Source: a virus | IMG/VR virus record: IMGVR_UViG_3300025520_000004 | Coordinates: 1-64,000 of that record | Length of the DNA stretch: 64,000 nucleotides | Direction: 5' to 3' (one strand) | Shown here: positions 1 to 64,000 of the stretch, one piece after another | How the letters are laid out: every line of letters begins with the position of its first letter | How positions within the stretch are numbered: the first letter of the stretch is position 1 | The notes under the pieces: generated by a model | Database searches by the model: none | What the model saw: the letters and a program-made list of their open reading frames with translations, nothing else | What the model was told of the DNA's origin: nothing | Position numbers and translations under genes: made by a program

Positions 1-431
1 TCGGGATCCCGATCTAAATCATATTCTGTGCGTTTAACATAAACAGAGGCCGAGACATTTTGTATTCGAACTTCTGTTTTCGTTTCTTCCATTGGTAGCA
101 CATCCGTAGGTTTTGACGCACTGTAAACCAATGCCTTATTTCTTGCGGGTCTATCTGCCTTAATCCAGCCTTCCTTCCGAAGCCACCGGAGAATGTATTC
201 TACTCTAGCATAGGTCCATCTTTTCTGTGAAAGTGGAGTGTTCTCGTTTGCAATCTCTACTATCTTATTGATGCGTCCAGACCAGGATCCCTGGTTCCCT
301 ATTTTAAAAAGCAGGAGACCATATATGAAAAGTTTATTCGGACACCTAATGTAAAGAGGAGCCGACAACGGCATTTTCGACCAATACTCATTTGGCTTAA
401 TCTCAGTCTGGGATTTAGGTAAATTTTTCAT
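1..431 (-). CDS. Hypothetical protein, partial (runs off the window edge)
   Basis: My own reverse translation from the ATG at 431-429 (MKNLPKSQTEIKPNEYWSKMPLSAPLYIRCPNKLFIYGLLLFKIGNQGSWS...). I checked it as open only down to about position 280. ATGA overlap with the helicase stop at 428-430. Not in the ORF track. Confidence 0.4.
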   Translation of the reverse strand, partial: MKNLPKSQTEIKPNEYWSKMPLSAPLYIRCPNKLFIYGLLLFKIGNQGSWSGRINKIVEIANENTPLSQKRWTYARVEYILRWLRKEGWIKADRPARNKALVYSASKPTDVLPMEETKTEVRIQNVSASVYVKRTEYDLDRDP

Positions 432-1933
432 TTGGAATTCCTTAGAACTTTTTCGGCGCTCCATCCGTTGTTAGCAAAGATAGAAATTACAAGAGACGCA
501 CTCGCGACAGACATCTTCTCTGTATTTATAACTTTAAGTTTTGCTAAGATCTCTTTTTGTTTAGAAGTGATTGAGCCTTCAGCATTACTTAGCCTTCTTC
601 CCTCATATTCAAGATCTAATTCCTGATCATACGCCTTGCCTTTGAGCTCTAATAAAGCGAAAGGATCATAATACGTTGAACCATATTGAACAATTTTAAC
701 ACTATCCAGAGCTGATTTTCTTAAGTTCTCCTTAGCAAGTTCCAACAATTCGAGCATGTAGTAGTTTGGTTTTAGCGAACTGAGTCTTTCTGCCTCTTTC
801 CGAACATCTGGGCTATAATGCTCTGTGATAAAGAGATCGAATGGTTTCACTAATTGGTGTTGATTCGCTTGGTATCCAAATTCAACCAACAAACAATGTG
901 ATTTACCTGGTGATAAACGTGTGCCTCTCCCCACCATTTGCGAATACTTTGTTCTCGATTTTGTAGGACAAGCGATGACTACGGCCTCGATCTCCGGACA
1001 ATCAAATCCTTCCGTGAAAAGGGCACAGTTCAGTAAGTGAGTAATTTCTCCCCTTCTGAATTGAGAAATTGCGTATCTTCTTTCCTCAACACTAGATTCT
1101 GCTGATAATGCCTTCGCTTTGATCCCATTTTCTTTAAGTATTGCTTCAAGCATGACCGCCATCCGGACAGACACAGTAAATACGATAGTTCTAAGTCCGA
1201 TAGTTTCTTTCAGAACTCCTTCGGCAATATGGAGAATTTTGGAAGACATCACATCATCAAGTGCTCCTTGATCCAAGTCTCCCGCTACAGTTCGTATTCC
1301 AGATAAATCAATATCACAGTCAACCTTGACTCCAATTAAATTACATAGGTTTCCATCTTTAATAGCCTCAAGTAACGAGTAGTTATAAGCGATGTCAGAA
1401 AAAATACTCTTTAAACCACCACCTTTGGCACCATCGGGAGTTGCAGTTAATCCGACAACATTGGAACCAAATCTGGATTGAAAGAACTCAATGATTGTTT
1501 GGTAAGAGTCAGCTGTTGCATGATGGCATTCATCAATAATGATGTCATCAATCCTGAAATCCGAGAACCTAGAATCTAACCTGGATTTTCTAAGTGTAGG
1601 TACAGATCCAACTATCACATTCTCGGTAAGATTTGCGCGGTGTTCAGCTCTTTCTAAACCACTGCTAATTTGGCAAATATTGTCGATCTGAGATTTTGCC
1701 TGATCGATCAACTCTTCTCGGTGTGCAAGCCATAGGATTCTTTTACCACTGGAAATTCTTTCTTTGATAATTGATGAACCAACAACCGTTTTCCCAGTAC
1801 CGGTGGCCATAATTATCAGAGGGTTCTTTCTCTCTTCTAGTAAGCGTACTGCGTTTCCGACTGCCTTCGATTGGTATGGTTTCAGTTTATAATGGGACTC
1901 TGGCTTTTGGAATAGAGATGGTTCCGCACTCAT
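428..1933 (-). CDS. SF2 DEAD/DEAH-type DNA helicase
   Basis: Walker A MATGTGKT, motif II DECHH, motif III TATP, motif VI VGRGTRL. Confidence 0.85.
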   Translation of the reverse strand: MSAEPSLFQKPESHYKLKPYQSKAVGNAVRLLEERKNPLIIMATGTGKTVVGSSIIKERISSGKRILWLAHREELIDQAKSQIDNICQISSGLERAEHRANLTENVIVGSVPTLRKSRLDSRFSDFRIDDIIIDECHHATADSYQTIIEFFQSRFGSNVVGLTATPDGAKGGGLKSIFSDIAYNYSLLEAIKDGNLCNLIGVKVDCDIDLSGIRTVAGDLDQGALDDVMSSKILHIAEGVLKETIGLRTIVFTVSVRMAVMLEAILKENGIKAKALSAESSVEERRYAISQFRRGEITHLLNCALFTEGFDCPEIEAVVIACPTKSRTKYSQMVGRGTRLSPGKSHCLLVEFGYQANQHQLVKPFDLFITEHYSPDVRKEAERLSSLKPNYYMLELLELAKENLRKSALDSVKIVQYGSTYYDPFALLELKGKAYDQELDLEYEGRRLSNAEGSITSKQKEILAKLKVINTEKMSVASASLVISIFANNGWSAEKVLRNSK

Positions 1934-2805
1934 AGGTCACCTGCAAATCCATTCATGCACTTGTTACAAGGTGCTTGTGTTCCTTGCGGATCATAGATAC
2001 CATTTTTATCGATGGTAACTTGGGTAGTGCCGTGACAGTGATTACACTTCTTTGCCACATCAATACACCAAGAACGAAGTTTTTTCATTACTGATTCATG
2101 CTCGTGCCAAAGTTTTAGAAAATCCTTTCCTGGATTCGGAATAAAGGCATTGAAGGATCTATGGAAATTGATAGTTTCATCAAGGTGAACTGCCAATACT
2201 CCTGAAATCTTGTCCCAATTGTTTGGAGCATTTTCATACGCTCCCTCGATCTTCACAGTTTTAGATTTTGGTGGATTCTTTTTCTCTTCCTTCTTCTTGG
2301 TTGCCTGACCTATTGACTTTTCACCTGCTTTGACTTTCTCAAATTCGGCAGGATTTTCTTTTTTCAGCTTCTTTGCTTTCTCGACATATTTTTCATTCGT
2401 ATCGAAAAGTTGAGCGGCTTTTTGAGTAGAGCGACCTTTTTCGGAATCTGTTTTCTTCCCGGCTTCTTTCCTTGCTTTAGCTGCTTCTTCCAAAAGAGGT
2501 AGATACTCGCTTGCAAGAGTTGCCTTTTGAGAGGCCGTTAAGTTTCTGCGAATGTTCGCACGTAGAATAAAGGTAAGTGCATCCTCTTTATTTCCTTTGA
2601 AAACTTTTGTTGAGAAACGTTTCCCTGCTTGAACTGATGCTAAGTATCTATTCCAACCATCTATGATTTTACCTTCAAAAAGAATGATCGGGTTTGAATT
2701 ATCGAACCCATTTTTATGAATTGATTCGACAAGTTCTTTAAACTCTGTCGGATTCATTTGCGGATAAAGATTAAATTTGTGTCTGTCTAATTTTTGTTGT
2801 TCCAT
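1930..2805 (-). CDS. ParB/Srx-fold N-terminal domain protein with C-terminal Cys cluster
   Basis: PIILFEGKIIDGWNRYLA resembles the ParB N-domain core. C-terminus has CNHCHG...CNKC. 4-nt overlap with the helicase gene. Confidence 0.55.
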   Translation of the reverse strand: MEQQKLDRHKFNLYPQMNPTEFKELVESIHKNGFDNSNPIILFEGKIIDGWNRYLASVQAGKRFSTKVFKGNKEDALTFILRANIRRNLTASQKATLASEYLPLLEEAAKARKEAGKKTDSEKGRSTQKAAQLFDTNEKYVEKAKKLKKENPAEFEKVKAGEKSIGQATKKKEEKKNPPKSKTVKIEGAYENAPNNWDKISGVLAVHLDETINFHRSFNAFIPNPGKDFLKLWHEHESVMKKLRSWCIDVAKKCNHCHGTTQVTIDKNGIYDPQGTQAPCNKCMNGFAGDL

Positions 2806-2968
2806 AATTTTTATATGTCTCTTGTTAGGATAAAAAGTTACGAGGTGTATTCTTGATAACGCTTACACCTGATTTTGAAGGAATTTTTCGATTCCCGAAA
2901 AAATAACCAAAGGAAAAACTTAAAATACACATTAATAGTCCATACAAGATCAATTCCATTTTCTTACC

Positions 2969-3235
2969 CTACGCTACAATATTTACTCTTTGAAAAGGTC
3001 TTTGTTCTGATAGTCTTTGACTCAAAAGTGCAATGTTCTTTTCTCTCAATTCATCGATCATCTTATCACGTTGTTCAATTTGATTAAGAAGATACTGAAT
3101 TTGTTTCTTTTGAATACATGCATTTGAACGTAAATCACGTATGCAGTTCAATAGCCGAATAACAAATCTTCTTCGCACATTAGTTGGCTTTTTGTTTCCA
3201 ACTAACGCCATTAGATCTTTCGCCTGAAAATTCAT
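2969..3235 (-). CDS. Hypothetical small protein
   Basis: Starts 2 nt after the stop of the SbcC-like gene in the same operon. Coiled-coil-like sequence. Confidence 0.35.
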   Translation of the reverse strand: MNFQAKDLMALVGNKKPTNVRRRFVIRLLNCIRDLRSNACIQKKQIQYLLNQIEQRDKMIDELREKNIALLSQRLSEQRPFQRVNIVA

Positions 3236-3236
3236 A

Positions 3237-5576
3237 TTAGAAATCCATCCCTTTATCTTCTAAAGATAATTTTGCAATTTTGCCTTCTCCCACTTTGAAA
3301 ACCGCATCAGCTAAGTTTTGGATTTCAGGTTTGTGGGAAACAAAGATCACCTGCTTGAATCCACCAAGCACCATAGCCTTATCTAACATTTTTTGATATA
3401 ATTTGGCGTTCTCTGGAGTGAGGCCACCGTCTGCTTCATCACGAATCAGTGTCTCGATAGCCTTCCCTGTTTTTTGGATCTTATAGACGGCCACTCCGAG
3501 GGAGATCCCTTCTTTAATGATGGCTTCCTGGCCACCGGATTTGTTATCTACAAAGGTTTCTTCTCCGGTTTCTTCGTCATAAACTGCGATGGAAAAATCT
3601 TCTTTTACCGTTTCTTTACCAGTTTCTTTGGTAGTTTTGAAAGATACCTGAAATCTGGATCCGTAACATTCGGAAAGAACTTCGTTAATTGTTGCAGAAA
3701 TTTCAGGTCCAGAAGCATCCAATTTAAGAGCCCGGATACCTTTCGGAGAAAGGGCTTCGCAGAGATTTCTAAGTCGTCCCAATCTTTCCAATTTTTTGGG
3801 TGTACCGAGAGCTTCCAACTTTTCTTTGGATTCCTCAATCTGTTTGAGTTTGGTTTCTAGCTTAGAGACTTCGGTCAGTATCTCGTCACGTCGCTTACTC
3901 ATTTCATCTTTTTTGAGCTTTGCGTAAGCAAGTTCTTTCTCAATTAGAAGTTGTCCATCAACTTGGGACTGTTTTGCGGTAATTAAAAGAGCCAATCCCG
4001 ATAATTTGGAATCTAATTCCGATTTCTTATTGGAAGCGATTTCAATTTTTGCCTGATAATCTCTAATCCTTTCGTCTACGAGATCCAAATGGGCCAAGTT
4101 TTTAAGAGCATCAGTAAAGCTAGTGATTTCGTCCTTTTTCACCTTGATTTCCATTTTAAGGTTCTCGAGTTTTACTCGCTCATCTGTAAGGGAATCAAAG
4201 GTTTTCAGCTTCGAAGACAAAGTTAGTTTCTGAGAATCAATTGATTTCATTTCTTCTTTGAACTTTTCGATTTTGAGAACTTCTTGCTCCATTTCTTTTA
4301 GAAGTTCGTCGTGTTCGCTTTTCAGAGATGCAATTTTCTCTTTTGATTTTACGGCATCGGCTAGTAGTTCACAGGATTCGTTCAGTTGCTTTCCTGAGAC
4401 TTCTACACCATTACATGGTACTCTCTGAAGTAGACTGGCCTTATTTTCACATTCTGTGATTTCAGATTCCAGTTTGGCAACCTTACTTCTTTGATCTGAC
4501 CATGAGGAATTTAATTTATCGGAATTCTTTCTCGCTGCTTCTTTCTCAGACTCAAGTTCCTCAATTTCAATCTTTAAAGTTTTATTGAATTCTTCGATCT
4601 CTTTGGTTGCAGAATCTATTTGGTTTTGGGCCAAAACTATATGATTTTCAAGTTCAGAAATTTGTCCTTCCAAAATTGATTTTTTTTCAACGGCTGAGCG
4701 AATCTCTTTCTCTTTGGCTTTTAATGCTTGGTTATTTTTCAGTCTCTCGGAGATATCGGCGATCTCATCTTCAAGAACTTTAATTTCCTTTTCGGTAAAA
4801 GTCCTGGACTCGATGAGTGCCTGAACATCGGACGATTCGGATTTATATTCTGCCAATCTCTGTTGAATATCGGAGAGAGTTTTTTCCAAAGATGCCAATT
4901 CTGAATCTATTCTAACTTTATCAGATTCAAAAACCTGAAGACTTTCTTTGGCATTTTCCTCACCTTCGATGATAAAGTTTAAATTTTTAAACAATAGATC
5001 ATCTGCGGCAATATTTGATTCTAGCACCTTCCTTTCGCTTTCGAGTAGATCGAATTCCGAATCATATTCTTGAAATCCCAATAGATTCCCGAGTAATTCT
5101 CTAGATCCTGCTTGGTCCAGGGAGACAATGTGACCCTTCCCTTTTTGAGAATGGTAAAGAGCAGAAAGGAAAAGATCCTGTGGAAGATCTGTGTGTTCCA
5201 AAAACTTTTCCTGGAACTCTTTGAGTTTTCCTTCTGTTACTGCTTTTCCATCTACATAAAGATAGGGCTTTTGAGTTTTAGCAATAGGATCGATCAGCCT
5301 CTTCACGTGGATTATTTTCCCACCGATCTCTGCCTTCACTTCAATCGAGGAAGATTTAGCTTTAAAGCATCCGTAAATGGCACCTTCTTCTCTTCCAGAT
5401 TCGGAACGTCTGTTTGGTGTTACTCCATAGAATGCCATCGAAATCGTATCCAGGAGAGTGGTCTTTCCCGATCCGTTATCGCCAACGATTGCAATTTTTG
5501 CCTCATTCCCGGGAGTCCAAGTGATGCCCTCTGGGAAAGCGATAGATCCTTTGTTTTTGATTTCTAGAATTTTCAT
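3237..5576 (-). CDS. SbcC/Rad50-like SMC-type ATPase
   Basis: P-loop GDNGSGKTT, long coiled-coil middle, ABC signature SGGQEA, Walker B/D-loop LIRDEADGGL. 4-nt overlap with the SbcD-like gene. Confidence 0.85.
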   Translation of the reverse strand: MKILEIKNKGSIAFPEGITWTPGNEAKIAIVGDNGSGKTTLLDTISMAFYGVTPNRRSESGREEGAIYGCFKAKSSSIEVKAEIGGKIIHVKRLIDPIAKTQKPYLYVDGKAVTEGKLKEFQEKFLEHTDLPQDLFLSALYHSQKGKGHIVSLDQAGSRELLGNLLGFQEYDSEFDLLESERKVLESNIAADDLLFKNLNFIIEGEENAKESLQVFESDKVRIDSELASLEKTLSDIQQRLAEYKSESSDVQALIESRTFTEKEIKVLEDEIADISERLKNNQALKAKEKEIRSAVEKKSILEGQISELENHIVLAQNQIDSATKEIEEFNKTLKIEIEELESEKEAARKNSDKLNSSWSDQRSKVAKLESEITECENKASLLQRVPCNGVEVSGKQLNESCELLADAVKSKEKIASLKSEHDELLKEMEQEVLKIEKFKEEMKSIDSQKLTLSSKLKTFDSLTDERVKLENLKMEIKVKKDEITSFTDALKNLAHLDLVDERIRDYQAKIEIASNKKSELDSKLSGLALLITAKQSQVDGQLLIEKELAYAKLKKDEMSKRRDEILTEVSKLETKLKQIEESKEKLEALGTPKKLERLGRLRNLCEALSPKGIRALKLDASGPEISATINEVLSECYGSRFQVSFKTTKETGKETVKEDFSIAVYDEETGEETFVDNKSGGQEAIIKEGISLGVAVYKIQKTGKAIETLIRDEADGGLTPENAKLYQKMLDKAMVLGGFKQVIFVSHKPEIQNLADAVFKVGEGKIAKLSLEDKGMDF

Positions 5577-6733
5577 GCTGCCACCTCTTCTTTGGTTTCT
5601 TGGGCCTCTTTGATTGCTCGACGTTCTTCGAGATGTGTTTCGATTTCCGAATCATCCATGCCTTTACTTTTGAAATAGATCCGAAGAGATTCTTCGATAT
5701 CGTTTGTCTTTGCAATCTCCTCATTTCGAACTGCAATTTTTGTGATTGTAGTCTTTTCAATTTTTACCGATGGGTCTACTACAGAGAGAATTTCTTTAAT
5801 GTTAGTTGGAACCGTGTGGGTGAGTTCTTTCTCTACAGTGTATCGGAATCTCAATTTTGCACTGCTTTCAGAAATCTTTTCAAGATTGATCTCTTCTCCA
5901 GATTCTCCAATAAAACGGGATCCGTCCCATTTTGCAGATATGGAAATCATCGGCTCAGGATTTAAGGATATAAATTCAGGCTCCTCATCCCAAATTCCAT
6001 CGTTTAGGGACCAAATTAGAATACCTTTATCGTCATTCGCCTCTCCCCATGTTTGGCGAGTAATCGATCCGGGGTACCAAACCTTACCACCGACTTTTTG
6101 TTTTTTGTGATAGTGGCCACCGACAACCGGACAGCCAAATGACTCCAGTAACCCCAGAGGAAGGTGAATTCCATTTAGTCTCGGAATCTTATCGTTATCC
6201 AATTTGGCACCCGAAATTGTTCCATGAAAAGGCACAAAGCAAGGGCAGTCCGATCTTTGAATTTTTTGATAGTAACCATCCAAGAGATCCATGAATGCAT
6301 TCGTTCCTTTTTCTCCCAATTGCTCAACACTCTGTGATTGAAGTGCTAAGGCTCCGGCTGAGTAATGTGGGATAGTCAAGAATCGAACTTTTTCTTTTCC
6401 TGAACCAAGATATAAATCTAAGACTTCAGGATGTTCTGAAACATAGATCTGCAGTTGGCTTCTGTTCTGGTAAGAAAGTAGCTCTTTCGGTTTATCATGA
6501 TTTCCTCGTGTAATTAGAATGGGAGTTCGACCTTGGAAACCATCTAAGAATGTTTTGAAAACAAGTCTTTGCTCTTCTGTGGATACATCTTCAAAGATAT
6601 CGCCACCTACACTTACCACATCCACATTCGTTTCCCGAAAAATCTCACCTGCTCTGAGAAGAGCTATTGCTTCTTTGGATTCAAAACCTCCTTGGAGGTG
6701 GATGTCCGCAATGTTACCAATTTTGATACTCAT
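5573..6733 (-). CDS. SbcD/Mre11-like metallophosphoesterase nuclease
   Basis: Calcineurin-like motifs IADIHL, GGDIFE, RGNHD, GGHYH. Confidence 0.85.
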   Translation of the reverse strand: MSIKIGNIADIHLQGGFESKEAIALLRAGEIFRETNVDVVSVGGDIFEDVSTEEQRLVFKTFLDGFQGRTPILITRGNHDKPKELLSYQNRSQLQIYVSEHPEVLDLYLGSGKEKVRFLTIPHYSAGALALQSQSVEQLGEKGTNAFMDLLDGYYQKIQRSDCPCFVPFHGTISGAKLDNDKIPRLNGIHLPLGLLESFGCPVVGGHYHKKQKVGGKVWYPGSITRQTWGEANDDKGILIWSLNDGIWDEEPEFISLNPEPMISISAKWDGSRFIGESGEEINLEKISESSAKLRFRYTVEKELTHTVPTNIKEILSVVDPSVKIEKTTITKIAVRNEEIAKTNDIEESLRIYFKSKGMDDSEIETHLEERRAIKEAQETKEEVAA

Positions 6734-7728
6734 AGCTTCTGCTCCTTTGGATTCAATTCGCGATATTTGTTTGCGAGTAATGTTTTCAATCCAAGAAAAG
6801 TTAATTCTTCTTCGATGATATCTCTTGATAGTGAATCTCGAAGTTCATCCCAACGTGCCTGGGTATTGCATTCTTTAATCCAAGATTGGAATTCCTGGGC
6901 CGTGTAAGGTTTCAGGACTGTTGGAGTCAGATCTCCATAAAGACCTTCTTTTGCCACGGTCGCAGACGCCTCGATGGTTTTTCCCACTTCTTGAGATTCA
7001 GTAGATCCATCACCAACAACAGCTCTCACACAAACCCACATTTTCTGCGCTTCTTCCCTTTTCATCTGGGTGGGTATTGCGAGCATTTCTTTGATCGCAT
7101 TTCTCTTTGCTTTTCGATCTACATTTTCGTAAATGTGGGCTTGGTTTGAGCCATCCTTTGTAGTAATGGGTAGACTTTTACCAACTGGTGAAGATTTTAC
7201 TATTGTTCCATCTGGTAAACGCAGAGAAGCTACATACTCGATTCTAAGGTGTGGTATTTTATTGAGTATTGTTTCTTCTTCCAAAACTTTTTCTAGCCGG
7301 AGTCCGATTGCTTGTGCAATATTGATCACCTTTTCGGATTTCAACATAACATGGCCCGCAGTTAGTTTAACACCTGACGCATTTTTTTCGTCCCAAAGAT
7401 CGTCATCGCTAACAGTAACAAACTGTGGTTTGAGGGAGATCCCTTCCGGAAGAGAATTCATAAGAAACTGAGAAAACATAACGATATTATATTTCTCTGG
7501 CGGAAACAATGTTCGAAGGTTCTTTAGTTTCTCGATTGGATCCTTTGCGTAAGCACTTGGATTGATCTCGCCGTTTGAGAGCAAGATAGAATTTTCTGTG
7601 GTAGTTGTTTCAGACATGTTGTAACTCCATTTCAAATTTTTGATTAAATTCCACTTCCAGTTCGTAGGTTTGATAACCATATCCCTGGAGTAATTCGATT
7701 GCTTCGGAATGGTGATATTTATGATCAA
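6730..7728 (-). CDS. Hypothetical; possible single-strand annealing protein (Rad52/Sak-like)
   Basis: Sits directly upstream of SbcD/SbcC. DRKAKRNAIKEML resembles the conserved basic helix of Rad52-type annealases. The real start may be the internal MSETTT near 7620. Confidence 0.3.
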   Translation of the reverse strand: MIINITIPKQSNYSRDMVIKPTNWKWNLIKNLKWSYNMSETTTTENSILLSNGEINPSAYAKDPIEKLKNLRTLFPPEKYNIVMFSQFLMNSLPEGISLKPQFVTVSDDDLWDEKNASGVKLTAGHVMLKSEKVINIAQAIGLRLEKVLEEETILNKIPHLRIEYVASLRLPDGTIVKSSPVGKSLPITTKDGSNQAHIYENVDRKAKRNAIKEMLAIPTQMKREEAQKMWVCVRAVVGDGSTESQEVGKTIEASATVAKEGLYGDLTPTVLKPYTAQEFQSWIKECNTQARWDELRDSLSRDIIEEELTFLGLKTLLANKYRELNPKEQKL

Positions 7729-7804
7729 TTAAGATTTCGTAAACATTCCTTACGGAAAATATTTCTTGATCAATATTTTGAGATAAACTTTCAGATTTAA
7801 GCAT
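7610..7804 (-). CDS. Hypothetical small early protein
   Basis: ORF in the early operon orientation only. Confidence 0.3.
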   Translation of the reverse strand: MLKSESLSQNIDQEIFSVRNVYEILIDHKYHHSEAIELLQGYGYQTYELEVEFNQKFEMELQHV

Positions 7805-7896
7805 CTCTAACTTCTCCTATTAAATTTTTGTTGACTTATACTTTTAAAAATAGAGAAGTGAGTTTAGCTAAAACGTTTCTTCTCTAGAAAAAGCTA

Positions 7897-8079
7897 TCAG
7901 GCAGTCAACCTGGTAGCTTTTTTTTCGGCCATATACACTGTTGTTCCCTTTAACTTACTCTTATAGTGAGTCTCGAAAACTTCTTTTGACATCTCGCCTA
8001 ACAGAAAGCCATCTTCAGATAAGCGGATATTCCCGTTTTCCATTAACTTGACGATTGTCTTAGTTTCTTTTTCCAACAC
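7897..8079 (-). CDS. Hypothetical small early protein
   Basis: ORF in the early operon. Overlaps the upstream gene by 20 nt. Confidence 0.35.
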   Translation of the reverse strand: MLEKETKTIVKLMENGNIRLSEDGFLLGEMSKEVFETHYKSKLKGTTVYMAEKKATRLTA

Positions 8080-8302
8080 TTCTATTCTCCTTACTTAAAC
8101 CGTGCTTAAATGTTCTCCCATGCTTTACTCCGAGTTCTTCCAATCTCATAAGGATCGATTGGTTATTGGATTTTCCTTTGATCGTGTTTTTAACCTGCAT
8201 CAAAGATACTCCACCAACCCGAAGAAAAACATCATACTCATTGAAACCGATCTTTGAAAGTTCAGTTTGAATTTGCTTTGGTGACAATTGTTTGGTTTTC
8301 AT
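8060..8302 (-). CDS. Hypothetical small early protein (possible HTH)
   Basis: 4-nt overlap with the Cro-like gene. Confidence 0.4.
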   Translation of the reverse strand: MKTKQLSPKQIQTELSKIGFNEYDVFLRVGGVSLMQVKNTIKGKSNNQSILMRLEELGVKHGRTFKHGLSKENRSVGKRN

Positions 8303-8601
8303 GCGGTTAACCTTTCTACTGTCCTTCTGGAATCTAAGAGAGGGTCTACATAGTCCCTATCTAAATAAATTCCATGTTTTTCAAACCAGAGCGCTATGTC
8401 TGGATTGTGGCGAGTCCCCTGAATGAAGGCAGAAACAAGCTGCTTGGATTTTCCAGTCTCATGCGCTATCATCTCTTGGTTTTTTCCTAAAAGAGATAAC
8501 ATCCTATTGATGAGATCCGGATCGTCCGGGAAAGGTCGGCGTGGGCCAAGAGACATAGTTAAAAGCTCGTTGTAATCTGCTTGAATCTCTGCACTGCTCA
8601 T
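8299..8601 (-). CDS. Cro-like HTH regulator, first gene of the leftward early operon
   Basis: HTH-like segment IAHETGKSKQLVSAFIQGTR. Divergent from the XRE repressor across an operator-bearing intergenic region. Confidence 0.5.
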   Translation of the reverse strand: MSSAEIQADYNELLTMSLGPRRPFPDDPDLINRMLSLLGKNQEMIAHETGKSKQLVSAFIQGTRHNPDIALWFEKHGIYLDRDYVDPLLDSRRTVERLTA

Positions 8602-8647
8602 TTAATTTTAAATCCTCTAGTGGTTAAAAACCACGATAGATAAAAAT

Positions 8648-8664
8648 ATATAGGGAGCCTATAT
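8648..8664. promoter_or_regulatory. Operator O1, 17-bp palindrome ATATAGGgagCCTATAT
   Basis: Perfect 7-bp arms read directly. Lies in the divergent intergenic region. TTGACA at 8666-8671 is adjacent. Confidence 0.6.
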
Positions 8665-8682
8665 TTTGACAACTAATAATTT

Positions 8683-8697
8683 TATAGGGAGCCTATA
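8683..8697. promoter_or_regulatory. Operator O2, 15-bp palindrome TATAGGgagCCTATA
   Basis: Same core as O1, centre 34 bp away, ending 6 nt before the repressor ATG at 8704. Confidence 0.6.
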
Positions 8698-8703
8698 TAT
8701 TTT

Positions 8704-9084
8704 ATGACCACTGTTCGCGTAAGATTTTTCGAAATGTTTTCGGAATTGAAATCTGAAGGATATACTCAGGTCAAAATTGCAGAGGCGCTAGGAATATCAC
8801 AGGCCTCTGTTAGTGGTTATATTAGAGGCGAACATGAGATTTCACCACCTGTAGCAGCACTCATGGAGATCCGTTTCGGTTATCGCAAGGAATGGCTCCT
8901 AAATGGCGAACTTCCCAAGAAAGTGGATCAAATTTCCAAAAAGGCCGTCAGTGAGGATGTAGAGTTTGCTAGAAAAATATTAAAAGATCCGGAATTGAAA
9001 GAAATACTCCAGGCAATATTAGAATTAAAAAAATCAGAGCGTGATCGGCTTTTCTCTGTTATTCGAGGCTTTCTGGGGATTTGA
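8704..9084 (+). CDS. XRE-family HTH repressor (cI-like)
   Basis: HTH YTQVKIAEALGISQASVSGYIRG. Stand-alone gene divergent from the early operon. Confidence 0.7.
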   Translation: MTTVRVRFFEMFSELKSEGYTQVKIAEALGISQASVSGYIRGEHEISPPVAALMEIRFGYRKEWLLNGELPKKVDQISKKAVSEDVEFARKILKDPELKEILQAILELKKSERDRLFSVIRGFLGI

Positions 9085-9279
9085 ACAAAAACTTGGAAGC
9101 TCATCACTATTCAACTCCCTTATTCTATCGGAAAATTTTTCTATAAGGGTTTCTAACGATCCCTCAGAATAAAGAATGGCATTGGCAAACTGCAAAAGCT
9201 CCTCTTTCACTATCTCCTTCTTCTGTTTTTTACTTAACTCCACATATGTATAGTAATATGTTCCTAGGACAGAAATCAT
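9034..9279 (-). CDS. Hypothetical small protein
   Basis: ORF only. Convergent with the repressor gene. Confidence 0.3.
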   Translation of the reverse strand: MISVLGTYYYTYVELSKKQKKEIVKEELLQFANAILYSEGSLETLIEKFSDRIRELNSDELPSFCSNPQKASNNREKPITL

Positions 9280-9335
9280 CTAAAACAATTTTATTTTAAA
9301 AAAATGTTCTAATTTGTCCTACTTAAGTGACATAA

Positions 9336-9548
9336 TTATTCTCTACTTCTTTTGATAATTTCGTGTACTAAAAGAGATTTTTCTGTCGATTCTGCAATAA
9401 ATCTGTTTTGGCTTTTATCGAAGAGTTTGTATTTTTCGACATCTCCATCGAAGAATTTTTTGATTAGATATGGTTCCGCAAAATCATTCACGGAGAACGG
9501 ACGAATCCATTTGTTACGAAAATTTACAAATACTTTTTTTAAGTGCAA
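9336..9548 (-). CDS. Hypothetical small protein
   Basis: ORF only. Confidence 0.3.
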   Translation of the reverse strand: MHLKKVFVNFRNKWIRPFSVNDFAEPYLIKKFFDGDVEKYKLFDKSQNRFIAESTEKSLLVHEIIKRSRE

Positions 9549-9604
9549 ATTATGTTAGATTCTCGCCAAATAGATATTATAAATTGATAATAGAGGTTAT
9601 TTCA

Positions 9605-10612
9605 TTGAAAACACTCTACCTTCTGGGTGCAGGTGCAAGCGCCAATGCTATCCCCACAGTCACGGATATGGAAGGAAGTATCAGGTCATGGACGAAATCA
9701 TTTGGTTACGGAATAAACGGTAGACAGCTTCCACAAATGAGCTTTTCTCCGAGCGAGAAATTAGCAGAAAAATTTGAATGGCTCGCCAATGGAGTTCGAG
9801 ATTACGGTACACCTGATATATTTGCGAAGAGTCTACTTCTTTCAAAAAAATATAAAGAGTATAAAATTTCGAAGATTACATTGGCAACTTATTTGGTACT
9901 TGAACAATGCAGAAGAAAAGTAGATAAGAGATACTTCGGTTTTTTTTCTGCATTATTGAACTATAATGAAGAATCTTCCAATGTAACTTTCCATCCGGAT
10001 ATAAAAATTGCTACTTGGAATTACGATCTTCAGATTACCGAAGCATTAATGTCTTTAACAAGCTTCCAAGAAAGCGAAGTTAACTCTATTCTACTTAAAA
10101 CATCTGATTTGCATTCAACTAATTTCAATAAGAATCAAGTTTATAGATTAAATGGCTATGCTGGTGCCGAGTTTTATGGAACTGATATTTTATCGAATTC
10201 TTTATCCGCAGCTTATTTTCACTTACCTAACGAAAGCCGTCACCCCGAGAAAATCCAAAACCTTTTTTTGGATTGGTTAAATAGTGAAGCTGATTTAAAT
10301 TTTCATTTTGCTTGGGATAGCCATGAGCCAATAAAAAATCATCGAGAAAAATTTTTTGCGGATATTGCAGAAACAGAGGTTTTGGTTGTAATCGGATACT
10401 CCTTTCCCACGTTCAATAGATTCATAGACAGTAGAATTTTTTCAAAACTGAGGAATCTTAAAAAGGCCTATATTCAAGATTCAAGCGAACAAGCATTGGG
10501 AAGAGTCAATCAACTGATTAAGCAAAATCATTACCCTGGAAAAGAAAGCATTGAAGTTAAACATATTTCAAATGTTGATCAATTCTATATCCCAAGTGAA
10601 ATTGATCGATAA
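9605..10612 (+). CDS. SIR2-like (SIR2_2/DUF4917-like) protein, candidate defence moron
   Basis: LYLLGAGASANAIP (GAGxS Rossmann loop), IATWNYDLQITEAL (TxNYD), VLVVIGYSFPTF. Expected KLHG is RLNGY. Start set at in-frame TTG 9605, preceded by GAGG. The track start at 9470 overlaps a minus-strand ORF. Confidence 0.5.
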   Translation: MKTLYLLGAGASANAIPTVTDMEGSIRSWTKSFGYGINGRQLPQMSFSPSEKLAEKFEWLANGVRDYGTPDIFAKSLLLSKKYKEYKISKITLATYLVLEQCRRKVDKRYFGFFSALLNYNEESSNVTFHPDIKIATWNYDLQITEALMSLTSFQESEVNSILLKTSDLHSTNFNKNQVYRLNGYAGAEFYGTDILSNSLSAAYFHLPNESRHPEKIQNLFLDWLNSEADLNFHFAWDSHEPIKNHREKFFADIAETEVLVVIGYSFPTFNRFIDSRIFSKLRNLKKAYIQDSSEQALGRVNQLIKQNHYPGKESIEVKHISNVDQFYIPSEIDR

Positions 10613-10622
10613 GGTTTAAGCG

Positions 10623-10919
10623 CTAAACGCTTTGCAAATTACATCTATAGCGAATAGAATCAGAGATGACTTGTACTAAATCTTCGCTTTTTACTATAAA
10701 GTTAATCTTTTCAGAAAAAGTCTTCTCCCCTACTTTTGAATATAAAACTGCAAAGAGTTCATCAGCAAAAGAATGAGAAATAGATTCTATATTCCTTAAA
10801 TCTATAGTTACCTTGTCGCCATTTTGGAGAAGTTTTTCAAGAATTAGCCTTTGCTCTTGGCCATAAGTCCGTGAGGATAAATCAGTTCCAGAAAAACTTA
10901 ATCTTACTGTTTCATTCAT
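10623..10919 (-). CDS. STAS-like (DUF4325-like) small protein
   Basis: VTIDLRNIESISHSFADELF matches my recollection of the DUF4325 core. 8-nt overlap with the upstream GHKL gene. Confidence 0.5.
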   Translation of the reverse strand: MNETVRLSFSGTDLSSRTYGQEQRLILEKLLQNGDKVTIDLRNIESISHSFADELFAVLYSKVGEKTFSEKINFIVKSEDLVQVISDSIRYRCNLQSV

Positions 10920-11856
10920 GACTAACCTCCCACTTAATTGACGGCAAAATATTTGGTAATTTCGCCAACTTTTCTAGTCTAGCCTTGGCTAGGGACAAAT
11001 TAATAGACATAGATATCGTTACGCCAACTATTTTTGGCCCATTTATAAAATTTTCCTCTCCCCTCGAATTTAGAATGTAAATGGAATCACCACTTGCAAT
11101 TTCCAATGTTCCACCTGAATCCAAGCAGAATGATTTCAGAATATCCAATCCTATTCCCATGTGATGATTTCCGTCAGCTTTTCTACGAAACGTGTTCGTT
11201 CCTCTCATAGGATTGATAAAAGCATCCTCAGGTAGCATCTGAGCAAATTCATCATCAACTTTCTTTGTTGAATTTCCCTTCTTTAGACTCCAATTTATTG
11301 CCTCTTGATGCGACATAATCCCAGGGATATTATGTGATCTGATTTCGTTTAGGAAGCCTTTCCCTGAATCTGAAATACAGAAATAAAGCTCTTGTTTCCT
11401 TAATTGGAAAAATGAAAATCCTTGTGATTCACTGTGACTTGCGACATTATCATGCAATTCCATGACGGTTTGCAAAAGTCCGGTTGCACTTTGACTTACC
11501 AACAAAAACGGGTAATCTTGTAAAACCTTACGCATACAAGTATTAATTCCTGTATTCGCTAAATCGACTGATTTTGGATCCTCTGAATCAATTCTCTGAA
11601 TTCTAGAATACTTATTACCCTCAGAATGTCGGTTTATATTAACTGATTGGCGAGGATCAATATAATCAAACAAACCAATAGTATTTGCAAAAGATCTATT
11701 TTGTTCCCAATCAAATTTTATCTTAGATATGCCATGCCTTTGGGAAAGAAAAAGAACCCAAAAAGAAGGGTCAAAAAAGTTTTTTTCAAAAACAAATGGA
11801 TCTGATTGGATTTCTGGAATCGCTAAAACTTTTTCAATATTGGAAAGAAGTGACAT
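10912..11856 (-). CDS. GHKL (histidine-kinase-like) ATPase domain protein
   Basis: N-box ELHDNVASHS, G1 box SDSGKGF, G2 box MGIGLD in the C-terminal half. Confidence 0.6.
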   Translation of the reverse strand: MSLLSNIEKVLAIPEIQSDPFVFEKNFFDPSFWVLFLSQRHGISKIKFDWEQNRSFANTIGLFDYIDPRQSVNINRHSEGNKYSRIQRIDSEDPKSVDLANTGINTCMRKVLQDYPFLLVSQSATGLLQTVMELHDNVASHSESQGFSFFQLRKQELYFCISDSGKGFLNEIRSHNIPGIMSHQEAINWSLKKGNSTKKVDDEFAQMLPEDAFINPMRGTNTFRRKADGNHHMGIGLDILKSFCLDSGGTLEIASGDSIYILNSRGEENFINGPKIVGVTISMSINLSLAKARLEKLAKLPNILPSIKWEVSHE

Positions 11857-11938
11857 TTTTTCTAAGTATTTTTCTTATAATGGAAAAATGAAATCGTTTT
11901 TCCTTGCATTTGAATTCCAGCATATAAATTATCCCTAG

Positions 11939-12634
11939 ATGAAGTCTATCACCATTGCATCTTTAAAAGGCGGAGTTGGGAAAACTACATTGGCCATTTA
12001 CTTTGCGGCCTCCCTGGCGAGACAAAAAAAGCGAGTTTTACTTATCGATGCGGACCCAAATAACAATCTTACTGATTTCTTCCTTAGAAACGAGGAACTT
12101 GATTCTCTTCAATCTAAGTCATTGTATAATATTTTAAAAGGAAGGGTCTCAATTTCAGATACGATAAGAATCGTTGAGCCAGGTCTCGGTGTCGTCCCGA
12201 CTACACCTGAACTCGCGAAAGCTCAAAATGAGTTTGGGGCAAACCCAGGCACAGCTTTAAGGTTTCACAACGCTTTAAAATCTTTGGACTTTGATTATAT
12301 TATTTTTGATACTCCACCATCATTGACTTACGAATTGTATTTAGCACTTTACAATGCAGATCATGTAATTTGCCCGATTGGGTTTTCCAGATGGACAATC
12401 CAAGGATATCAGCTTATCGCTGAAGCATGTGCGCAAAACAACGTAACCGAACCTGTTTGTGTTCCTTTCAATGTTTCGAAGAAGGATTCAGAAAGAATTT
12501 CTGAAATTGAACTACCTTCGACAAAAACATCTATTCCAAAATCAGCCGAATTTGCCAAGTCAGCGATAAATGGAAAACTATCTGAGAAAGTTTGGGATGA
12601 ATTTTCAGACTTAACAAAAGAGATTTTAAGATGA
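11939..12634 (+). CDS. parA: ParA partition ATPase
   Basis: Deviant Walker A SLKGGVGKTTLA. About 230 aa. Followed by an overlapping partner gene. Confidence 0.85.
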   Translation: MKSITIASLKGGVGKTTLAIYFAASLARQKKRVLLIDADPNNNLTDFFLRNEELDSLQSKSLYNILKGRVSISDTIRIVEPGLGVVPTTPELAKAQNEFGANPGTALRFHNALKSLDFDYIIFDTPPSLTYELYLALYNADHVICPIGFSRWTIQGYQLIAEACAQNNVTEPVCVPFNVSKKDSERISEIELPSTKTSIPKSAEFAKSAINGKLSEKVWDEFSDLTKEILR

Positions 12635-13161
12635 GTGAACGAAAAAAACTCATAACTAATTTAGTCGGTGCGCGACCAGGCCATATCGTGACACCAAAAA
12701 ATGAAATCAAAAATGACGAAGTTACCGAAATCAATCTTCTTCATCAATCTATCATCCAAGATCTATCCAATGCGATTCAATCCGCGATATTAATTGGAGA
12801 AAAACTTTCAAATCAGAAGAAAATAATCGGTCACGGGAATTGGATTCCTTGGATGAAAGAAAATTTACAATTTTCAGACTCTACGGCCAAAAGATACATT
12901 CGTCTTTTTGAAAACAAGGCTTTGTTAAATCGGTCAACAGTGACCGATTTGAAATCGGCATTACAGCTAATTTCTGAATCCAAGAAAGAAGAAAAGGATG
13001 TTACTCCGACAATTTCTCCGGTTGAATTATATAAGAAATTTTCATCTGGAGAGAACCTAGGCAAGAAGGACAAAGAAGTATTGAAAACTTGGCTAAAGGA
13101 TAAGGAAAAGACAACAGAACAGAAACTGAAAAAAATAAAATCTGACTTAGCAAAAATTTAA
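12631..13161 (+). CDS. Partition partner / centromere-binding protein candidate (DUF3102-like)
   Basis: 4-nt overlap with parA. GNWIPWMKENLQFSDSTAKRYIRLFEN resembles the DUF3102 core. Confidence 0.5.
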   Translation: MSERKKLITNLVGARPGHIVTPKNEIKNDEVTEINLLHQSIIQDLSNAIQSAILIGEKLSNQKKIIGHGNWIPWMKENLQFSDSTAKRYIRLFENKALLNRSTVTDLKSALQLISESKKEEKDVTPTISPVELYKKFSSGENLGKKDKEVLKTWLKDKEKTTEQKLKKIKSDLAKI

Positions 13162-13308
13162 TTTTTTTCTTGTACTTCTTTTCGTTTCTGACTACTTAGT
13201 ACATGTCTAGCTTCACTGGATACGAACGATGCGGGAATTCGGAAGCCCGCAAAGTTCAAACCTCCCAAAACACAGTTTCCAAAATTCATCTCCCTTCCAA
13301 CCTGAGCC

Positions 13309-13344
13309 ATTATGTCTCATTATGTGCTTGACTTATTATGTCTC
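13309..13344 (+). repeat. Three iterons ATTATGT(CTC/GCT/CTC), candidate parS or origin iterons
   Basis: ATTATGTCTC at 13309, ATTATGTGCT at 13319, ATTATGTCTC at 13335, in the 330-bp gap between the partition genes and the rep-like gene. Nearby short inverted repeats: TTGCCA..TGGCAA at 13381-13404 and GGATCA..TGATCC. Confidence 0.5.
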
Positions 13345-13490
13345 TTAAATATACCGTGTACCCGTCTTAACGCCTAAGACTTGCCACTTCCGAAAATTTG
13401 GCAATTTAGTGAAGCTGGATCAATCCAATGATCCAAACAAAAATCTATTTTATTACGTGGCCGTAGGCGTGTCCACCTAAGAGGATCATT

Positions 13491-14054
13491 ATGAGGACAG
13501 GATTATGGATACCTGTTGAGATCGAAGTATTGCCTTTGAATCTCACAGAAAAAGTTTTATTAGCAGAAATCGTTTCCCTCGATAGGGTAGGGGAGTGTTT
13601 CGCATCTAACGAACATTTCTCCAAATTAATTGGAGTAAGATCGGACTCGGTTTCAAGGATCATTTCCAAACTTAAAAAAATGGGTTTGGTAAAACAAACT
13701 GGTTTCGATGGGAGACGAAGAAAACTAATACCGATTCTTGAGACAAAATCAGTGCAAAAGGAAGGCCCTATTTTGTCCAAAGTTTTGTCCTCCGTGCCAA
13801 AACAGAACATTCCCAAAACCAAAAGCAGGGTAGGCGAAAGTGCCGAGGCAGCCTTTGCAATTTCCAACGTTCCTATTAAGAGAGTACAATCACAGTACAA
13901 TGTACAAAAGAGTTGGGATGAATTTTTGAAATGGAGTAAGGGGAAAGTCACACCATCTACTTGGTCGATAATTACAAATTGCAAAGACCCAGAAATGTTA
14001 AAAGGAACAAGTTCAATAATTTGGAACCAATTTCAAGGAATGAAAACAATATGA
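13491..14054 (+). CDS. Winged-helix replication initiator candidate
   Basis: wHTH-like NEHFSKLIGVRSDSVSRIISKLKKMGLV. SD AAGAGGA upstream. Lies next to the iterons and parA. Confidence 0.5.
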   Translation: MRTGLWIPVEIEVLPLNLTEKVLLAEIVSLDRVGECFASNEHFSKLIGVRSDSVSRIISKLKKMGLVKQTGFDGRRRKLIPILETKSVQKEGPILSKVLSSVPKQNIPKTKSRVGESAEAAFAISNVPIKRVQSQYNVQKSWDEFLKWSKGKVTPSTWSIITNCKDPEMLKGTSSIIWNQFQGMKTI

Positions 14055-14761
14055 ATACAGATAAAGATGGTAATAAAATTTGGATTTTGTTTTTATCTAT
14101 ATCAGGAGTATTAATTCTTTGGTTGGGAAGTTATTGGTTTATTGAATTAAAATTTAGTAACTATGAACAAAAAGGGCAAATCGGAGACATGTTTGGTGCC
14201 ATAAATTCTTTGTTCTCAGGTTTAGCATTTGCAGGATTGATCTATGCTATTTATCTCCAAAACAAAGAAATTAAGCTCCAAAAAGAAGAATTAAACAAAA
14301 CAAGAGAAATCGCAGAAGCTCAAGAAAAAGCTTTGAGATCGCAGGCAGAATCACAAAATCTTTCAGTATTTCAATCTTCGTTTACTCAAATGTTGGAAAT
14401 TCATTTCCGATTGATGGATACTTACGCAGACGAAAAACACACAGGCAGTCAACGATTTAACCAAAAACTTATTAGAGCTTGCACCGAAGATCCACAAGAT
14501 TTTGAAAAATACATTCTACAAAATATGGACGCAAGAATGCTTAGACATTTATTTCACATATCAAACATTATAGAATTGATATTAATTGAATTCCCTGGAG
14601 ATCCAAAAAAACAAAGGATTTATATTTCAAGGTTAGTGGGTTGTTTAGCATACTATTTACTTTATTTTATAGTAAAAGCTAAAGATTTAGATTATTACAA
14701 AGAAATAAAAGCAAACTTAGAACTTATAATTCCGAGTTTGGGTGACTTAGATAAATTTTGA
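14051..14761 (+). CDS. Two-TM membrane protein, possibly AbiC-like abortive infection protein
   Basis: ATG at 14051 overlaps the rep stop. TM helices IWILFLSISGVLILWLGSYWFI and INSLFSGLAFAGLIYAIYL, followed by QNKEIKLQKEEL. Resemblance to the putative AbiC family is from memory. Confidence 0.3.
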   Translation: MNTDKDGNKIWILFLSISGVLILWLGSYWFIELKFSNYEQKGQIGDMFGAINSLFSGLAFAGLIYAIYLQNKEIKLQKEELNKTREIAEAQEKALRSQAESQNLSVFQSSFTQMLEIHFRLMDTYADEKHTGSQRFNQKLIRACTEDPQDFEKYILQNMDARMLRHLFHISNIIELILIEFPGDPKKQRIYISRLVGCLAYYLLYFIVKAKDLDYYKEIKANLELIIPSLGDLDKF

Positions 14762-14777
14762 TGCTGTTTCTTTAAAA

Positions 14778-15020
14778 TTGAATAAAATAGAAATGATCAA
14801 ATTATTTCCACAGTCAGACAATGAACAATTCATTTCTACACCGGATGCAGAAAGGTATTTTGAAAAGCCTTCTGAAATACCTATTTGTCAAAATTGTAAA
14901 TCCAAGGTTGCATACCATGAATGGGAAAAAGATAGAGTGGAATTTGCATGTCATGGGAATATTTTGCGGTTTCATTTTGTAGATGGGAATTTAGCCCGAG
15001 TTGAAGAACTCCTCGATTGA
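14778..15020 (+). CDS. Hypothetical small Cys-containing protein
   Basis: ORF with CQNC...C.H. Confidence 0.3.
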   Translation: MNKIEMIKLFPQSDNEQFISTPDAERYFEKPSEIPICQNCKSKVAYHEWEKDRVEFACHGNILRFHFVDGNLARVEELLD

Positions 15021-15372
15021 GAACTAGGTAAAAAATCTATACTTAATTCCGATTCATTTCGTCTAAATATCAATAATACTGGTCTTATGGCACCTCAACA
15101 CTGGTAGAAAAGGAGCAACAGAACGTAACAATTTGGGTCTGGGTCTTGTTTAACTTTATTCTGGGTTTTTTAGCAAAAAGAATATCTAAACTTAAGAAAA
15201 AAGGAGTAAAGAAAACTATGGCAAAAACTTTAAATTCATTAATCGATTCCGTTTCTAATTACCTCATCTCCTTTTCTGCTGGTGTTGCAGTTTTCAATAT
15301 CCACAAAATTACAGCTAAAATCCAATTCTGAAAACTGCTTGATTCTTCAATCACAGGGCATACTTGTCTTCA

Positions 15373-16221
15373 ATGGAAAAGATTTTATATTCCGAAATAA
15401 AACTAGTCAAACTCGATGATTTAGTCATCCACAAAGATAATTTCTTCCGAGACGTAGATCGCGAATCACAAAAAGAGTTTGATGCTGATGTTGCCTCTCA
15501 AGGTGTACAAGATCCTATAGTTCTCACCAAAGAAAAAAATGCAAACGGCCAATATGAAATTCTAAATGGCGCCAGAAGATACCGTGCTTCCAAAAAAGCA
15601 GGCTTCAAAACAATCCCAGCAAAACATGTTTTATCTGAATTAACTGATATCGTTAGGGCTCGTGTTATGGTCGCGCAGAACGGTTTTGCGAAAGACTATA
15701 CTCCCGAAAACAGAAAACGTGTAATCCTTATTTGGTTTGGAAAAGATGAAGTTCTCCAAGACGATAGGGGAGGGTCCTATGGGAATAAGTTCTCTTCCCG
15801 AAAAGAATTCAAAACCCCCATTCGCCGCAAGATCATGGATATGTTTGGCTGGCCTCTTGGAACAGTAAATCGGGACCTAAAGGAACTCCGAGACGAACTA
15901 AAGAAAGATATGAAGAAACCTCCCAAGGAGTTACCGGAACTCAAGGATGGAGAGGTAAGATATTTCAATAACAGGATCCTAGATTGGTGGGAAGCCGAAA
16001 AGCAAAAGGCCAAAGTGAAAGAGGATCTTCGAAAAGAAATCGATTCTTACAAAGAGCGCCTAAACAAAATTTCCAAGAAGCAAACGGAATTCAAAAAGGA
16101 TTTTGGGAAAGTAGGTGGATTCGATCACTACTTGAAATATGCAATTCAAAAGGATCCAGATATCAAAAAGCTGAAGGATCTAAAGAAGTTTATCGAGGGG
16201 AAAGAGATATCCAAAGAATGA
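15373..16221 (+). CDS. ParB-like N-terminal domain protein
   Basis: ILNGARRYRASKKAGFKTIPA resembles the ParB box GxRRxRA. Basic coiled-coil C-terminus. Confidence 0.65.
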   Translation: MEKILYSEIKLVKLDDLVIHKDNFFRDVDRESQKEFDADVASQGVQDPIVLTKEKNANGQYEILNGARRYRASKKAGFKTIPAKHVLSELTDIVRARVMVAQNGFAKDYTPENRKRVILIWFGKDEVLQDDRGGSYGNKFSSRKEFKTPIRRKIMDMFGWPLGTVNRDLKELRDELKKDMKKPPKELPELKDGEVRYFNNRILDWWEAEKQKAKVKEDLRKEIDSYKERLNKISKKQTEFKKDFGKVGGFDHYLKYAIQKDPDIKKLKDLKKFIEGKEISKE

Positions 16222-16223
16222 AG

Positions 16224-16640
16224 TTACGGTCCGTGGTCATATACTGAAAATTTTACATCAATCCAGATAATGTGAAAAACAAAATCTGTTTTATATCCAA
16301 TTATAGGTTTCCTACCATGAAATCTTATTCTATAGAATATGACGTCTTCAGGTATATTACTTGGAATCGAGACTTTGAATGCACTTCTATTAATTTTTTC
16401 AGCTCCATGTCCTGCATTGTGTGCCAAATGAATCTTAATCCATTCCATTTGGCTTAACATATGAAGCTTATCGATTAGAACTGCTTTATCGTCTTTCTCA
16501 CATTCACTTAAATCATGACCTGATACCATGTGCCTAAAACAAAAGACAGGATAATTGAAATCTCGATACTTGTCGGAGGTTGGGATTTGAGGATTTATAA
16601 TATTGCCCTTTTTCCCAGCTACCCCTTTTAACTTTCCCAT
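16224..16640 (-). CDS. Candidate toxin partner of the Panacea-domain antitoxin
   Basis: Starts 4 nt after the DUF4065 gene stop on the same strand. No family recognised. Confidence 0.4.
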   Translation of the reverse strand: MGKLKGVAGKKGNIINPQIPTSDKYRDFNYPVFCFRHMVSGHDLSECEKDDKAVLIDKLHMLSQMEWIKIHLAHNAGHGAEKINRSAFKVSIPSNIPEDVIFYRIRFHGRKPIIGYKTDFVFHIIWIDVKFSVYDHGP

Positions 16641-16643
16641 TAA

Positions 16644-17090
16644 TTACTTTGAGTTTAATTGAGTTTGAAAGTAAGAAGTCATTAGGTGCTGCGATATTTC
16701 TTGATTCCTTGGTGTGTTTTGCCACGGCTGTTCTGAGTGAGTGATTTCACGTAGTCTCCAAGCAGAATATTGACCGTAAACTACGAAAATTTCCTTCATC
16801 AGTTCGATTTGTTCATCGGAGAAAATATTGCCATTGTATTCTTTTGGCTTTGGGATTGCTCCTGAACCATGATACTTATATTTGTGATAAACTTCTTTGA
16901 CTACAGGACCATGTTCCCAGGCTTCAATTTTATCATCAAATAGTGGTTTGTTAAATAAAGCCAAATGGAATCCTTGAGCATAGTAGATCAACTTTTGTAA
17001 TTTTAAGTTTGATAAATTATCTCCAGATTCTTCATCAGGAAGGCATAGAAAAAATTCTGCTACATCAATAGCTTTAATATTTTCGTTCAT
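16644..17090 (-). CDS. Panacea/SocA-like (DUF4065) antitoxin domain protein
   Basis: LKLQKLIYYAQGFHLALFNKPLFDDKIEAWEHGPVVKEVY matches the DUF4065 core as I remember it. Confidence 0.65.
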   Translation of the reverse strand: MNENIKAIDVAEFFLCLPDEESGDNLSNLKLQKLIYYAQGFHLALFNKPLFDDKIEAWEHGPVVKEVYHKYKYHGSGAIPKPKEYNGNIFSDEQIELMKEIFVVYGQYSAWRLREITHSEQPWQNTPRNQEISQHLMTSYFQTQLNSK

Positions 17091-17247
17091 CGTAAATTAT
17101 CCTTTTGATTGTAAATTGTAACCTTGACCTGAGACAAAGGAAAAATCAGCGTAAAATTTCTAACAAACTGAGCATCAAATTGCGGATTTCGAGGGCAATC
17201 TCTTTTTATTTAGATCTCACCTACAATGGTCGACCAAAAAGTGAATT

Positions 17248-17394
17248 TCAGTTAGCTTCCTTCTTTTCTAATTTAATTTTCAATTGGAACTCTTTCAGTA
17301 AGCGGATAATGTACTTTTGTTGAGACAAATCTCCTCTTTCAGATTCAAGCATTCGATGCGTTTCATTATCCAAATCTAAAGTAATTCGAGGCAT
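17248..17394 (-). CDS. Uncalled 48-aa ribbon-helix-helix (CopG/Arc-like) protein
   Basis: My own translation: MPRITLDLDNETHRMLESERGDLSQQKYIIRLLKEFQLKIKLEKKEAN, stop TGA. The N-terminal beta-strand pattern RITLDLDNETHRML is typical of RHH proteins. Below the track size cutoff. Confidence 0.5.
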   Translation of the reverse strand: MPRITLDLDNETHRMLESERGDLSQQKYIIRLLKEFQLKIKLEKKEAN

Positions 17395-17403
17395 ATACCT
17401 ATT

Positions 17404-17442
17404 GCAGTAATTTACTGTAATAGGTCAACGGTAAATTACTGC
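17404..17442. promoter_or_regulatory. Perfect 12-bp inverted repeat GCAGTAATTTAC-N15-GTAAATTACTGC
   Basis: Read directly. Lies 9 nt upstream of the RHH ATG and 7 nt from the -35-like hexamer of late element P1. Confidence 0.55.
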
Positions 17443-17449
17443 AAAACGA

Positions 17450-17487
17450 TTGACTAGTAAGCAAATTCACTGATTTGTCACTTCCCG
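17450..17487 (+). promoter_or_regulatory. Late element P1: TTGACT-N19-TTGTCACTTCCCG, then ATG
   Basis: Member of the 7-copy motif. ATG of the small terminase candidate at 17488. Confidence 0.6.
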
Positions 17488-18129
17488 ATGGCACCAAAGA
17501 AGAAAATCCCTCGTAAAAAAGCACCTAGCAAACGTGTGGCGAAGAATGGTAGGTCTAATTCATGGGAAAATACTAACTCAACAATCTCAGTTAACTCGAC
17601 CGAAAATACAATACCGAGTCGAGAACCAGAGGAGATCTTTTTAGAGAGTAGGGGAGGGAAAGAATTTGAACCAATCCCCAAAAACAAGGCCGTTGTTCTT
17701 TACAGAGAATTCCCAGATGTCTCTCCATTTCAAGAATCCGGATTAATTCTATTCCGAGCTGGGAAATATAAAACGCACATTGGTCCTTTGATTGGGAGAG
17801 CTCGGGATTGGTTCGGTTGGAATTACAAACACTGTGAACCATTTCGAAAGTATGCCGATGAAATTGAACTGGAGCTCTTATCACATATTCGCCAAAATTC
17901 CGTTCCCGTTGCCGTTGGTTTCTTTCGAATCTTAGAAGAGATAGCTTCAGGCGACTATGACTTTGAGGACAAGATCCAGGCTGGAAAATTAGCCTTCGCC
18001 TATTTAGAAAAAACGGGACGGCTTCCTAAGTCCGATGACAAAGAGGAAGAAGACAAAAAGATAGAACAAGCAGTTCAGGCACTTTCAACTGCGCTTGCTG
18101 AAAAGTTTGGGAATGACCTTGCGATATGA
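17488..18129 (+). CDS. Terminase small subunit candidate
   Basis: Basic N-terminus. 4-nt overlap with the large terminase gene. Call is positional. Confidence 0.5.
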   Translation: MAPKKKIPRKKAPSKRVAKNGRSNSWENTNSTISVNSTENTIPSREPEEIFLESRGGKEFEPIPKNKAVVLYREFPDVSPFQESGLILFRAGKYKTHIGPLIGRARDWFGWNYKHCEPFRKYADEIELELLSHIRQNSVPVAVGFFRILEEIASGDYDFEDKIQAGKLAFAYLEKTGRLPKSDDKEEEDKKIEQAVQALSTALAEKFGNDLAI

Positions 18130-19817
18130 TCCAAATCGAGGAATTGCGTAAGGAATTAAAAAGGTATCCGGCCAAAGTCGCTGAAATTTATCTCAAGCGA
18201 TTTTTAGAAAAACAAAAAGCACAATCCGGAGAAGGGAATCCCGCCACCTTACGACGAGTAAAGGCCATAGAAAGTTTTCGAGTATTTCTCAATACTTATT
18301 TTGCTCACTACTTTTCTACTGAGTTTGGGGAACAGCAATTGGAATTGATAGAGGACATACAAGCCTTTGCTGGAAAGAAGGGTAGGGGGCCGATGAAAAT
18401 AATCCGAGCTCTCTCCCGAGGTTTTGGAAAATCAACCATTCTCTCTTTATGCGGTGTCATGTGGTTGGTGCTAAGGCGTGATTGGCATTTTGTGATCATG
18501 GTCAGTGCCTCACTCACACAGGCGAAAGGTTTTCTCCAAAAGATTGTGGATGAGTGTGAAGATAACGAACTTCTTGTATCTGACTTTCCAGAACTAAGAC
18601 CTGCGAAAGATCAAAAGGGGCAGAACGTTGCTTGGAATGATTTGGATATTGTTTTCCGTGGTGGTGCCAGGATCATCGCGAAAGGTTTTCTCAATGCCAT
18701 TCGTGGAACTCGGTACAGACAATATCGGCCAGACGCTTTGATTGTTGATGATCCGGATGAAGAGAAGGACGTTGAATCAGATTCCCGAATGCAAAAAAAA
18801 TATCGTTGGTTCGATCGAGCCGCATTGAAGCTCGGAGCTCAGTGGGGTATTGATGTAGTTTTATCTTACACAACTCTTTCACCGAATTGCGTTGGTGAAG
18901 TAATCTACAACGACACCAAAAAATATTGGGATTGGAATCGGAAAAAATTCTCTGCAATTGGAACACATCCGGATGGATCCGAGTATTCTACTTGGGAAGC
19001 AGGGGCACCTCTCTCCATGCTTGTAAAGGAAAGAGAAGTCGATCCAATTTCATTCGCAAGAGAAAGGCAGAACGTCATACTCGCAGAGATCGATCAGAAA
19101 TTCAAAGGTAGAATTCAAACTTACGAATTTGTTAGGCAGGAATCATTTGAAGGATGGACTCTTGGATTGGCCGTGGATCTTTCGCTTGGGAAGACTCAGA
19201 GATCAGATTATTCCGCAATTGTCGGTGTTGGACTTTCTCCACAGGGAAAATTCTACGAACTCTATTCAGACATTGCTAGAAGACCTCCAGATCAGATCCA
19301 AATTGACCTTGTAAAGGCTCTCAGAGCGTTTCCATGGACAGTTGCGGGTGTTGAGACCAGTGGAGGGCAGGAATACTTCCTGGACGCATTTAAACGGCAT
19401 TTGGAAGACTGGAATGAACTTTGTGTAAACCCAAATAACGGCCAAGGATTAACACCCGGTGATCGAATCATTGTTCCAATGGTTGGGATCCCAAACACCG
19501 GAGATAAGATCAAACGAATCGAAGGGGCATTGCAAACAATAATAGCAACTGGCCTCATGTTACTCAGATCCGATTCTCATTTACTTTTTGAAATGCTAAA
19601 CGAATTCCCTTACAAGAAACTGGACGGTCCCGACGCATTGGAGATGGCTCATCGATTGATAGTAGAACAAATGGGGAATATGATAAGTATAGTCACACCA
19701 GAACAGTTAGCGAAGGCAAGGGAACGGGAATCGGGTTTGCGTCAAGAATCTCAAGTTACAATTGGGAAGTCTATTGAGCAGCTACGAAGAGAACAATTAA
19801 GAAGGCGTGGTTATTAA
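18126..19817 (+). CDS. terL: Terminase large subunit
   Basis: Walker A-like SRGFGKSTIL, Walker B ALIVDDPDEE, C-terminal RNaseH-like nuclease region LAVDLSLGK..DYSAIVG. Confidence 0.8.
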   Translation: MIQIEELRKELKRYPAKVAEIYLKRFLEKQKAQSGEGNPATLRRVKAIESFRVFLNTYFAHYFSTEFGEQQLELIEDIQAFAGKKGRGPMKIIRALSRGFGKSTILSLCGVMWLVLRRDWHFVIMVSASLTQAKGFLQKIVDECEDNELLVSDFPELRPAKDQKGQNVAWNDLDIVFRGGARIIAKGFLNAIRGTRYRQYRPDALIVDDPDEEKDVESDSRMQKKYRWFDRAALKLGAQWGIDVVLSYTTLSPNCVGEVIYNDTKKYWDWNRKKFSAIGTHPDGSEYSTWEAGAPLSMLVKEREVDPISFARERQNVILAEIDQKFKGRIQTYEFVRQESFEGWTLGLAVDLSLGKTQRSDYSAIVGVGLSPQGKFYELYSDIARRPPDQIQIDLVKALRAFPWTVAGVETSGGQEYFLDAFKRHLEDWNELCVNPNNGQGLTPGDRIIVPMVGIPNTGDKIKRIEGALQTIIATGLMLLRSDSHLLFEMLNEFPYKKLDGPDALEMAHRLIVEQMGNMISIVTPEQLAKARERESGLRQESQVTIGKSIEQLRREQLRRRGY

Positions 19818-19836
19818 GTCTTTCTTTTGTGTATTT

Positions 19837-20075
19837 GAAAAAGGTAACCTTTTTCGTTTACGCTAGTGTTCTATGAAAAGGTACTTAAAGAGGTTCTTTA
19901 TATGGTTCCTAAAAAAGGCCGTATTTTCATTTACAGAGATTTAAAAACCCCTACTTTTTTCAATGACTGTAAATGGTTTTAGTTGTTAGGTGATATGCTT
20001 GTAATTTAAAATGGCCCACTTTTTCATTTACAGAATTTTGTATCGGAGATAACGGCCTCTTTTCTATCACAGACC
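19837..20075 (+). repeat. Four imperfect direct repeats AAAAGGCC-N2-4-TTTTTCATTTACAGA plus one inverted core
   Basis: R1 19837-19863, R2 19911-19938, R3 20006-20035, R4 20049-20075. Inverted CTGTAAATG at 19967-19975. R1 also folds as GAAAAAGG-taa-CCTTTTTC. Confidence 0.55.
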
Positions 20076-20479
20076 ATAGCGGAACGTTTTCCACTAAGGT
20101 AGGAATACCAATTTGTTATTTCGTAAATTACCTCGATAGAGTAGAAGGCATCGCTTCAAATAACTTTCTTAAAGCAAAACAAAAATTCAATGTTTGAAAT
20201 GGTAAGTTATGAAAGCAATTTGCTCCCAATTATTGTATCCGAATTAACTAACTGCAATGTCTATAATACATGTTTTAAACAAAATATTATGTCACATTTC
20301 TCCCTTTAGTTTTCTATATTTTGGTGTCATATTTGTAAATTTGGCAACTGTCACTTTTTGAATTCCGTTCATTCTGTTATTTCGCTGATTTTCAACCAGA
20401 AATTGTGGTTTAGAATATTAGGATAAAAACTTATTTGTAATTTTCGCCTTACTTGAATTCTGTGGCCTGACGAGGTAAT

Positions 20480-21079
20480 ATGCGAAAGTACTTTATTCTA
20501 TTGTTAACTTTATTTTTACTGATTGGTTGTGATTTCAGCACACCAAAAGGGAAAATGTTTCCCGCTTCTTTACCGGCTAACCAAGTTAGATACCCTGCTT
20601 TGGTTGTTTCTCCCGATTTTGTTCCTTCGCCATTGATTGAAGAAGAAGAAAAAGCGCTTGATATGATAATTAGAACTCAATCTAGGATGGGGCTAGATAG
20701 AGAGGATGTGAGGCAAATTCAGCTTGAGGGAATTAGGGGAATTAATGCAACATTTCACAATCCAAATATAGCTGAAGAGTTAAAATTCATTGGGAATATT
20801 CCAGGATTTATTCCAGGTATGAATATGTTTGAATATTCAGACCAAGTGATTCAGACCATGATTGCAGAATTGAAAGATTATCCAATTTCTGCATTAAAAG
20901 AATATAGAAAAGAAGTAATTACTTGGGTTTATACATTGCAGCGTATTAAGCAATCCTGCACTGATCCTACAGTCGATGAGTGTAAGTTGTTAGGTCATGT
21001 AAGCGATCGTTATTTACTGTTACGTGAAGAAATTATCAAAGAATTGTCATTAAAGACTAAAAAGGAAATGGGGCTATGA
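20480..21079 (+). CDS. Lipoprotein (cargo)
   Basis: Signal peptide with lipobox-like LLIGC. GAGG SD. Confidence 0.6.
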   Translation: MRKYFILLLTLFLLIGCDFSTPKGKMFPASLPANQVRYPALVVSPDFVPSPLIEEEEKALDMIIRTQSRMGLDREDVRQIQLEGIRGINATFHNPNIAEELKFIGNIPGFIPGMNMFEYSDQVIQTMIAELKDYPISALKEYRKEVITWVYTLQRIKQSCTDPTVDECKLLGHVSDRYLLLREEIIKELSLKTKKEMGL

Positions 21080-22473
21080 CCAAGAAAGTAATTATCGCTA
21101 TACTATATCTTTTCTCATTAAAAGTCTACGGTAGTGAACTTTCAAATTGGTATAATGACAATATACTTTCAAAATTTGGAAGATTTCCTACACAAACTGA
21201 AATTGCTTCTGAACTTTTGACTGCTTATCAGGCAAAAAATTTTTTTGCCGAGCAGTTTTTGCTAAGAGTCGGTGGTAAATGTTATCAAAAAAATGAAGGA
21301 AACTCCTTGCCTCGTGGTCCAATAACACAAGCTGAAGTACAGGCAAATACTAGGCGACATATCCTTTTTTGGGGCGATTCGCTTTTCGATTTCATTGATA
21401 CTAGTTTAAAGCCGATCAATGATTCCGAGAATCCACATTATGTAAATCCTGAATTATATTTCGGCTCAAACTGGAATTTAATTGGGAATGCGGCATTAGG
21501 TGGAACAACTACTGAAGATCTCAGGAATCATCTTGATTTACATGCCAATTATCAATATGACAAGTTTTATCCTAATCCATATACAGATGGACATGTAAAT
21601 TTGGAAAACCGATATGCTGTTATATTATATGGAGGTAATGATCTTCTTAGATTTGAAATTATATTGAAAGCGCTGCCATTTTTAACTGTATTTAGACAAA
21701 ACGCAGTCGTCAATAACCTAAATCGTATTGTAAGTTATCATCAAGCTCAGGGCTCGCGTGTCCTTTTGGTAAGTCAAGCGCCTAGACCAACACTAGAATT
21801 CAATTACTTTGGCGATTTTGGAGAACTTGGACAATTTTTCAGTGGTGTAATGTCATATTTCTATAATATATTAGCCTATGCATTGGTACAAACAAATACG
21901 GTAGTCAATGACATCAATTCATGTATTGCGCAGGGTATGTGTTATCCAGCTCAAACAATAAAAGAAACGACAGTTTCCGCAATTTATTCAGGTTCTCATG
22001 GGCGAGAATTAGAAATAGTCATGCTGAATAAGTTGAAAAATCCTGGACATGACATGACCTGGCTATCACAGCAACTTGGTTATATGTCTTTAATGACTAG
22101 AAACTATGTAGCATTGCAGCGCAATGTTGAATATTTAGATGAGTGGGCACATTTCCTGGATCCAAAAGCTGTTGAGCAAAGAAAATGGTGGCTGGGCAAT
22201 AAGATTTTGTTTGAAGATGACTACGTGCATTTTTCACATCCATGGGGACATGCCCTTAATGCTCAAAATATAACAAATAGATTAAACCAATTAGGTTGGT
22301 GGGCCAATCCAATTCCAACCCAAGGCGATAGATGTAATTTTACATCTTCCGCCTCGTTCCCAACTGGGCAACCGGCGATTTGGACTCCTGAACCTCCCCC
22401 ATTACCAGGAGCTGATGAAAATGCGATGTTATTACTTTTACTATGTTTTTACTTTGGAGTGTGTTCGTTTTGA
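21076..22473 (+). CDS. Secreted SGNH/GDSL-like hydrolase
   Basis: Signal peptide. Block I LFWGDSLFDF, block III LYGGNDL, block V DDYVHFSHP. Confidence 0.55.
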   Translation: MTKKVIIAILYLFSLKVYGSELSNWYNDNILSKFGRFPTQTEIASELLTAYQAKNFFAEQFLLRVGGKCYQKNEGNSLPRGPITQAEVQANTRRHILFWGDSLFDFIDTSLKPINDSENPHYVNPELYFGSNWNLIGNAALGGTTTEDLRNHLDLHANYQYDKFYPNPYTDGHVNLENRYAVILYGGNDLLRFEIILKALPFLTVFRQNAVVNNLNRIVSYHQAQGSRVLLVSQAPRPTLEFNYFGDFGELGQFFSGVMSYFYNILAYALVQTNTVVNDINSCIAQGMCYPAQTIKETTVSAIYSGSHGRELEIVMLNKLKNPGHDMTWLSQQLGYMSLMTRNYVALQRNVEYLDEWAHFLDPKAVEQRKWWLGNKILFEDDYVHFSHPWGHALNAQNITNRLNQLGWWANPIPTQGDRCNFTSSASFPTGQPAIWTPEPPPLPGADENAMLLLLLCFYFGVCSF

Positions 22474-22715
22474 GAATAACAAATTTAGTTCTGATGGTTT
22501 CGTTCTTTTCGATAGGTATTGCGAATTGTAATAATGATCCGATTTTTTATAAGAGTGATAAAAAGTCTGCTACAGAGTGTTTTTCGATTCAAGTATTGTG
22601 CGAGAGTCAATTGGAACAATGTAAAAGACAAAATGCTGCTGATTTGCGTGTTTGTGCAGATCCGCATTTGGCTTGCTCTAACTATGTAAATGATTGTCTA
22701 AAAAAAACTAAATGA
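22443..22715 (+). CDS. Small Cys-rich secreted protein or lipoprotein
   Basis: Hydrophobic N-terminus ending IGIANC. Start uncertain. Confidence 0.35.
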   Translation: MFLLWSVFVLRITNLVLMVSFFSIGIANCNNDPIFYKSDKKSATECFSIQVLCESQLEQCKRQNAADLRVCADPHLACSNYVNDCLKKTK

Positions 22716-23014
22716 AGATATTGTTAATAATTTCATTTATCGGTTTGCTTATAAGTAATTGTATCCCAAATAAAGAAACAACTACTTGCCCAACACAGTT
22801 AATTGAAGTTAAAAATGAAAAAATCACCAATAATAAAGTTTGTAACCACAGTTTAATGGAGATTGAAATTTTGCCAAATCCAACTAGCAATGACATTACG
22901 AGAAGAATTAAATTTTGTTATTATGAAAAGAAAAATGGGAAACTATTATTTTATGCAGATAATGGAAATAAATCAATTTTTGAGGTTTCAGATATTGAAT
23001 CTGTCATTTGGTAA
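22712..23014 (+). CDS. Small lipoprotein
   Basis: MKILLIISFIGLLISNC lipobox-like. Confidence 0.45.
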   Translation: MKILLIISFIGLLISNCIPNKETTTCPTQLIEVKNEKITNNKVCNHSLMEIEILPNPTSNDITRRIKFCYYEKKNGKLLFYADNGNKSIFEVSDIESVIW

Positions 23015-23735
23015 AATTTCGTTTTTCTTCTTTGTATTTTTTTATCCTTTTTTTATTTTCTCGGAATCAACTTGGAATAAAGGTGCAATAGTTCTAGAAA
23101 AAGGCTATCTGATTGACGGTGAATATTCTTCGGATAACAAAGGAGTATATTTTCGCCAAGATGGCCAAGGGAAATACTTTGAACACAAAGAAATCCGTTC
23201 TATTGTTGATGTTGATTATGCAAAGAAGATAAGAAAGTCTAGTCCTGGTAATGCAGCCATTGAATCAATATATAAATTTAATGCAGGTGATTCTTTTAGA
23301 TTTTCAAAGAATGGAGAAGCAGGCTATATAAATGACAGAGTAGCACTTACTTCCAAAATTACTTCTTTAGCTTTTGTTCTTTATTTTTACTTTGATACAA
23401 TGAATAAAAAACAAGCAGTTAGTAATTCAATTGTATTCGTAAATTACGACCAAAGTAAAAACGAATTCCTAACTTCACGGACAAATTTTTATTATTCTTC
23501 CGCAATATTCTTAGGATTGGTTGCCTATTTTGCTTTTAATGCTTATATGAACTTTGATACGAATCGCGAAGGTCATAAAACAGGAACTTTTGAATCGAAG
23601 GATATAAACTTAAAAGAATACTTATCAATGCAATTCCCGGAAAGATCATCATTACTCTACGGCGGACCTCAAGGAACAATAATCGGCGATAATCAAATCT
23701 TGAAGTATGAGAAAAGTATATTATTTAATTATTAG
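22962..23735 (+). CDS. Membrane protein (cargo)
   Basis: Hydrophobic N-terminus ISFFFFVFFYPFFIF plus later TM segments. Start uncertain. I chose ATG 22962 instead of the track start at 22863. Confidence 0.4.
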   Translation: MEINQFLRFQILNLSFGKISFFFFVFFYPFFIFSESTWNKGAIVLEKGYLIDGEYSSDNKGVYFRQDGQGKYFEHKEIRSIVDVDYAKKIRKSSPGNAAIESIYKFNAGDSFRFSKNGEAGYINDRVALTSKITSLAFVLYFYFDTMNKKQAVSNSIVFVNYDQSKNEFLTSRTNFYYSSAIFLGLVAYFAFNAYMNFDTNREGHKTGTFESKDINLKEYLSMQFPERSSLLYGGPQGTIIGDNQILKYEKSILFNY

Positions 23736-24291
23736 TTTTTCTATTTTCAGTTGCTTCGATATCCCCGGCCCAAATGTGGGGAAATCTGGTCTTTTGCTTA
23801 CTTCCCTTTATTTTTCTCAATCTGGTTGCAGATTTGATGTTCAAAATAATCTGAATGAGAGTAAATCAATCTGCCTAAATTCTCCGCTTTCTGAATGTAG
23901 TCTTAACGGTTTGGTAAATTCAAATATCTCAAAAATTTCGAAGCTTAAAACTGGATTAAAAGATATTGCAAAAAAATATGACCGATGTGTTATAGATGTT
24001 TACGATTTACTCAATTATCTAGAAAGTTTGGCTGAAGAAAAAAATATAATCCTATGGAGATATGGTTATGTCATTAAGGAAAGTGCAATCATTGTTGATG
24101 TAAACTGTAGTTCAAGCTCGAATAATAGTGGATTAATCAGTCCTCTGGAGTATAGTTTAGTTTTTGATCCATCAATTTATACAGCAATTTATGCACAAAA
24201 TTCCGACTGTAGCCTTCAGATACCATTAAGCGAAAGTGAAAGAACGCTTGTTAATGATATTAAGTCAGGGAGGAAGCTCCTCTTCCTCTGA
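23707..24291 (+). CDS. Lipoprotein (cargo)
   Basis: LIISFSIFSC lipobox-like N-terminus. Confidence 0.45.
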   Translation: MRKVYYLIISFSIFSCFDIPGPNVGKSGLLLTSLYFSQSGCRFDVQNNLNESKSICLNSPLSECSLNGLVNSNISKISKLKTGLKDIAKKYDRCVIDVYDLLNYLESLAEEKNIILWRYGYVIKESAIIVDVNCSSSSNNSGLISPLEYSLVFDPSIYTAIYAQNSDCSLQIPLSESERTLVNDIKSGRKLLFL

Positions 24292-24480
24292 ATTGATTTA
24301 ATTTGCGAGAATCTCATGCTCTTATAGCTTTGATATCTAATTTTAATCTTGTTATGCATTTATAATCATTTTTTCATAAAAACTACGGCAATATGTCTTT
24401 ATAAATCAAAGAATTAATTAAACTAATGCTAGCTAGTATTTAAGTATCGATTCCATTGAATCAGGATAATGTGCCTGAAT

Positions 24481-24527
24481 TTTGAATAGTTACCGCCTGA
24501 CTATTCAAATGAGTTATCTCTCATTTG
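24481..24527 (+). terminator. Two overlapping hairpins (10-bp stem TTTGAATAGT/ACTATTCAAA; 8-bp stem CAAATGAG/CTCATTTG)
   Basis: Read directly. About 190 nt after the preceding gene. Weak T-tract. Confidence 0.3.
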
Positions 24528-24786
24528 ATTTACCTGAAATTAAAAATTCATTTTTGTTTGAAACTTTTGAAATAAAATTAATCAGGAATTATATTGATAT
24601 GTTGAATTAAAGCTTGGATCTAAATCCGCTACATTTTCCCGAACTAGATTATTATTAAATACGGCCAACAAGAAATTTGTTAACAAAACAACCGTTTAGT
24701 TTTATTTTGTTTACTGTTAGGCTAAAAATACTTGATTTTGTTTAATGAAATTATTTTATTAGGAAAAAATTAGGAAAACCGAATAA

Positions 24787-25893
24787 ATGAAAAAAACAAT
24801 ATGCTTATTCTTAACTCTTCTAAATTCGATTCTATATGCAGTAGATACGCGAGAATCGGCGGCCTACATTAGAGGATACGAACTTACCGTAGATTCTGCT
24901 ACATTGAAAAATGGTCTCTCGATGCAGAATTCATTAATACTTAATCGATTGATAGGTGGGACAACTAATTTAACAATTCCTGCTACAAATCAGTTCAAAG
25001 GTAAAGGAGTCGAAATTGGTATAAATAAGCGTCACAGTGGGCTTCTGGGAACAGACTTTGGGATTTCATTCGCTACATTGTTTGCCGATTCAAATTATAC
25101 TGGAGTCTATGCAACTTCGTCGTTACGATCCGGTTCAGGTTCATCTGCCATTAATTTGGCTTCTGAAAGTTTTACTGCTTATGAATTTACTTCAAATAGA
25201 TTACAGACTGCAAATATCAAAATAGCTGAGAACATCTATTTGTTTCATGATTCTGGTCAAAAATTCCTTGAAGGTTTGGCTTTAAGATTAGGTGGAGAGA
25301 TTTATGGAAATGAAATTAAAGCCACATCTCCATATAACCTATACAATTCCAATATAACTATAAATGGAACTAGAACGCAGGGAAGCGGGTTTGCAGTCGC
25401 TCCAATTAATGAGACAACTTACAATGAGGTATATTTGAATGCTATTTTAGGGTTGGGTTACAATTTAAAAATCGCAGAAGGTCATAATTTAACTATTGGA
25501 TATGAGTATTTAAAAAGTGTAGCAAATTCAGGAGATTACAAAAACAAAACGAAATCTTTGTTAGCGCTCTCTCCCACGCTTGCATTTCCTTCTGAGACGA
25601 AAATGAAAGGTAAAGTTGAATCAGAAATGGAAGGTAATCGTATTAATTTAGGTTATCGTTTTCTAGTTTCAGAAAATGTAAGTTTTGGTATAAATTACTC
25701 TCATACTGAAGCAACGCATAGAATCGTTGATAGCAAAGTCAAGGAGCCAGGCAATTTCTTCACTTTGCTTACTAGTGGTTCAAGTTTCAATCCAATCCCA
25801 TTTTTGTTAGGAAGTCAACCTGGGTTCGGGCCATTCCCTGAGAACAAAGATATCCGTAGACAAATTGGAATTGAATTTGCTCTTAGATATTAA
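24787..25893 (+). CDS. Outer-membrane beta-barrel protein candidate
   Basis: Signal peptide. Alternating-pattern strands. C-terminus IEFALRY ends in an aromatic residue. Confidence 0.5.
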   Translation: MKKTICLFLTLLNSILYAVDTRESAAYIRGYELTVDSATLKNGLSMQNSLILNRLIGGTTNLTIPATNQFKGKGVEIGINKRHSGLLGTDFGISFATLFADSNYTGVYATSSLRSGSGSSAINLASESFTAYEFTSNRLQTANIKIAENIYLFHDSGQKFLEGLALRLGGEIYGNEIKATSPYNLYNSNITINGTRTQGSGFAVAPINETTYNEVYLNAILGLGYNLKIAEGHNLTIGYEYLKSVANSGDYKNKTKSLLALSPTLAFPSETKMKGKVESEMEGNRINLGYRFLVSENVSFGINYSHTEATHRIVDSKVKEPGNFFTLLTSGSSFNPIPFLLGSQPGFGPFPENKDIRRQIGIEFALRY

Positions 25894-26252
25894 ATTACTA
25901 GGGACTATAGATTAATTTTTAATTAATCTCTTTTTTTACTAAAACTATTAGGTTCGAGTTTTACTGATCTTATCGTAAATCGAACAATAAACTGACTTCA
26001 TTATTTGAAAGAATTCAGTTTATTGTTCGATTTTATGTCTGATAAGATTGAATATTGCAACTTTTGCATCTGTTTCTTTCTGCACAATGAGACATAGTTC
26101 TAATGCGACGTAATTCTTATTATAGGAAGCTACCTGTTGCCTCATATAATTACCTACTCCAAATAGAAATAATGCTTCAAAAGTAAAAGTATTCGAAGTA
26201 AAGTCTACATCTTTATGAGTGATGACCATTCAAACACATAAAGGGAGAGTCT

Positions 26253-26822
26253 ATGGAAAAAAGAATTAATTATTACACTCCAGAACTTACTGAATATAGC
26301 ATTATAAATTTCAGTATCATAGGGAAAGCGCTTTGTGTGGCTACTTACTTTGATAAAATTTGCAAGAATTTCTTATTAGCATTGGTGATAAAGTATCCTC
26401 AGTATTTCAAAGAAAAATTTAATGAATTTAATAATATAAATTTAAATTCAGATGAATTATATAGCCAAATAATGAAAATTGCGGATAAAATTAATTTAGA
26501 TAGATGTATTAAAATATTATCAAAAATAAATACAGAAAATGATAAGTTTATTGGATTTTTTGGCCGTTTTGATAAAGCAAGAGAAGCGAGAAACTTTATT
26601 GCGCATGACTTGTGTTTGGGTTACCCTGAGAACATTAATAAAGCAAACTTTCGCGCTGAATTGGCCAGGGAGATAAAAGAAAATACTTCGGAAATTGTTA
26701 ATTGTTTGGTTCTTATGGAGGATTTGATTTTGTCCTTTAACAAAGAAGGAATGTTACCGGGAATCGATAAGTCTTCCTTAGTTGAAAATATTGTCTCCTG
26801 GGTATTGGATGATGAAATATAA
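26253..26822 (+). CDS. HEPN-like (Rx4H) protein candidate
   Basis: KAREARNFIAHDL contains R-x4-H in a helical context. Confidence 0.35.
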   Translation: MEKRINYYTPELTEYSIINFSIIGKALCVATYFDKICKNFLLALVIKYPQYFKEKFNEFNNINLNSDELYSQIMKIADKINLDRCIKILSKINTENDKFIGFFGRFDKAREARNFIAHDLCLGYPENINKANFRAELAREIKENTSEIVNCLVLMEDLILSFNKEGMLPGIDKSSLVENIVSWVLDDEI

Positions 26823-26900
26823 GAAAGCAACCTTTTCGGAGTTTGTTTTCAAACGAATTTAAAAACCCCTTAAAACCCCACTTTCAACCTTAAAAAACGA

Positions 26901-26937
26901 TTGCAATGATTGAGAACTATATTTCTTGTCACTTCCC
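26901..26937 (+). promoter_or_regulatory. Late element P2: TTGCAA-N19-TTGTCACTTCCC, then ATG
   Basis: Member of the 7-copy motif. ATG of the portal gene at 26938. Confidence 0.6.
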
Positions 26938-28608
26938 ATGCCGAGACCACGTGGGAAAAATTATGAGAAGAATCTATTCTATCGAACTCCACCAGAGTTA
27001 AGAGAGAAGGTTGTTCAAGGTAAGGCTAAAGCAGTCGAAGATCCCTCTTCCGATCCAAGGACTATGACTGTGGAGGAATTTAGAAAATCCTCTTTTTACT
27101 CACCTGCAAAATCAACAGTAAAGCAAGCAGTTGAATTAAATAATCGAATGTTTAATTTACTGGAAACAGCAAAAGACAAGAAGAGTCCAATTTATTCAGA
27201 TGATATGGTGGTCCCTGTCCAGCAAGGGATTCGTGTTAGGCCTATCTATCGTATTCCATTAGAGGATCTCAGAAACATTTCCTATGCTTCATCTCTCATT
27301 GGAGCAATTCACCAAATCATGGCCGATGATGTTTCAATGTATGCCAAAATTGGAGAGGATCCAGGATTCGAGTTTATTCTAAAGCAGAAAGATATATCAC
27401 CAACTGAGTTACAAAGAACGGAAATGCTAACATTTGCGAATCGTGTTTTCTTAATGGGAGACAAATCGCAAGGAGATTGGAGAGAACGTGAACGACTTGG
27501 GGAAGTTCTTGAAATGGCGACCAGGGACACTCTTGCAATAGATGCCGTGGCATATTTGAGAACCTTTAATCGAGCAGGAGAGATCTGTGACGTTCGTTAT
27601 CTGGATCCCGCGACTATTTTCCGTGTAGATCCAAGAAAAGGATACAAAGGCGATAAAAATATCACTCACGTTCAAATGGTGCACAATACGGTCACAGAGA
27701 CTTATGAAGCAGGACGAATTGTTTACCGGCATAAAAATAACCTTTCTGATATTCGAATGCGTGGGTTTGGATATTCGCCTATCGAGTCTTGTTTGGTTGA
27801 GATCATGTCCCTACTCTTTACCATAAAACATAACGCAGACAGATTCAATTCTAGGAATCCACCAAAGGCTATTATTTCTTCAAAGAACGCAATTCCTAAA
27901 GGAGACCAAGAGCGCATAGAGCTCATTTGGGAAAACGCGTTTTATGGACCGAGAGAAGGATTCAAGATTCCAATGATGTTTGGTGCCGGAGAAATTCAGG
28001 TCCATAACTTGGATGTATCAGATGATTTCGAATTCGATAAAATGCTTCAAATGGTTTCTTCCTTTATTATTGCAAGACACGGAATTGATCCTGCGCAGCT
28101 CGGACTTAGACTCAATCAATCGCAATCATTAGCAGAGCCTTCCATGGATGGAAGACAGCATTTTTCCAGAGACCGAGCTCATGGATCCATTATGAGTTTT
28201 CATCAAGATTGCCTCAATGAAGTTTTCGATCCGAGTGACGAAAGCCCAATCGCATTGAATTTCATCGGAGTGAAAACAGAGCAAGAGGACAAAAAAGCAG
28301 ACCTCGAAGACAAACAATTCAAAGTTAGTCGGTCACTGGATGAAATACGCAAGGCAAATGATTTACCAACCATGAAAGAGGAAGCTGAAGATTACGTGGC
28401 TCGCGGAATCATAACTGTAGAGCAGGGAAAGAAAATGGCCCGTCTCGGCCTCTTACGTGGGAATCAATATTTCAGTCAGGAGTTTGGGAAAGTCTTCGCA
28501 GACGAGGAACAAGCTCAAGGCGGTGGCGAGGAAGAGCAATCTCCAGTTTCAAGCGGTAATCAAGGAGAATTGCCTTGGGGTGAAGAGGACTTCCTACCGA
28601 ATGCGTAG
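26938..28608 (+). CDS. Portal protein
   Basis: About 556 aa. First head gene after the terminase once the cargo island is skipped. Acidic C-terminus. Call is positional. Confidence 0.6.
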   Translation: MPRPRGKNYEKNLFYRTPPELREKVVQGKAKAVEDPSSDPRTMTVEEFRKSSFYSPAKSTVKQAVELNNRMFNLLETAKDKKSPIYSDDMVVPVQQGIRVRPIYRIPLEDLRNISYASSLIGAIHQIMADDVSMYAKIGEDPGFEFILKQKDISPTELQRTEMLTFANRVFLMGDKSQGDWRERERLGEVLEMATRDTLAIDAVAYLRTFNRAGEICDVRYLDPATIFRVDPRKGYKGDKNITHVQMVHNTVTETYEAGRIVYRHKNNLSDIRMRGFGYSPIESCLVEIMSLLFTIKHNADRFNSRNPPKAIISSKNAIPKGDQERIELIWENAFYGPREGFKIPMMFGAGEIQVHNLDVSDDFEFDKMLQMVSSFIIARHGIDPAQLGLRLNQSQSLAEPSMDGRQHFSRDRAHGSIMSFHQDCLNEVFDPSDESPIALNFIGVKTEQEDKKADLEDKQFKVSRSLDEIRKANDLPTMKEEAEDYVARGIITVEQGKKMARLGLLRGNQYFSQEFGKVFADEEQAQGGGEEEQSPVSSGNQGELPWGEEDFLPNA

Positions 28609-28636
28609 TTAATTTAAAAATTTAGAAGGACAAAAC

Positions 28637-29233
28637 ATGGAAAATAAAAACGAAACAACAGACCAAGTAGCCGTGGAAGAAACACCGGAGACAATCACTG
28701 AGGAAGTAATTGAAAACACTGAGAACGAACAATCGGTCTTGGTAGAAGGCGGAGATACTGTTTCTGGCGATGGAACCGGGACTACGCTTCCCGAATTGGA
28801 TCAGGAAAATCCTTCTGATCTGAAAGAGGGGGAAGGAATAAATCCTCCTCCTGAAGAAGTGGAAGAAGAAAATCAGGGTACGGAAGATCAAGGGATTGGC
28901 TTCATTCAAGGGGAAATTGATCACCTAAGTGAGCAAGAGAAAACGGAATTGGGATACACGATTTCCGATCTTCTTGCTACTCCTAACCAGACACAGCCGA
29001 TAATCGTTTCTATGATTATTAGCGCGATTTTGGATAAGGTGAGAAGTGTGAATCCCGATGCAACTGAGGCTCTCGGCCAATTATCAAATAGAATTGTAGA
29101 ACTCGCAGCTACTCAAGACTATCTGACACTTGTTTCCGAATTTGAAGGTGTTGTTTCTAGTGGATTGCCAAATGCTACAAAGTTGTCTTTATACTCACAG
29201 CAGTTAGATCAATTTGCAAAACGATTGGGGTAA
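28637..29233 (+). CDS. Acidic head-module protein
   Basis: Very acidic N-terminal half. Position between the portal and the MuF-like gene. Confidence 0.45.
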   Translation: MENKNETTDQVAVEETPETITEEVIENTENEQSVLVEGGDTVSGDGTGTTLPELDQENPSDLKEGEGINPPPEEVEEENQGTEDQGIGFIQGEIDHLSEQEKTELGYTISDLLATPNQTQPIIVSMIISAILDKVRSVNPDATEALGQLSNRIVELAATQDYLTLVSEFEGVVSSGLPNATKLSLYSQQLDQFAKRLG

Positions 29234-30197
29234 AGAGTCCCCCTTTTTGCGAAGCAAAGCAGGAAGGGAATTTCAGTTAATTGTTGGGGATCGGCTCAAG
29301 TGGATAGAATATGTTGTACTTGGACCTGACTCCCCTACTATGTACGCATCGAAACTATATTTCAAAAAGGGTGTATTGAAATGGGGGAAGAATCTTTTTT
29401 CCAAAATATTCCCTTCTATTACAGCAAAACAATTTCCACGAAAAAGACGGCCGGCTATTATAAATATTGGAAAAGATACTGTTCTTGATGATTTGCCGGA
29501 TCCTCCAGACCAAGACTTCGATGAATGGTTGTTTGATTATTTAGAAAAAGATTGGAATCCTACTTTCAAAGAAATCGGTGAAACTGGAACATTGCTCGGA
29601 TACCTTTCAGGTTATTTAACCGGTGAGCTAAAACTTCCATTGGAAACTGTTACTGAAATGGGGATCCAAGATTATGACAAAGCACTTAAGTATAAACTTG
29701 GCTTTGGCATAGATGAAGTTTTTGAAAAAGGGAAAGTAGTTTCGAAAAAAGAAATATCAAGGCTCGCAGCAGAATATGCAAAGGAACATGGAGCGGAATG
29801 GCTTGCGATTTACAAACGAGATGACCAGGGTGAAATAATCTATGGTGAGGATGGTCAACCTGTCAGAGGTGGAAAGCCTTATGAGTATCTAACGCAAATG
29901 TGGCGTGATATGATTGTAACGGCAATTCAAGAAGGGAAGACGCTTGAACAAATGCAAAGCGATTTTGCTTATCCGGATCTATTGGATATTGTTGAAAATG
30001 GTACGATTTCATCGGAAACTTATCTTGAATTACTCAATGGTAAAGAATCAGAATTACTGCAGTTGCGATTGAATAGAAATTTTCGACGATTTGCCTGGAC
30101 AGAAGCAAGTATGGCGTTCAATGCTGGAAGGATCCGCGCGATGAGTGAATTGGGAATCGATTATGGAGTATTCCGAAAAGGGCAAAGAGTGATGTAA
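29214..30197 (+). CDS. MuF / SPP1 gp7-like minor head protein
   Basis: FRRFAWTEASMAFNAGR resembles the MuF signature. Start uncertain: TTG 29214 or ATG 29340. Confidence 0.55.
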   Translation: MQNDWGKESPFLRSKAGREFQLIVGDRLKWIEYVVLGPDSPTMYASKLYFKKGVLKWGKNLFSKIFPSITAKQFPRKRRPAIINIGKDTVLDDLPDPPDQDFDEWLFDYLEKDWNPTFKEIGETGTLLGYLSGYLTGELKLPLETVTEMGIQDYDKALKYKLGFGIDEVFEKGKVVSKKEISRLAAEYAKEHGAEWLAIYKRDDQGEIIYGEDGQPVRGGKPYEYLTQMWRDMIVTAIQEGKTLEQMQSDFAYPDLLDIVENGTISSETYLELLNGKESELLQLRLNRNFRRFAWTEASMAFNAGRIRAMSELGIDYGVFRKGQRVM

Positions 30198-30658
30198 TGA
30201 AAGATCATTATAAAGACCATTTAGAATTTCTTAGACGTGTTATTTTAAAAAAGTTTGAAGACGCAAATATGCGTCACGCAACATGGCACGATATTACACC
30301 GATCGAGGATCCTTGGGAAAAGAAATATTGGCTCATGCTTAAAGATATTTTGGATCGAGTTGATAGTTATATCAAATCCACTCCACCACAACGTTCTGGT
30401 AGAGAAGTCGTTCTCGATGCAATGGCCTTCTCTGAGATGACAGAATTTTTAGATCCTAAAAGTGCAGTATCTAAATACAGAAATGAAATGGACACGGATG
30501 AGTTTGAAACTCTCGGAATAGTTCTGCTCTCTGTGAGGAAAGCCGGAGAAGAAATCTATCTTGATGTATCTGGATCAACATTTAATCAGGAACAAAAACT
30601 CGCAGTAATAGAATCCGCAAAAGAGGTAATCGAGCGGAATGGTGGGAAATATAACTAA
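30197..30658 (+). CDS. Hypothetical head-module protein
   Basis: Tightly packed ORF. Confidence 0.45.
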   Translation: MKDHYKDHLEFLRRVILKKFEDANMRHATWHDITPIEDPWEKKYWLMLKDILDRVDSYIKSTPPQRSGREVVLDAMAFSEMTEFLDPKSAVSKYRNEMDTDEFETLGIVLLSVRKAGEEIYLDVSGSTFNQEQKLAVIESAKEVIERNGGKYN

Positions 30659-31812
30659 TGGCAAAGCAATATCTTTCTGGTGGCGGGAATCCATTTGGAG
30701 TTACCCCCGCACCTTCAGTATTTAATCCTAATCCTCCAGATGACCTTATCAGTAGGCAAGGCGAGCCTGCAATTTGGATCCGCGCAATTCCCAAAATAGG
30801 TGATCTAGACGAAACAAAAATGGCAATTCCGGGAAGTGATTCTCAATTGTATCGGATCGAACGTTATCGAAGGATGCCAACGGAAACTTTAAATCCGATG
30901 TTTTATGATGGCAATGTTGTTCAAACGAAATACGGACCAATATCCAAAATCAGATCTCTGAAAGTGTTTCGGAATGAAGATTTCGGAGGGAATTTTAATC
31001 TCTCAATTGAGAGTTTTGAGCACAATAGAATTAAGCTAAAACCAAATATTGAATTCCAGGAATATTATCAATTGGATTGCGATTATGATATCGAATCATT
31101 TACAAAATTTGAAAATGTTTCATTTATACAAGAAGAGGACGGTTTTTTACTCCATCCTGTCCAGGATGATATCATCGTAATGGTCGATTCTGTTTGGAGA
31201 GAACGTCTCGACAAATCAGGTTATGATGAGATTGGATTTAAATATGATTTTACCAAAATCTCATGTGAGACAGTGGCAGAGGCAGGCCGAAGATATTTAT
31301 TAAGCTACGTCACATTTTCTCCAATTAAAATTGGTTATAAAACGATCGATACTAAAGATGCTCGATTAGCAGAGAAAATGCTAGATGTCCAGTCAGGTGA
31401 TATTGATATCGTTGTTGGTTCCGGATTAAACATTTCAAAAGATGATATACTGATTCCACTTCGTACGCTTCGAACAGAGAAAGAAATCTTGGAAAAAGAT
31501 AAAGAAGGACGTTACCCTGTCAAATACAGCCCACTCAGAGAGATTGTGGCCGTCTATACCGACTCTATCGAGTATGAAGACTTTTGGATCGAAGACAGTA
31601 GATATGTTCGCATCTATTCTAGCGCTCTTCCAGAAAGAATAGTTTGTGTGTACCAATATAATCCTCGATATTCGATTATGCCAGATACAACGGCCTCAGC
31701 ACTAGCTGAACGTATCCAACCGAGAAAATTTATTGGGAGAATTAATCAGACAAGACTTGATCTCGGTAGAATCTTTCGCGAATCAATTTATCGTTCGGTG
31801 GAGACGGACTGA
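30658..31812 (+). CDS. Hypothetical virion-module protein
   Basis: Tightly packed ORF (ATGA-type junction). Confidence 0.5.
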   Translation: MAKQYLSGGGNPFGVTPAPSVFNPNPPDDLISRQGEPAIWIRAIPKIGDLDETKMAIPGSDSQLYRIERYRRMPTETLNPMFYDGNVVQTKYGPISKIRSLKVFRNEDFGGNFNLSIESFEHNRIKLKPNIEFQEYYQLDCDYDIESFTKFENVSFIQEEDGFLLHPVQDDIIVMVDSVWRERLDKSGYDEIGFKYDFTKISCETVAEAGRRYLLSYVTFSPIKIGYKTIDTKDARLAEKMLDVQSGDIDIVVGSGLNISKDDILIPLRTLRTEKEILEKDKEGRYPVKYSPLREIVAVYTDSIEYEDFWIEDSRYVRIYSSALPERIVCVYQYNPRYSIMPDTTASALAERIQPRKFIGRINQTRLDLGRIFRESIYRSVETD

Positions 31813-31825
31813 AACCGAAAAAAGC

Positions 31826-31862
31826 TTGAATTCTCGCATGGGGAATGCCCTTGTCACTTCCC
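31826..31862 (+). promoter_or_regulatory. Late element P3: TTGAAT-N19-TTGTCACTTCCC, then ATG
   Basis: Member of the 7-copy motif. ATG at 31863. Confidence 0.6.
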
Positions 31863-34800
31863 ATGTCAAACTCCGCATCCACTATTATACTGAACTTTAT
31901 TAAAGGAAAAAAAGGATCCGTCGGCCAAAACGTTAAGTATTATAAACGAGAATTAAAAGCTAAAGGTGGTTATCGATATTGGTATTCGAAAGAAGAATAC
32001 GAAAAAGATCATCCGGATAAAGAAACAAGTAAAGAGCTTGGGTTACTAGAAAAGATCGCTGGCTTTTTCAAAACAGATCCTAGCGATGCAAAGAAAGTTC
32101 CAAAAAAGGAATATGAGACTCACTCCATTTCTGAAAAAGGCATTTCATATCCGGAATGGACTTCTCACTTTGCAAAATATTTTGAACGTAAAGCAGAATA
32201 TGATGCAAGATTTAACCAAGAGAAAACGGCAACATCAACTAACGGTAAAATAATAGACAAAAATCAAGAAACTGTTACAAAGATTGCAGAACAAAAATCG
32301 GAATCCAAATCGATTTACAAAACTTCGATATTCCGGACTTTATTTAATTTATACGGAGAAAAAAATGTCATCGAAAGTAGCACCGGAAGAACTTTACCAG
32401 AAAATCAAAGAGAGGAATCTATCACCTCTGATGCAATACACTCCACAGTGGATTTACGAGAGCCTGGCGGGGATTTGCGAAGCAGAAAAGAAACCGATAA
32501 CAATGGACAATCTTCTACTTTACTCGGGGACGCTAAACGTGGATCTGGACATGATGTTCTCGACGGGGAGCGACTAAAGAATTTTTCCTCTCAAGTAAAA
32601 TTCATTTCAACTATGCTCGATGAAAAGGGCATAGATATCGACAAGGATCTTAACAAACCAGGTCACATCGGGCTTACTTATCGCAACCTACTTGAATTTA
32701 TTGATTCAATGCCAAAGGAAACGAAGGCTCAGATTAAAAAAACTTTCTCTCAAATCGATTTTAGAAATGGCGATATCAATCATTACTTGGATTTTCTCGT
32801 GAATGGGATGATTCAATCAATGGGGCTCAATTCAAATGTCCCTCTGTCCAGTGATGACAATGAAGAAAATGAAGTAATCAATCAAAACGCACTATCTGAA
32901 GCAATGATTGGAAATCAAAATGCAAAAAAGGATTCACCATCATTTCAACTCGTACAGGAATCTGTTCCAGAATCAAAAGGTTTCCAGAAAGAAAATAACC
33001 TTTTTGGAATAACTCCTCAAACTGAAAGGAAAATTCTTAATACGAACTTTCAGCCAAAACTTCAAGTATCGGAAGTAAAAACCATTCCTGAATTCGTAAC
33101 GATGGTCAAAGATGCACTTCTAAAAGAAGGACTCGATCAGAAAGCAGAAGAATGGGTGGACCAAGCATACAAAAGCGATGCAAAATCATTGAATGATTTG
33201 CTAAATAAGGCATATCGATTTGTTCAAATCAGTTCCGAAGATTCTAACAAGATCAGGAAAGGCTTAAAATCGATTCCTCACCAATCTAACTTGGAAACTG
33301 CTGCACAAAATGTTGAGACAATCAAAGAGAAGTTTTCCCAAAAAAAACAATTTGAAATCAATGCGAAATGCAAAGAAATTCTAGCATCGACTCCACCAAG
33401 TCAAATCACAGAAGAACAAAAAGAAATACTCCGGTTATATGAAGGTTCAGGTGGGCAGTCAACCAATGATGATGCCGAATCAAATCGGGGTATGTTGTAT
33501 CAGTTTTTTACACCAAGGAAAATGATTTCTAAAGTTCAGGATATCATGGCCAGATATCTAAAGCCGGGAGACTCAGGTTTAGAACCTAGTGCCGGTATTG
33601 GGCGTTTCGCTGAAGGTGAAGGCTCAAAATACAATTGGGATATGCTCGAATACAATCCTGATGACAATACAGCCTATCAAATCGCGCGTATCCTTCATCC
33701 CGAGGCCAATGTTTCGGACAAAGCGTTCGAGACTTTATTTGTGGATTCAAAAAATAGATCCGTAGGTGAAAACTATAAAGGGAAGAAATACAATTTTATC
33801 TCTGGGAACCCTCCTTACGGAGAGATGTCAGGAAAATTCAAAGCCATCGAAGGTAAAGGATGGAATCGTTATGAACACTATTTCATAAATCGTGGCCTTG
33901 ATACTCTTGAAGAAGGTGGGACAATGTTCTATGTGGTTCCATCCACTTTCTTGCAAGCAGGTGAAACAGCATGGAAGAAAAAGATCTTCGGTAAAGCAGA
34001 ACTTCTCGAAGCTTACCGAATGCCAGAAGGATCCTTCAGCAATACACAAATTGGAGTCGATGTAATAGTCCTTAGAAAGAATACTACAGGGACCCAGGAT
34101 AATGCCAACGCTTTCAACGGTAAGTATTTTGAGCAAAATCCAGAACATGTTTTTGGAGAAACTTTGGAAAGAACTAACAGATTTGGAAGGCCGGAAAACT
34201 ACGTTAAAGGTAAAGCCGATGCTTTCTATGAAATGAACCTCCCTGCTCCAAAAGAAATGTCTCAGGCGCAGAAGGATGCCATCTCTCTTGGCCTCATGGG
34301 CAATGAAAACGCCAAGGGGAAACGAAAAATAGAAATTGCGGAAGCAACAAAAAAGATCAATAAAACGGCCACAAAGAAAGAAGAAATCAAGAACACCATT
34401 GCAGAGAAGAAAGATCCTACAAAGAAAATTGATACTTACACGCAGGAAGAATTTAACACAAAATTCAATAAGAAGTTCACAGATAAGGATCTAGAACTTG
34501 TTCGAAACACTTCCCCTACTGGAATTATAGATGAAAAAATTCCATTCGATTCGGAAAGCATGGCTGTCCTTCCTGGTGGTGCAAGAACTCCTCTTTATCT
34601 TTATAAAGCTGGAAATATCAAACAGAAATTAATTGAACTCGAAAATTCAAAAGATGAATTGGTCTCGAAGTATGGTGAGGAACAATTTGAACGTCAAAGA
34701 AAACTCCTAATCTCGAAAGTTCCACCTAAGATCAATATCGAAGACATTACGCTAACGCCTATTGAACCGTTTTCGAAAGGAATGGTTTTCGACAATGGTG

Positions 34801-37784
34801 ACGGAAGTGAATCAACTCTGATTCAGAAATTCAAGGATTGGGTTTTAGGACAAAGAGTAGAATTTGGCTACGGGAGAAGGACGCAGGTTCGGTATGAAGG
34901 TGGAATTGACCCAAAACTTTTCAATGGGTACTCGGTAACACGGGAAGACATTATCGATTATGTGGATGGTGAAAGAGTAAGACGAAGCCAAGATTTTTCC
35001 AGTGACTTAAGAAAAGAGGAACGTAAAACCCTCGGTAATAAATACTTCAAAGAGTTTATGGATACAGTACTAACTCCATCTGAAAAAGCAAAAGTCGAAT
35101 TGGAGTGGAATGATAGATATAACGTCAATGCGAACATCGATGGATCTGAAATCCCTGTTCTCCTCGAAGGTATGTCAAAAACCTACAAAGGCGAAATCCA
35201 AGACCCTAGAGATTTGCAAATGGAGTTTGTTGCCAGATACATGGCAAAAGGTGTTGGATGTGCTACACATGAAGTCGGACTTGGAAAAACTTGGTCCGGG
35301 ATCATGTCCACTGTCTCTGCAATGCAGGCAGGCAGAACGAAAAAACCTTTGATCGTTGTCCCTACTTCCGTTCTGGAAAAATGGTACACTGAAGCTAAAG
35401 AAAGATTCCCAAATGTTCCATTCCAAATGGTAGGAACTCCGGAGCTGAATAAACTCACTGCCGATCAAGGTGGCAAGTATACTCCTCCTGAAGGGACAGT
35501 TACAATCATGTCCTATAATGCGTTTGAGACATTCGGATTTTCGGACGAAGTTTATAGCGAACTCACTTCAGATATCAAAGATAAAATAATCGATCCAAAA
35601 TCTTCGGAAGGAAAAAAAGGAAATTCCAAAGCAAGAACGGAAGCTAAAGACCAAGAGAAAGTAGAAGGAAAAATGTCCCTGGCCTTAAAGGGAACTTCCA
35701 ATCAACTTAAATTTGATGAAGCGGGTTTCGATCACCTAACAGTTGATGAAGCACACAATTTTAACAATATCTTTACTGACCAAGCATCTGGTCGATTTGG
35801 AAATAATCAAGGTACTAGTGAAGATCCTCTCAATAAAGGGAAAGAGGAAGACGAGAAAGAATCTGTAAACGAATACGCTGGCATTACTGGAGGAACTCCA
35901 TCTAGTAGAGGATGGAAAATGTGGCTCGCGTCTCAATACGTCCAAAAGAGAAATAACAACAGAAACGTTCTACTCCTCTCTGCGACTCCATTTACAAATA
36001 ATCCTCTTCAGGTGTATTCATTGCTTTCGATGATTGCGAGGGAAAAATTGCAATCGCTTGGGATAAACTCGGTAAGAGACTTCCTTGGTGCATTCGTAGA
36101 ATCTCAAGCAGAAAACGTCGTAAAAGGCGATGGAACGATTATCCGAAAAAATGTGGTGAGAAGCTGGAAAAATGCACCAGCATTCCAGGATCTCATAGCT
36201 GAATTTTTCGAATTCAAATCTGGCGATAAGAATGGAGTCAAAAGGCCAAAGCTAAAACTAAAGGCTGTCACTATCCCACTGTCCGAAGAACAAATTCAAA
36301 TTCGAGACCAATTGGAATCAATGTACGATGCTAGAGATAAGGATGGAAGCCCTCTTCCTGGAGCTCCACTTGTATCAATTGGCGTTCAGCAACTAATGGG
36401 CGTTTCACCTGCACTTGTAAAAAAGGGGGAAGGCGCAATTTGGGATACTGAGGAAGCAAAAGATATCAATCCGAATGGATCCAGGGATTTTGTTGAGCGA
36501 TCACCTAAATTGAAATATATTTGTGATTCAATCGCTGGCTTTTATAAAGCGCATCAGGATGCAAAACCTGGTGATCCAATTCCAGGACAAATCTTCTTTT
36601 TGCCGAAAGGTGTAGAGCGAATCAAGGAAGTAAAAGAATACTTGGTGAGCGTTAAAGGCCTCCCACCTGAAGCAGTCGAATTTCTTGATGCTAAATCTAA
36701 ATCTGATCCAGCAAAAGATCCCGAATTAAAAAATCGAGGAATCAAGAGGTTTACGGAAATCACGAATGATTTCAATAACATAAATGGTAAATGTAAAATC
36801 ATAATCGGAACAGATGTGATTAAAGAAGGTGTGGATCTCAATAGGAATACTGCGGTTGCATATAACTCTTGTATTGATTGGAATCCAACTACTGAAGTTC
36901 AAAAACGAGGCCGTCACCATAGACCAGGGAACCTTCTGAATAATGTGATGTGGGTTGATGTTTTAATGGAAGACTCAATCGATTCAAAACTCTATCAAAA
37001 GCAAGGTGAAAAGATTTCTAGGATCAACCAAGTTTTTGAAAAAGATGGTTCGAAGGCAATCGACATTTCCGAGATCAATCCTGACGAAATGAAATTGGAC
37101 TTAATTCGTGACCCTATTAGAAAAGCACGGTTATCTTTATTGGAAGAATCCCAAAAAATCAATGTAAAAGCTCGCGAAGCACAATCACAGGCACTTATGT
37201 ATGCAGGGCTTTCAAACGATTTTGAATCACTTACTGAAGAAATCACTGAACTCGAAGTAGATCTCGTAGATAACGAGAAATACTTAAAAGATCAAATCGA
37301 TGAGCTGAAAGCAAGTGGTATGGAGAAAAAGGATTGGGAAAACAAATGGAACTATAAGTGGGCAAAAGATAAAGTCTCGAAAACTAAAAAAGATATCTTG
37401 GAAGCAAAACGTAAACTTGAGAGAGTTGAAAACCAATTAAAATCCAAAGGTGTAAATGAGAAGACTGCCACAAAAGAGGCAGAAAAATTCCAAGCAATTG
37501 CGGACAAACTTTTTGACCAAGTGAAAGAGTATAAGGATCCAGAAACACAAAAGAAACTGGCCAAAAAATTTGCAGATGAAATTGCAAAGAGGGATAAAGA
37601 TAAAATCAAAACTCCTCTGGACCAAATGGTTCAAGCCCAAGTTGCCGAAGTTCTTGAAATGGTAGGAATCAAACAAATCCAGAAATCTCAATCTTCTAAT
37701 TTGAGTGATAGTAGAATCGTTACCCAAGCAAAGATTACAATTTTCAATTTCTTAAAAGGTAAAAAATATGGCGCGACCGTTTAA
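31863..37784 (+). CDS. Giant DarB-like N6-adenine methyltransferase plus SF2 helicase polyvalent protein
   Basis: MTase motif I LEPSAGIGRF, motif IV GNPPYG. Helicase EVGLGKT, TVDEAHNF, LLSATPF, QKRGRHHRPG. An in-frame ATG at 31845 is an alternative start. Confidence 0.8.
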   Translation: MSNSASTIILNFIKGKKGSVGQNVKYYKRELKAKGGYRYWYSKEEYEKDHPDKETSKELGLLEKIAGFFKTDPSDAKKVPKKEYETHSISEKGISYPEWTSHFAKYFERKAEYDARFNQEKTATSTNGKIIDKNQETVTKIAEQKSESKSIYKTSIFRTLFNLYGEKNVIESSTGRTLPENQREESITSDAIHSTVDLREPGGDLRSRKETDNNGQSSTLLGDAKRGSGHDVLDGERLKNFSSQVKFISTMLDEKGIDIDKDLNKPGHIGLTYRNLLEFIDSMPKETKAQIKKTFSQIDFRNGDINHYLDFLVNGMIQSMGLNSNVPLSSDDNEENEVINQNALSEAMIGNQNAKKDSPSFQLVQESVPESKGFQKENNLFGITPQTERKILNTNFQPKLQVSEVKTIPEFVTMVKDALLKEGLDQKAEEWVDQAYKSDAKSLNDLLNKAYRFVQISSEDSNKIRKGLKSIPHQSNLETAAQNVETIKEKFSQKKQFEINAKCKEILASTPPSQITEEQKEILRLYEGSGGQSTNDDAESNRGMLYQFFTPRKMISKVQDIMARYLKPGDSGLEPSAGIGRFAEGEGSKYNWDMLEYNPDDNTAYQIARILHPEANVSDKAFETLFVDSKNRSVGENYKGKKYNFISGNPPYGEMSGKFKAIEGKGWNRYEHYFINRGLDTLEEGGTMFYVVPSTFLQAGETAWKKKIFGKAELLEAYRMPEGSFSNTQIGVDVIVLRKNTTGTQDNANAFNGKYFEQNPEHVFGETLERTNRFGRPENYVKGKADAFYEMNLPAPKEMSQAQKDAISLGLMGNENAKGKRKIEIAEATKKINKTATKKEEIKNTIAEKKDPTKKIDTYTQEEFNTKFNKKFTDKDLELVRNTSPTGIIDEKIPFDSESMAVLPGGARTPLYLYKAGNIKQKLIELENSKDELVSKYGEEQFERQRKLLISKVPPKINIEDITLTPIEPFSKGMVFDNGDGSESTLIQKFKDWVLGQRVEFGYGRRTQVRYEGGIDPKLFNGYSVTREDIIDYVDGERVRRSQDFSSDLRKEERKTLGNKYFKEFMDTVLTPSEKAKVELEWNDRYNVNANIDGSEIPVLLEGMSKTYKGEIQDPRDLQMEFVARYMAKGVGCATHEVGLGKTWSGIMSTVSAMQAGRTKKPLIVVPTSVLEKWYTEAKERFPNVPFQMVGTPELNKLTADQGGKYTPPEGTVTIMSYNAFETFGFSDEVYSELTSDIKDKIIDPKSSEGKKGNSKARTEAKDQEKVEGKMSLALKGTSNQLKFDEAGFDHLTVDEAHNFNNIFTDQASGRFGNNQGTSEDPLNKGKEEDEKESVNEYAGITGGTPSSRGWKMWLASQYVQKRNNNRNVLLLSATPFTNNPLQVYSLLSMIAREKLQSLGINSVRDFLGAFVESQAENVVKGDGTIIRKNVVRSWKNAPAFQDLIAEFFEFKSGDKNGVKRPKLKLKAVTIPLSEEQIQIRDQLESMYDARDKDGSPLPGAPLVSIGVQQLMGVSPALVKKGEGAIWDTEEAKDINPNGSRDFVERSPKLKYICDSIAGFYKAHQDAKPGDPIPGQIFFLPKGVERIKEVKEYLVSVKGLPPEAVEFLDAKSKSDPAKDPELKNRGIKRFTEITNDFNNINGKCKIIIGTDVIKEGVDLNRNTAVAYNSCIDWNPTTEVQKRGRHHRPGNLLNNVMWVDVLMEDSIDSKLYQKQGEKISRINQVFEKDGSKAIDISEINPDEMKLDLIRDPIRKARLSLLEESQKINVKAREAQSQALMYAGLSNDFESLTEEITELEVDLVDNEKYLKDQIDELKASGMEKKDWENKWNYKWAKDKVSKTKKDILEAKRKLERVENQLKSKGVNEKTATKEAEKFQAIADKLFDQVKEYKDPETQKKLAKKFADEIAKRDKDKIKTPLDQMVQAQVAEVLEMVGIKQIQKSQSSNLSDSRIVTQAKITIFNFLKGKKYGATV

Positions 37785-38718
37785 AGGTTTTCTATTCCAA
37801 AATCCCGACGAAAATGCAAACAGGCACCTTTTGGAAAGGCTATATGCTACAGAAACCCCAGGTGAAATCGATCCATCGATTCCTAAGACCGGTGGGTGGG
37901 GAGCAATTGTAACTCCCGATGAAATACGATATTCTTTGATGTCGGGTAACGGTCGATTGGTGACGGTTGATGGATCATATATCACAGACGAAAATTTACA
38001 AGGATTCGTAGATCAGGTTACACTTGCGATTTCTGAGGAGTTGGAGCACGAAATCTATCCGACAATCTATAGGCATAGACCAAAAGGGAACCTTCCAAGG
38101 TTAATCGAGCCACATGCAAAGTGGTATGATGCTCACGATTATCAGAATTCCGATCTTGGTAATAATTTCTTTGTAGAATTGCGAAAAAAACCACTTCAAA
38201 GACTAATTACTTGGCAGTTCGTTAATCCAATTGGCCGGGACATGAACAATGAACCGACAACCACAATCGTTGATTTCCAAAAGAGAGCGAGAATAGTATA
38301 TGACCAAGGAATTTTACGTTCTATCGGGATTCTTGGATCTAATGTCTCCTTTTCTGGTAACGCAGCGCTTCGATCGCAAAGAGTTTTTCAAGGGATGAGC
38401 CCAACGAAAATTCCAACTACTCACTATATTGATTTTATCTCTGGATATGATTCTGCGTATCGAGTTCCAGCGGAATTAAGAGAGGTTATTGGTCTTATAA
38501 CAGCCATTAAAGTAATGTCGATATACGGAGATGGACGCGCTGCCGCCGTTGCAAGTTTTTCGGTTGGGGTAGGTGTTCTACATGAATCTGTCAGCACAAC
38601 TCAGTCTGCGACTAGCTCGATGTACGGAGCCCGAATCTTAGAATTGACTAACTATCTCAAGGCATGGTATGAAAAAAACATGAGTCGATACAGGTCCATG
38701 AGAGTCGCAATACTTTAG
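37768..38718 (+). CDS. Hypothetical virion-module protein
   Basis: Overlaps the end of the giant gene by 17 nt. Confidence 0.5.
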   Translation: MARPFKGFLFQNPDENANRHLLERLYATETPGEIDPSIPKTGGWGAIVTPDEIRYSLMSGNGRLVTVDGSYITDENLQGFVDQVTLAISEELEHEIYPTIYRHRPKGNLPRLIEPHAKWYDAHDYQNSDLGNNFFVELRKKPLQRLITWQFVNPIGRDMNNEPTTTIVDFQKRARIVYDQGILRSIGILGSNVSFSGNAALRSQRVFQGMSPTKIPTTHYIDFISGYDSAYRVPAELREVIGLITAIKVMSIYGDGRAAAVASFSVGVGVLHESVSTTQSATSSMYGARILELTNYLKAWYEKNMSRYRSMRVAIL

Positions 38719-38799
38719 TTATTGCAGTTGGATACCTAAATCTCACACTGGGATTTAGGAACGGACAAGGCTTTGGACTACAAGGAAACTGAATAGTTT

Positions 38800-38960
38800 T
38801 CTCATGGGTATGGGTGGCGAGTGGTTCCTGGCACAAGATGGCGGAAAATACAGACGCGGTGGGCGCCGAAAGACTCTCCCCCATGACTCCGAGCGAAGGC
38901 TGACTGAGAGATGTAAGCTGTGTAATCGGGATGAAGGTGCAAACCCTTCTCTTGTGAAAA
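38800..38960. other. GC-rich non-coding block (possible structured RNA or relic)
   Basis: I counted 67 G+C in the 120 nt of 38821-38940 against an AT-rich background. No convincing ORF on either strand. Confidence 0.4.
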
Positions 38961-38982
38961 TTTTAAGATAAGGATCCGGAAC

Positions 38983-39474
38983 GTGAGTAATAAATTTCAA
39001 CAAAAAAGAGCCAAACAAGTTATAGGGAAAGAGCGAGTAGAGTTACTCACATTTACGCATAGATTCTATCTTCATTACATGAATCCTATCCATCGATGGG
39101 TTGTACTTGCATTGTTCAAATTATCTGTGAAAGCAAATCTAAGAAAGAAGCCGAGGCTTTCTGATTTTTTACAGTTTCTTTCTCAGTTTATCCAGGCGTT
39201 TGCGGGATATTCTGTTACTCATGTTTCGAATGTTCCTCCGAAAATTGATATTTACTCAATGGGAACAAGAATTGGCCTCGCAAATTTTTTCTGGAAAAGG
39301 CGATGGCTGTTAATGTGTAAAATATTCCTTTTGGGAAAAGATCCAGATTATATCGATTCTATGAAGCGGTTAATTGTCTCAAATTATCGAGAAGGTCTGA
39401 ATTTGCCTGAGCCAACTGCAAGCGCAGTAAGTCGGGATTCGGTTCGACAGGTTTCGCCCTTGAAGCAGGCGTAA
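38983..39474 (+). CDS. Doubtful ORF (GTG start)
   Basis: Unusual composition. Overlaps the minus-strand ORF by 116 nt. Confidence 0.2.
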   Translation: MSNKFQQKRAKQVIGKERVELLTFTHRFYLHYMNPIHRWVVLALFKLSVKANLRKKPRLSDFLQFLSQFIQAFAGYSVTHVSNVPPKIDIYSMGTRIGLANFFWKRRWLLMCKIFLLGKDPDYIDSMKRLIVSNYREGLNLPEPTASAVSRDSVRQVSPLKQA

Positions 39475-39751
39475 GAATTTTATAAATATCGCGGTGTCTT
39501 GTATAGATACCGTTGATAATACCCATTGTAAGTTTCTTTTGAGCATGTGTTAGATAGATTGATTTAGTTCGGATATCTCTAAGCGTTCTCACTTCTGATA
39601 AAAAAATTCTTATCTTCCCTTGAGAAAACAATTCAAGTAATCTATCGATTGATGCGTGAATTATAATGAATTCCGCCGTTGGAATATTTGGATCAAAACT
39701 CTCTTCTTCTTGTGCCACAATAATCCGATAATACGAGACATAAAAAAACAT
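39359..39751 (-). CDS. Hypothetical 130-aa protein on the opposite strand within the late module
   Basis: Only minus-strand ORF inside the head region. Its start lies 21 nt from the -35-like hexamer of P4, in divergent orientation. Confidence 0.4.
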   Translation of the reverse strand: MFFYVSYYRIIVAQEEESFDPNIPTAEFIIIHASIDRLLELFSQGKIRIFLSEVRTLRDIRTKSIYLTHAQKKLTMGIINGIYTRHRDIYKILTPASRAKPVEPNPDLLRLQLAQANSDLLDNLRQLTAS

Positions 39752-39771
39752 TCAAGCCTTTCATTTTTTTC

Positions 39772-39808
39772 TTGCAAATTGCAGGTAATTCATCCCTTGT
39801 CACTCCCT
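39772..39808 (+). promoter_or_regulatory. Late element P4: TTGCAA-N19-TTGTCACTCCCT (leadered variant)
   Basis: Same architecture as the other copies, but the ATG lies downstream (39830 or 39842) and GAGG at 39834-39837 could serve as an SD. Confidence 0.55.
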
Positions 39809-39841
39809 AATCAAATACCTGCTCCGCTTATGCGAGGTAAA

Positions 39842-40630
39842 ATGTTAGCAAATATAGATCAGAAAATCAACCAAGCTCAAGGAGATGCTAGTAAAGAACT
39901 AGTTGTCACCTCTATCGAGAAGTCCTCTTTGCCGGTCAAAATTGGATCTAAACCTTTCTATGTTCGAGAAAGTGATACAGGTAGAAAGTTTTATTGGAAC
40001 GGCCTCAAGTTTGTCGACCTAACAAATGATCCTGGTATTCGTGCATGTAATACGTTGCGAGTCGCGGCTAATGTCGCTGATGCGGAAACCGTTGTAATTG
40101 GTGCAAGAACATATGAATTTGATCGTGCTGCTGACGGAGTTGTGTCTGGGAACATAGCTGTAAAAGGTCATGCGGATGATACACCTGGGAATGCAATTGC
40201 TTCACTTGTTGATGCTATTAATTCAGATCAAATTTCTGAAGTTACGGCCATTAAAATTTCTGCCAATGAAATGTTTGTATACCACAAAGTACCTGGTAAC
40301 AAGACTACTCCCACTACAGAAACTCTCTTGGGAGTAAATAACGGATGGGCCGCTGCAACATTACTCAATGGACGTGAGCCAGGAAGTCAGGCATATTCAG
40401 TGATCCGGCGCGTTCCTACTGCGGTTGAAGTCGCTTTAGGTGTAATGCATTTCTATTTCGATTTCCCTCCTACATTGGCCGACATTCGAGTCGTTGTAAC
40501 AGCGACTCCAGGTGTTCCTTTAGCCTGGGACGGTGCAGTAACAATTACTGGGAATAGACTCACGATTGACAACTCTGGCTCAGTCGATTGGTCAACTACG
40601 AACACAATCGTTCTTACTGTGGCAAAATAA
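39842..40630 (+). CDS. Virion structural protein candidate
   Basis: Has its own late element plus an SD. Ala/Val/Thr/Gly-rich beta-type sequence. Alternative start at 39830. Confidence 0.5.
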   Translation: MLANIDQKINQAQGDASKELVVTSIEKSSLPVKIGSKPFYVRESDTGRKFYWNGLKFVDLTNDPGIRACNTLRVAANVADAETVVIGARTYEFDRAADGVVSGNIAVKGHADDTPGNAIASLVDAINSDQISEVTAIKISANEMFVYHKVPGNKTTPTTETLLGVNNGWAAATLLNGREPGSQAYSVIRRVPTAVEVALGVMHFYFDFPPTLADIRVVVTATPGVPLAWDGAVTITGNRLTIDNSGSVDWSTTNTIVLTVAK

Positions 40631-40631
40631 C

Positions 40632-40937
40632 GTGAGAAAATTTCTAGCAGCGCAGGATATTGCAAGAGCTCCGTATGCAAATCATTTTACGAAGCTCCAC
40701 GATGCCAATGTTGTAAATTTGAATGATCAGCAAAAAATCTATGTAATCACTGAAGTGCGCTCTGGTGGTGCTTGGACCTGTGAATATACCAATTCATCTG
40801 CTGATGGTGAGGTCTATACCCGAAATGGTAGTGGGATCCAAACGTTTTTTCCGAAAGCATTCGTAGGTGAGAATTTGAAATTCACGGGAGTTACGGAAGT
40901 ATCTGGATTTTTTATTCCTGCAGGTAAAGTATTTTAA
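40632..40937 (+). CDS. Hypothetical head-module protein
   Basis: GTG at 40632 directly after the previous stop. The track start at 40566 overlaps the upstream gene. Confidence 0.4.
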   Translation: MRKFLAAQDIARAPYANHFTKLHDANVVNLNDQQKIYVITEVRSGGAWTCEYTNSSADGEVYTRNGSGIQTFFPKAFVGENLKFTGVTEVSGFFIPAGKVF

Positions 40938-41351
40938 ATGGCTGCAATCCAAATTAAATCACAAGTCGCATTGGTAGAGGATTCGGGTGTACAAGTAGTA
41001 TTGCCAGAAATGATAACTCAAAACGAATTCACCAAAGGTGCGCTTAGTGAGGCTATCATTATAGAAAATTCAGTTTCCGATACCATGGTTACTCCAATTG
41101 CAGTCTCGCTCGAATCTTATCCAAATACTACATGCATTGTATTGAAAGCAGAGTATGCCGAAAATGACTTCCCAAACGGAATCAAGGCAGGTGATAGAGC
41201 AAAATTCCAATTCAGATTCGATTCTGGGAATTGGTTTGAAGCCTATTCAGTGATTCTCGAAGGATACAAACCAAATTCTCCAGAGATACAAATTCGAGCA
41301 CAAGGTACTGGAAAAATTCTAGTAAAGAGGACTGTCAGTGCAACAGAATAA
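40938..41351 (+). CDS. Hypothetical head-module protein
   Basis: Abuts the previous stop. Confidence 0.45.
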   Translation: MAAIQIKSQVALVEDSGVQVVLPEMITQNEFTKGALSEAIIIENSVSDTMVTPIAVSLESYPNTTCIVLKAEYAENDFPNGIKAGDRAKFQFRFDSGNWFEAYSVILEGYKPNSPEIQIRAQGTGKILVKRTVSATE

Positions 41352-42171
41352 ACCGTATTGTTTTTTAAAATCTGCAACCGTTGAACAAGCCGAAATTGAA
41401 GGTAAGTTCATAAACATGCTTCTTAAAGTATCGACAGAGAAGCGTGACAAAGAAGGTGATATGTTTCTGAAAGGAGCATGGACCCACAAAGAGGATGTTG
41501 AATACTTCCAAAAGAAAGGTGTGATCGATTGGAATCACTTATCTCAAACATCTAAATTCGCAAAGTCAAATAATCCCAAAGAAAAAGCTGATAATGAATT
41601 GGTTAGCGCAGAAGCAATCCTTGGTGTTCCAAGTGGGCGAGGCCTGTTTCTTGGTGATGATGGATTATATTGCGAAGCTCGAATTAATGCAGAAAATAAA
41701 TACATCAAACCATTTGTTCCTTTACTCAAAGCTGGATTTTCTGGATTGGAAGTTTCTGCAGCTGGTGGAGCATACCGTCCAAGTCCAGAAACAATTTCCA
41801 AATATGGAGAAAAGACTTGGGATCGTGCAAGGCTAACTCATATAGCCATTTGCCCTCCAGGTGAGGCAATCAATGATGAAACCCAAGCATTACTCTTAAA
41901 GTCTCATCTCGCATCTGAACTCGGATGGAAGGAAGAAGATGAGCCAGTACCAACCAAGTTTAATATTGATCCAGTCGGTTCAGTGTTAGAATTCATTTCT
42001 TCTTCTCCTGATTACAATCAGTGGGTTGCAAACAGACTAGTTGGTGCAATCGATTCTGGTCTTCTCCCAAAAGATTACCAAGCGATTTTTGAATTTGTTA
42101 AAAATCATGGTCTATCGGTAGAGAAGGCAAAACAATACGCAATTAAACTACTACAGGCTATGGAGGTCTGA
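41338..42171 (+). CDS. Prohead protease (HK97/S78-like)
   Basis: IEGKFINMLLKVSTEKRDKEGDMFLKGAW, IDWNHL and GLEVSAAGG resemble S78 family blocks. Followed by a scaffold-like gene and the capsid gene. Confidence 0.55.
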   Translation: MQQNKPYCFLKSATVEQAEIEGKFINMLLKVSTEKRDKEGDMFLKGAWTHKEDVEYFQKKGVIDWNHLSQTSKFAKSNNPKEKADNELVSAEAILGVPSGRGLFLGDDGLYCEARINAENKYIKPFVPLLKAGFSGLEVSAAGGAYRPSPETISKYGEKTWDRARLTHIAICPPGEAINDETQALLLKSHLASELGWKEEDEPVPTKFNIDPVGSVLEFISSSPDYNQWVANRLVGAIDSGLLPKDYQAIFEFVKNHGLSVEKAKQYAIKLLQAMEV

Positions 42172-42172
42172 A

Positions 42173-42904
42173 ATGAATAAGGATTGGCAGAAACAGTTTA
42201 TGGGACTTGTCTCCTCGTTTACCAAATCCAGTACAGGAGCAGAGGATACACCGCCACCTCCTAGTGCTGACGATGGTGGAACAGGAGCTGGTGAAGGTAT
42301 CTCTGATGAATTTTTAGATAAATTGAAGTCAGCGATTGAATCAGGTGAGGTTGCAGTCGAAGAATCGGCTATCAAGGCTTACTGTAAAACGAATGGAATT
42401 TCCGAAGAAGACAGCGCGGAAATTTGGGGAATTATCTCTGAAGGGTTGAGTGATGAAGGTGGTGAAGAACCAGCACCTGGCTCAGATCCAGAAAGTGATA
42501 TCCAGAAAGGTGGGAACAAGGCGATGGACCCAGACTTTGTGGCTTTTGCAAAATCAACAGCAATGGCTGTTAAAAGCGCAGAAACGCATGAAATGGCGAT
42601 CGCTTCCTTAATTGAAGAGAATGCTGTATTCGCAAAAGAAAACCAAGAAATCAAAAAGGAAATCGCATTCTTAAAATCAGAACTCGGGAAAGTATTAAAA
42701 CAACCGGTAGATTCAAAGAAACCGGTTCTTGATACTTCCGGGATCCCTGCACAATATGGAAGAGCTGAAATTATCCAGCTTATTTCCAAAGGTGTCCAGG
42801 ATAAAAAATTAGCTCTCGGTGACTTGCAGACGTTCAAATCGTCCGGACGTCAAACTGAGGCTGTTGTGGAATTTTTAAAAAGTTCATCCAAAGGGGGAAA
42901 CTAA
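42173..42904 (+). CDS. Scaffolding protein candidate
   Basis: Acidic, helical/coiled-coil. Lies between the protease and the capsid gene. Confidence 0.5.
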   Translation: MNKDWQKQFMGLVSSFTKSSTGAEDTPPPPSADDGGTGAGEGISDEFLDKLKSAIESGEVAVEESAIKAYCKTNGISEEDSAEIWGIISEGLSDEGGEEPAPGSDPESDIQKGGNKAMDPDFVAFAKSTAMAVKSAETHEMAIASLIEENAVFAKENQEIKKEIAFLKSELGKVLKQPVDSKKPVLDTSGIPAQYGRAEIIQLISKGVQDKKLALGDLQTFKSSGRQTEAVVEFLKSSSKGGN

Positions 42905-44457
42905 TGAAACTCAACTTAAAATTCACTTTGATTGGTGTTGTTTCAACAATTCTCTTCTGCATTGGCCTCCTCCATCTTGGAGGCACTGAGACTGTTATGC
43001 TCGGGTTATTAACCCCGTCATTCGGTTCGCTAGAAGAAATCAGAAACTTCATGAAGTCATTTAACGCAAATAGCGACGGTATTACCGACGTTACTGCTCT
43101 CACAAATGGTGCTGCAACTACTATGCACAATTTGGACGAAGAGATGGTTCTCTTAGCACAGGATTCAGACGAATATAACTTCTTGAATACTATGTTCTAT
43201 CGAGATACCAAATCGACTCTAAACGTGTTTGGTCAAATTCTCGATTGGGGTGGCAATGGCGATTTCTCATTCGTAGGTGAAGTCGACGACGCAGAATTCA
43301 AAGATGTTTCCATCAAGAGAATCTCAAAAACGGTTTCTTTCCTCGCGGAAGGATATGCAGTATCTAAGGTTTTGGACATCCAAGACACAGGTTCTTATGA
43401 TCCAGAAGCGATCCAAGTTCAAGGTGCGATTAACCGAATTATGCAAACTCTTGCTTATGGTGCATGGTATGCTGAGAAGGCTATCAATCCACTTGAATTC
43501 GATGGTTTTGTAACTGAACTTAAGAATGCTGGCCAAGTTTATGATGCTCGCGGTGGTTTTCCGGAAATTAAAATCATTAAAGAATTGGCTGTGAATATCA
43601 GAACAAACTTCGGTATGGTAAACGAATTTTGGCTCCATGATGGCGTTAAAAACGTATTGGATACATACTACACTGAATCCAAAGAATTTTTTACCCAACC
43701 GAATAACGGATCTATGGCAGACATTGGATACAATATCCCAGGTTTAGTTGGTGCTCCACTTAAAGATAAGAGGCTGGAATTTAAAACTGATCTTTGGATG
43801 AACCGTCATCTAGTTGAATTGCCAACTTATAGAGATGCCAATGGTAACAAAGTATCTGGGAAAACAAATTCTCTAGCTCCTGATGCACCGAGCATTGCGT
43901 TAGCAGTATCCGGTGGCCCAGTTTTAGGTTCTGAGTGGCTTCCTAAAGATACCAAAAATTCTTCTGGTGTTGATGCTGGTGTAAGTTATCGAGTGGTTGC
44001 TTGTAACAAATCTGGACGTTCTGCTCCAAGTGCGATTGTAACTTCTGGTGTAATGAGCGCGGGTAAATCAATCACAGTAACAATTACACCTGCGGGAAGT
44101 GGGTATGCGGCTACTTATTTCCAAATTTTCCGTGAGACATCACCTGGTTCTGGAGACTTCCGATTGACCGAAAGAATCGTGAAATCTGCAAACCCTACCA
44201 CCGTGTATGTTGATCTCAATGCTTGGCGTCCAGGTTGCACAGAAGGTGTTGTGGGTGATTTCAATTCAAGATCTGCTCTCGACCAGAAGCGAACCTACCA
44301 AATGTTGCGTATGTTGCCTTTGTTACAAACCAAGTTCTCACCGAACGCAGTTTATCAAAGAAAACTAGCGGGTATGGTTGAATGGTATGGTGGTCTTGCG
44401 GTTTTACAACCAAAGAGATTCTATTTAATTAAGAACTTACCTACTACACTCGTATAG
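42904..44457 (+). CDS. Major capsid protein candidate with C-terminal Ig/FN3-like region
   Basis: Canonical protease-scaffold-capsid order. Weak hairpin after the gene at 44473-44492. Start uncertain. Confidence 0.55.
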   Translation: MKLNLKFTLIGVVSTILFCIGLLHLGGTETVMLGLLTPSFGSLEEIRNFMKSFNANSDGITDVTALTNGAATTMHNLDEEMVLLAQDSDEYNFLNTMFYRDTKSTLNVFGQILDWGGNGDFSFVGEVDDAEFKDVSIKRISKTVSFLAEGYAVSKVLDIQDTGSYDPEAIQVQGAINRIMQTLAYGAWYAEKAINPLEFDGFVTELKNAGQVYDARGGFPEIKIIKELAVNIRTNFGMVNEFWLHDGVKNVLDTYYTESKEFFTQPNNGSMADIGYNIPGLVGAPLKDKRLEFKTDLWMNRHLVELPTYRDANGNKVSGKTNSLAPDAPSIALAVSGGPVLGSEWLPKDTKNSSGVDAGVSYRVVACNKSGRSAPSAIVTSGVMSAGKSITVTITPAGSGYAATYFQIFRETSPGSGDFRLTERIVKSANPTTVYVDLNAWRPGCTEGVVGDFNSRSALDQKRTYQMLRMLPLLQTKFSPNAVYQRKLAGMVEWYGGLAVLQPKRFYLIKNLPTTLV

Positions 44458-44505
44458 GTTTGAAATTATAAGGCAGGACTAAACATCCTGTCTTTGCAAT
44501 ATAAA

Positions 44506-46713
44506 ATGCTCACTGCAAATAGCCAAGGTAATACAGACATAGGAAATTTGACTGGGGGAGCAGCGCTTCAGAAAGATCCTTTTTCCAAATCTATCCGAGG
44601 CAAAAACTTCAAAGAATATATAAAATCTCTCAAAGGAAAATTTTTCCAAAAATCTCGTCTTAAAATTTCAAAAGAAGATTATAATTCCAATCCTACTCAT
44701 TCTCAAAAACAAGCAGGGAACTATAAAAAAGCTCACGTCAAAGTTCAAGGATTCGATATTTCCATCGAAAATCCCGAGGGAACGTATAGATGTGGAAAAG
44801 ATTCCAATGGCAAAGAATGGAAAAATAAAATGGTTCACCATTATGGCTATTTCAAAAGGACTCTTGGAAAAGACGGTGATCATATCGATTGCTTTATTGG
44901 TCCAAATATAAAATCGGAACTAGTTTTCATAATCAATCAAATCAAGCCTTCATCCGGAATTTTCGATGAGCATAAAGTCATGCTTGGATTCGATTCTTTC
45001 GAAGAAGCAAAAGAAGGATATTTAGCAAACTATTCTCCTGGTTGGAAAGGATTAGGCGATATCAAGTCCATGACTGTGGATCAATTTAGAACATGGTTAG
45101 AGAAAGCAGATACCACCAAGAAAGCAAAAGCAGTGATTATTAAATCCTCATTAAAAAACTTCTTCGTAAAAAGTAATAAAGCCCAAGTAGGTGAAACTCG
45201 TACTTGGGCCGATGGGAAGCAGCATCGTAAAACCGACAATGGATGGGTAGAAGTATCCGGTAACAAGCAGACCAGTAATCCTTCTCAAGACTCAAATGAT
45301 AAACGAAAATCAAATGTAGATTCAAATTCTAGTCAAAATAAAACTTACGAACAGAAAGCTGTTGAGGCACTTGAAAGATGGAAGGAGTTTGAGCAACTTG
45401 CTAAAGAGAGAAACAAACAGAGAATTTCTAAAATGAAGCCAGAGAAGAGAAACGAGGCATTTGATATTAAAAATGCCGAACCAGGTGATATCGTTAGGAT
45501 TGAGAGACCAATAGATGGGCGCGTAAATCGAGGCCACCTAGCGAAAGTTTTGGATAAGATTGATGGTCATCTAAAAGTTATGCTTCCTTCAGGAAGTATT
45601 TTTCTGTTTTTGGCCGCAGATCTAGCTTTTGCAAAATCAAGTAAAAAGCATTTCATTGATAAATTGTTCCCCTTCATTAAAGGAAAACTCGCTCAGGTTG
45701 GGGAAATTAGAACATGGTCTGATGGGAATAAATATCGGAAAGAATCAAATGGATGGCGAATGATTGGTGAGAGCGAGAACAAGGCTGCACATCAAACAAC
45801 TTCAAAAAAAGCAGGTATGTCCAAAGAAGAACATTCGCAAGCTACTGAAAAAGCCATGCAAAATGGGATTAAAATTCCTGTAAAAGTTTTACGAGAATAC
45901 CCCGCCCTTCTTGAAAAATATCCAAAATATAAGGAAAGAGTGAGTGCTATTGATTCTCTTTCTAAAGGGATGAAGAAAGGAGAGAAAATTGGTAATCAGT
46001 TGGAGAAGACCGCAAATACATTAAAACAAGGGAAAATTCCCGATGCAATCAAATCCATCGATTTAATCAAAACCAATCAGAATAGTTCAGAAAAAACCGG
46101 TGAAGCCAAAATCCAAGCTTCTGAAAAATTGAATAACCTAATGTCATCCAAAGGTCAACTTAAAGGGACAGTTAAAAAAATAAAATCGGAAGCCAAACTT
46201 AAACTCACTTCGAAAGAACAGAAAAGAGTGGATGACTTAGAGAACAAAAATCTTGCAACAGAAGCGATTATGGTTTATGCAAACAAACTAAAAAACAAAA
46301 AGTATTTGTTTGCACTAAAGGAAAACAGGAAAAAACATCTTAAACTCGGCCATCTTAGTAGCGAACTCAAGAAAGAAAGAGATGATATTTACCATGAAGT
46401 AATGCGAGAGTTCAAATCCGATTCGGAACGACTTGGGAAAATCAATAAACCCGAAACCTTAACAGATGCACAAATTTTTGAAAATGTAAGGGATGCTTCC
46501 CTTCTCGATTCTAAGAAGCTACAGAAAAACGTTTCTCTAATTGATGTTCAAATAGCGATGGCAGAGAAGCATGGAAACGCCAATGCACTTCGAAAATTAG
46601 AAGTCAAGGGCACGATTTACCGAGTCGCTCAACTCTTACAAAGTGATAAATCTATGACTAAGGATGACATTGCTTCTCTTGTAAGGCATGGCGCGGAATT
46701 ACCTGGCCAATGA
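44506..46713 (+). CDS. Large virion-module protein with pyrophosphatase-like N-terminal domain
   Basis: AGNYKKAHVKVQGFDISIENPEGTYRCGKD...HHYGYFKRTLGKDGDHIDCFIGPN resembles a domain often auto-annotated as inorganic pyrophosphatase in phage polyvalent proteins (from memory). Two internal copies of the shared module. The track start is TTG 44494. Confidence 0.45.
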   Translation: MLTANSQGNTDIGNLTGGAALQKDPFSKSIRGKNFKEYIKSLKGKFFQKSRLKISKEDYNSNPTHSQKQAGNYKKAHVKVQGFDISIENPEGTYRCGKDSNGKEWKNKMVHHYGYFKRTLGKDGDHIDCFIGPNIKSELVFIINQIKPSSGIFDEHKVMLGFDSFEEAKEGYLANYSPGWKGLGDIKSMTVDQFRTWLEKADTTKKAKAVIIKSSLKNFFVKSNKAQVGETRTWADGKQHRKTDNGWVEVSGNKQTSNPSQDSNDKRKSNVDSNSSQNKTYEQKAVEALERWKEFEQLAKERNKQRISKMKPEKRNEAFDIKNAEPGDIVRIERPIDGRVNRGHLAKVLDKIDGHLKVMLPSGSIFLFLAADLAFAKSSKKHFIDKLFPFIKGKLAQVGEIRTWSDGNKYRKESNGWRMIGESENKAAHQTTSKKAGMSKEEHSQATEKAMQNGIKIPVKVLREYPALLEKYPKYKERVSAIDSLSKGMKKGEKIGNQLEKTANTLKQGKIPDAIKSIDLIKTNQNSSEKTGEAKIQASEKLNNLMSSKGQLKGTVKKIKSEAKLKLTSKEQKRVDDLENKNLATEAIMVYANKLKNKKYLFALKENRKKHLKLGHLSSELKKERDDIYHEVMREFKSDSERLGKINKPETLTDAQIFENVRDASLLDSKKLQKNVSLIDVQIAMAEKHGNANALRKLEVKGTIYRVAQLLQSDKSMTKDDIASLVRHGAELPGQ

Positions 46714-46740
46714 CCATAGCGAACTTTTTCCGCTATGGTC
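46712..46740 (+). terminator. Perfect 10-bp stem hairpin GACCATAGCG-N9-CGCTATGGTC
   Basis: Read directly. Overlaps the stop codon of the preceding gene. No clear U-tract. 14 nt upstream of the P5 -35-like hexamer. Confidence 0.45.
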
Positions 46741-46754
46741 TCTCCTGAAAAGAA

Positions 46755-46791
46755 TTGACTTTCATTGGGATCCATTCCTTTGTCCTTCCCC
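46755..46791 (+). promoter_or_regulatory. Late element P5: TTGACT-N19-TTGTCCTTCCCC, then ATG
   Basis: Member of the 7-copy motif. ATG at 46792. Confidence 0.6.
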
Positions 46792-49365
46792 ATGAATCAA
46801 AATCTTGCAATCATATTAAATTTCCTTAAAGCGAGCAAAGGCTCACAGGGAACGAATGTAAAATACTACAAGCGAGAACCAAGAGCGAAAGGTGGTTATC
46901 GTTATTGGTACACAAAAGAAGCGTATGATCGAGATCACAAAAAACAAGAACCGAAAAAGGAAGGCCAGAAAGAGCCTTCTATTTGGAGCAAGGTTGCAAG
47001 TTTTTTCGGAGTCAAGCCGACGGAAATCAATGCAAAGATTGAATCGGAATACAAAGAGAACTTGGATGCAATAACTAAGGAAGTTGGACCCGTCTCAAAA
47101 CAGGATTTCTCCTCTCACCTAGCAGAATATTTAGCAAACAAAACCAAATGGGATACAAAATTTAAGGCAAAAAAAAACGAGACTACAAAAGAAACTGCTG
47201 AACCAAAAGAAGAGATTGGTGACGACATCGATGTCGTCACCAAAGAGAAACAGGAAAAAACTCCAAAGGAAAAGGTCAAAGAGCAGGCAGATAAATTTCA
47301 GGATGGGAAAAAATGGAATCTGAAGCTCATGCAATTCATTGCAAGTAAGTATACTGATTCAAAAGAGAAACATGGGGAAGGATCCTCTCAAGAAATTGTA
47401 AATAATTTGGAGAAACTTGGATTCACCAAAGAGCAAATTTCAGAAGTAGAAAACGCAACAAAATACAAATACCTTTCACAAAGTGGCAAGGAAGTGAGTT
47501 TTTATTATAAACCTACTGAAGATAAATGGATTTGGTCTCAAGGAACGGGAACTGAAAAATTTTATTCCGAAAAAGATCCAAAACAAGTTTTGTCACAGGC
47601 AAAGCTCTCTATTGAAAGTCTCGGAGAGCAAGGTATTTCCAATTGGAGCGAAATCCCAAAATCCAAAAAAGATGAATTGGGTAAATTGCTGGATAGTTTG
47701 AAAAAGAATTCCAGCTTACCTAAATCCCAAACTGATACTAAGGAACTATCCAAATTAGTCAACGAGCAGGACCCGATTGAAGCTAAAATTGCTCAATCCT
47801 GGAATAAAATTGATACCATTCGGAAGGATAAAAGCCTCAGTGAGGATGAGTTTAGGACGGAAATTGAAAAAGCCCGTTCTGAATTAAGATCTGCAATGAA
47901 AGAAAAACAGGTGCGTGATGGTTTCAAAACACTTAGCGATCTAGAGAAAGTCGCATTTGAAGCTTTATACAAGGTAGATGCACCTGACACATTTCCAGTT
48001 GATGCTAAAGGGAACGTAGACAAGAAAGCAATTTCGAATTACGTCAAAGAAAAACAAGCACTCGATCCTGATGCACGTTCCAAAGCAATGAAAGGGAATG
48101 ATAATGCTAAGAAAGATGGTGCAATAAAAGCAATTTCTGAAATTAAAAAAAAAAGCCCTAAGCTAAGATCGCAAGCACTTCGCATTTCTGGAGACAAACA
48201 TGTCTATCGACAATCTGTGTCCGGGAAGACTTCAAATAAATTACAAGAAGTTCCTGCTTCAGATATCTCTACAATTGAGCAATACACTGACGAAAAAAAT
48301 TATAATCGAAAAGTTATTGAAGGAATCAAATCATCAATTCTTGCCAAAGGATTCGATCCTGGTTCTCCAATTAAAGTTGATAGAGATAAAAACGGTCAAA
48401 TGACAGTCGTCGATGGGCATCATCGTTTCACAGCCGTAAAAGAACTTATTTCGGAAGCAAAACTTCCAAAAGATACCCCAATCTATGTAATTGAGGAAAA
48501 ATACAATTCTGAATCTGATCGTTTACTCGCTCAGGTCTCAGCGAACAAAAACAAGCGTGAAGTGGAGCGGTTGGATGATGCAAAAGCCTACGCGAAACTT
48601 ATAGAGCAAGGAAAGTCTGTACAAGAAATTTCAGAAAGAACAGGAGAGTCTACGGAATATGTCAAAGGAACCATTGCACTCAACAATTTAATTCCAGAAC
48701 TTAAAGACCTTCTACGAACCGATGCAAAAAAGAACATCCGTACATCGGATAAAGCAAACGATGGATCCAAAGAGAAAAGGGAATCGATTCCTGAGTCATT
48801 GGCAATCGTTATCGCAAAAAACGGGATCGATGAAGGAGGAAAGCCCTCACCTACTATCCAAAGAAAGGCGTTCTCATGGTACAATCAAAACAAAGGCAAA
48901 GGAATTTCACCTAACCAAGTTAAGTCGTATATTGATAGTCTCAAAGCACAGAATTTTTCTTTCGGGAACGTGGACTCTGCCGGTAGATCTGACGTAGAAC
49001 AGGAGGCTGTGAAATTTGCAGGTGGCGAGGACAATGCGAAGGCAAATTCGGCAGGCTTCGAAAACTTACTAACGGCAATTCAAAAACCTATTCAGAAATT
49101 CCTTGGTGATACAATTACGGATCTCAATGAAGGAAGAGCGAAAGAACTAGCTGCTTCAATAATTGCAACGAAAGGTGAGAGTGCACTGGAAACAGAACTT
49201 GCAAGGCTATCTGATGCACTCAATAATATTGCTGCTTTTAGAGATTCATTGAAAAAGAAATTCGGCGAAATAAAAGCAGATTCCCAAACCCCGGATATGT
49301 TCGCATTCAAAAGCTCGATTGGAACTTTCCTCAATGCTCTGAAAAATAAAAATCAGGTTTGTTAA
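46792..49365 (+). CDS. Large virion-module protein with ParB-like nuclease domain
   Basis: MTVVDGHHRFTAVKEL (ParB/Srx DGHHR core). N-terminal 50 aa homologous to the DarB-like protein. Confidence 0.7.
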   Translation: MNQNLAIILNFLKASKGSQGTNVKYYKREPRAKGGYRYWYTKEAYDRDHKKQEPKKEGQKEPSIWSKVASFFGVKPTEINAKIESEYKENLDAITKEVGPVSKQDFSSHLAEYLANKTKWDTKFKAKKNETTKETAEPKEEIGDDIDVVTKEKQEKTPKEKVKEQADKFQDGKKWNLKLMQFIASKYTDSKEKHGEGSSQEIVNNLEKLGFTKEQISEVENATKYKYLSQSGKEVSFYYKPTEDKWIWSQGTGTEKFYSEKDPKQVLSQAKLSIESLGEQGISNWSEIPKSKKDELGKLLDSLKKNSSLPKSQTDTKELSKLVNEQDPIEAKIAQSWNKIDTIRKDKSLSEDEFRTEIEKARSELRSAMKEKQVRDGFKTLSDLEKVAFEALYKVDAPDTFPVDAKGNVDKKAISNYVKEKQALDPDARSKAMKGNDNAKKDGAIKAISEIKKKSPKLRSQALRISGDKHVYRQSVSGKTSNKLQEVPASDISTIEQYTDEKNYNRKVIEGIKSSILAKGFDPGSPIKVDRDKNGQMTVVDGHHRFTAVKELISEAKLPKDTPIYVIEEKYNSESDRLLAQVSANKNKREVERLDDAKAYAKLIEQGKSVQEISERTGESTEYVKGTIALNNLIPELKDLLRTDAKKNIRTSDKANDGSKEKRESIPESLAIVIAKNGIDEGGKPSPTIQRKAFSWYNQNKGKGISPNQVKSYIDSLKAQNFSFGNVDSAGRSDVEQEAVKFAGGEDNAKANSAGFENLLTAIQKPIQKFLGDTITDLNEGRAKELAASIIATKGESALETELARLSDALNNIAAFRDSLKKKFGEIKADSQTPDMFAFKSSIGTFLNALKNKNQVC

Positions 49366-49366
49366 A

Positions 49367-50125
49367 GTGAGTATTTCCAATGTGTTATCGCAGATCAAAA
49401 AGAGACCTGAAAATTTCCCTCGGTATTTTTCAGTTCTCCGAGAAGCTGCGGAAAAAATCCAGTCTCGATGGCTCTTCATGGCAGGCGAACGAGCGAAACT
49501 TGGAGTTAAAGCAGGAGGATTAGGTTGGTGGGGAGTTCAGTATCTTAGTAGAGGTCAGATACAAATCGAACAACAAGGTATTGGATATAAAATATTTTAT
49601 TCAAAAGGAACTGGGAACTACGATGTTGAAAAAATTGCCGAGAACGGTAGAGGTGCTTTTGACATTGTTCAAAGCCTGTTGAATAATTCAAAGAAAGTCA
49701 GAATTTCTAAAGGTGGGAAAAAATATTTAATTGTTCCCATGGCATCTAACGAAAGCCAAGCGGACGTAGTCATGAAAATTATTGGGAGTCACAAGGAAGA
49801 GTCTCCAAATGGCGGATTTGTAACTCGGAATAGATATAGCTATACCAAGCTAACAGACAAAAAGAAAGGAACTAAAACATTCCAATTTTCTCAAACTCAA
49901 GAGAGAGGTGGAAGCAGTAGTTCAAATCATAATTTGATAATGGTGACTTCGGATTCACAATGGAAGCCGTATCCTGAAATCAAGGGACAGAAATTTTCTT
50001 CCAAAATGCAAAAGGTTGCAGATCAGATGCTTACGAGCGAACCCTTTCTCAAGGCACTTGCCGAGGCTATTATCATCGATCTTCAAGAGAATAGAATAAA
50101 GGCTCAAAAGGAAAAACGGAAATGA
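49367..50125 (+). CDS. Hypothetical virion-module protein
   Basis: GTG start 1 nt after the previous stop. Confidence 0.45.
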   Translation: MSISNVLSQIKKRPENFPRYFSVLREAAEKIQSRWLFMAGERAKLGVKAGGLGWWGVQYLSRGQIQIEQQGIGYKIFYSKGTGNYDVEKIAENGRGAFDIVQSLLNNSKKVRISKGGKKYLIVPMASNESQADVVMKIIGSHKEESPNGGFVTRNRYSYTKLTDKKKGTKTFQFSQTQERGGSSSSNHNLIMVTSDSQWKPYPEIKGQKFSSKMQKVADQMLTSEPFLKALAEAIIIDLQENRIKAQKEKRK

Positions 50126-50898
50126 TATTATCAATGTGGCAATTGGATCCTGAATTTCGAATTATTCAAGAATTGAAAGCACTATACTTAGAGACTGGTT
50201 TGGGAGATAGGGGCATTTCTTGTGATAAAATTGTTCACCCGGGTCATCCGCTGTATTCAATCGCTTCTGTCCCTTCCGGGGAAGGGGCCAAAGATTCTGA
50301 TTCATTTTTCCCAAAAGTTGGAGTGGAATGGTCAGATGATGAACCTTCCGATGATTTAGGTGGGAATTACAGAATTTTCCCTTTTGATTCTCAGATAAAA
50401 AACAAAATTATCGCATATAAAAATAAAAAAGATTCTGAATACGAACATTTTGGATACAAACAATTTGATAAGATTCTAAAATCAACTAACTTTGGTATAG
50501 TGGAATCTTACACCTCACATATCGTTTCAAATGTAAACATATCTGGTTGGGGAGGAAGCGGCAATAATGGAAGGAAAACTGCCCAAGAATTATATAAGGC
50601 GACAATGTCTGTCCTTCCTTTTCTCAAACACAACATACAAAAGAAATTTAAGGCTTCAGTAAGTCTTGAAGGTAAACCTGCTCTTAACGTAGAAGCTCCT
50701 CAAATCGGAAGAGGCGCATGGGGTTTCGAAGTAATGTTATCAGTAAGGCAAATCAAAAGAGAGTTTAGGTTTACTGAAGGAACTCTCATTGAAAAAGCTG
50801 ATGTTTACTTTGATGGAGTTGGCACTCTTCCTGGTAAAGAAAAGTTAGGAAAATCAAACGGAAACATGAATTTTCATCCTCTAAAATCAAAAATTTAG
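50122..50898 (+). CDS. Hypothetical virion-module protein
   Basis: 4-nt overlap with the previous gene. Confidence 0.45.
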   Translation: MILSMWQLDPEFRIIQELKALYLETGLGDRGISCDKIVHPGHPLYSIASVPSGEGAKDSDSFFPKVGVEWSDDEPSDDLGGNYRIFPFDSQIKNKIIAYKNKKDSEYEHFGYKQFDKILKSTNFGIVESYTSHIVSNVNISGWGGSGNNGRKTAQELYKATMSVLPFLKHNIQKKFKASVSLEGKPALNVEAPQIGRGAWGFEVMLSVRQIKREFRFTEGTLIEKADVYFDGVGTLPGKEKLGKSNGNMNFHPLKSKI

Positions 50899-50935
50899 TT
50901 GATAATTTTGGAGTCTAGTTCCTTTGTCACTTCCC
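50899..50935 (+). promoter_or_regulatory. Late element P6: TTGATA-N19-TTGTCACTTCCC, then ATG
   Basis: Member of the 7-copy motif. ATG at 50936, heading the tail block. Confidence 0.6.
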
Positions 50936-51187
50936 ATGCAAGGGACTCAAGATTCTAACGTCGAAACAAAGCAAAAAGCTACAAAAGTCGTGGATTCTTC
51001 ACCTAACAAAGAATTGGTAAAGGATCCAACTGCAAAATTCATTGAGTCCAAACCTGAACTTGCCCGTTATTCTATGGCGCAAGTATTCCGGGAGTTTTTG
51101 GTAAAGAACCATGGAAAGTTTAACGGTTTGAAGGCCAAAGATGATTACGAGAAAGCATTTCAGGAATTTTGGGGAGTGAAAAAGTAA
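50936..51187 (+). CDS. Small protein preceding the tail sheath gene
   Basis: Starts at the motif ATG. Abuts the sheath gene. Confidence 0.45.
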   Translation: MQGTQDSNVETKQKATKVVDSSPNKELVKDPTAKFIESKPELARYSMAQVFREFLVKNHGKFNGLKAKDDYEKAFQEFWGVKK

Positions 51188-52972
51188 ATGGGCGTTTTAG
51201 GAAAAGCATTCGAGGGACGTTCTTACGTTCGACCAGGTTCGAGAGGAAAATTTCGTGCTAAGGATCAAATCCCTGGCGATTCTGTTGATCTATTCACTCA
51301 ATTAATTATTGGGCAAGCCGACAATGGTGTAAATTGTAATGATACAAATTTACCAGATGACGAAAGATATTATATTTTTTACTCGTTCGATGAGGCGAAA
51401 AAAGTTCTAGGTGGTGGCGAACTTTTGGAAGCGATTATGCTTGCAGATACTCCATCTAGCGAAGATGATTTTGCGCCTGGACCACAACGATTCATAGCAC
51501 TCAATACAAGAGCAAATGTGGCTGCAAGTGCATCCATTCCTTCATTAAAATCAGGGCAATCTCATACTCTTACCTTCCCTATCCCTGGACCGAAAGGGAA
51601 AAAAGTTCGATTCCGTAAAACGGTAGCGACGAAACAAATTGAGATTGGTGATAACGAAGGTATTCTCACCTCCCCTGCTCTTGAACAAAAAGTTTTAACC
51701 ATATCTTATTCCGGAGATGCGACTTCTGCGATTCTTTCCGTTAATGGAACCGCTCTAATTGTAACCTTGGCAGGTCAAAATGATGGATCACTTTCACTTT
51801 CTGTTCCATTTGCTGACTATCCTACAGCTATTGAAGCTGTGGATTATATCAATTCTATCCCATTTTACACTGCGTCAATGATGTCCAATGCAACATTTTT
51901 GATGTCCAATTTGGATCATGTTGAAACAGAGGATGCAATTTCAGTAAAAAGTCCTGCTATTGCGACTGCCTATGCTGATTTGTTTGCTGAGAAGAATTGG
52001 ATTGAGTCTACAGGATTTGCAGTATTTACAACGGCCGCGACCGTTAAAAAACCTTTTGCAAACAATACAATATTCACTTACCTAACCACTGGTGGTACAA
52101 CAGGTACGGAAGGAGTTACTGCTGTTAAAGATGCGATTACATTTGCAAAGAAAATTCCTGCAATGTATCGTAATATTCTCGCATCCTCCTTATCTGACAA
52201 AGTGCATTTTAAAACCGCTTGCTACGATATGATTTCTCCGGATGGAGGGAAGGAAACGATTGGTGGTTGTGGTGGAGATTTGTCGTTATCTGTTGACGCA
52301 AGGCGTGAAGAAGCTCGCACTTTGGGCGTTTATTGGATGAACTACGGACTTGAGAAATTTGTGGCATTCGATCTTGCAGGAAATCAGAAAACTTATCCTG
52401 GTTATATGCTTTCTGTTTTAGATAATGCAATTTCCGCTGCAAACTCTCCTAGACATTCCCCAACCTGGAAAGCACTCAATATCCTAAAAAGTGCTGAAAA
52501 CCTCATCGATTCTGTTCGTGATGCGTCAATTCGGGATGGAGCATTAGTACTAACTAAAAATCCTGAGAATGGTGCAATGATCATCGAACGCTCCGTTACA
52601 ACGGAAAGAAAAGATAACCTGGTACTTAATGAGAAAAACAGTGTTGCGGTTGCCCTTACAATGGTACGTGAGCTAAGACAAGGATTCAATTCTCGATTTA
52701 TCGGTCGTTCCACGGTAGATGAAAATGCCAAAGTCCAAGGTGTGACAGTTGCAGATGTCCAAGGCTATGTCGAACAAAGGCTTCAATCATTTGTCGAGAA
52801 AGGATACTTGGTCGGATCCTCAAAACTTGGTGTAGATGCTTTTCTTCGGGACTTCATTATTGAAGTTGATGGAGACACATGGTTTTTCCGAAAGTTAGAT
52901 GGTATCGTTACTTCTCCCATAAATTTCATTTTCTACATTCTATCTCTTGATACTCTCAAAGGAAGTGCATAA
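51188..52972 (+). CDS. Tail sheath protein
   Basis: 594 aa, followed by a 149-aa tube-size protein, chaperone pair and tape measure. This is the canonical contractile-tail order. Confidence 0.65.
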   Translation: MGVLGKAFEGRSYVRPGSRGKFRAKDQIPGDSVDLFTQLIIGQADNGVNCNDTNLPDDERYYIFYSFDEAKKVLGGGELLEAIMLADTPSSEDDFAPGPQRFIALNTRANVAASASIPSLKSGQSHTLTFPIPGPKGKKVRFRKTVATKQIEIGDNEGILTSPALEQKVLTISYSGDATSAILSVNGTALIVTLAGQNDGSLSLSVPFADYPTAIEAVDYINSIPFYTASMMSNATFLMSNLDHVETEDAISVKSPAIATAYADLFAEKNWIESTGFAVFTTAATVKKPFANNTIFTYLTTGGTTGTEGVTAVKDAITFAKKIPAMYRNILASSLSDKVHFKTACYDMISPDGGKETIGGCGGDLSLSVDARREEARTLGVYWMNYGLEKFVAFDLAGNQKTYPGYMLSVLDNAISAANSPRHSPTWKALNILKSAENLIDSVRDASIRDGALVLTKNPENGAMIIERSVTTERKDNLVLNEKNSVAVALTMVRELRQGFNSRFIGRSTVDENAKVQGVTVADVQGYVEQRLQSFVEKGYLVGSSKLGVDAFLRDFIIEVDGDTWFFRKLDGIVTSPINFIFYILSLDTLKGSA

Positions 52973-52975
52973 GCC

Positions 52976-53425
52976 ATGCCAGATATCTCAATTGGTGACA
53001 TACCAGATACTTCGATCCTAGTTGGATCCAATGCTCAAGTCTACATAGATGGAAAACTTGCTGCTTATGTGGATGATATAGATGTCGATGAAAACTATAA
53101 CCAAACTGACATTCGTGCAATTGGTGATTTTTTCCCGAAGGATACAAAAGCATTATTCTTTGATGGCTCATTTTCTGGAAAAATGTGGGTTATCACGGAT
53201 GAAAAAGATCCTGGCTCTATTGTAAAGTCTCTCCCTGATTTAACTAATATCTTAACTAAAAAAGGGAATTTGTGGGAATTTAGGGAAAAAAGTACCGGGA
53301 AACGAATTATGCGTTGCGTAGCAAAACTCAATACTCGCAGAACAAATATTTCAACTACACAACCAAGTGTTAGAAATGTTTCCTTTAAGATAATTCGAAT
53401 TCAACACATGGAAGGTGATAACTAG
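52976..53425 (+). CDS. Tail tube protein
   Basis: Size and position. Confidence 0.6.
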   Translation: MPDISIGDIPDTSILVGSNAQVYIDGKLAAYVDDIDVDENYNQTDIRAIGDFFPKDTKALFFDGSFSGKMWVITDEKDPGSIVKSLPDLTNILTKKGNLWEFREKSTGKRIMRCVAKLNTRRTNISTTQPSVRNVSFKIIRIQHMEGDN

Positions 53426-53427
53426 GT

Positions 53428-53862
53428 ATGGGTCTATTTCCTGGGGTCGAAAGAGAATTCCAATTTGAAGTTGATGGTCATAAATTCGGAGGAAGATTCC
53501 CTCTTCCTTCAGATCGACGTAATATAGACATCCTCATTTCACGTAGATTAGGTGGTGTTTCACTCGATTCAATCCCAAACCAAACTTATACATCGGAATA
53601 TGTTTTTGTGACTTTGAACTATACAATTTCTGATAGACCTTCAGAATTAGAAGGCTTAGATTTTGCGGATATTCCCGATGAAAATTTTACAGTTTCTGTT
53701 TGGAAAGAGTATTCGAAGCTAGAAAAGGCCTACCAAGCGGGTCTAAAAAAAAATAACCGAACCGTTGTATCTTCAAAGGCTTCTGGAAAACAACCTAGAC
53801 AGTCTACTAAATCTGTATCTTCTAAAAGAGTTCCGGATATTGCCGAGAGGGTACCAGACTAG
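53428..53862 (+). CDS. Tail assembly chaperone (G-like)
   Basis: Position directly upstream of the tape measure. Overlapped by a second ORF in the +1 frame. Confidence 0.6.
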   Translation: MGLFPGVEREFQFEVDGHKFGGRFPLPSDRRNIDILISRRLGGVSLDSIPNQTYTSEYVFVTLNYTISDRPSELEGLDFADIPDENFTVSVWKEYSKLEKAYQAGLKKNNRTVVSSKASGKQPRQSTKSVSSKRVPDIAERVPD

Positions 53863-54103
53863 CGAGGATTTCCAAACAGAGGAAAAACTTGCAATATTCC
53901 TTGCGGAATCCGTTCGTCCCGACTTTGAACAAATTCAAAAGTATATGGGCACAAAAACAAAAATCGAAGAACTCGAGAAGCGGCCCTTATCTCATTGGAT
54001 AGATAAGGGTATAAGCCAGCTTCCAAAAGCAGACCAAGAACGGATTGCTCGATCCAAACGGGCGAGCGAGATCGCAGAACTAAAACAACTGATAGGTGAA
54101 TAA
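53428..54103 (+). CDS. Predicted frameshift fusion chaperone (GT-like)
   Basis: The +1 frame is open from 53747 to 54103. An A9 run at 53745-53753 sits at the entry point. Confidence 0.45.
53745..53753 (+). promoter_or_regulatory. A9 slippery or transcriptional-slippage run
   Basis: cta aaa aaa aat in frame 0. The -1 frame hits TAA at once. The +1 frame is open. Confidence 0.45.
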
Positions 54104-54106
54104 GCC

Positions 54107-55816
54107 ATGGCTGAAGTACTCATTGATATAGACAGTATCGCATCGAAACTAGCGCAAAAATTAGGACCAGAAATAGTCTCTGAAATTTCCAAACGCCAAA
54201 AAGGTGCTGGTGGAGGTTCAGGAAGTGGAAATAGGAAGACAGGCGGAAGTTCTGGCGGAGGTGAGAAACCAAAGAAAAAGGAACTTACTGAAAACCAAAA
54301 ACGAACCCAATCGCTTGGAGAGGGATATCAGGCCGGTGCAGACGCAAGTCCTCTTGACCAAGATTCTTCAGAATTGCGATCAGGTCGATTCTCAGGTATT
54401 ATCAATCGGAAAATTCAATCAGCCAGAAAAATCAAAGACACAACTAAGAATGAATGGGATAAATATAAAATCAAAACAGGGAAATCCGATAAGGATGATG
54501 GAAACTCAGAAGATAATGGTCATGGGTTAGGAGTCGGAGCACCATCACCTAACGCCAAATCGAAATACAACATTCTTGAAGTTAAAGAAGCAAGGATTAT
54601 GAATCTATACTTGAAAGGAGGCTTTGGTGGATCTGGTGCATTTGGTGGAGGTGTCGGAATACCTGGTCGAGGTGGTGGAACAGGGTCTTCTCCGAATGTA
54701 CCTGAAGGTGAAAATACTCAAACTAAAACAATGGGTCGAGTTGCAGGGATTGTCGCACCAGCTTTAATGGGGGTTGGTGCGCTTGCCGGTTTCACGTTGA
54801 ATACTATCTCAACTATGGCAGGTATGAACCAACAAGTCAAACAAGCACAAGAAGGAACAAATGCAGCATATGGGGGTATTGCTACTGGGGGTGGAGGTTT
54901 GATGCGGAACCCAGAAGTCGCACAAATGTCAATTGCAAGAGCAAGAGTTCTTGGAGGCGATGCCAGAGGACACAACTTAGAGAACTCTGGTAGTTTATTG
55001 GGAGCACAGTTTGGCGTAACTCAAGGGATCGGCGGAACTGCCGGAGCAGAGATGTTTGCGAAATTAAATAAATTCGGTGGATTTCAGGAGAATGAATCTG
55101 CACTTAAAAAAATTATGGCCGATGGAATCCGTTCTGGATTTGGAGGACTAAGACAAGCTGAGTTTCTACAACAGGTATCGGGAATTTCTGAAAATGCCTA
55201 TAATTCAGGGATGGGAATTCAATCTGCGGAGCAGGTTGCCGGATCTCTTTCCAATTTAAAGGATGCAGGTGTAAGAGATAATCGAATAAGTTCTGTATAT
55301 AATGCTATGAACGAAAACATGACGAAAGATGGAGGGCAAATGAATTCAATGTTAGTTGCTCACCATATGCAACAGAATGGCGGGGATTATTTAGCAGCAA
55401 TGGCAGCAGCAGAGGAAGGTATGGGCTCCCGTGCAAATACTGCAGCTATTAATCAAATGACACAAGGAATGGATCCAAAAACAAAAGCTATTTGGCTAAA
55501 AAAGCAAGGGGTAATCACAGCTACCGAAGGACAGAATTCTGTTCAATTAGGAAAAGATATACTCGATGTCAGCCAGTCCACTTCTAATATTGCAAATGAG
55601 GGTGCAATAGCTGCAGATCGAGTTAGTGGGTATAATGGCCAAACTCATATTTCACACGCAAATAAACTTGATGAAATGGCCATCACAGATGTTTTCGATA
55701 AAGCAAACCAAATTCAAAATAAAATATTTGATGGTATGATGAAAATGGCTGATCATCTCGACGAGCAGTATAAAAGCATAAAAGCCAAGGCTGCAAAGAT
55801 TGGAATAAATTTATAG
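54107..55816 (+). CDS. Tape measure protein
   Basis: Gly-rich N-terminal region, hydrophobic segment VAGIVAPALMGVGALAGFTL, and position after the chaperones. Confidence 0.7.
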   Translation: MAEVLIDIDSIASKLAQKLGPEIVSEISKRQKGAGGGSGSGNRKTGGSSGGGEKPKKKELTENQKRTQSLGEGYQAGADASPLDQDSSELRSGRFSGIINRKIQSARKIKDTTKNEWDKYKIKTGKSDKDDGNSEDNGHGLGVGAPSPNAKSKYNILEVKEARIMNLYLKGGFGGSGAFGGGVGIPGRGGGTGSSPNVPEGENTQTKTMGRVAGIVAPALMGVGALAGFTLNTISTMAGMNQQVKQAQEGTNAAYGGIATGGGGLMRNPEVAQMSIARARVLGGDARGHNLENSGSLLGAQFGVTQGIGGTAGAEMFAKLNKFGGFQENESALKKIMADGIRSGFGGLRQAEFLQQVSGISENAYNSGMGIQSAEQVAGSLSNLKDAGVRDNRISSVYNAMNENMTKDGGQMNSMLVAHHMQQNGGDYLAAMAAAEEGMGSRANTAAINQMTQGMDPKTKAIWLKKQGVITATEGQNSVQLGKDILDVSQSTSNIANEGAIAADRVSGYNGQTHISHANKLDEMAITDVFDKANQIQNKIFDGMMKMADHLDEQYKSIKAKAAKIGINL

Positions 55817-55831
55817 GTCAAATTTCAATAA

Positions 55832-56416
55832 TCAGTTTTCGTCAATTTTGAAAACAGATTCTAAATTATTAATTTTTGCAGTTACTCGTAATCCGTCAAA
55901 ACTATCATAAAAATATAGATCATCGAATCTAGGTTTCGGAATTTGAAAAGTCCCATTAATAGAGAAATCTCCTTTCCCATGTGTTTCATCTTCAAGCTTT
56001 TCATATAATGCCAAATTAGTTAGCTGGTGTTTAGGGCATCTATTCTTATCGCCTTGGTAACATATAGAAAAAGATCCAGCATTCTTATAATATTTCTTTT
56101 CGCTGGCAAATTCATTTTTCATTTCATCTGTAAATTTAATATCCAAGCACTGAATCACATATTCAGGAAGTCTTCCCCTTCTCTTTATGACTCTCAAATT
56201 TTCGTCTGGTATGATTTGCGTTCCAATAGTAATAAAAGTTTTAAGTTTTGTTTCGACTTCACCTTGCAGTCGTTCCCCTTTCACAGTGAGCCCTTTTTGT
56301 TTCAGGTCAGCTGCTTCCTTCCCCTGCGCTATCACTTCGCAAAACGCTTTGTTATCCAGGGTTTTGGCGGAGAGGGAGAAAGTTAAAATTAAAGAAAGGA
56401 AAACTATTCTGATCAT
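55832..56416 (-). CDS. Secreted protein (moron)
   Basis: Signal peptide MIRIVFLSLILTFSLSA. Confidence 0.45.
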   Translation of the reverse strand: MIRIVFLSLILTFSLSAKTLDNKAFCEVIAQGKEAADLKQKGLTVKGERLQGEVETKLKTFITIGTQIIPDENLRVIKRRGRLPEYVIQCLDIKFTDEMKNEFASEKKYYKNAGSFSICYQGDKNRCPKHQLTNLALYEKLEDETHGKGDFSINGTFQIPKPRFDDLYFYDSFDGLRVTAKINNLESVFKIDEN

Positions 56417-56447
56417 TGCCTAATCTAGACGTAGGCGGTAATGCTTG

Positions 56448-56696
56448 TCAAGGTTTTTGGGTCTGGGCAAATTCTATGAAAACTTTTTCGCAGTCATCGA
56501 TTTTAGATTTCCATTGAGAGAGAAAACTTTTATGAATCTTTGTATTTGTATTTTCTCTTCTTGGAATTTTCAGTAATTCAATCAAGATACCATTTCTTTG
56601 TATCTGGAAAATCGTCCATTGTTCTTTATTTAATATGGTTACACCTTTGCTATTCGCATATTCAACTATTTCTTTTAGAGCGTCTTGAAATAACAT
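56448..56696 (-). CDS. Hypothetical small protein
   Basis: Its start is separated from the stop of the 179-aa gene by a single base. Confidence 0.4.
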   Translation of the reverse strand: MLFQDALKEIVEYANSKGVTILNKEQWTIFQIQRNGILIELLKIPRRENTNTKIHKSFLSQWKSKIDDCEKVFIEFAQTQKP

Positions 56697-56697
56697 T

Positions 56698-57237
56698 TTA
56701 GTTTACTGTCTGTAAACCTCGTTCCTCCAAGATTTCATACTCAAAATTCTTGTAAGTTTCCGGTTGAGAATGAATATCATGAGTTTTACCCGTAACCACT
56801 TTTCGGGTATCGAGGTAATTCGCTAATCCAGTTATGCTTTTAAAGAAAGTTGCATTCTTTATTTCATTGAATTTATCCCAAATAACTTGAGGGCATTTGT
56901 TTAATACAATTTGCTCCACTAGGTCTTTGTCTTTTCCTTGAACACTTAAATAATTTGTTAAATTGTCTATGAAGGTGTGAATCAATTCCGTTTTCAATAC
57001 TCTATGGGTGCTATTCCCAAAAGTCGCCCTGTCCGAAAAAAGGAAATCTCCTGTATCCAGACATAAAAATCCAATATTTTCATTGTCATCATCAAACGAA
57101 ATGAAATGTAAATGATAGTCTAAGCTTGGGTTTCTAGAAAATTGCGAATCATCTTTGTCCCTGTAAAAAGCCCATAAATGAGAAACCGCTATTGATTTCG
57201 CATTTTTTACGACTAAATCCGTAAACTCCTGATCCAT
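56698..57237 (-). CDS. Hypothetical protein
   Basis: First gene of a tight two-gene unit. No family recognised. Confidence 0.45.
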   Translation of the reverse strand: MDQEFTDLVVKNAKSIAVSHLWAFYRDKDDSQFSRNPSLDYHLHFISFDDDNENIGFLCLDTGDFLFSDRATFGNSTHRVLKTELIHTFIDNLTNYLSVQGKDKDLVEQIVLNKCPQVIWDKFNEIKNATFFKSITGLANYLDTRKVVTGKTHDIHSQPETYKNFEYEILEERGLQTVN

Positions 57238-57549
57238 TTTTTTATTGCCTTACTTGTAATTCGTTCTTCTAATTATGTCTAAGAGCCCAGAAAGTCGGCC
57301 CGAGTTGAAACATTTACCGATTTTTTATTTAACGACGGTAATCTTTAGACCACTTTTTAGATTATGTCTTTACTATCGTCAATTTTTTTAATTATTTAAC
57401 TCCAAATTTGAAGCAATTTCCTCCTATTATCTAATTAGTGGCAATTTATTCGGTTTTTGCTCTCTGAGGCTCAGAACTGCAAACTCTCCTCGTTGATGTT
57501 GTATTTTAACGTAAGGGGAACGATTGCGCAGTATGAGCTTGGTTCAGTA

Positions 57550-57828
57550 TTATTTTTTGTGAAAAGAAAGCGCACTTCCAGAAGCGCCATAGCAAATTGA
57601 AGTGGAATTCTCACATCGGACTACCCCTGCCATTGCCAGCATTCCGCCTTCACTATTGGGATTGGTCAACTCTGACAGCATTTTAACTATAGGTGAGTCA
57701 TCACCTGCAATAATTCTAATTTGCTTGCAGACCAAATCATGCCCGGTGGCCCCATTCGGATTTTCGTCTTTACTGAAAATAGGAAATGTAATTGTCAAAA
57801 AGAAAAGTATGAATAGAAAATTTTTCAT
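57550..57828 (-). CDS. Small secreted protein
   Basis: Signal peptide MKNFLFILFFLTITFPIFS. Three Cys residues in the mature part. Confidence 0.45.
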   Translation of the reverse strand: MKNFLFILFFLTITFPIFSKDENPNGATGHDLVCKQIRIIAGDDSPIVKMLSELTNPNSEGGMLAMAGVVRCENSTSICYGASGSALSFHKK

Positions 57829-58101
57829 GAGCTAACTTAAGGTGAGGCGAAAAAATGAGTCAATTCTAATTGTAAATCAATACGAAATAAATTAAGTCAA
57901 AGCAAATCGAGAACAAACATACAACTACCGTATTAAAAACGAAAGCCTTACCATAAGTCCCAACGTGCGCTAGGGTTTGAAAAATGCACAAGGAATAGCA
58001 GAAGACTATTTGTCGCAGACCGATAGAGGCTGACAATAAAATCCAAACCAGGCGTTTATTCTATATTATGTGCTTTTTAAATTAAAATTAATACATATTG
58101 C

Positions 58102-59247
58102 TTATTTATTTGATTCAATCAAGAATTGCTTTACCTTAGGCATTCTAAGTTCATATTTTGCTTTTTTATAAAGATCTCCTTTGATTGATACCTTTTTTAA
58201 ATCCTTGTGTGCCCCAAGTGCAGAGTTATAATCGATTTCGTTCAATTCAATTATTATTTCTGTTTTTCTATTTTTGCTCGGAGAGATTTCATTTGACTCT
58301 GAAGTTTTTATTGTTCCGGAAATTGTAACTGTTCTTTTCTGGTCTTTGGAAGACCTAAATAATAAATCTTTATTTTTATCTTGAGTGGCAATTACATATC
58401 CTTCGATTGTCACATCTAATATTGGGTTTTGTTCTTTTAAGGTTATAGATGCTTGCTCTAATATTTCATAATTTTCTGATTTTAAAATATAAGGTTTAAT
58501 GATATTTAGATTTCGTTTTTTATATAAAAATGATGCATCAAATGTAATTGTATTTGAATCTAATTTTCTCGCGATATTTGCAAGAGCGTCGCACATGTTT
58601 GCGTTAAAACCACTTTGATAATTGTTTACAATAATACTTTCATTATTTTCTTTAATTGCATGTGTTAGATTTTGAAATCCTGTGAATATACGATCGATGA
58701 CTTTTTCTTCAATAGTAATTTCATCATTTTCAAAAAGATAACTTTCTTCTTTGCCTAGTTCAACCGAAAAGCCAAAACTTCCTTTAAATGTATGCGGGAA
58801 CGAGAGTTTCGATACAGTATCTTTTGCTTTTTTAGGTGCCTCCAAAAAATAAGCAACTGGATTAAATTCAAAAGAATACCCATATAGAAGAAGAAAATAT
58901 AGGTTGTTGATTGTTATTCTTGTAAAATTCAGTGGAATTTTATTAGTGTTTTGGCCTTTATTTATTAAGGCTTTAAAAACTGCAAAGTAAACATCAATTA
59001 TCTCCTTTGCAATCTCATCGATACTCTTTTTGTATATTATAGAGAGAGTTTTAAGTACAGAATTTATTCTATCATTATAATCATCATAAGAATTAGAACG
59101 AGGGAAGACTAAACTTATTGGTTTATTTAATTTCTCAGGTGCCTCAAAAAAGAAAATGCCAGGATTGGTGTGAGGAATTATTCTCCACCCTAACTTTTCA
59201 AGATACGTTTTGATTTTTTCCGCAGGTAAATTGTTAAAATTAAGCAT
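58102..59247 (-). CDS. Unknown 381-aa protein, partner of the DUF4365-like protein
   Basis: Starts 2 nt after the DUF4365-like gene stop. No recognisable motif. Confidence 0.5.
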   Translation of the reverse strand: MLNFNNLPAEKIKTYLEKLGWRIIPHTNPGIFFFEAPEKLNKPISLVFPRSNSYDDYNDRINSVLKTLSIIYKKSIDEIAKEIIDVYFAVFKALINKGQNTNKIPLNFTRITINNLYFLLLYGYSFEFNPVAYFLEAPKKAKDTVSKLSFPHTFKGSFGFSVELGKEESYLFENDEITIEEKVIDRIFTGFQNLTHAIKENNESIIVNNYQSGFNANMCDALANIARKLDSNTITFDASFLYKKRNLNIIKPYILKSENYEILEQASITLKEQNPILDVTIEGYVIATQDKNKDLLFRSSKDQKRTVTISGTIKTSESNEISPSKNRKTEIIIELNEIDYNSALGAHKDLKKVSIKGDLYKKAKYELRMPKVKQFLIESNK

Positions 59248-59249
59248 AA

Positions 59250-59780
59250 CTAAAATTCACCATGTTGAAGTTTTTCTACTAGATTCGAGAGTTCTTCTGC
59301 AGTGAGCAAGTTTTTACGAGGGATTTTGAGAGTTACCTTACTATCTGCTGGTTTCCTTTCTTTATCTGTTATATCATACCAGTAACACGCACGCTTAAGG
59401 ATTAAGCAATCTTCGTTTACATTTAACCAACTATTTTCATCTACAGGTAAGCAAAATGCGATTAAAATTTGTCTGAGACTCCTTCTGTTATTATTTGCAA
59501 CAAATTTGTTAAAAGCGTTACTAGCAATAGTAAACGTTACAAAGTCATCTTTAAAATCATAATTTGAGGATGATTTTAGTTGAAAGCAAAGGGGGTATCC
59601 AATTTCAGTCATTTCATTCTTTTGATTTTCATTCACTTCAACAAAAACTTTGGAAAATCTACCATCAATTCCATAGTCAAAATTTGCATCATTGATGCGA
59701 ATTAATAACCCAGCTTTCCCGGCAATGGCCTGAACATAAGATATACTTAGGCTTTCTTTTCTATGGTTTTCAGTAATCAT
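59250..59780 (-). CDS. DUF4365-like PD-(D/E)xK nuclease-fold protein
   Basis: SLSISYVQAIAGKAGLL...DYGIDGRF...CFQLKSS fits the DUF4365 pattern (D..D ... Q-x-K), from memory. Confidence 0.55.
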   Translation of the reverse strand: MITENHRKESLSISYVQAIAGKAGLLIRINDANFDYGIDGRFSKVFVEVNENQKNEMTEIGYPLCFQLKSSSNYDFKDDFVTFTIASNAFNKFVANNNRRSLRQILIAFCLPVDENSWLNVNEDCLILKRACYWYDITDKERKPADSKVTLKIPRKNLLTAEELSNLVEKLQHGEF

Positions 59781-60002
59781 TTTTTGAAAGACCTACAAAT
59801 ACATTTACAATATAAGACTTGAATGAGCATTAATATTTTTCAAATAGACTTATTAGTGTTATCATAAAGTTTCCGCTTATATTTAGTTTTTAATTAGATT
59901 TATTAAAAAATCGCACTTAACTCATATTATCAATATATAACACCTTTTTAGGGAGAAATCAGAAAATTTATCACTTTTCCAATCTATTTCGGAATTAATT
60001 AT

Positions 60003-62783
60003 TTATTTTGCGTTTTTTCTTCCTTTTTTAGCTGGGATTTTAATCTGCGAAGTCAATGTATTTGTGTATTTTTCGTAGAGCTCAAAAAGGAACTCTACTC
60101 TCTCAGATTCAGACTGAAATGGCTTCGACCGATAAGCCTTGTCCACGGCTTTATCCAGCTTGTTGTGGGCATCTCTAAGAACTTTTGGCATAGTTAGTGG
60201 GTCGTAGAGATCAGCAAGCGATGACTCAGGGAATTGCGCTCTTGCATCCAAAACAGATTTGGCAAATGATTCTATTTCTACCTTTTGTTTCTCAGTCGGA
60301 TCTTCTGGCCATGGGAAGTTGTTGTAGACAATATCTTTTGAATATCGATAATCTCCCTTAATTCTACCACATACAACTCGCATCCAAGCATTATGCATAA
60401 GTGAAGTTATTATCCCAAAATGATAACGGTTTGCATTTTGAATTGAAAAACAACTATCTGCAACTATGTCATTTTTTGAAAAAAAGCCAAACGGAACATA
60501 CAATCGATTTTCGGAAGAATGTCTAGGAACTAAAATATAGTCAGACTTCGGCTGTGTAACTTGCCTAAAAAGATGATGATATTTATAAGATCTTGTAGAT
60601 AGTGCTTTACTCTCCAATCGGAACTTCCGAACCTTTTCAATTCGCTTCATAATGAATGGAATATCTTTGTATTGAGATGGATCTACTTCATCCAACCAAA
60701 TACAATATCTTTTTAACCCGTTTAGATATTCTTTCGCGCTTACAAAGGGGCGAACAAATTCTTTAATTCGATTATCATCTAGTATTGCAGCATTAAATTC
60801 TTCTTCTGTTAAAAGAAAATTTCCATCATCAGTTGGTTTTGAACCATAAAGCATTTTTGGAGTATGATCAAAAAGAGGATGACTTCTGTTATCAAGAAAT
60901 ATATTTTTCCCTTGGTTTAGATAAGGGTTTATATTAGATGCATTCTTCTCAACTGGTTCAGCATTAGCATTTTCATAAAAGAAGATTCTTTTATTTCTTT
61001 TTTCTATTTTTGAAAACCCAATTATTACGCAAAAGACTGCAGCTTTCCCTTTTGCCTCATTACTCCATTTAAAGGTTCTATGAGCGAAAAAAATTGAGAC
61101 CCCATATTTTTCAATCATAGGCTTCCAAAAGATTCCTACTTGCTCGCCTTGAGTTATTGAATTTGTCGAAACAAATGCAACAAGTATGTTTGGATTTTTT
61201 TGAATGTATCTAGCAGCCAACATATACCACGCACAAACATAATCCATTACACCTGAAGCCTGAATTTCATTTAGTACTACATTGAGTTCTTCTTTCTGGG
61301 CTGTTGTTTGTAAATGATGACCAATAAATGGAGGATTCCCCAGAATGTATGAAATTTCATTCGGGCTGATTATTTCTTCCCATTTCAATTTTAGAGCATT
61401 CCCAAAGACAATCATTGGAGATTTCTTCAATGGGAGCCTAACGTAATACTCTCCAAATTCTTTACCTGTTTCGACATTCATCAAATGATCCATAATCCAT
61501 ATTGCCGTTTTTGCAATTTGAGCAGGAAATTCTTCGATTTCAATACCGTATAAACAATCAACATCGAGACTTTCAAGTGTTTGAATTGATAACTCAAGTC
61601 CAAGTCCTTTGAGTTTTCTGATTTCCTTTAATAAATTGATTTCAAGACGTCGAAGTTCGCGGTAGGATAAAATTAAAAAGTTACCGCAACCGCAGGCTGG
61701 ATCTAGTATTTTAATTTTTCTAATCCGAGCCAATAGGTCATCGAGCCCTTTAATACTCTTCTTTGATTTTAAAGTTTCAAATTCTTCCAGCAGATCATCC
61801 AGAAAAAGTCCATGAATAGTCTTTAATATATTCTTTTCACTCGTGTAGTGTGCTCCAAGCTCTCTCCTTTCAGCGGTATTCATTACAGATTGGAATAAAC
61901 TTCCGAAAATAGCAGGGCTAACAAGAGCCCAATTAAATTCGCAAGTTTGAATTAAAATATCGCGTAACACACTATCAAATTGTGCGAATGGAATTGATTC
62001 TTCAAATAATTGCCCATTGACATAAGGGAATTTTGCAAGGTCTTCATCTAGATTTGCGAGCCTTTGTTCCGTAGGGGTATTGAGTACTTGGAAAAATTGA
62101 GCAATCCAAAGCCCTAAGTCGCTACCATCCTGCTTGGTACGTTCTTTCAGGAAGAAAAGAAAATCGTCTTTATTGAATATTCCAGTATCATCGGCAAAGA
62201 AACAAAACATCAGACGAACAAGCATAAGTTTTAGAGGATGTTCCTGGAATCCATTCCTCTTTAGCTCATCATGCAATTTCTTCATGAGCTCTGCAGCTTT
62301 GATATTTACTGGATCTTCATCTTTGTATTCCCGCTGTTCATATCCGAGTAAAAAATTAAATCGTTGAAGGTGATCTAGAAGATCGGTGATTTTAAATTCT
62401 ATTGATTTTTTATGGTCTGTAAAATTTACCAATCGAAGTCTTTCAAAATCGCATACACAAATATAACTTGGAAGTTCTTCATCAGGGATGCCTCCGGTTA
62501 AACAGTAGTCTAATGCTTGTTTATACGCTTTATCTAAATCTTCACCACGACTCTTCTGTTCTATCAGAATTGTTTTGGGCCAGAAATAGTCTATAAATCC
62601 CGTCGTTTGTTTTAAAGTTTTTGCTCTCTCTTCAAAGATCCCTACCTTTTTGGCGCTAATTCCCCATATATTAAAGAAATCTCTCCAGAATATTTGAGAT
62701 TCCCCCTTTTCGTATTTGTCATCTTTATGGTCGTGAATAAATGAAATTGCTCTAGATTTGATTTCGTTAGGTGATAATGCCAT
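60003..62783 (-). CDS. MmeI-like Type IIL/IIG restriction-modification enzyme
   Basis: 926 aa. N-terminal nuclease motif IDYFWPKTILIEQKSRG (D...ExK). MTase motif I LDPACGCGNFL, motif IV GNPPFIG. Confidence 0.8.
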   Translation of the reverse strand: MALSPNEIKSRAISFIHDHKDDKYEKGESQIFWRDFFNIWGISAKKVGIFEERAKTLKQTTGFIDYFWPKTILIEQKSRGEDLDKAYKQALDYCLTGGIPDEELPSYICVCDFERLRLVNFTDHKKSIEFKITDLLDHLQRFNFLLGYEQREYKDEDPVNIKAAELMKKLHDELKRNGFQEHPLKLMLVRLMFCFFADDTGIFNKDDFLFFLKERTKQDGSDLGLWIAQFFQVLNTPTEQRLANLDEDLAKFPYVNGQLFEESIPFAQFDSVLRDILIQTCEFNWALVSPAIFGSLFQSVMNTAERRELGAHYTSEKNILKTIHGLFLDDLLEEFETLKSKKSIKGLDDLLARIRKIKILDPACGCGNFLILSYRELRRLEINLLKEIRKLKGLGLELSIQTLESLDVDCLYGIEIEEFPAQIAKTAIWIMDHLMNVETGKEFGEYYVRLPLKKSPMIVFGNALKLKWEEIISPNEISYILGNPPFIGHHLQTTAQKEELNVVLNEIQASGVMDYVCAWYMLAARYIQKNPNILVAFVSTNSITQGEQVGIFWKPMIEKYGVSIFFAHRTFKWSNEAKGKAAVFCVIIGFSKIEKRNKRIFFYENANAEPVEKNASNINPYLNQGKNIFLDNRSHPLFDHTPKMLYGSKPTDDGNFLLTEEEFNAAILDDNRIKEFVRPFVSAKEYLNGLKRYCIWLDEVDPSQYKDIPFIMKRIEKVRKFRLESKALSTRSYKYHHLFRQVTQPKSDYILVPRHSSENRLYVPFGFFSKNDIVADSCFSIQNANRYHFGIITSLMHNAWMRVVCGRIKGDYRYSKDIVYNNFPWPEDPTEKQKVEIESFAKSVLDARAQFPESSLADLYDPLTMPKVLRDAHNKLDKAVDKAYRSKPFQSESERVEFLFELYEKYTNTLTSQIKIPAKKGRKNAK

Positions 62784-62866
62784 CGGTATGCAAAATTGAA
62801 ATACAAGGAACTAATGAGTCAACCAATTTGGATAATGTAGAGGCTCTCTTGTTTGATTCTTTTCCG

Positions 62867-62903
62867 TTGACAAATTACAAAATCCACGAATTTGTCCCTT
62901 CTC
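62867..62903 (+). promoter_or_regulatory. Late element P7: TTGACA-N19-TTGTCCCTTCTC, then ATG
   Basis: Member of the 7-copy motif. ATG at 62904. Divergent from the restriction-modification gene. Confidence 0.55.
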
Positions 62904-63593
62904 ATGGCAGAATTCCCATCATTTGGAAGACAATTAAAGGTTGCTTTCGCTCCACCAGGACTTGCGCAGCCAGGGGTAATGAATGGATTGGAACTCGGTG
63001 AAATTGATTCTCTCAGTGGTGGGCTCATGAAATACCGAGCTGACATTCGTCTTTTCAATGGCCAGATTCTAAAGAAAGTACGCCTCCCAGGACCTTACAT
63101 CGGTCTTTTGGGGTTTCTATCTGGATTCAAATTTGGATATAGAGAAGGACAAATGGTGCTTGTTGGATTTCTCCAAAATCGTAGGGACAATCCGATAGTC
63201 ATCCAAGTGTATCCTTTCGCAGCAGAGACAAAAGGAAAAAGTTCACTTCTCAAACATTCTACACAATTCGATTCTGAAGAAACATCCGTCGGCCATGAAT
63301 CTGGCCATCGAACAAAATGGGATAAAAATAAAGTTCTCTTTAAAGATAAATTAGATACTACCAGAGTCCAAATCGATCACACAATTCCACCAATCCTAAA
63401 CTCTCTGGAAAAAGCTGCACAAGGAGAAACTTTGAAATCAATCCTGGAAGAAATCTGTGACGAAATCACTAAAATCACGGTTCAGTGTACAGCGCCTGGG
63501 ACATCGAGCTTAACACCAGATAACTCGGCCAAGTTTCTTGTGATTAAGGGAAAATTGAACACAATCCTTTCCGAGGTTTTAAAACACTACTAA
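62904..63593 (+). CDS. Baseplate hub/spike (gpV / Mu gp45-like) candidate
   Basis: GQMVLVGFLQNRRDNPIVIQVYPF resembles the OB-fold block of gpV-type spikes. First tail gene after the island. Confidence 0.45.
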   Translation: MAEFPSFGRQLKVAFAPPGLAQPGVMNGLELGEIDSLSGGLMKYRADIRLFNGQILKKVRLPGPYIGLLGFLSGFKFGYREGQMVLVGFLQNRRDNPIVIQVYPFAAETKGKSSLLKHSTQFDSEETSVGHESGHRTKWDKNKVLFKDKLDTTRVQIDHTIPPILNSLEKAAQGETLKSILEEICDEITKITVQCTAPGTSSLTPDNSAKFLVIKGKLNTILSEVLKHY

Positions 63594-63970
63594 TGAATTT
63601 TTGGGAGCACTTCGAGATAGACAAAGACCATTTACATGAAACCAGTTTTTCGTTTGTGAAAGCTAAAACTAAAACTAGGCATTCATGCGAATTTTGCTCA
63701 GATCATTGGGGAACAGTGGTGAGACTTTTCAAAAGTCAAAGTGATTTTGAGAATTCAAGTTTCTATGGTGGTGAAGATATTGTAAAAGGAGATCCAAAAG
63801 CAAAAATCGCTGTGTGGCCAGGAAAAAATAACGTAGGTAGAGATAAAAACTCATATTGGTTATGCGCTCCTGTTCATCCACTTTGCGGCTGTGAAATTGA
63901 AGTTGAAGATACTATTCATGAATCAAAAGAGGATTTAGAAGACTGGTATTCAACTTTAGAATGGGACTAG
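63593..63970 (+). CDS. Small Cys-containing baseplate-module protein
   Basis: ATGA-type junction. CEFC ... CGC possible zinc site. Confidence 0.4.
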   Translation: MNFWEHFEIDKDHLHETSFSFVKAKTKTRHSCEFCSDHWGTVVRLFKSQSDFENSSFYGGEDIVKGDPKAKIAVWPGKNNVGRDKNSYWLCAPVHPLCGCEIEVEDTIHESKEDLEDWYSTLEWD

Positions 63971-64000
63971 TCCATTTCCCAAGCCGCGTTTTCGATTCGT

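Follow-up and report, generated by a model that had tools for sequence, protein, structure and literature searches.

A recurrent TTG-N22-TTGTC element as a candidate late promoter class for leaderless mRNAs in LE1-family leptophages

The virion gene blocks of a viral genome raise the question of how each is switched on when the same short two-part sequence stands at the head of block after block, nearly always touching the start codon. The window analysed is a whole stretch of 64,000 nucleotides (positions 1 to 64,000 of IMG/VR virus record IMGVR_UViG_3300025520_000004) which, judged from its sequence, is an LE1-like Leptospira plasmid-prophage (LE1 family). A sequence-only reading of it had listed seven plus-strand copies of a bipartite element and proposed a phage late promoter class producing leaderless mRNAs. 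All seven copies were found, and every computational test run agrees with a candidate promoter class of this kind. With a probability of roughly 0.7, the seven elements would form one lineage-specific promoter class driving the virion (late) operons of LE1-family leptophages, with initiation at the start codon or no more than 2 nt from it. Gene content points to the late timing; the position of the transcription start and the dependence on a factor are likewise predictions. The relevant features of the window are as follows.

15339–15375, plus strand: doubtful extra copy, TTGATT-N19-TTGTCTTCA-ATG, before a ParB-like partition gene; conserved in LE1 at 2757.
17450–17487, plus strand: site 1, TTGACT-N19-TTGTCACTTCCCG, ATG at 17488, 32.6 bits on the position matrix; heads a 213-aa ORF, a probable small terminase (no family match), then the large terminase.
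18126–19817: large terminase (phrog_38, terminase large subunit).
20107–26844: window-specific island of 6.7 kb, with no counterpart in LE1.
26901–26937, plus strand: site 2, TTGCAA-N19-TTGTCACTTCCC, ATG at 26938; heads the portal gene.
31826–31862, plus strand: site 3, TTGAAT-N19-TTGTCACTTCCC, ATG at 31863, beginning 13 nt past the preceding stop codon; heads the gene of a 1973-aa Eco57I-methylase/SNF2 'DarB-like' giant protein.
39359–39751, minus strand: orfX (phrog_21632, about 112–130 aa), divergent from site 4.
39772–39844, plus strand: site 4, TTGCAA-N19-TTGTCACTCCCT, leader of about 30 nt, GAGG at 39834–39837, ATG at 39842; heads a block running to the major head protein and is the sole copy in the window with a leader.
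46755–46791, plus strand: site 5, TTGACT-N19-TTGTCCTTCCCC, ATG at 46792; heads the gene of an 857-aa ParB-domain protein.
50899–50935, plus strand: site 6, TTGATA-N19-TTGTCACTTCCC, ATG at 50936; heads an 83-aa ORF, then the tail sheath.
55.8–62.8 kb, minus strand: accessory block upstream of site 7.
62867–62903, plus strand: site 7, TTGACA-N19-TTGTCCCTTCTC, ATG at 62904; heads homologues of gp40/gp41, the first a 229-aa ORF with no assigned function whose LE1 counterpart precedes the baseplate genes.

Profile matches of the Pfam/PHROGs type place virion blocks behind the sites, and the blocks named beforehand (terminase, portal, DarB-like, structural, ParB-nuclease, tail and baseplate) proved broadly right. 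The surroundings of the copies differ. Site 2 begins 57 nt past the end of the window-specific island, site 5 has a hairpin (CCATAGCG-N9-CGCTATGG) directly upstream, site 6 occupies the entire 37-nt gap between the preceding stop codon and its ATG, and site 7 is divergent from a minus-strand MmeI-like gene and lies 83 nt beyond it. The copy at 15339 is doubtful because its ATG lies only 4 nt past TTGTC, a geometry that does not fit; alternatively, a CATACT hexamer 8 nt upstream of that ATG may be the relevant sequence.

The arrangement TTGNNN, 19 bp, TTGTC (equivalent to TTG-N22-TTGTC) is present in 7/7 copies, so that the exact 19-bp spacing counted by eye holds throughout. TTG-N22-TTGTC has 14 matches in the window against 2.5 expected from shuffled sequence, and the exact 12-mer TTGTCACTTCCC occurs in four copies where about 0.008 would be expected on both strands of 64 kb (own arithmetic). 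On a position matrix the seven sites score 31–39 bits and the next best site in the window 16.4 bits; the matrix was built from the same seven sites, which makes their own scores circular while leaving the gap to background clear. A search for TTGTC followed after 6–10 nt by ATG or GTG and an ORF of at least 60 aa returns six places in the window, exactly the six abutting sites. The ATG comes 7 nt after TTGTC in five of these and 8 nt after it at 17450, and none of the abutting genes has a Shine–Dalgarno sequence, as had been claimed. A coding role for the element (a TTG start and the peptide MSLP) is ruled out, as the distance to the ATG is 12, 13 or 14 nt among the copies and the frame varies.

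A wider set of 34 sites from eight elements was gathered with the search pattern TTG-N21-23-TTGTC, which makes the invariance of its anchors (TTG in 34/34, TTGTC in 34/34) partly a product of construction. Its consensus upstream box is TTGMHW, with A or C at the fourth position, A, C or T at the fifth and A/T at the sixth in 33/34; the spacer is 19 bp in 33 sites and 20 bp in one, and a pyrimidine directly precedes TTGTC in all but one. The informative part of this set is the occurrence of matches at homologous gene heads together with unrelated spacers. Within one genome the sites share only the TTG, the spacer length and YTTGTC (plus CTTCCC), the spacer sequences being unrelated. The A-tract reported upstream of several copies survives as an A- or T-rich stretch in the 15 nt before TTGNNN (73% A+T over the 34 sites), which is weak evidence in a genome of 62% A+T.

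The element is conserved among related leptophages, in which the sequence-only reading had suggested looking; genome scans place it at homologous gene heads in LE1 and in plasmids of the pathogen clade. LE1 carries it at all seven homologous gene heads and in a divergent pair outside the window; such back-to-back pairs, heading genes on opposite strands, occur in LE1 (47990 on the minus strand and 48011 on the plus strand) and in pLiSL40. Site 1 has orthologues in LE1, pLiSL40 and L. ainazelensis. In relatives from pathogenic Leptospira, with a portal protein 61% identical, the TTG, the 19–20 bp spacing and YTTGTC are kept at the same gene heads, with ATG or GTG 7–9 nt past YTTGTC; the portal orthologue of this clade combines a 20-bp spacer with a GTG start. 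There the spacers are unrelated, the surrounding intergenic DNA has diverged and another pyrimidine-rich sequence stands in place of CTTCCC. As orthologous positions are kept while CTTCCC has diverged, the target of selection is the pair of boxes, the spacing between them and the distance at which the start codon follows.

Beyond this lineage the element is lost from view. It is absent from the lytic phage LE4, which has the same host as LE1, and from the LalZ-type relatives scanned, and a portal-based genome scan (10 loci) showed clades at 33–42% identity to be without it. A pattern scan of IMG/VR recovered it in LE1 and one close relative only; hits in the other 11 contigs were rejected as apparent chance matches in unrelated DNA, scoring ≤21 bits on the matrix and many of much higher G+C. 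The distant LalZ-type phage is enriched in a motif of the CCGATA type.

Compared with known promoter classes, the element resembles a σ70 housekeeping promoter in its upstream half only. The −35 is close to TTGACA, whereas the spacer (19 bp in 33/34, 20 bp in one) falls outside 16–18 bp and the downstream box, TTGTC[A/C/G], lacks the A at −11 and T at −7 of a TAnnnT −10. No TAnnnT lies 16–19 bp from the −35 in any site, which bears out the earlier view that the downstream half is not of the TATAAT type, and a σ70 consensus scan of the late region gave matches at chance level only. The aligned sites have no conserved GG 10–11 nt upstream of TTGTC, as the −24/−12 class of σ54 (GG and GC 10 bp apart) would have, and the σ28 (FliA) consensus TAAA-N15-GCCGATAA is absent from them.

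The position of the start codon is that of a leaderless gene. It lies 6–8 nt past the hexamer TTGTCN, where +1 normally falls relative to a −10 element, and has no Shine–Dalgarno sequence. In LE1, none of the 8 genes abutting the element has a Shine–Dalgarno sequence, versus 44 of 71 others (hypergeometric p ~0.001, own calculation). Across the 34 sites the start codon is 6–9 nt past TTGTC at 27, and the remaining 7 all have a leader and a Shine–Dalgarno sequence. Site 4, for which a GAGG and a displaced ATG had been noted correctly, belongs to the latter: its ATG at 39842 corresponds to the start of LE1 gp19, and leader and Shine–Dalgarno sequence recur in every lineage of this family (GGAGAG in pLiSL40 and L. 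adleri, AGGA in L036, AAGGA in L038, AGAGGA in L040). Accessory minus-strand genes of the window are preceded by ordinary promoters, TTGACA-N17/18-TAnnnT, with the −10 ending 5–6 nt before the ATG, so that a leaderless architecture seems to occur at other genes of this genome too. Such mRNAs are common in Leptospira, with about 184–440 leaderless genes in L. interrogans (PMC5243855). Two observations count against the leaderless reading. A search for terminators found none ahead of most copies, so that read-through transcripts probably exist and would carry the abutting genes without a Shine–Dalgarno sequence. In addition, GTG is the start codon of some pathogen-clade orthologues; it supports leaderless translation poorly in E. 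coli, yet works in mycobacteria.

In the mechanism proposed here, RNA polymerase would contact the σ70-like −35 (TTGMHW) and then, exactly 19 bp on, YTTGTC as a non-canonical −10-region element; the upstream A/T-rich stretch may provide a UP-like contact. Initiation 6–8 nt past TTGTCN would land on the A of the ATG or 1–2 nt before it, so that translation of the first gene of each block would begin on a leaderless mRNA; a start codon farther off, as at site 4, would rely on a normal Shine–Dalgarno sequence instead. A −10 with neither A(−11) nor T(−7), combined with a spacer 2 bp over length, would be expected to leave the promoters silent in the lysogen and dependent on a dedicated factor, which could be a divergent phage-made sigma or a protein that reprogrammes the host holoenzyme. 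It is tentatively suggested, at somewhat less than even odds, that an LE1-family factor of this sort, unrecognizable by sequence, redirects the Leptospira polymerase to the TTGACA-like −35, rigid 19 bp and YTTGTC, making the late programme leaderless.

The closest precedent appears to lie in Thermus phages, whose leaderless classes of late promoter have been described for Lalka27a and YS40 (bioRxiv 10.64898/2026.04.20.719267). As here, late promoters in those phages are many and dispersed, have a −10 consensus of their own that is not the host's and form opposed pairs between divergent late genes; terminators are few, and a phage factor changing the specificity of the host polymerase has been proposed. 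In TSS data most Thermus-phage transcripts are leaderless and begin on the A or G of the start codon, whereas for the present element such transcripts are predicted from sequence. The likeness is one of mechanism and not of membership, as the shared −10 consensus of that class (TAGGGT, of TAnnnT type, with a conserved C at −25) is not found here: the sequences are unrelated, TTGACA-like −35, 19-bp spacer and YTTGTC without TAnnnT standing against it, and the host belongs to another phylum. Leaderless σ70 promoters (lambda cI from PRM; L. interrogans, PMC5243855) share the TTGACA-like −35, the lack of a Shine–Dalgarno sequence and a −10-region hexamer ending 6–8 nt before the start codon, but the element differs from them in having TTGTCN without A(−11)/T(−7) as its −10 and a spacer of 19–20 rather than 16–18 bp. 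No homologue of P1 Lpa or T4 gp55 was found here. The late promoters of P1 (Lpa-dependent) and T4 (gp55-dependent) are short conserved sequences repeated per late operon on either strand and require a phage factor, and P1, too, is a plasmid prophage and has DarB. Unlike the element, P1 late promoters have a normal −10 and a conserved inverted repeat in the spacer, and those of T4 consist of TATAAATA alone, without a −35; neither is built for leaderless mRNAs.

An alternative, considered unlikely, is that the promoters are read by a host alternative sigma, such as a Leptospira ECF sigma, which would tie late expression to the host stress response. ECF (group 4) promoters also have two short boxes held at a fixed distance from each other, and the GTC core of TTGTC resembles their −10, which has a GTC/CGTC core. 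Rigid two-domain sigmas typically go with a strictly fixed spacer, and a phage sigma or activator was found in no search. Nevertheless, ECF promoters have GGAAC or another AAC-core sequence as their −35, not a TTGACA-like TTGMHW, and their spacer of about 16–17 bp is 2–3 bp shorter; by these features the element differs from an ECF promoter, and no ECF sigma gene was detected in the LE1-family element. Occurrence from saprophytic to pathogenic Leptospira would place the host factor in all of them, which is compatible with a host sigma, while the element is not used by LE4, which shares the host, or by LalZ-type prophages of the same species, and a published TSS study of L. interrogans found no such motif (PMC5243855). 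A role in RNA is very improbable, although the 12-mer is pyrimidine-rich and adjoins the start codon, and the scarcity of preceding terminators makes element-bearing read-through RNA likely. Such an element, either an enhancer of Shine–Dalgarno-independent translation or an endonuclease site creating a 5′ end at the AUG, would have no need for a TTG that stays fixed at exactly 25 nt upstream while the spacer in between is not conserved. No consensus structure is predicted (0 pairs in 11 aligned sites), Rfam has no match in the window, the pathogen clade keeps TTGTC only while the AUG-proximal part varies, and at site 4, some 30 nt from the start codon, a Shine–Dalgarno sequence takes over.

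The least probable proposal makes the copies operators, regulator-binding sites or junctions for the exchange of modules and islands instead of core promoters. They do mark the boundaries of functional modules, and two lie directly after variable islands. The claim that one copy follows each accessory island holds for 20107–26844 and for the 55.8–62.8 kb block, but the first island is missing from LE1 and the same promoters are present there, so that the suggested re-priming of transcription after islands is better reversed: the accessory islands are better read as sitting at operon boundaries that already existed. The 8–9 bp conserved across clades are too few for homologous exchange, the halves form neither a dyad nor a direct repeat of typical operator length, and neither the fixed distance to the start codon nor the Shine–Dalgarno pattern would be explained. 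The phage's CI-type operator is a different sequence, confined in a scan of the window to the immunity region (8648–8698), and direct control by the CI-like repressor is thereby ruled out.

For the phage-encoded factor of the preferred reading, about 60 proteins encoded by the window, by LE1 and by pLiSL40 were compared with Pfam, PHROGs and NCBIfam, covering the regulatory region, minus-strand island and 6.7-kb island of the window, LE1 gp55–gp70 and ten pLiSL40 early genes; no sigma, late activator or RNA polymerase gene was found. In a search for Sigma70_r2/r4 or gp55-like domains the single match was to Sigma70_r4, sub-threshold at 16.7 bits and inside the HTH of the CI-like repressor. The gene content of LE1 and pLiSL40, which have the element, was also compared with that of LalZ and LE4, which do not. 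The only non-structural genes tracking the element are gp74–76, gp78–81, gp17 and orfX. The last is 96% identical in LE1 (where it is unannotated) and 46% identical in pLiSL40 and is absent from LalZ. It occurs together with the element and is no more than a speculative candidate for a regulator. The orfX and gp17 families are lineage-restricted, with 4–6 homologues each, all in Leptospira, and either could supply the factor. AlphaFold models of gp17 (pLDDT 72) and orfX (pLDDT 67) were both weak, and neither matched a PDB fold at better than E = 1. A weak 48-aa similarity was seen between the last pLiSL40 early gene and the C-terminus of the ParB-like protein encoded at 1930–2805 in the window.

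Promoters of Leptospira are poorly defined, and the only genome-wide TSS study of the genus found no −10/−35 consensus (PMC5243855). The 12-mer TTGTCACTTCCC was not found in the Leptospira papers searched, promoters are not mentioned in the LE3/LE4 paper, and no TSS maps for L. biflexa or LE1-type elements were found in the literature. The element, with 37 bp and sharply defined boxes conserved from saprophytes to pathogens, offers an entry point to the redirection of the Leptospira polymerase and to systematic leaderless translation, as well as to the factor controlling lytic development of LE1-type plasmid-prophages, which are widespread in pathogenic strains. In a genus for which genetic tools are scarce, it could also serve as a tight, phage-inducible promoter. 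If the factor is indeed phage-encoded, no phage-specific transcription system would have been described in spirochaetes before this one, and Leptospira genetics would gain a compact promoter that can be switched. The LE1 reference annotation is also corrected at several gene starts.

The window has a G+C content of 37.8 % and shares 77–91 % nucleotide identity, in circularly permuted order, with most of Leptospira phage LE1, a 73.6-kb plasmid-prophage of L. biflexa. A protein encoded in the window shares 99 % identity with a Leptospira bouyouniensis protein. The layout is as follows.

428–7728, minus strand: part of the leftward early operon (helicase, ParB-like, SbcCD-like)
Within the window: immunity region with a CI-like HTH gene
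Within the window: partition and replication genes
10623–11856, minus strand: STAS-like DUF4325 protein adjoining a weak HATPase_c protein; accessory/defence-like
16644–17090, minus strand: SocA/Panacea-domain protein; accessory/defence-like
From 17.4 kb onward, plus strand: virion genes
59250–62783, minus strand: DUF4365 protein adjoining a complete MmeI-type restriction-modification enzyme; accessory/defence-like

A 264-nt non-coding gap (38719–38982) separates the homologues of LE1 genes gp16 and gp17. By eye it is richer in G+C than its flanks; no Rfam family matches it, and it folds with ordinary energy (z = −1.4).

A sequence-only reading had reported seven plus-strand copies of a two-part element, TTGNNN-N19-TTGTC, abutting start codons. 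All seven are present, at 17450, 26901, 31826, 39772, 46755, 50899 and 62867, and the observation is confirmed. The 19-bp spacer claimed for every copy also holds, as TTG-N22-TTGTC (hexamer, 19 bp, TTGTC) fits 7/7, and four copies contain the exact 12-mer TTGTCACTTCCC. This pattern occurs 14 times in the window, compared with 2.5 in shuffled sequence. In a weight matrix the seven sites score 31–39 bits and the next best site in the window 16 bits. Throughout the window, TTGTC with an ATG or GTG 6–10 nt downstream that opens an ORF of 60 codons or more is found only at the six abutting sites, whose ATGs stand at 17488, 26938, 31863, 46792, 50936 and 62904. The remaining site, 39772, has, as described, a leader (approximately 30 nt) and a GAGG (39834–39837) ahead of its ATG at 39842.

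A further sequence at 15339–15375, TTGATT-N19-TTGTCTTCA-ATG, precedes the ParB-like partition gene and is kept in LE1; its boxes and spacing fit, but with the ATG 4 nt after TTGTC the start-codon distance is too short. A 14-bp inverted repeat, GCAGTAATTTACTG ... CGGTAAATTACTGC (17404–17442), immediately precedes the −35 of the first site, at the packaging operon, and might serve as a regulator site or packaging signal. Related repeats containing ACTGCAA occur in LE1 in a different arrangement, one of them within the spacer.

Comparison with relatives provides the strongest part of the case. The element is kept at the same gene boundaries in homologous phages, as the earlier reading would predict: it is found at 7/7 homologous gene heads in LE1, where the boxes are unchanged and the spacers differ from those of the window at several sites, and at homologous heads in a pathogen clade whose portal is only 61 % identical. 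This clade comprises pLiSL21 (L. kirschneri), pLiSL40 (L. interrogans) and contigs of L. adleri and L. ainazelensis, and its elements read TTGMHW, 19 bp (20 at the portal gene), TTGTC, 7–9 nt, ATG/GTG. LE1 has an extra divergent pair, at 47990 (minus) and 48011 (plus), between two baseplate genes located past the window end, gp43 and gp44; a back-to-back pair is likewise present at the baseplate genes of the pathogen clade. Intermediate relatives, from sequencing-run assemblies, show the same behaviour. The CTTCCC half of the 12-mer is replaced by other pyrimidine-rich sequence in the pathogen clade, so the functional core is reduced to TTG, the spacing, YTTGTC and the start-codon distance. 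Amongst 34 sites, TTG and TTGTC are invariant, partly by construction since the sites were gathered by searching these anchors, and a pyrimidine precedes TTGTC in 33/34. The independent evidence is the positions of the matches and the unrelated spacers between the anchors.

The element is absent from LalZ-type LE1-like phages (portal 33 % identical), from two Leptospiraceae contigs with portals of 38–42 % identity and from the lytic L. biflexa phage LE4. A scan of IMG/VR recovered it only in LE1 and one close relative. In LE1 47958–48050 (7958–8050 of segment L002), the RefSeq record starts gp44 at 47958, 90 nt upstream of the promoter-abutting ATG at 48048; this start, which overlaps the divergent gp43 promoter, was probably misannotated.

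Two short boxes at a constant distance, a free spacer, an orientation that follows the downstream gene whichever its strand, and placement in front of each functional block are together characteristic of a polymerase holoenzyme that recognises double-stranded DNA directly. The upstream box resembles a sigma-70 −35 and, with the A of the ATG numbered +1, the downstream box spans −12 to −7. Counted from the hexamer TTGTCN, the start codon comes after 6 nt in the LE1 clade and 7 nt in the pathogen clade, as is normal between a −10 hexamer and the transcription start. The claim that the abutting genes lack a Shine–Dalgarno sequence was tested in LE1 and was borne out, with 0/8 such genes having one compared with 44/71 other genes (p ~0.001, hypergeometric). 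The family of site 39772, with its start codon 20–30 nt away, acts as a natural control, and retains a Shine–Dalgarno sequence in every lineage examined (GAGG, GGAGAG, AGGA, AAGGA or AGAGGA). The gp43 copy of pLiSL40 has gained a 17-nt leader with AAAGGA.

Two accessory genes carry ordinary sigma-70-type promoters (TTGACA-N17/18-TAnnnT type).

56422–56451, minus strand: TTGACA-N18-TAGATT, ahead of an accessory gene starting at 56416
57829–57863, minus strand: TTGACT-N17-TTAAGT, ahead of an accessory gene starting at 57828

In both, the −10 ends 5–6 nt before the ATG; these genes therefore look leaderless too, and the genome would already combine standard boxes with leaderless starts. Compared with these promoters, the late elements are distinct only in the −10 box and a spacer 2 bp longer. 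Leaderless mRNAs are common in the host genus, with 184 start sites coinciding with the start codon in L. interrogans at 30 °C and 170 at 37 °C (PMC5243855). As far as sequence analysis reaches, the interpretation of the element as a late promoter class yielding leaderless mRNAs is supported.

Alternative roles were tested as well. A coding role is rejected, as the element lies 12, 13 or 14 nt before the ATG in different copies and its TTG is thus not always in frame. There is no consensus RNA structure or Rfam match to suggest an RNA element, and the sequence fits no sigma-54, sigma-28 or standard sigma-70 promoter. Nor is it the operator of a CI-like repressor. That sequence, ATAGGGAGCCTATAT (core dyad ATAGG-N5-CCTAT), is present in two exact copies confined to 8648–8698 and nowhere else in the window, between divergent HTH genes at 8299–8601 (minus) and 8704–9084 (plus, CI-like); the copies are probably the immunity operators.

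If the element is a promoter, the question arises of what reads it. Its −10 box lacks the bases needed by the housekeeping sigma factor and its spacer is too long, which suggests that a dedicated factor is needed; such a requirement would also prevent virion gene expression in the lysogen. A host alternative sigma factor may read the element instead; that LE4 and LalZ-type phages share these hosts yet lack the element is weak evidence to the contrary. In approximately 60 proteins from the window, LE1 and pLiSL40, neither a sigma domain nor any gp55-like, Lpa-like or other family of activators was detected. The part of the early operon outside the window (gp42–gp69), scanned from the LE1 record, likewise yielded nothing. 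Few non-structural genes are present with the motif and absent without it: the gp74–76 module (with a gp76-family gene at 6730–7680), the immunity genes, the lineage-restricted gp17 (38983–39474) and a conserved small gene here called orfX (39359–39751, minus strand, phrog_21632). The last lies just upstream of site 39772 and divergent from it, and overlaps the gp17 homologue at the latter's 3′ end; its pLiSL40 counterpart is 46 % identical. It is unannotated in the LE1 RefSeq record, where a plus-strand ‘gp18’, probably spurious, appears instead. The structures of gp17 and orfX were also modelled, with modest confidence, and gave no fold match; orfX is a candidate for the factor by position and co-occurrence only.

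One copy was also said to follow each accessory island. This holds at two sites, but LE1 has the predicted portal promoter without the island there, so that the operon boundaries seem to have existed before the islands entered them. The island at the portal is as follows.

20107–26844: 6.7-kb island of eight plus-strand ORFs, not in LE1, between the large terminase and the portal promoter

Six of its ORFs were scanned and gave almost no family matches, apart from one weak match to a GDSL lipase.

Phages P1 and T4 have dispersed late promoters in a similar layout. In mode of working the closest parallel is with Thermus phages and their late promoter classes. Sixteen late promoters are scattered over the genome of phage Lalka27a; they share a −10 consensus of their own and include divergent pairs, terminators are few, most transcripts are leaderless, and an unidentified phage factor is proposed (bioRxiv 10.64898/2026.04.20.719267). 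The sequence grammar of the element differs from that of all these systems, and it therefore belongs to no named family. No description of it was found in the searchable literature, which did not include the original LE1 genome paper. To specialists in phage transcription the element is moderately interesting, and it could be of practical use in Leptospira genetics.

The LalZ-type phage LalZ_80412 (KF114876; L021+L022), which is without the TTGTC element, contains TCCGATA 27 times compared with 10.8 expected. Several copies, as TTTTTCCGATA, lie 20–40 nt upstream of late gene starts, including that of the portal. The motif (TCCGATA / TTTTCCGATA) resembles the −10 of a sigma-28 promoter and may be the late promoter of that lineage.

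Follow-up and report, generated by a model that had tools for sequence, protein, structure and literature searches.

The 64,000-nucleotide stretch of DNA analysed here (the window) belongs to an LE1-like Leptospira phage, with 88.8% nucleotide identity to LE1, and carries genes in the order portal, DarB-like protein, protease, scaffold, MCP, InPase protein, ParB protein and sheath (Table 1). A preliminary description of this locus had assigned methyltransferase-helicase, pyrophosphatase-like and ParB nuclease domains to three large proteins and had likened the first of them to DarB. These assignments hold: the domains are Eco57I MTase, SNF2 and Helicase_C, with the PHROG annotation "DarB-like", InPase and ParB. 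The description had also placed a prohead protease nearby, which is borne out. A Pfam search gave no match for this protein; profile comparison (hhalign) with Herelleviridae proteases annotated Peptidase_U35 gives a probability of 95.3% (E=2.2e-8), and the catalytic His and Ser motifs align (IDWNH to INFEH and LEaSaaG to LGFSIEG).

Table 1. Features of the locus in the window (↓, predicted cut within the motif)
Feature	Position	Strand	Details
DarB-like protein (putative polyvalent cargo), 1973 aa	31863..37784	+	Pfam and PHROG matches; = LE1 gp15. Leader, N-module, Eco57I-type MTase, SNF2 helicase, C-terminal coiled coil with two terminal sites
DarB-like leader, aa 1-14	31863..31904	+	MSNSASTIILNFIK; ends in predicted site FIK14↓G15
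DarB-like N-module, aa 1-165	31863..32357	+	Type-1 hairpin, helical bundle, helix SIYKTSIFRTLFNLYG
Type-1 hairpin of DarB-like N-module	31929-31985	+	NVKYYKRELKAKGGYRYWY
DarB-like C-terminal predicted sites	37677..37760	+	IQK1941↓S, FLK1965↓G (latter 8 aa before end)
Prohead protease (HK97/S78-like)	41338..42171	+	Conserved sites CFLK11↓S, FAK76↓S, LLK188↓S
Scaffolding-like protein	42173..42904	+	Sites FTK18↓S, YCK72↓T, FAK127↓S, FLK168↓S, FLK236↓SSSKGGN-stop
Predicted MCP maturation site, then N-arm	43048..43119	+	FMK51↓S52; N-arm SFNANSDGITDVTALTNGAAT
InPase protein (putative polyvalent cargo), 735 aa	44506..46713	+	Pfam InPase E=1.3e-55; predicted sites K28, K40, K49, K222, K377, K392 between domains
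Copy of mature MCP N-arm, then site	44506..44592	+	MLTANSQGNTDIGNLTGGAAL; PFSK28↓S
Site, then type-2 hairpin 1	45163..45255	+	FVK222↓S; QVGETRTWADGKQHRKTDNGWVEV
Sites, then type-2 hairpin 2	45628..45765	+	FAK377↓S, FIK392↓G; QVGEIRTWSDGNKYRKESNGWRMI
ParB-type protein (putative polyvalent cargo), 857 aa	46792..49365	+	PHROG, Pfam, TIGR00180 matches; = LE1 gp26. Leader, N-module, ParB domain, C-terminal sites
ParB leader, aa 1-13, and N-module	46792..47355	+	MNQNLAIILNFLK↓A; hairpin 46855-46911, helical bundle to ~aa 130, K/E-rich linker, helix WNLKLMQFIASKYT
ParB C-terminal predicted sites	49303..49347	+	AFK840↓SS, ALK851↓N (latter 6 aa before end)

The same description proposed that one 50-residue module recurs in four copies across the three large proteins. 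Its core observation, homology between the DarB-like and ParB N termini, stands (56/131 identities, 43%; E=1e-30 in composition-corrected BLASTP), but the length does not: the BLASTP alignment spans ~131 residues, and the homology reaches ~165–190 residues when the downstream helix is counted. The remainder of the two proteins is unrelated, as had been stated, except for low-complexity K/E-rich matches; BLAST without composition correction inflates long alignments between these proteins. The two look-alikes within the InPase protein (45163-45255 and 45673-45765) are also genuine, homologous to one another and to the copies in relatives (HMM domain E 1e-22 to 1e-25), but they are not significantly related to the module of the DarB-like and ParB N termini. 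An HMM of the InPase-type copies has no match to those N termini (score -0.3), and profile–profile alignment (hhalign) with the N-module covers only 11 columns (FLKgrKgxqg; probability 10.5%). The recurrences described at the extreme C termini are present as FNFLK↓GKKYGATV-stop (37749-37781) and ALK↓NKNQVC-stop (49336-49362). Wherever the DarB-like C terminus is covered (seven sequences), the former site occurs, and in four of these sequences the upstream site also fits the motif. A C terminus in P0016, ILK↓NSQPK-stop, resembles that of the ParB protein. In place of a single module, there is a leader followed either by a domain of ~130–190 residues (DarB-like and ParB) or by a different, small hairpin (InPase). 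The apparent module would probably be a composite of a cleavage-site leader, an N-terminal domain and an N-arm copy.

What these elements have in common is a short motif, hydrophobic-x-K↓small, which here takes the form F-x-K↓S/G/A. It is present in the protease, at MCP residues 51/52 and at five conserved positions of the scaffold, and the DarB-like, InPase and ParB proteins carry it at their extreme N and C termini and in each linker between domains. NF[IL]K↓[GA], the short stretch that opens the proposed module, is of the same form as the motif found where the MCP is predicted to be matured. Across the six head-internal proteins, [FY]-x-K-[SGTA] is found 25 times, versus 9.5 expected from shuffles, and across all other ORFs 29 times versus 22.6; by protein, the counts are 5 versus 0.40 in the scaffold, 3 versus 0.53 in the protease and 7 versus 1.63 in the InPase protein. 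All five scaffold sites are kept in seven LE1-group genomes despite variable flanks, the protease and MCP sites are likewise kept while their flanks differ, and MCP residues F49 and K51 are invariant in relatives. Matches to the short pattern also occur inside folded enzyme domains of the MTase-helicase, IFGK↓A, YVK↓G and MPK↓G among them; these are probably not cleaved, and therefore the pattern alone over-predicts.

One could suppose that all of these resemblances reflect chance or the composition of K-rich, low-complexity proteins, with no shared function. The proteins are indeed K/E-rich, their long alignments are inflated when composition is ignored, and the InPase-type copies are not significantly related to the N-module. 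Nevertheless, the composition-corrected E value, the enrichment over shuffles, the retention of sites amid variable flanks, the 68 distant homologues of the N-module and the N-arm copy (E=3e-10; both described below) make this extremely improbable, and we reject it.

Two further observations bear on what the motif does. First, the MCP site aligns with DVVK24↓S25FQTGYG of the Staphylococcus Kayvirus MCP and with DALK↓SFTTGYGITPDTQ of Listeria phage LMTA-57. The Kayvirus MCP chains in the PDB (9row, 9rox and 9roz; 439 residues) begin exactly at S25, the mature N terminus being taken here as in the sequence given by the depositors. In Listeria phage A511, 23 residues are removed from Cps. Second, in other phage lineages, the motif of the large proteins shifts in step with the anchor sites of the MCP, scaffold and protease. 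The relatives L012 and L013 use [LM]-x-K↓A, with ELAK↓ALLAP in the MCP and DLKK↓ALLAP in the protease, and the L012 scaffold has seven such sites versus 0.85 expected, with no enrichment of F-x-K-S. Their N-module leaders read DMQK↓A, DLNK↓A and SMEK↓A, and their type-2 hairpin leaders obey the same rule (DLNK↓A, GLEK↓A and NLNK↓A). In nine IMG/VR loci whose MCP has L-x-K↓A, 15/15 N-module leaders end in K↓A; overall, in relatives with L/M-x-K↓A in the MCP, scaffold and protease, 21/21 N-module leaders read do so. Leaders within one lineage are paralogous, so these counts are not independent events. In L014, the MCP has EFRK↓A and the leaders QFMK↓A and VFIK↓A, whereas in L015, the MCP has EIKK↓S, [LIV][LIV]K↓[SG] sites are numerous and the leader is LILK↓G.

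[quoted passage not shown] The HK97-type serine protease would recognize and cut h-h-x-F-h-K↓G/A/S (Lys at P1, a small residue at P1' and a hydrophobic residue at P3); it would mature the MCP at K51↓S52, dice the scaffold at five places and trim itself. The DarB-like, InPase and ParB proteins, all with leaders that fit the cutting site predicted for the protease, probably enter the head and are trimmed inside it. They would co-assemble into the procapsid and then be cut; for the InPase protein, this would yield its individual domains, either ahead of DNA packaging or while it proceeds. The products would remain in the head as injected anti-defence cargo. Head incorporation is what we infer from the fact that a substrate of a prohead protease has to be inside the prohead. 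There are precedents: a capsid-targeting sequence makes up the N-terminal 30 residues of P1 DarB (PMC9024508, which also describes the one of T4), head proteins of phage SPN3US lose propeptides at a prohead-protease motif (PMC10052503), and particles of Leptospira phage LE4 contain a ParB-like nuclease by mass spectrometry (PMC6078989). Of the roles suggested in the preliminary description (head incorporation, association with the portal or DNA end, or protease trimming), trimming is the one favored by the motif in the MCP, scaffold and protease and by its co-variation.

A different possibility is that the motif, short and amphipathic, acts as a peptide for capsid targeting or for binding to shell and scaffold, comparable to an encapsulin cargo-loading peptide or the coat-binding C terminus of a scaffold. 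P1 DarB is targeted through its N-terminal 30 residues and T4 uses a 10-residue capsid-targeting sequence (PMC9024508). A sequence that targets may also be cleaved, as happens with the one in T4, so only a version in which the peptide binds and is never cut is truly a rival, and this we regard as decidedly unlikely. It would suit the motif at the extreme termini of the large proteins and at the scaffold C terminus, as well as the AlphaFold prediction of the leader as an amphipathic helix, at residues 3–15 of the modelled ParB sequence. It fits poorly, however, with five copies within the scaffold and others within the protease and inter-domain linkers, and with the MCP copy, which is homologous in position to a known mature N terminus; moreover, the scaffold C-terminal profile matches the C termini of the large proteins no further than a 4–6-residue core. 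If cleavage does occur, trims of 13–14 residues at the N terminus and 6–8 at the C terminus would have no obvious purpose unless the peptides serve in targeting or tethering.

Behind the leader site of the DarB-like and ParB proteins, the N-module is an unannotated conserved domain consisting of a β-hairpin and a helical bundle (pLDDT 77–91 across both in the AlphaFold model of the ParB copy). Its fold has no significant match in the PDB or BFVD (best E 0.8 and 0.6). A search of 1.84 billion proteins gives 68 cluster representatives of the family (E<=1e-3); the carriers are large Eco57I/SNF2, ART-PolyVal, LPD1 and ParB proteins, in which the module lies either at the N terminus or at an internal boundary between domains. 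Among GenBank phages, it occurs only in LE1, and every informative genomic context is a head gene module. The preliminary description had raised the counter-reading of a generic nucleic-acid-binding domain common among proteins outside virions, which this distribution does not match. A narrower version, in which the hairpin KYYKR..GGYRYWY binds the phage DNA or its end, the cargo travels with the genome and the leader likeness is incidental, seems to us unlikely. The type-1 hairpin is strongly basic and aromatic, each processed cassette would begin with a hairpin, and there is a weak, nonsignificant local likeness to the rRNA-binding hairpin of L24e (24 residues, rmsd 1.6–1.9, E 3.7–7). But neither structure nor sequence gives a significant match to a family that binds DNA or RNA, the type-2 hairpins are not notably basic, and the N-module family, rather than being widespread, has few members and is limited to head modules of a single capsid lineage. 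Moreover, DNA binding would bear on what the domain does and would not explain why the scaffold, MCP and protease carry the motif. Under the cleavage reading, this basic-aromatic hairpin and bundle would become the mature N terminus of the DarB-like and ParB cargo. Its confinement to the present lineage of capsid and protease leads us to think that the N-module most likely serves to keep cargo within the head core during assembly.

The InPase protein begins differently, with a copy of the mature MCP N-arm that runs directly into a predicted cleavage site. An HMM of InPase-protein N termini matches every LE1-group MCP at residues 52/53–72/73, with E=3e-10 for the window and 2.5e-11 for L005. 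The copy suggests that the InPase protein is tethered to shell or scaffold by mimicking a capsid subunit and is then released by the protease. The predicted sites flank exchangeable domain cassettes: LE1 gp25 has a HAD domain insertion between two FQKS sites, L005 and L006 have one between the corresponding sites, P0002 has lost the InPase domain, and L004 has gained a Zeta-toxin domain as well as, in its ParB protein, PBECR3.

The N-termini of the DarB-like and ParB proteins are clearly homologous, as the preliminary description had proposed (43% identity over 131 residues, E = 1e-30, composition-corrected), although they share over twice the length assumed there. In a 33-sequence alignment, the homology extends to another conserved helix at about residues 150–190. 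The same description placed two further copies of this module inside the InPase protein. Its positions for them were right, and the relationship of the two copies to one another and to those in relatives is clear, but they are not demonstrably the module found at the N-termini of the other two proteins (the N-module). An HMM of the InPase-type copies scores −0.3 on the DarB-like N-terminus, and hhalign joins the InPase-type hairpin to the N-module over 11 columns only ("FLKgrKgxqg", probability 10.5%). Both methods find the site region alone in common, and the idea of one module in four copies was rejected. The element common to all of them, and also to the C-terminal copies pointed out in that description, is a short motif, hydrophobic-x-K↓small, in which the arrow marks the predicted cut.

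This motif, in the form [FY]-x-K-[SGTA], was counted in every ORF, with the expectation taken from 300 shuffles per protein. The scaffold contains five (0.40 expected), the protease three (0.53), the InPase protein seven (1.63), and the DarB-like protein seven (4.15). Pooled, the six head-internal proteins hold 25 against 9.5 expected, and the 48 other ORFs hold 29 against 22.6; the short motif over-predicts, with matches also inside folded domains. In the scaffold it lies 7 residues from the C-terminus (..EAVVEFLK↓SSSKGGN); it is also present at the N-terminus of the protease (YCFLK↓SA), and at residues 49–52 of the major capsid protein (MCP; NFMK↓S). The relatives compared were the IMG/VR loci L004–L007 (MCP about 70% identical), the Leptospira genomes L008 and L009, and phage LE1. 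All five sites of the scaffold, the three of the protease, and that of the MCP are kept in 7/7 genomes, and the linkers around them vary. The DarB-like C-terminus ends in ..FLK↓GKKYGATV, ..FLK↓SKKADSNG, and ..FLK↓SA or ..YLK↓SAC. Two other candidates were rejected. A C-terminal match in the protease, FEFVK↓N, is not conserved in relatives, and the notion that the cargo C-termini mimic the scaffold C-terminus fails because an HMM of the latter matches the FLKS core only.

On its sequence, the window is that of an LE1-like Leptospira phage or plasmid-prophage; bases 40000–50000 match Leptospira phage LE1 over their full length at 88.8% nucleotide identity. The cargo genes sit in the head morphogenesis module, as they do in loci L012, L013, L014, L017, and L018–L026. 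The 277-residue protein in this module receives no name from Pfam, PHROGs, or NCBIfam. When its sequence was combined with six relatives into a profile, hhalign aligned this profile to Herelleviridae prohead proteases that carry the annotation Peptidase_U35 (probability 95.3%, E = 2.2e-8), with IDWNH opposite INFEH at the catalytic His and LEaSaaG opposite LGFSIEG at the Ser. It is through this alignment that the earlier placement of the cargo genes next to a prohead protease is borne out.

Features of the head gene module and associated elements in the window
Feature	Position	Strand
Portal	26926–28608	+
Four small head-region genes	between portal and 31863	+
327-residue head-region protein, phrog_3759	29214–30197	
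DarB-like MTase-helicase, LE1 gp15 counterpart	31863–37784	+
phrog_772 "tail fiber"-like protein	37768–38718	+
Prohead protease (277 aa; hhalign assignment), LE1 gp22 counterpart	41338–42171	+
Scaffold-like protein, acidic coiled-coil	42173–42904	+
MCP, phrog_752, LE1 gp24 counterpart	42904–44457	+
Hydrophobic stretch of MCP, about residues 7–26	42922–42981	
Hairpin between MCP stop and InPase gene start	44474–44490	
InPase protein, LE1 gp25 counterpart	44506–46713	+
Copy 1 in InPase protein	45163–45255	
Copy 2 in InPase protein	45673–45765	
ParB protein, LE1 gp26 counterpart	46792–49365	+
Tail sheath	51188–52972	+
17-nt element, portal	26924–26940	+
17-nt element, DarB-like	31849–31865	+
17-nt element, ParB	46778–46794	+
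17-nt element, small ORF before sheath	50922–50938	+
17-nt element, ORF with ATG at 62904	62890–62906	+

The Herelleviridae offer an anchor for the position of the cut. The MCP is 22–25% identical to capsid proteins of this family (618 phage records), and in a MAFFT alignment, FMK51↓S52FNANSDGITD of the window stands opposite DALK23↓S24FTTGYGITPDTQ of Listeria phage LMTA-57 and DVVK24↓S25FQTGYGITPDTQ of Kayvirus. Loessner and Scherer are said to have found in 1995 that Cps of Listeria phage A511 loses 23 N-terminal residues. The mature MCP of the Kayvirus family begins after K24, since the chains deposited in PDB entries 9row, 9rox, and 9roz (439 residues; the deposited chain sequence is our source for the mature N-terminus) start at S25 of the 463-residue precursor. 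Kayvirus and A511-like phages resemble the present system in having a homologous MCP, a homologous protease, and an MCP cut after Lys and before S-F; they differ in that the two loci read have no N-module or polyvalent cargo beside the MCP. As a separate observation, the proteases of Listeria and Staphylococcus Herelleviridae (L010 4086–4880, L011 4080–4853) contain an internal copy of their own MCP site and N-arm, with the pattern FMKS-x-TGHGTxPDTQ (for example, FMKS-WTTGHGTTPDTQVNAGALRRE). The proteases of L012 (17669–18541) and L013 likewise copy theirs (DLKK↓ALLAPSSTGDLYNTPGGAIT). Judged by sequence, such a copy may be the tether of the protease in the prohead.

Lineages with other flavors of the site were found through contigs of the N-module profile-search representatives and have the same head gene order.

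Predicted sites in capsid, scaffold, protease, and cargo leaders by lineage
Lineage	MCP	Scaffold	Protease	Cargo leaders
LE1 group (7 genomes)	F-[AM]-K↓[ST]	[FYW]-x-K↓[STA]	F-x-K↓S, L-x-K↓S	F-x-K↓[GAS]
L012 (JGI contig)	ELAK↓ALLAP	[LMFIV]-x-K-A, 7 vs 0.85 expected; F-x-K-S not enriched	EDLKK↓ALLAP	DMQK↓ARVTKYVKR, DLNK↓ARVTKYVKR, DLNK↓AKAVPVG
L013	as L012	as L012	as L012	same pattern
Nine IMG/VR loci	L-x-K↓A-L-x-A-P			K↓A ends 15/15 N-module leaders, mostly M-x-K↓A
L014	EFRK↓A	F-x-K↓S	F-x-K↓S	QFMK↓A, VFIK↓A
L015 (Leptospira phage LinZ_10; MCP 32% identical; scaffold and protease with many [LIV]-[LIV]-K↓[SG])	EIKK↓S			SLILK↓GKFLPVG

In the LE1 group and L014, P3 is an aromatic residue; the remaining two groups have an aliphatic one there. 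P1' is Ala wherever the MCP has Ala. The cargo leaders, that is, the short N-terminal stretches that end in a site, obey the site rule of their own phage, and four lineages agree in this; the leader counts are not independent, because the leaders within one lineage are paralogues.

We read hydrophobic-x-K↓small as the site of the LE1-group protease, because the pattern fits a paradigm from T4, the giant phages, and P1, in which the prohead protease removes short leaders or propeptides from injected head-internal proteins, at the motif that also serves in the capsid and scaffold proteins (PMC9024508, PMC10052503). By analogy, we read the three large cargo proteins as packaged substrates of this protease, which would divide the InPase protein into its separate domains. 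Candidates for the targeting or tethering peptides, which cleavage would release, are the leaders (13–14 residues), the C-terminal tails (6–8 residues), and, in the InPase protein, the N-arm copy described below (28 residues). A Prp-like host protease reportedly cuts ribosomal protein L27 and phage 80alpha in Firmicutes; such an enzyme was dropped as the cutter here, the data being accounted for by a protease of the phage whose sites co-vary.

Under the reading of the site as that of the phage protease, the N-module would remain on the mature protein. A profile search run exhaustively, with both N-termini of the window as query, yielded 68 cluster representatives; a word-indexed protein search returned no match to the 128-residue N-terminus and, for the InPase middle region, two Leptospira proteins and nothing else. 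N-module proteins are large (500–2500 residues). Among 45 of them scanned against Pfam, we found Eco57I (7), SNF2 (6), Helicase_C (6), DUF5661 (4), ART-PolyVal (3), LPD1 (3), DUF6496 (3), and ParB (2), and no Pfam family covered the module itself; the isolated N-module likewise matched no family in Pfam, PHROGs, or NCBIfam. The module stands at the N-terminus or at internal domain boundaries, twice in some proteins. Its core starts with K-Y-[YIV]-K-R-x-P-x(n)-G-x-G-[YW]-x-Y-[FYW]-Y-T and continues with ..FFG.., ..EY.., ..H-L-x-E-Y-x-x-N-K-x-K-W-D, a K/E-rich linker, and a helix ..S-h-M-x-x-I-x-x-x-Y-G. AlphaFold2 gave a poor model from a 2-sequence alignment (pLDDT 60.7) and a mean pLDDT of 67.8 from the 33-sequence alignment. 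The predicted structure has an amphipathic leader helix (residues 3–15), a beta-hairpin (27–30, 36–39), a helical bundle (64–132, pLDDT 80–91), a disordered linker, and a final helix. Neither Foldseek with the better model against PDB and BFVD nor the sequence profile against PDB sequences gave a significant match.

The hairpin of the N-module is basic, and it could simply bind DNA. We consider this improbable. The module was found only in LE1 among 50,697 GenBank phage records and in none of the PLSDB plasmids, and its genomic contexts are head gene modules in all cases that could be read. Because it is restricted to this capsid lineage, its distribution argues for an assembly-specific role rather than generic DNA binding. 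In the wider family, one kind of leader is followed by any of three hairpin types: KYxKR, VGxxxxxDGxxxxKxxxGxW (as in the InPase protein), and IINKKGxQQTVYVKP, the last of which precedes a helical domain in some proteins. Since the same leader can precede any of them, the three are interchangeable in position; homology among them is not demonstrable. Further proteins contain or end in a site plus the InPase-type hairpin (L012 6368–7426, L013 1519–2553 and 13195–13872), and in distant relatives this combination reads ..YVKLNK↓AVTVPVKGNKVNWEMIS, at the C-terminus, and ..LEK↓AKKAPIGTVNTKTGRKKVAEGKWVPV.

The InPase protein has a different start. Its first residues, MLTANSQGNTDIGNLTGGAAL, copy the MCP segment directly after the predicted cleavage site, SFNANSDGITDVTALTNGAAT. 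An HMM built from seven InPase-protein N-termini and searched against the 754 ORFs of seven genomes matches every MCP at residues 52/53 to 72/73, with E = 3e-10 in the window and 2.5e-11 for the L005 MCP, where 19/22 residues are identical. The site PFSK28↓S directly follows the N-arm copy, with two more sites at K40 and K49. A fusion of MCP and InPase protein by stop-codon readthrough was considered and rejected: the two ORFs are in one frame in the window, but L004 and L005 have them in different frames. Between the two ORFs there is a weak hairpin. Recent gene conversion between the 5' ends of the two genes was also rejected, given the many synonymous differences in the nucleotide alignment.

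Domain gain and loss in the cargo proteins occurs at the sites. In LE1 gp25 (L001 25878–28535), a HAD-like domain is inserted between ..FFQK↓S and ..EFQK↓S; L005 (11635–13482) and L006 have the same HAD/NT5C-like insertion at equivalent sites, and the window lacks it. A Leptospira protein, P0002, is missing the InPase domain between two such sites. The L004 InPase protein (11533–14466) has gained a Zeta-toxin domain, and the L004 ParB protein has gained PBECR3 and an internal site plus hairpin. The L006 orthologue of the DarB-like protein keeps the N-module and C-terminal tail and has lost the MTase and half of the helicase. In the window, the DarB-like protein unites an N6-adenine MTase and an SF2 helicase in one large polypeptide, with matches to Eco57I (E = 2.4e-8), SNF2 (9.4e-10), Helicase_C (1.8e-9), and phrog_10089 (1.9e-33). 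As in polyvalent proteins, MTase and helicase are thus joined in the window, and InPase with HAD or Zeta toxin and ParB with PBECR3 in relatives. A Pfam domain search found no zincin-like metallopeptidase domain in the three window cargo proteins; some N-module relatives do have metallopeptidase-type domains (LPD1 or HExxH C-termini).

Taken jointly, these features could describe exchangeable anti-defense cassettes that are bounded by the prohead-protease site, diced by the maturation protease, and loaded by a header domain and an N-arm copy, a reading that would extend from the LE1-like phages to a broader set of uncultured phages whose capsids are Herelleviridae-like. We put it forward tentatively, as having somewhat less than an even chance of being right in full. 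In this scheme, the maturation protease, rather than a built-in metallopeptidase, would dice the polyvalent proteins within the head. There would be two loading devices. The first would be the unannotated hairpin-plus-helical-bundle header domain. The second would be the cleavable N-arm copy, tethering cargo to the shell as a capsid subunit would bind.

The analogies to known systems are not exact. T4 gp21 cuts after Glu (L/I-x-E↓), whereas the cut predicted here is after Lys. Like our cargo, the T4 internal proteins (IPI–III, Alt) have a short N-terminal leader ending in a prohead-protease site (PMC9024508), the capsid protein and scaffold core use the same site, and the cargo is an injected anti-restriction or host-takeover protein; here, however, predicted sites are also C-terminal and between polyvalent domains, and a large conserved domain would stand at the mature N-terminus. 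In common with P1, the window encodes a large MTase and helicase protein of anti-restriction type among its head genes (PHROG "DarB-like"); packaging of P1 DarB depends on an N-terminal signal of at most 30 residues (PMC9024508). The authors saw no N-terminal consensus among the P1 Dar proteins, whereas two cargo proteins here have clearly homologous N-termini; the P1 MCP, moreover, is cut at E120↓S121 (PMC9024508), not after Lys. In the giant phages SPN3US, phiKZ, and 201phi2-1, one motif occurs in the capsid protein, protease, portal, and internal ejected proteins, and the propeptides are cut at several sites (PMC10052503). These propeptides are mostly long (111–254 residues) and N-terminal only, and the protease is T4 gp21-like with a motif ending in Glu. 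Our system differs in its protease, which is distantly related to the Peptidase_U35-annotated enzymes of Herelleviridae, its leaders of 13–28 residues, and its internal and C-terminal predicted sites.

Encapsulin cargo-loading peptides stay uncleaved and occupy a defined binding pocket. They are analogous in that a short terminal peptide would here, too, send enzymes into an HK97-fold shell; the binding is inferred in our case, and there is no sequence relationship. The polyvalent proteins of Iyer, Burroughs, Anand, de Souza, and Aravind (2017, PMC5512222) share with ours InPase, the MTase-helicase dyad, and ParB, together with PBECR3, Zeta toxin, ART-PolyVal, and LPD1 in relatives. Those authors predicted virion packaging and proposed processing by zincin-like metallopeptidase domains within the proteins (PMC5512222), whereas the window proteins lack such a domain and the prohead protease is the predicted enzyme; the N-module and hairpins are not among the Pfam families that derive from that work. 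Purified particles of Leptospira phage LE4 contained three "non-structural" proteins, one of them a ParB-like nuclease (PMC6078989), a weak precedent, by analogy, from the same host genus.

Processing of packaged proteins by a prohead protease is already known. What appears new is the Lys-specific site code in an LE1/Herelleviridae-type system, the way in which the site delimits exchangeable cassettes within polyvalent proteins, the unannotated header domain, and the capsid N-arm copy. If the reading holds, hydrophobic-x-K↓small would be a rule, readable in sequence, for the head-internal proteins of LE1-like phages and their processing, from which mature ends can be predicted for the capsid protein, the scaffold fragments, and the three cargo proteins. 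Polyvalent proteins would then have a different route of processing from the one proposed through their own metallopeptidase domains. Two candidate loading tags would also emerge, a domain family that is unannotated and specific to packaged cargo and, in the N-arm copy, a possible tether; if the cassette reading is right, the leader, N-module, or N-arm copy would be portable tags that bring foreign proteins into an HK97-fold head. Few genetic tools exist for Leptospira, and LE1 is one of them. A Lys-cutting protease is invisible to standard tryptic proteomics, which may explain why such processing has gone unnoticed.

Several minor features of the head region deserve mention. The phrog_3759 protein contains four [FY]-x-K-[SGTA] motifs (0.66 expected) and a conserved site 5 residues from its C-terminus (VFRK↓GQRVM in the window, IFTK↓GRRMM in L006), which probably makes it a further head-internal protein or substrate of the protease. 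Close to the N-terminus of the portal is EEFRK54↓SS. Upstream of its predicted cleavage site, the MCP has a hydrophobic, transmembrane-like stretch, FTLIGVVSTILFCIGLLHLG, unusual in a capsid propeptide; its pattern is kept in L004–L008, and S14, G21, L22, L23, and G26 are invariant in four aligned MCPs (window, L004–L006). The hairpin after the MCP stop, CAGGAC-n5-GTCCTG followed by TCTTTGC, is a terminator in the LE1 annotation and may lower cargo-gene expression relative to MCP. Finally, a 17-nt element, YTTGTCMCTTCCC, stands directly at the ATG of five genes; against these 5 matches, 100 shuffles gave 0. The leaders of these five genes lack a Shine-Dalgarno sequence, and the element may be a late promoter that gives leaderless starts, or it may act in translation.

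Follow-up and report, generated by a model that had tools for sequence, protein, structure and literature searches.

What do two tightly coupled genes do in an island that interrupts the tail genes of a temperate phage? The question was raised by a stretch of 64,000 nucleotides (positions 1 to 64,000 of the virus record IMGVR_UViG_3300025520_000004, referred to here as the window), in which a reading made from the letters alone had singled out a nuclease-like gene and an adjoining gene for a 381-aa protein as a candidate uncharacterised two-gene defence cassette. The two genes are designated A and B below.

Phage background and cassette exchange

The window is a relative of the temperate Leptospira phage LE1, in which gp38, gp37 and gp39 are the counterparts of gene A, gene B and a neighbouring MmeI-type gene. 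Plus-strand genes for a tail sheath (51188-52972), a tube-like tail protein (52976-53425) and a glycine-rich protein in the usual tape-measure position (54107-55816) are followed by a minus-strand block (55832..62783), beyond which homologues of gp40 and gp41 lie on the plus strand again. The block ends with the gene for a 926-aa MmeI-family type IIG restriction-modification enzyme (60003..62783, minus strand), a neighbour lying outside the pair. All five Pfam domains (MmeI_N, MmeI_hel, MmeI_Mtase, MmeI_TRD and MmeI_C) were present in this protein, which matched the PADLOC model REase_MTase_IIG with 1160 bits. The accessory island between tail genes and beside a restriction-modification enzyme, as described in the sequence-only reading, was thereby confirmed.

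Gene A (59250..59780, 176 aa) and gene B (58102..59247, 381 aa) are both minus-strand open reading frames and, as had been claimed, are 2 nt apart (59248..59249, minus strand). The junction from the stop of A to the start of B reads TAG-tt-ATG, and this spacing suggests translational coupling. Between A and the stop of the MmeI-type gene (60003) lies a gap of 222 bp (59781..60002, minus strand), presumably regulatory, with 22.5% GC versus 37.8% for the whole window. The AT-rich gap of the earlier description was therefore correct, but the promoter that had been placed in it was not found: a simple pattern scan of the gap gave no minus-strand sigma-70 consensus. The same kind of scan gave no terminator 3′ of the MmeI-type gene, so that a promoter belonging to the pair is still something we infer from a single fact, namely that the gap travels with the cassette. 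The gap falls within the stretch aligning with LE1 at 85%, and it is also part of the segment that is swapped in a sister phage, L094. An Rfam search over 55500-63200 returned one sub-threshold chance match only. Since the stretch downstream of B has no alignment with LE1, no conserved non-coding element is proposed there.

Comparison of the window with L094 by blastn defined the exchanged segment. The flanks at 55989-57852 (97%) and 60013-64000 (95.6%) aligned, the interior did not, and in the slot equivalent to 57853-60012 L094 carries a three-gene ABC-3C cassette instead of A and B. The exchangeable module (57853..60012, minus strand) thus comprises both genes, the gap upstream of A and 249 bp beyond the end of B, and its GC content is 29.7% versus the window mean of 37.8%. 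Around the swap boundaries, a search for direct or inverted repeats that would point to site-specific recombination found none. Judged from these alignments, the slot is a cargo hot spot and the pair is dispensable, exchangeable cargo.

The ABC-3C cassette follows the MmeI-like gene in exactly this position and in the matching orientation, and its first gene likewise encodes a restriction-endonuclease-like effector. It differs in that this effector carries CTD12 and is accompanied by a middle component (MC8/MC6) and a DUF2326 ABC ATPase, and no component is homologous to A or B. If the pair is an immunity module, the swap would be natural genetic evidence that such cargo is dispensable and exchangeable.

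The exchange also bears on a different explanation, in which the pair would serve the phage life cycle or counter-defence (host DNA breakdown, processing of replication intermediates) or would supply accessory subunits of the MmeI-like enzyme. The location of the genes on a phage, adjoining an MmeI-like gene, would suit such a role. We nevertheless consider it very improbable. L094 retains the flanks and the MmeI-type enzyme (98% amino-acid identity) and lacks both A and B, and hence neither the phage nor the enzyme depends on the pair. On the same ground, the idea that B assists the MmeI enzyme was rejected.

Linkage of the two families and membership in PDC-M02

The co-occurrence on which the sequence-only reading had staked its cassette was found. 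In 79 of 80 independent genomic loci, collected through B alone, a homologue of A lies directly upstream of B on the same strand, a count in which pairs that degenerated jointly and pairs interrupted by the end of a contig are included; the lone exception is a truncated remnant adjoining a transposase. The same linkage was observed in L098 and in every one of 11 more viral contigs that could be tested. A search with an alignment of 15 A sequences yielded four viral loci, all with B downstream. Of the 67 homologous pairs with clean gene calls, 46 show a 4-nt overlap of the two genes. A pairing this consistent far exceeds chance, and the linkage is obligate.

The pair has spread widely by horizontal transfer and occurs in many bacterial phyla and in archaea, mostly on chromosomes and also on plasmids. 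On the Entomospira plasmid p28 it stands among three DUF262 genes, a HicA toxin gene and an Abi-family gene. A type IIG enzyme was found within 6 kb of the pair in 7 of the 80 loci, and there was none nearby in about 90%. Most large genes near the pair are ordinary ones, so its enrichment in islands is modest. Among 50,697 deposited phage genomes, a tblastn search gave a match only in LE1. The rarity of the pair in these phage genomes, its mostly chromosomal homologues in bacteria and archaea, and the small share of loci with a type IIG gene all argue further against a role in the phage life cycle or as MmeI subunits.

The pair could not be assigned to any named system in the sequence-only reading; the PADLOC comparison overturned this by matching A to PDC-M02A and B to PDC-M02B. 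Both models were matched over nearly their full length by adjacent genes on one strand in the order A to B, and on this sequence basis it is well supported that the pair is a real member of PDC-M02, a candidate system catalogued in PADLOC-DB v2. The cassette therefore stands as a two-gene candidate, in view of the 79/80 linkage, but not as a new one.

PDC-M02 is among the 145 "guilt-by-embedding" candidates of Payne, Hughes, Fineran and Jackson (Payne et al. 2024, bioRxiv 10.1101/2024.01.29.577857), who selected candidates that recur inside BREX, DISARM or type I RM systems. Supplementary file 8 of that work lists FAM_01850>>FAM_00842 with the entry 'Assign as candidate PDC-M02' and the number 894, apparently an instance count; no domains, mechanism or test are described there. 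Our literature search found no experiment on PDC-M02, its name in no main text and no stand-alone DREN system, and PDC-M02 was not among the eight candidates tested in a cold-seep study. The pair agrees with the catalogued system in full-length model matches, gene order, strand and adjacency. It differs in its carrier, a temperate phage, in its setting next to a single-gene type IIG enzyme, not inside a type I RM, BREX or DISARM locus, and in that the Leptospiraceae clade diverges at some conserved positions of B; for example, E181 replaces the R found in 97% of the family.

The nuclease and its partner

Protein A is a stand-alone DUF4365/DREN-type PD-(D/E)xK nuclease. It matched Pfam DUF4365 (PF14280) with an E-value of 2.4e-16 and 60.5 bits (cut-off 24.3). 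It also matched the PADLOC model PDC-M02A (PDLC04290) with an E-value of 4.7e-50 over residues 1-173 of 176 and profile positions 1-165 of 170, and all 25 of its PADLOC matches were PDC-M02A models. The pattern noted earlier (DYGIDG ... FQLKSS) is present as D35-Y-G-I-D39-G and F66-Q67-L-K69-S-S, with DxGxD...QxK intact. E9, D35, D39, Q67 and K69 are the predicted active-site residues; across 50 B-linked homologues of A, D39 and K69 never vary, and conservation is 90% or higher at E9, D35 and Q67. Corresponding residues have been examined in relatives: the equivalent DxGxD...QxK residues are required for the toxicity of EAT16 (PMC11297309), Q62 and K64 are required in TmuRE (PMC10810196), and in XauSPARDA the mutated active-site residues are E37 and D41 (bioRxiv 2025.04.08.647717).

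The AF2 model of A (pLDDT 89) consists of one domain and a short C-terminal helix. Its best Foldseek matches were the SPARDA DREN-APAZ chains 9qcc, 9jt2 and 9vx6 (E 2e-5 to 4e-4, probability 1.0), which, together with the motif and the PF14280 match, upholds the PD-(D/E)xK-like reading of the first gene. A second tier comprised Hjc resolvases, including 1gef and 1ob8 (E 5e-3). These Holliday-junction resolvases are the closest structural relatives of A outside SPARDA, a likeness that would favour the life-cycle role weighed above. A shares the PD-(D/E)xK core fold with archaeal Hjc resolvases and Mrr-type nucleases; it has no sequence-level match to them, and their context and partner are unlike those of A and B. 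A search of PDB sequences with A alone or with a 50-sequence profile of A gave nothing significant. The placement of DUF4365 in the Mrr subfamily comes from the literature only; in Pfam, neither A nor B matched Mrr_cat or Mrr_N at E<=0.1.

Protein B belongs to a large unannotated family. It matched PDC-M02B (PDLC04333; E 4.4e-65) over residues 5-377 of 381 and profile positions 11-376 of 379. The earlier statement that the second gene has no recognisable motif holds: B had no match in Pfam, NCBIfam or PHROG, 80 diverse members searched individually against Pfam gave only scattered chance matches (E>0.01), and profiles of 10 and 80 B sequences found nothing significant by sequence in the PDB. 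The family comprises 4249 clusters at 50% identity (E<=1e-3), with all members about 380 aa long, in bacteria and archaea.

In the predicted layout of B, an N-terminal alpha/beta domain is followed by a conserved middle domain and a putative C-terminal OB fold (about 276-374). The AF2 model, built from a 10-sequence alignment, had a pLDDT of 74, and of 43-79 in the OB region. When this low-pLDDT model was compared with the PDB by Foldseek, as had been proposed for the 381-aa protein, the top matches were OB folds, and they were weak (E about 0.05-0.3, probability up to 0.99). They included SSB, RPA, PriB, the PolC OB domain and the RecG wedge, with a target-normalised TM of about 0.5 and E>=0.05. 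The 50 best listed matches comprised OB folds and unrelated proteins; Argonaute and APAZ structures, though present in the library searched, were absent from them. The Foldseek output gives no query range, and the C-terminal placement is our own reading of the secondary structure, in which the order of strands and helix at residues 276-374 (b1-b2-b3-helix-b4-b5 by DSSP) is compatible with an OB fold. Taken together, the model and these matches suggest a C-terminal OB fold in B.

The middle domain, with FGHTFxGSFGF, R181/R186 and GxNANMC(D/E), is the most conserved part of B, and variation is greatest in the OB loops and at the N-terminus. The most conserved residues (W21, D85, S157, R181, R186, Y340 and H347) hint at a fixed pocket or a catalytic site, a feature that a sensor role for B does not explain. 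Serine hydrolase or cysteine protease activity, suggested by the conserved S157/H347/D85 and by C219, was considered and not adopted, because C219 is only 82% conserved, the GSFG sequence stands at a strand start and not in a nucleophile elbow, and the fold gives no support.

The features of both proteins allow the pair to be weighed as a two-subunit type IV (Mrr-like) endonuclease, in which B would read a feature of invader DNA, for instance a modified base or a structure, and position A to cut that DNA directly, with no suicide of the cell. The D...QxK form of the motif in A, the nucleic-acid-binding OB fold that B may hold, and the restriction enzymes adjoining the pair here and in the 7 loci noted above would agree with this, as would the DUF262 (GmrSD-like) genes beside the pair on p28. 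However, A lacks a match to Mrr_cat at the threshold given above, B matches no modified-base reader or DNA-binding family, and there is no NTPase. Moreover, cleavage by the only DUF4365 nucleases characterised so far is non-specific once they are activated (PMC10810196, PMC12205087, bioRxiv 2025.04.08.647717). We therefore regard a type IV endonuclease as unlikely, and the activated, non-specific effector remains our preferred view of A.

Comparison with known systems and proposed mode of action

The closest structural parallel to A is SPARDA, with which it has the DUF4365/DREN nuclease family and motif in common. In isolation, DREN domains are inactive monomers, and tetramerisation activates them (PMC12205087; bioRxiv 2025.04.08.647717). 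By analogy, the logic likely shared with A is that the nuclease does nothing by itself and is licensed by a partner. The differences concern the recognition module. In SPARDA the nuclease is fused to APAZ and accompanied by a short Argonaute (MID-PIWI), whereas A stands alone at 176 aa, did not match the Argonaute-associated (Aga/APAZ) models of PADLOC at E<=0.1, and has no Argonaute alongside. Neither B nor any other gene of the island matched Piwi or MID in Pfam or PADLOC. Since there is no Argonaute, no APAZ and no such fold among the 50 best listed matches of B, guide-directed recognition is not expected. Divona, a Vibrio integron cassette, and EAT16, an eCIS toxin, also use a DUF4365 nuclease as a toxic or defensive effector. 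They are single polypeptides (a crr6 fusion in Divona, an eCIS-delivery context in EAT16) without a B-like partner, and no crr6 match was found among members of the B family.

Based on the above results, we suggest, with somewhat better than even confidence, that the locus is a PDC-M02 anti-phage pair on an LE1-like temperate plasmid-prophage of Leptospira, with A as a DREN effector and B as its sensing and licensing partner. The pair would adjoin the type IIG enzyme as exchangeable cargo whose expression runs counter to that of the tail genes. A would be the effector, a DREN-type PD-(D/E)xK DNase, and B the obligate partner that restrains A and senses infection. The infection cue would most likely be a nucleic acid bound by the C-terminal OB-like domain of B. 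On sensing it, B would gather A subunits into the oligomer needed for activity, which in SPARDA is a tetramer. Activated A would then degrade DNA non-specifically, by which the incoming phage would be stopped or the infected cell killed. Consequently, the lysogen population and the resident prophage would be shielded from superinfection.

Another assignment of the two activities is that of an addiction module of toxin-antitoxin type, in which A would be a nuclease toxin neutralised by B and the pair would stabilise the LE1-like plasmid element. In L. biflexa, LE1 replicates in the form of a circular plasmid, according to references cited in PMC6078989, the two genes are tightly coupled and also found on plasmids, and a DUF4365 domain was toxic upon expression in E. 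coli (PMC11297309), all of which would suit such a module. We consider it quite unlikely on several grounds. Both genes are under purifying selection relative to LE1 (dN/dS 0.17 for A and 0.06 for B), and B, with 381 aa and the slower evolution of the two, does not resemble the typical small, labile antitoxin. The first gene of the pair is the one for the nuclease, and the majority of homologous pairs are chromosomal. In addition, the family was chosen by Payne et al. for its embedding in restriction, BREX or DISARM loci, the sister phage substitutes another conflict system and not a stability module, and isolated DREN domains are inactive, not constitutively toxic (PMC12205087; bioRxiv 2025.04.08.647717).

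Returning to the anti-phage pair, a more specific version can be put forward, which we hold only tentatively and as possible rather than probable. PDC-M02 would be an Argonaute-independent use of the DREN collateral nuclease, in which B, through its OB-like domain and an invariant polar pocket, replaces pAgo/APAZ, senses phage nucleic acid or protein and assembles a tetramer of the 20-kDa DREN protein, and temperate phages would trade the module as a superinfection barrier. If this is true, the DREN effector would be a portable module serving unrelated sensors, and a function would be assigned to the large unannotated family of B (>4000 clusters at 50% identity). The structural likeness of A to the SPARDA DREN nuclease provides a testable model for a two-gene, Argonaute-free system. 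A tractable native setting is offered by L. biflexa with the phages LE1, LE3 and LE4 and the LE1-derived shuttle vectors.

Organization of the gene pair and its assignment to PDC-M02

Two coupled minus-strand genes, A (59250..59780, 176 aa) and B (58102..59247, 381 aa), are separated by 2 nt between the stop of A and the start of B (TAG-tt-ATG). Upstream of A, an AT-rich gap (59781..60002, 222 bp, 22.5% GC) extends to the stop codon of an MmeI-like gene (60003-62783, minus strand, 926 aa), whose product carries five of five MmeI domains (Pfam) and matches the PADLOC type IIG model with 1160 bits. All these features, as well as the motifs D35-Y-G-I-D39-G and F66-Q67-L-K69-S-S in A, agree with the sequence-only reading, which had proposed that A and B form an uncharacterised two-gene defence cassette. 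That reading also placed the pair in an accessory island within the tail region, a fair description because the minus-strand block (55832..62783) sits between plus-strand tail genes (sheath, tube-like, chaperone-like and a glycine-rich gene in the usual tape-measure position) and plus-strand gp40/gp41 homologues.

The window is related to LE1, a temperate phage of Leptospira biflexa; 78% of the last 20 kb of the window aligns with LE1 at 86.8% identity. The MmeI-like gene, A and B correspond to LE1 gp39, gp38 and gp37, which lie in the same place and are each annotated as a hypothetical protein. At the amino-acid level, A is 87.5% and B 91.9% identical to its LE1 counterpart, and the dN/dS values (0.17 and 0.06, respectively) indicate that selection maintains both genes. 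Four more island genes (55832-57828, minus strand; 194, 82, 179 and 92 aa) gave no family match. Those of 82 and 179 aa are missing from LE1 and 100% identical in L094, a second LE1-like element; the 92-aa product has several cysteines and a hydrophobic, signal-peptide-like N-terminus.

In PADLOC-DB v2, the 25 models matched by A are without exception PDC-M02A models, the best with E 4.7e-50 over residues 1-173. B matched PDC-M02B with a best E of 4.4e-65 over residues 5-377. These matches place our pair in a family that is already catalogued as a defence candidate. The pair is a real finding and its earlier interpretation was correct in substance, except that it can be assigned to a named candidate system, which the sequence-only reading had not done. 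The candidates of Payne et al. (2024) were selected as genes recurrently embedded in BREX, DISARM or type I RM systems, and their supplementary file 8 lists the cassette FAM_01850>>FAM_00842 (number 894) with the remark "Assign as candidate PDC-M02". In our literature search, PDC-M02 was mentioned in none of the main texts, and it was not among the eight candidates tested in a later study. In RefSeq, the homologous Entomospira pair is named "DUF4365 domain-containing protein" and "hypothetical protein".

Linkage, distribution and exchange of the pair

To quantify linkage, one genome per species was scanned for B only, using patterns from conserved B motifs, and the resulting 80 loci were searched with A and B profiles. 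An intact A was found immediately upstream of B on the same strand in 74 loci; the contig end falls within A in two, and A and B are frameshifted together in three. Only locus L040 lacks A; there, B is a remnant that has lost both of its ends, and an IS91-like transposase lies next to it. Overall, A lies upstream of B in 79/80 loci (intact, contig-cut or jointly frameshifted), and the linkage is obligate; a failure of the two families to co-occur had been named in advance as one way to refute the cassette proposal. The genes overlap by 4 nt in 46 and by 1 nt in 6 of the 67 cleanly called pairs. The pair was also present in 11 of 11 further IMG/VR contigs with enough upstream sequence, and a search begun from A added one viral contig, again with B downstream.

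Bacterial hosts of the pair include Leptospiraceae, Chloroflexota, Alpha- and Gammaproteobacteria, Cyanobacteria, Acidobacteriota, Chlamydiae, Firmicutes, Planctomycetes and Myxococcota; Methanothrix, Methanophagales, Methanoperedens and Halobacteria are among the archaeal ones. The B family is large: among 1.84 billion cluster representatives, 4249 matched the B profile (E<=1e-3), and the 150 matches listed were all single-domain-sized (<=413 aa).

The commonest Pfam families among 90 large neighbours at 49 loci were Eco57I/MmeI-type methylase (6), N6_Mtase (5), ResIII (3) and AAA_21 (3); IS66 transposases occurred twice, and the remainder were mostly ordinary genes. In 7/80 genome loci, LE1 and the window not counted, the pair has a type IIG-like gene no more than 6 kb away. 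On the 28 kb plasmid p28 of the spirochaete Entomospira culicis (NZ_CP118183.1, 14355-27356), the neighbours of the pair are three DUF262 genes, two recombinases, an Abi-family gene and a HicA toxin gene that adjoins a helix-turn-helix gene, and this locus is a compact defence island. The association of the pair with defence genes is real but modest, in agreement with Payne et al., who remarked on a weaker association with other systems for embedded candidates.

The element L094 (IMGVR_UViG_2879636102_000002, 79.6 kb) shares 97% identity with the window over 55989-57852 and 95.6% over 60013-64000, while 57853-60012 is replaced by 3275 bp (L094:3851-7125). The replacement encodes a 309-aa protein with a restriction-endonuclease-like N-terminus and an ABC-3C CTD12 domain, an 85-aa ABC-3C middle component (MC8/MC6) and a 617-aa DUF2326 ABC ATPase (PDC-M68B-like, LmuB-like), which together make up an ABC-3C conflict system. 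Therefore, the PDC-M02 module with its upstream gap is a dispensable, exchangeable unit, and these phages have a cargo hot spot downstream of the MmeI-like gene. The module (29.7% GC against 37.8% for the window) occupies a slot for immunity-type cargo. A function of the phage's own, or one accessory to the neighbouring MmeI-like enzyme, is largely excluded by this swap and by the chromosomal distribution of the pair.

The MmeI-like enzyme itself is ~73% identical to LE1 gp39 (88-92% for A and B), yet 98% identical to its L094 counterpart. The island is a mosaic, and the restriction enzymes of these LE1-like phages may differ in specificity.

Predicted nuclease A and its partner B

Protein A matched Pfam DUF4365 (E 2.4e-16). 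All 50 homologues linked to B share D39 and K69, while E9, D35 and Q67 are each kept in at least 90% of them; these residues make up the DxGxD...QxK signature of DUF4365. Each residue of this signature is individually needed for toxicity of the eCIS toxin EAT16 (PMC11297309), the equivalents in TmuRE are Q62/K64 (PMC10810196), and in XauSPARDA the active site was mutated at E37 and D41 (bioRxiv 2025.04.08.647717). AF2 gave a confident model of A (pLDDT 89.3, pTM 0.84), whose best PDB matches are DREN-APAZ chains of three cryo-EM entries of SPARDA, a short prokaryotic Argonaute system (9qcc, 9jt2, 9vx6; E 2e-5 to 4e-4, probability 1.0), followed by archaeal Hjc resolvases (E 5e-3). The signature and these matches identify A as a stand-alone DREN nuclease. 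Compared with the SPARDA effector, A is essentially the DREN domain, extended at the C-terminus by a strand and a helix (residues 148-172). A PDB sequence search with A, even as a profile, and a comparison with the PADLOC Argonaute-associated models gave no match; by sequence, A forms a separate clade.

Protein B had no match in Pfam, NCBIfam or PHROGs, none of 80 diverse family members hit a Pfam model, and a B profile search of the PDB gave no relative. The AF2 model, built on a 10-sequence alignment (pLDDT 74, pTM 0.64), comprises an N-terminal alpha/beta domain (residues ~1-100), a mostly helical middle domain (~101-275) and a C-terminal region (276-374) with the b1-b2-b3-helix-b4-b5 order of an OB fold. 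The Foldseek check suggested in the sequence-only reading returned OB-fold proteins as the only fold families recurring at high probability among the matches listed: SSBs of many species, RPA32/14, PriB, Stn1-Ten1, the PolC OB domain, the lysyl-tRNA synthetase N-domain and the RecG wedge. Their probabilities reach 0.99, yet E is 0.05-0.3 and target-normalised TM ~0.5; a C-terminal OB fold is thus probable, though not established.

Across 215 members, the most conserved parts of B are residues 141-220 (FGHTFxGSFGF, R181, R186, GxNANMC(D/E)) and helix 341-360 with Y340, A343, A346 and H347, and variation is greatest at the N-terminus, in residues 241-260 and in the OB loop regions. The invariant polar set of the family is W21, D85, S157, R181, R186, Y340 and H347. 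Residue 181, R in 97% of members, is E in Leptospiraceae B (the window, LE1 gp37 and L002), which also deviates at Y124, P151, G165, T178 and T288 (positions at least 84% conserved). This divergence is clade-specific.

Proposed mechanism and other features of the window

The SPARDA DREN becomes a non-specific DNase only once an Argonaute filament gathers four copies (PMC12205087; bioRxiv 2025.04.08.647717). A is essentially this domain and has always been accompanied by B. In the most economical model, B is a licensing partner. B would fill the role held by APAZ and pAgo in SPARDA: in the uninfected cell it would hold or ignore A, and upon infection it would recognise a cue and nucleate an active A oligomer, which would then degrade DNA. 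The OB-like domain of B suggests that the cue is a nucleic acid, for instance ssDNA or replication intermediates; alternatively, a phage protein may be sensed. An addiction module and a two-subunit type IV-like restriction enzyme are rival explanations for the pair. Argonaute-free DREN licensing by B, if true, would much raise the importance of the pair. The present analysis identifies A structurally with the SPARDA effector, outlines the domains of B for the first time, quantifies the obligate linkage and adds the phage-borne cassette swap. L. biflexa with LE1, LE3 and LE4 offers a native experimental system (PMC6078989).

Several other genes of the window deserve mention. At the far left end, 428-1933 (minus strand) encodes a ResIII/DEAD-type helicase of 501 aa and 3237-5576 (minus strand) a protein of 779 aa that contains a P-loop AAA_29 segment; both could be replication or more conflict genes. 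The 739-aa counterpart of the LE1 gp25 'tail protein' (44494-46713, plus strand) has a strong InPase domain match (PF18823, E 1.3e-55, aa 70-203), which is unusual in a structural gene. In the head-morphogenesis region, a 1979-aa ORF (31845-37784, plus strand) contains both an Eco57I-like N6-adenine methylase segment (aa 632-722) and SNF2 helicase domains (aa 1140-1308, 1637-1695). We take this architecture to resemble that of phage P1 DarB, an anti-restriction protein packaged in the capsid.
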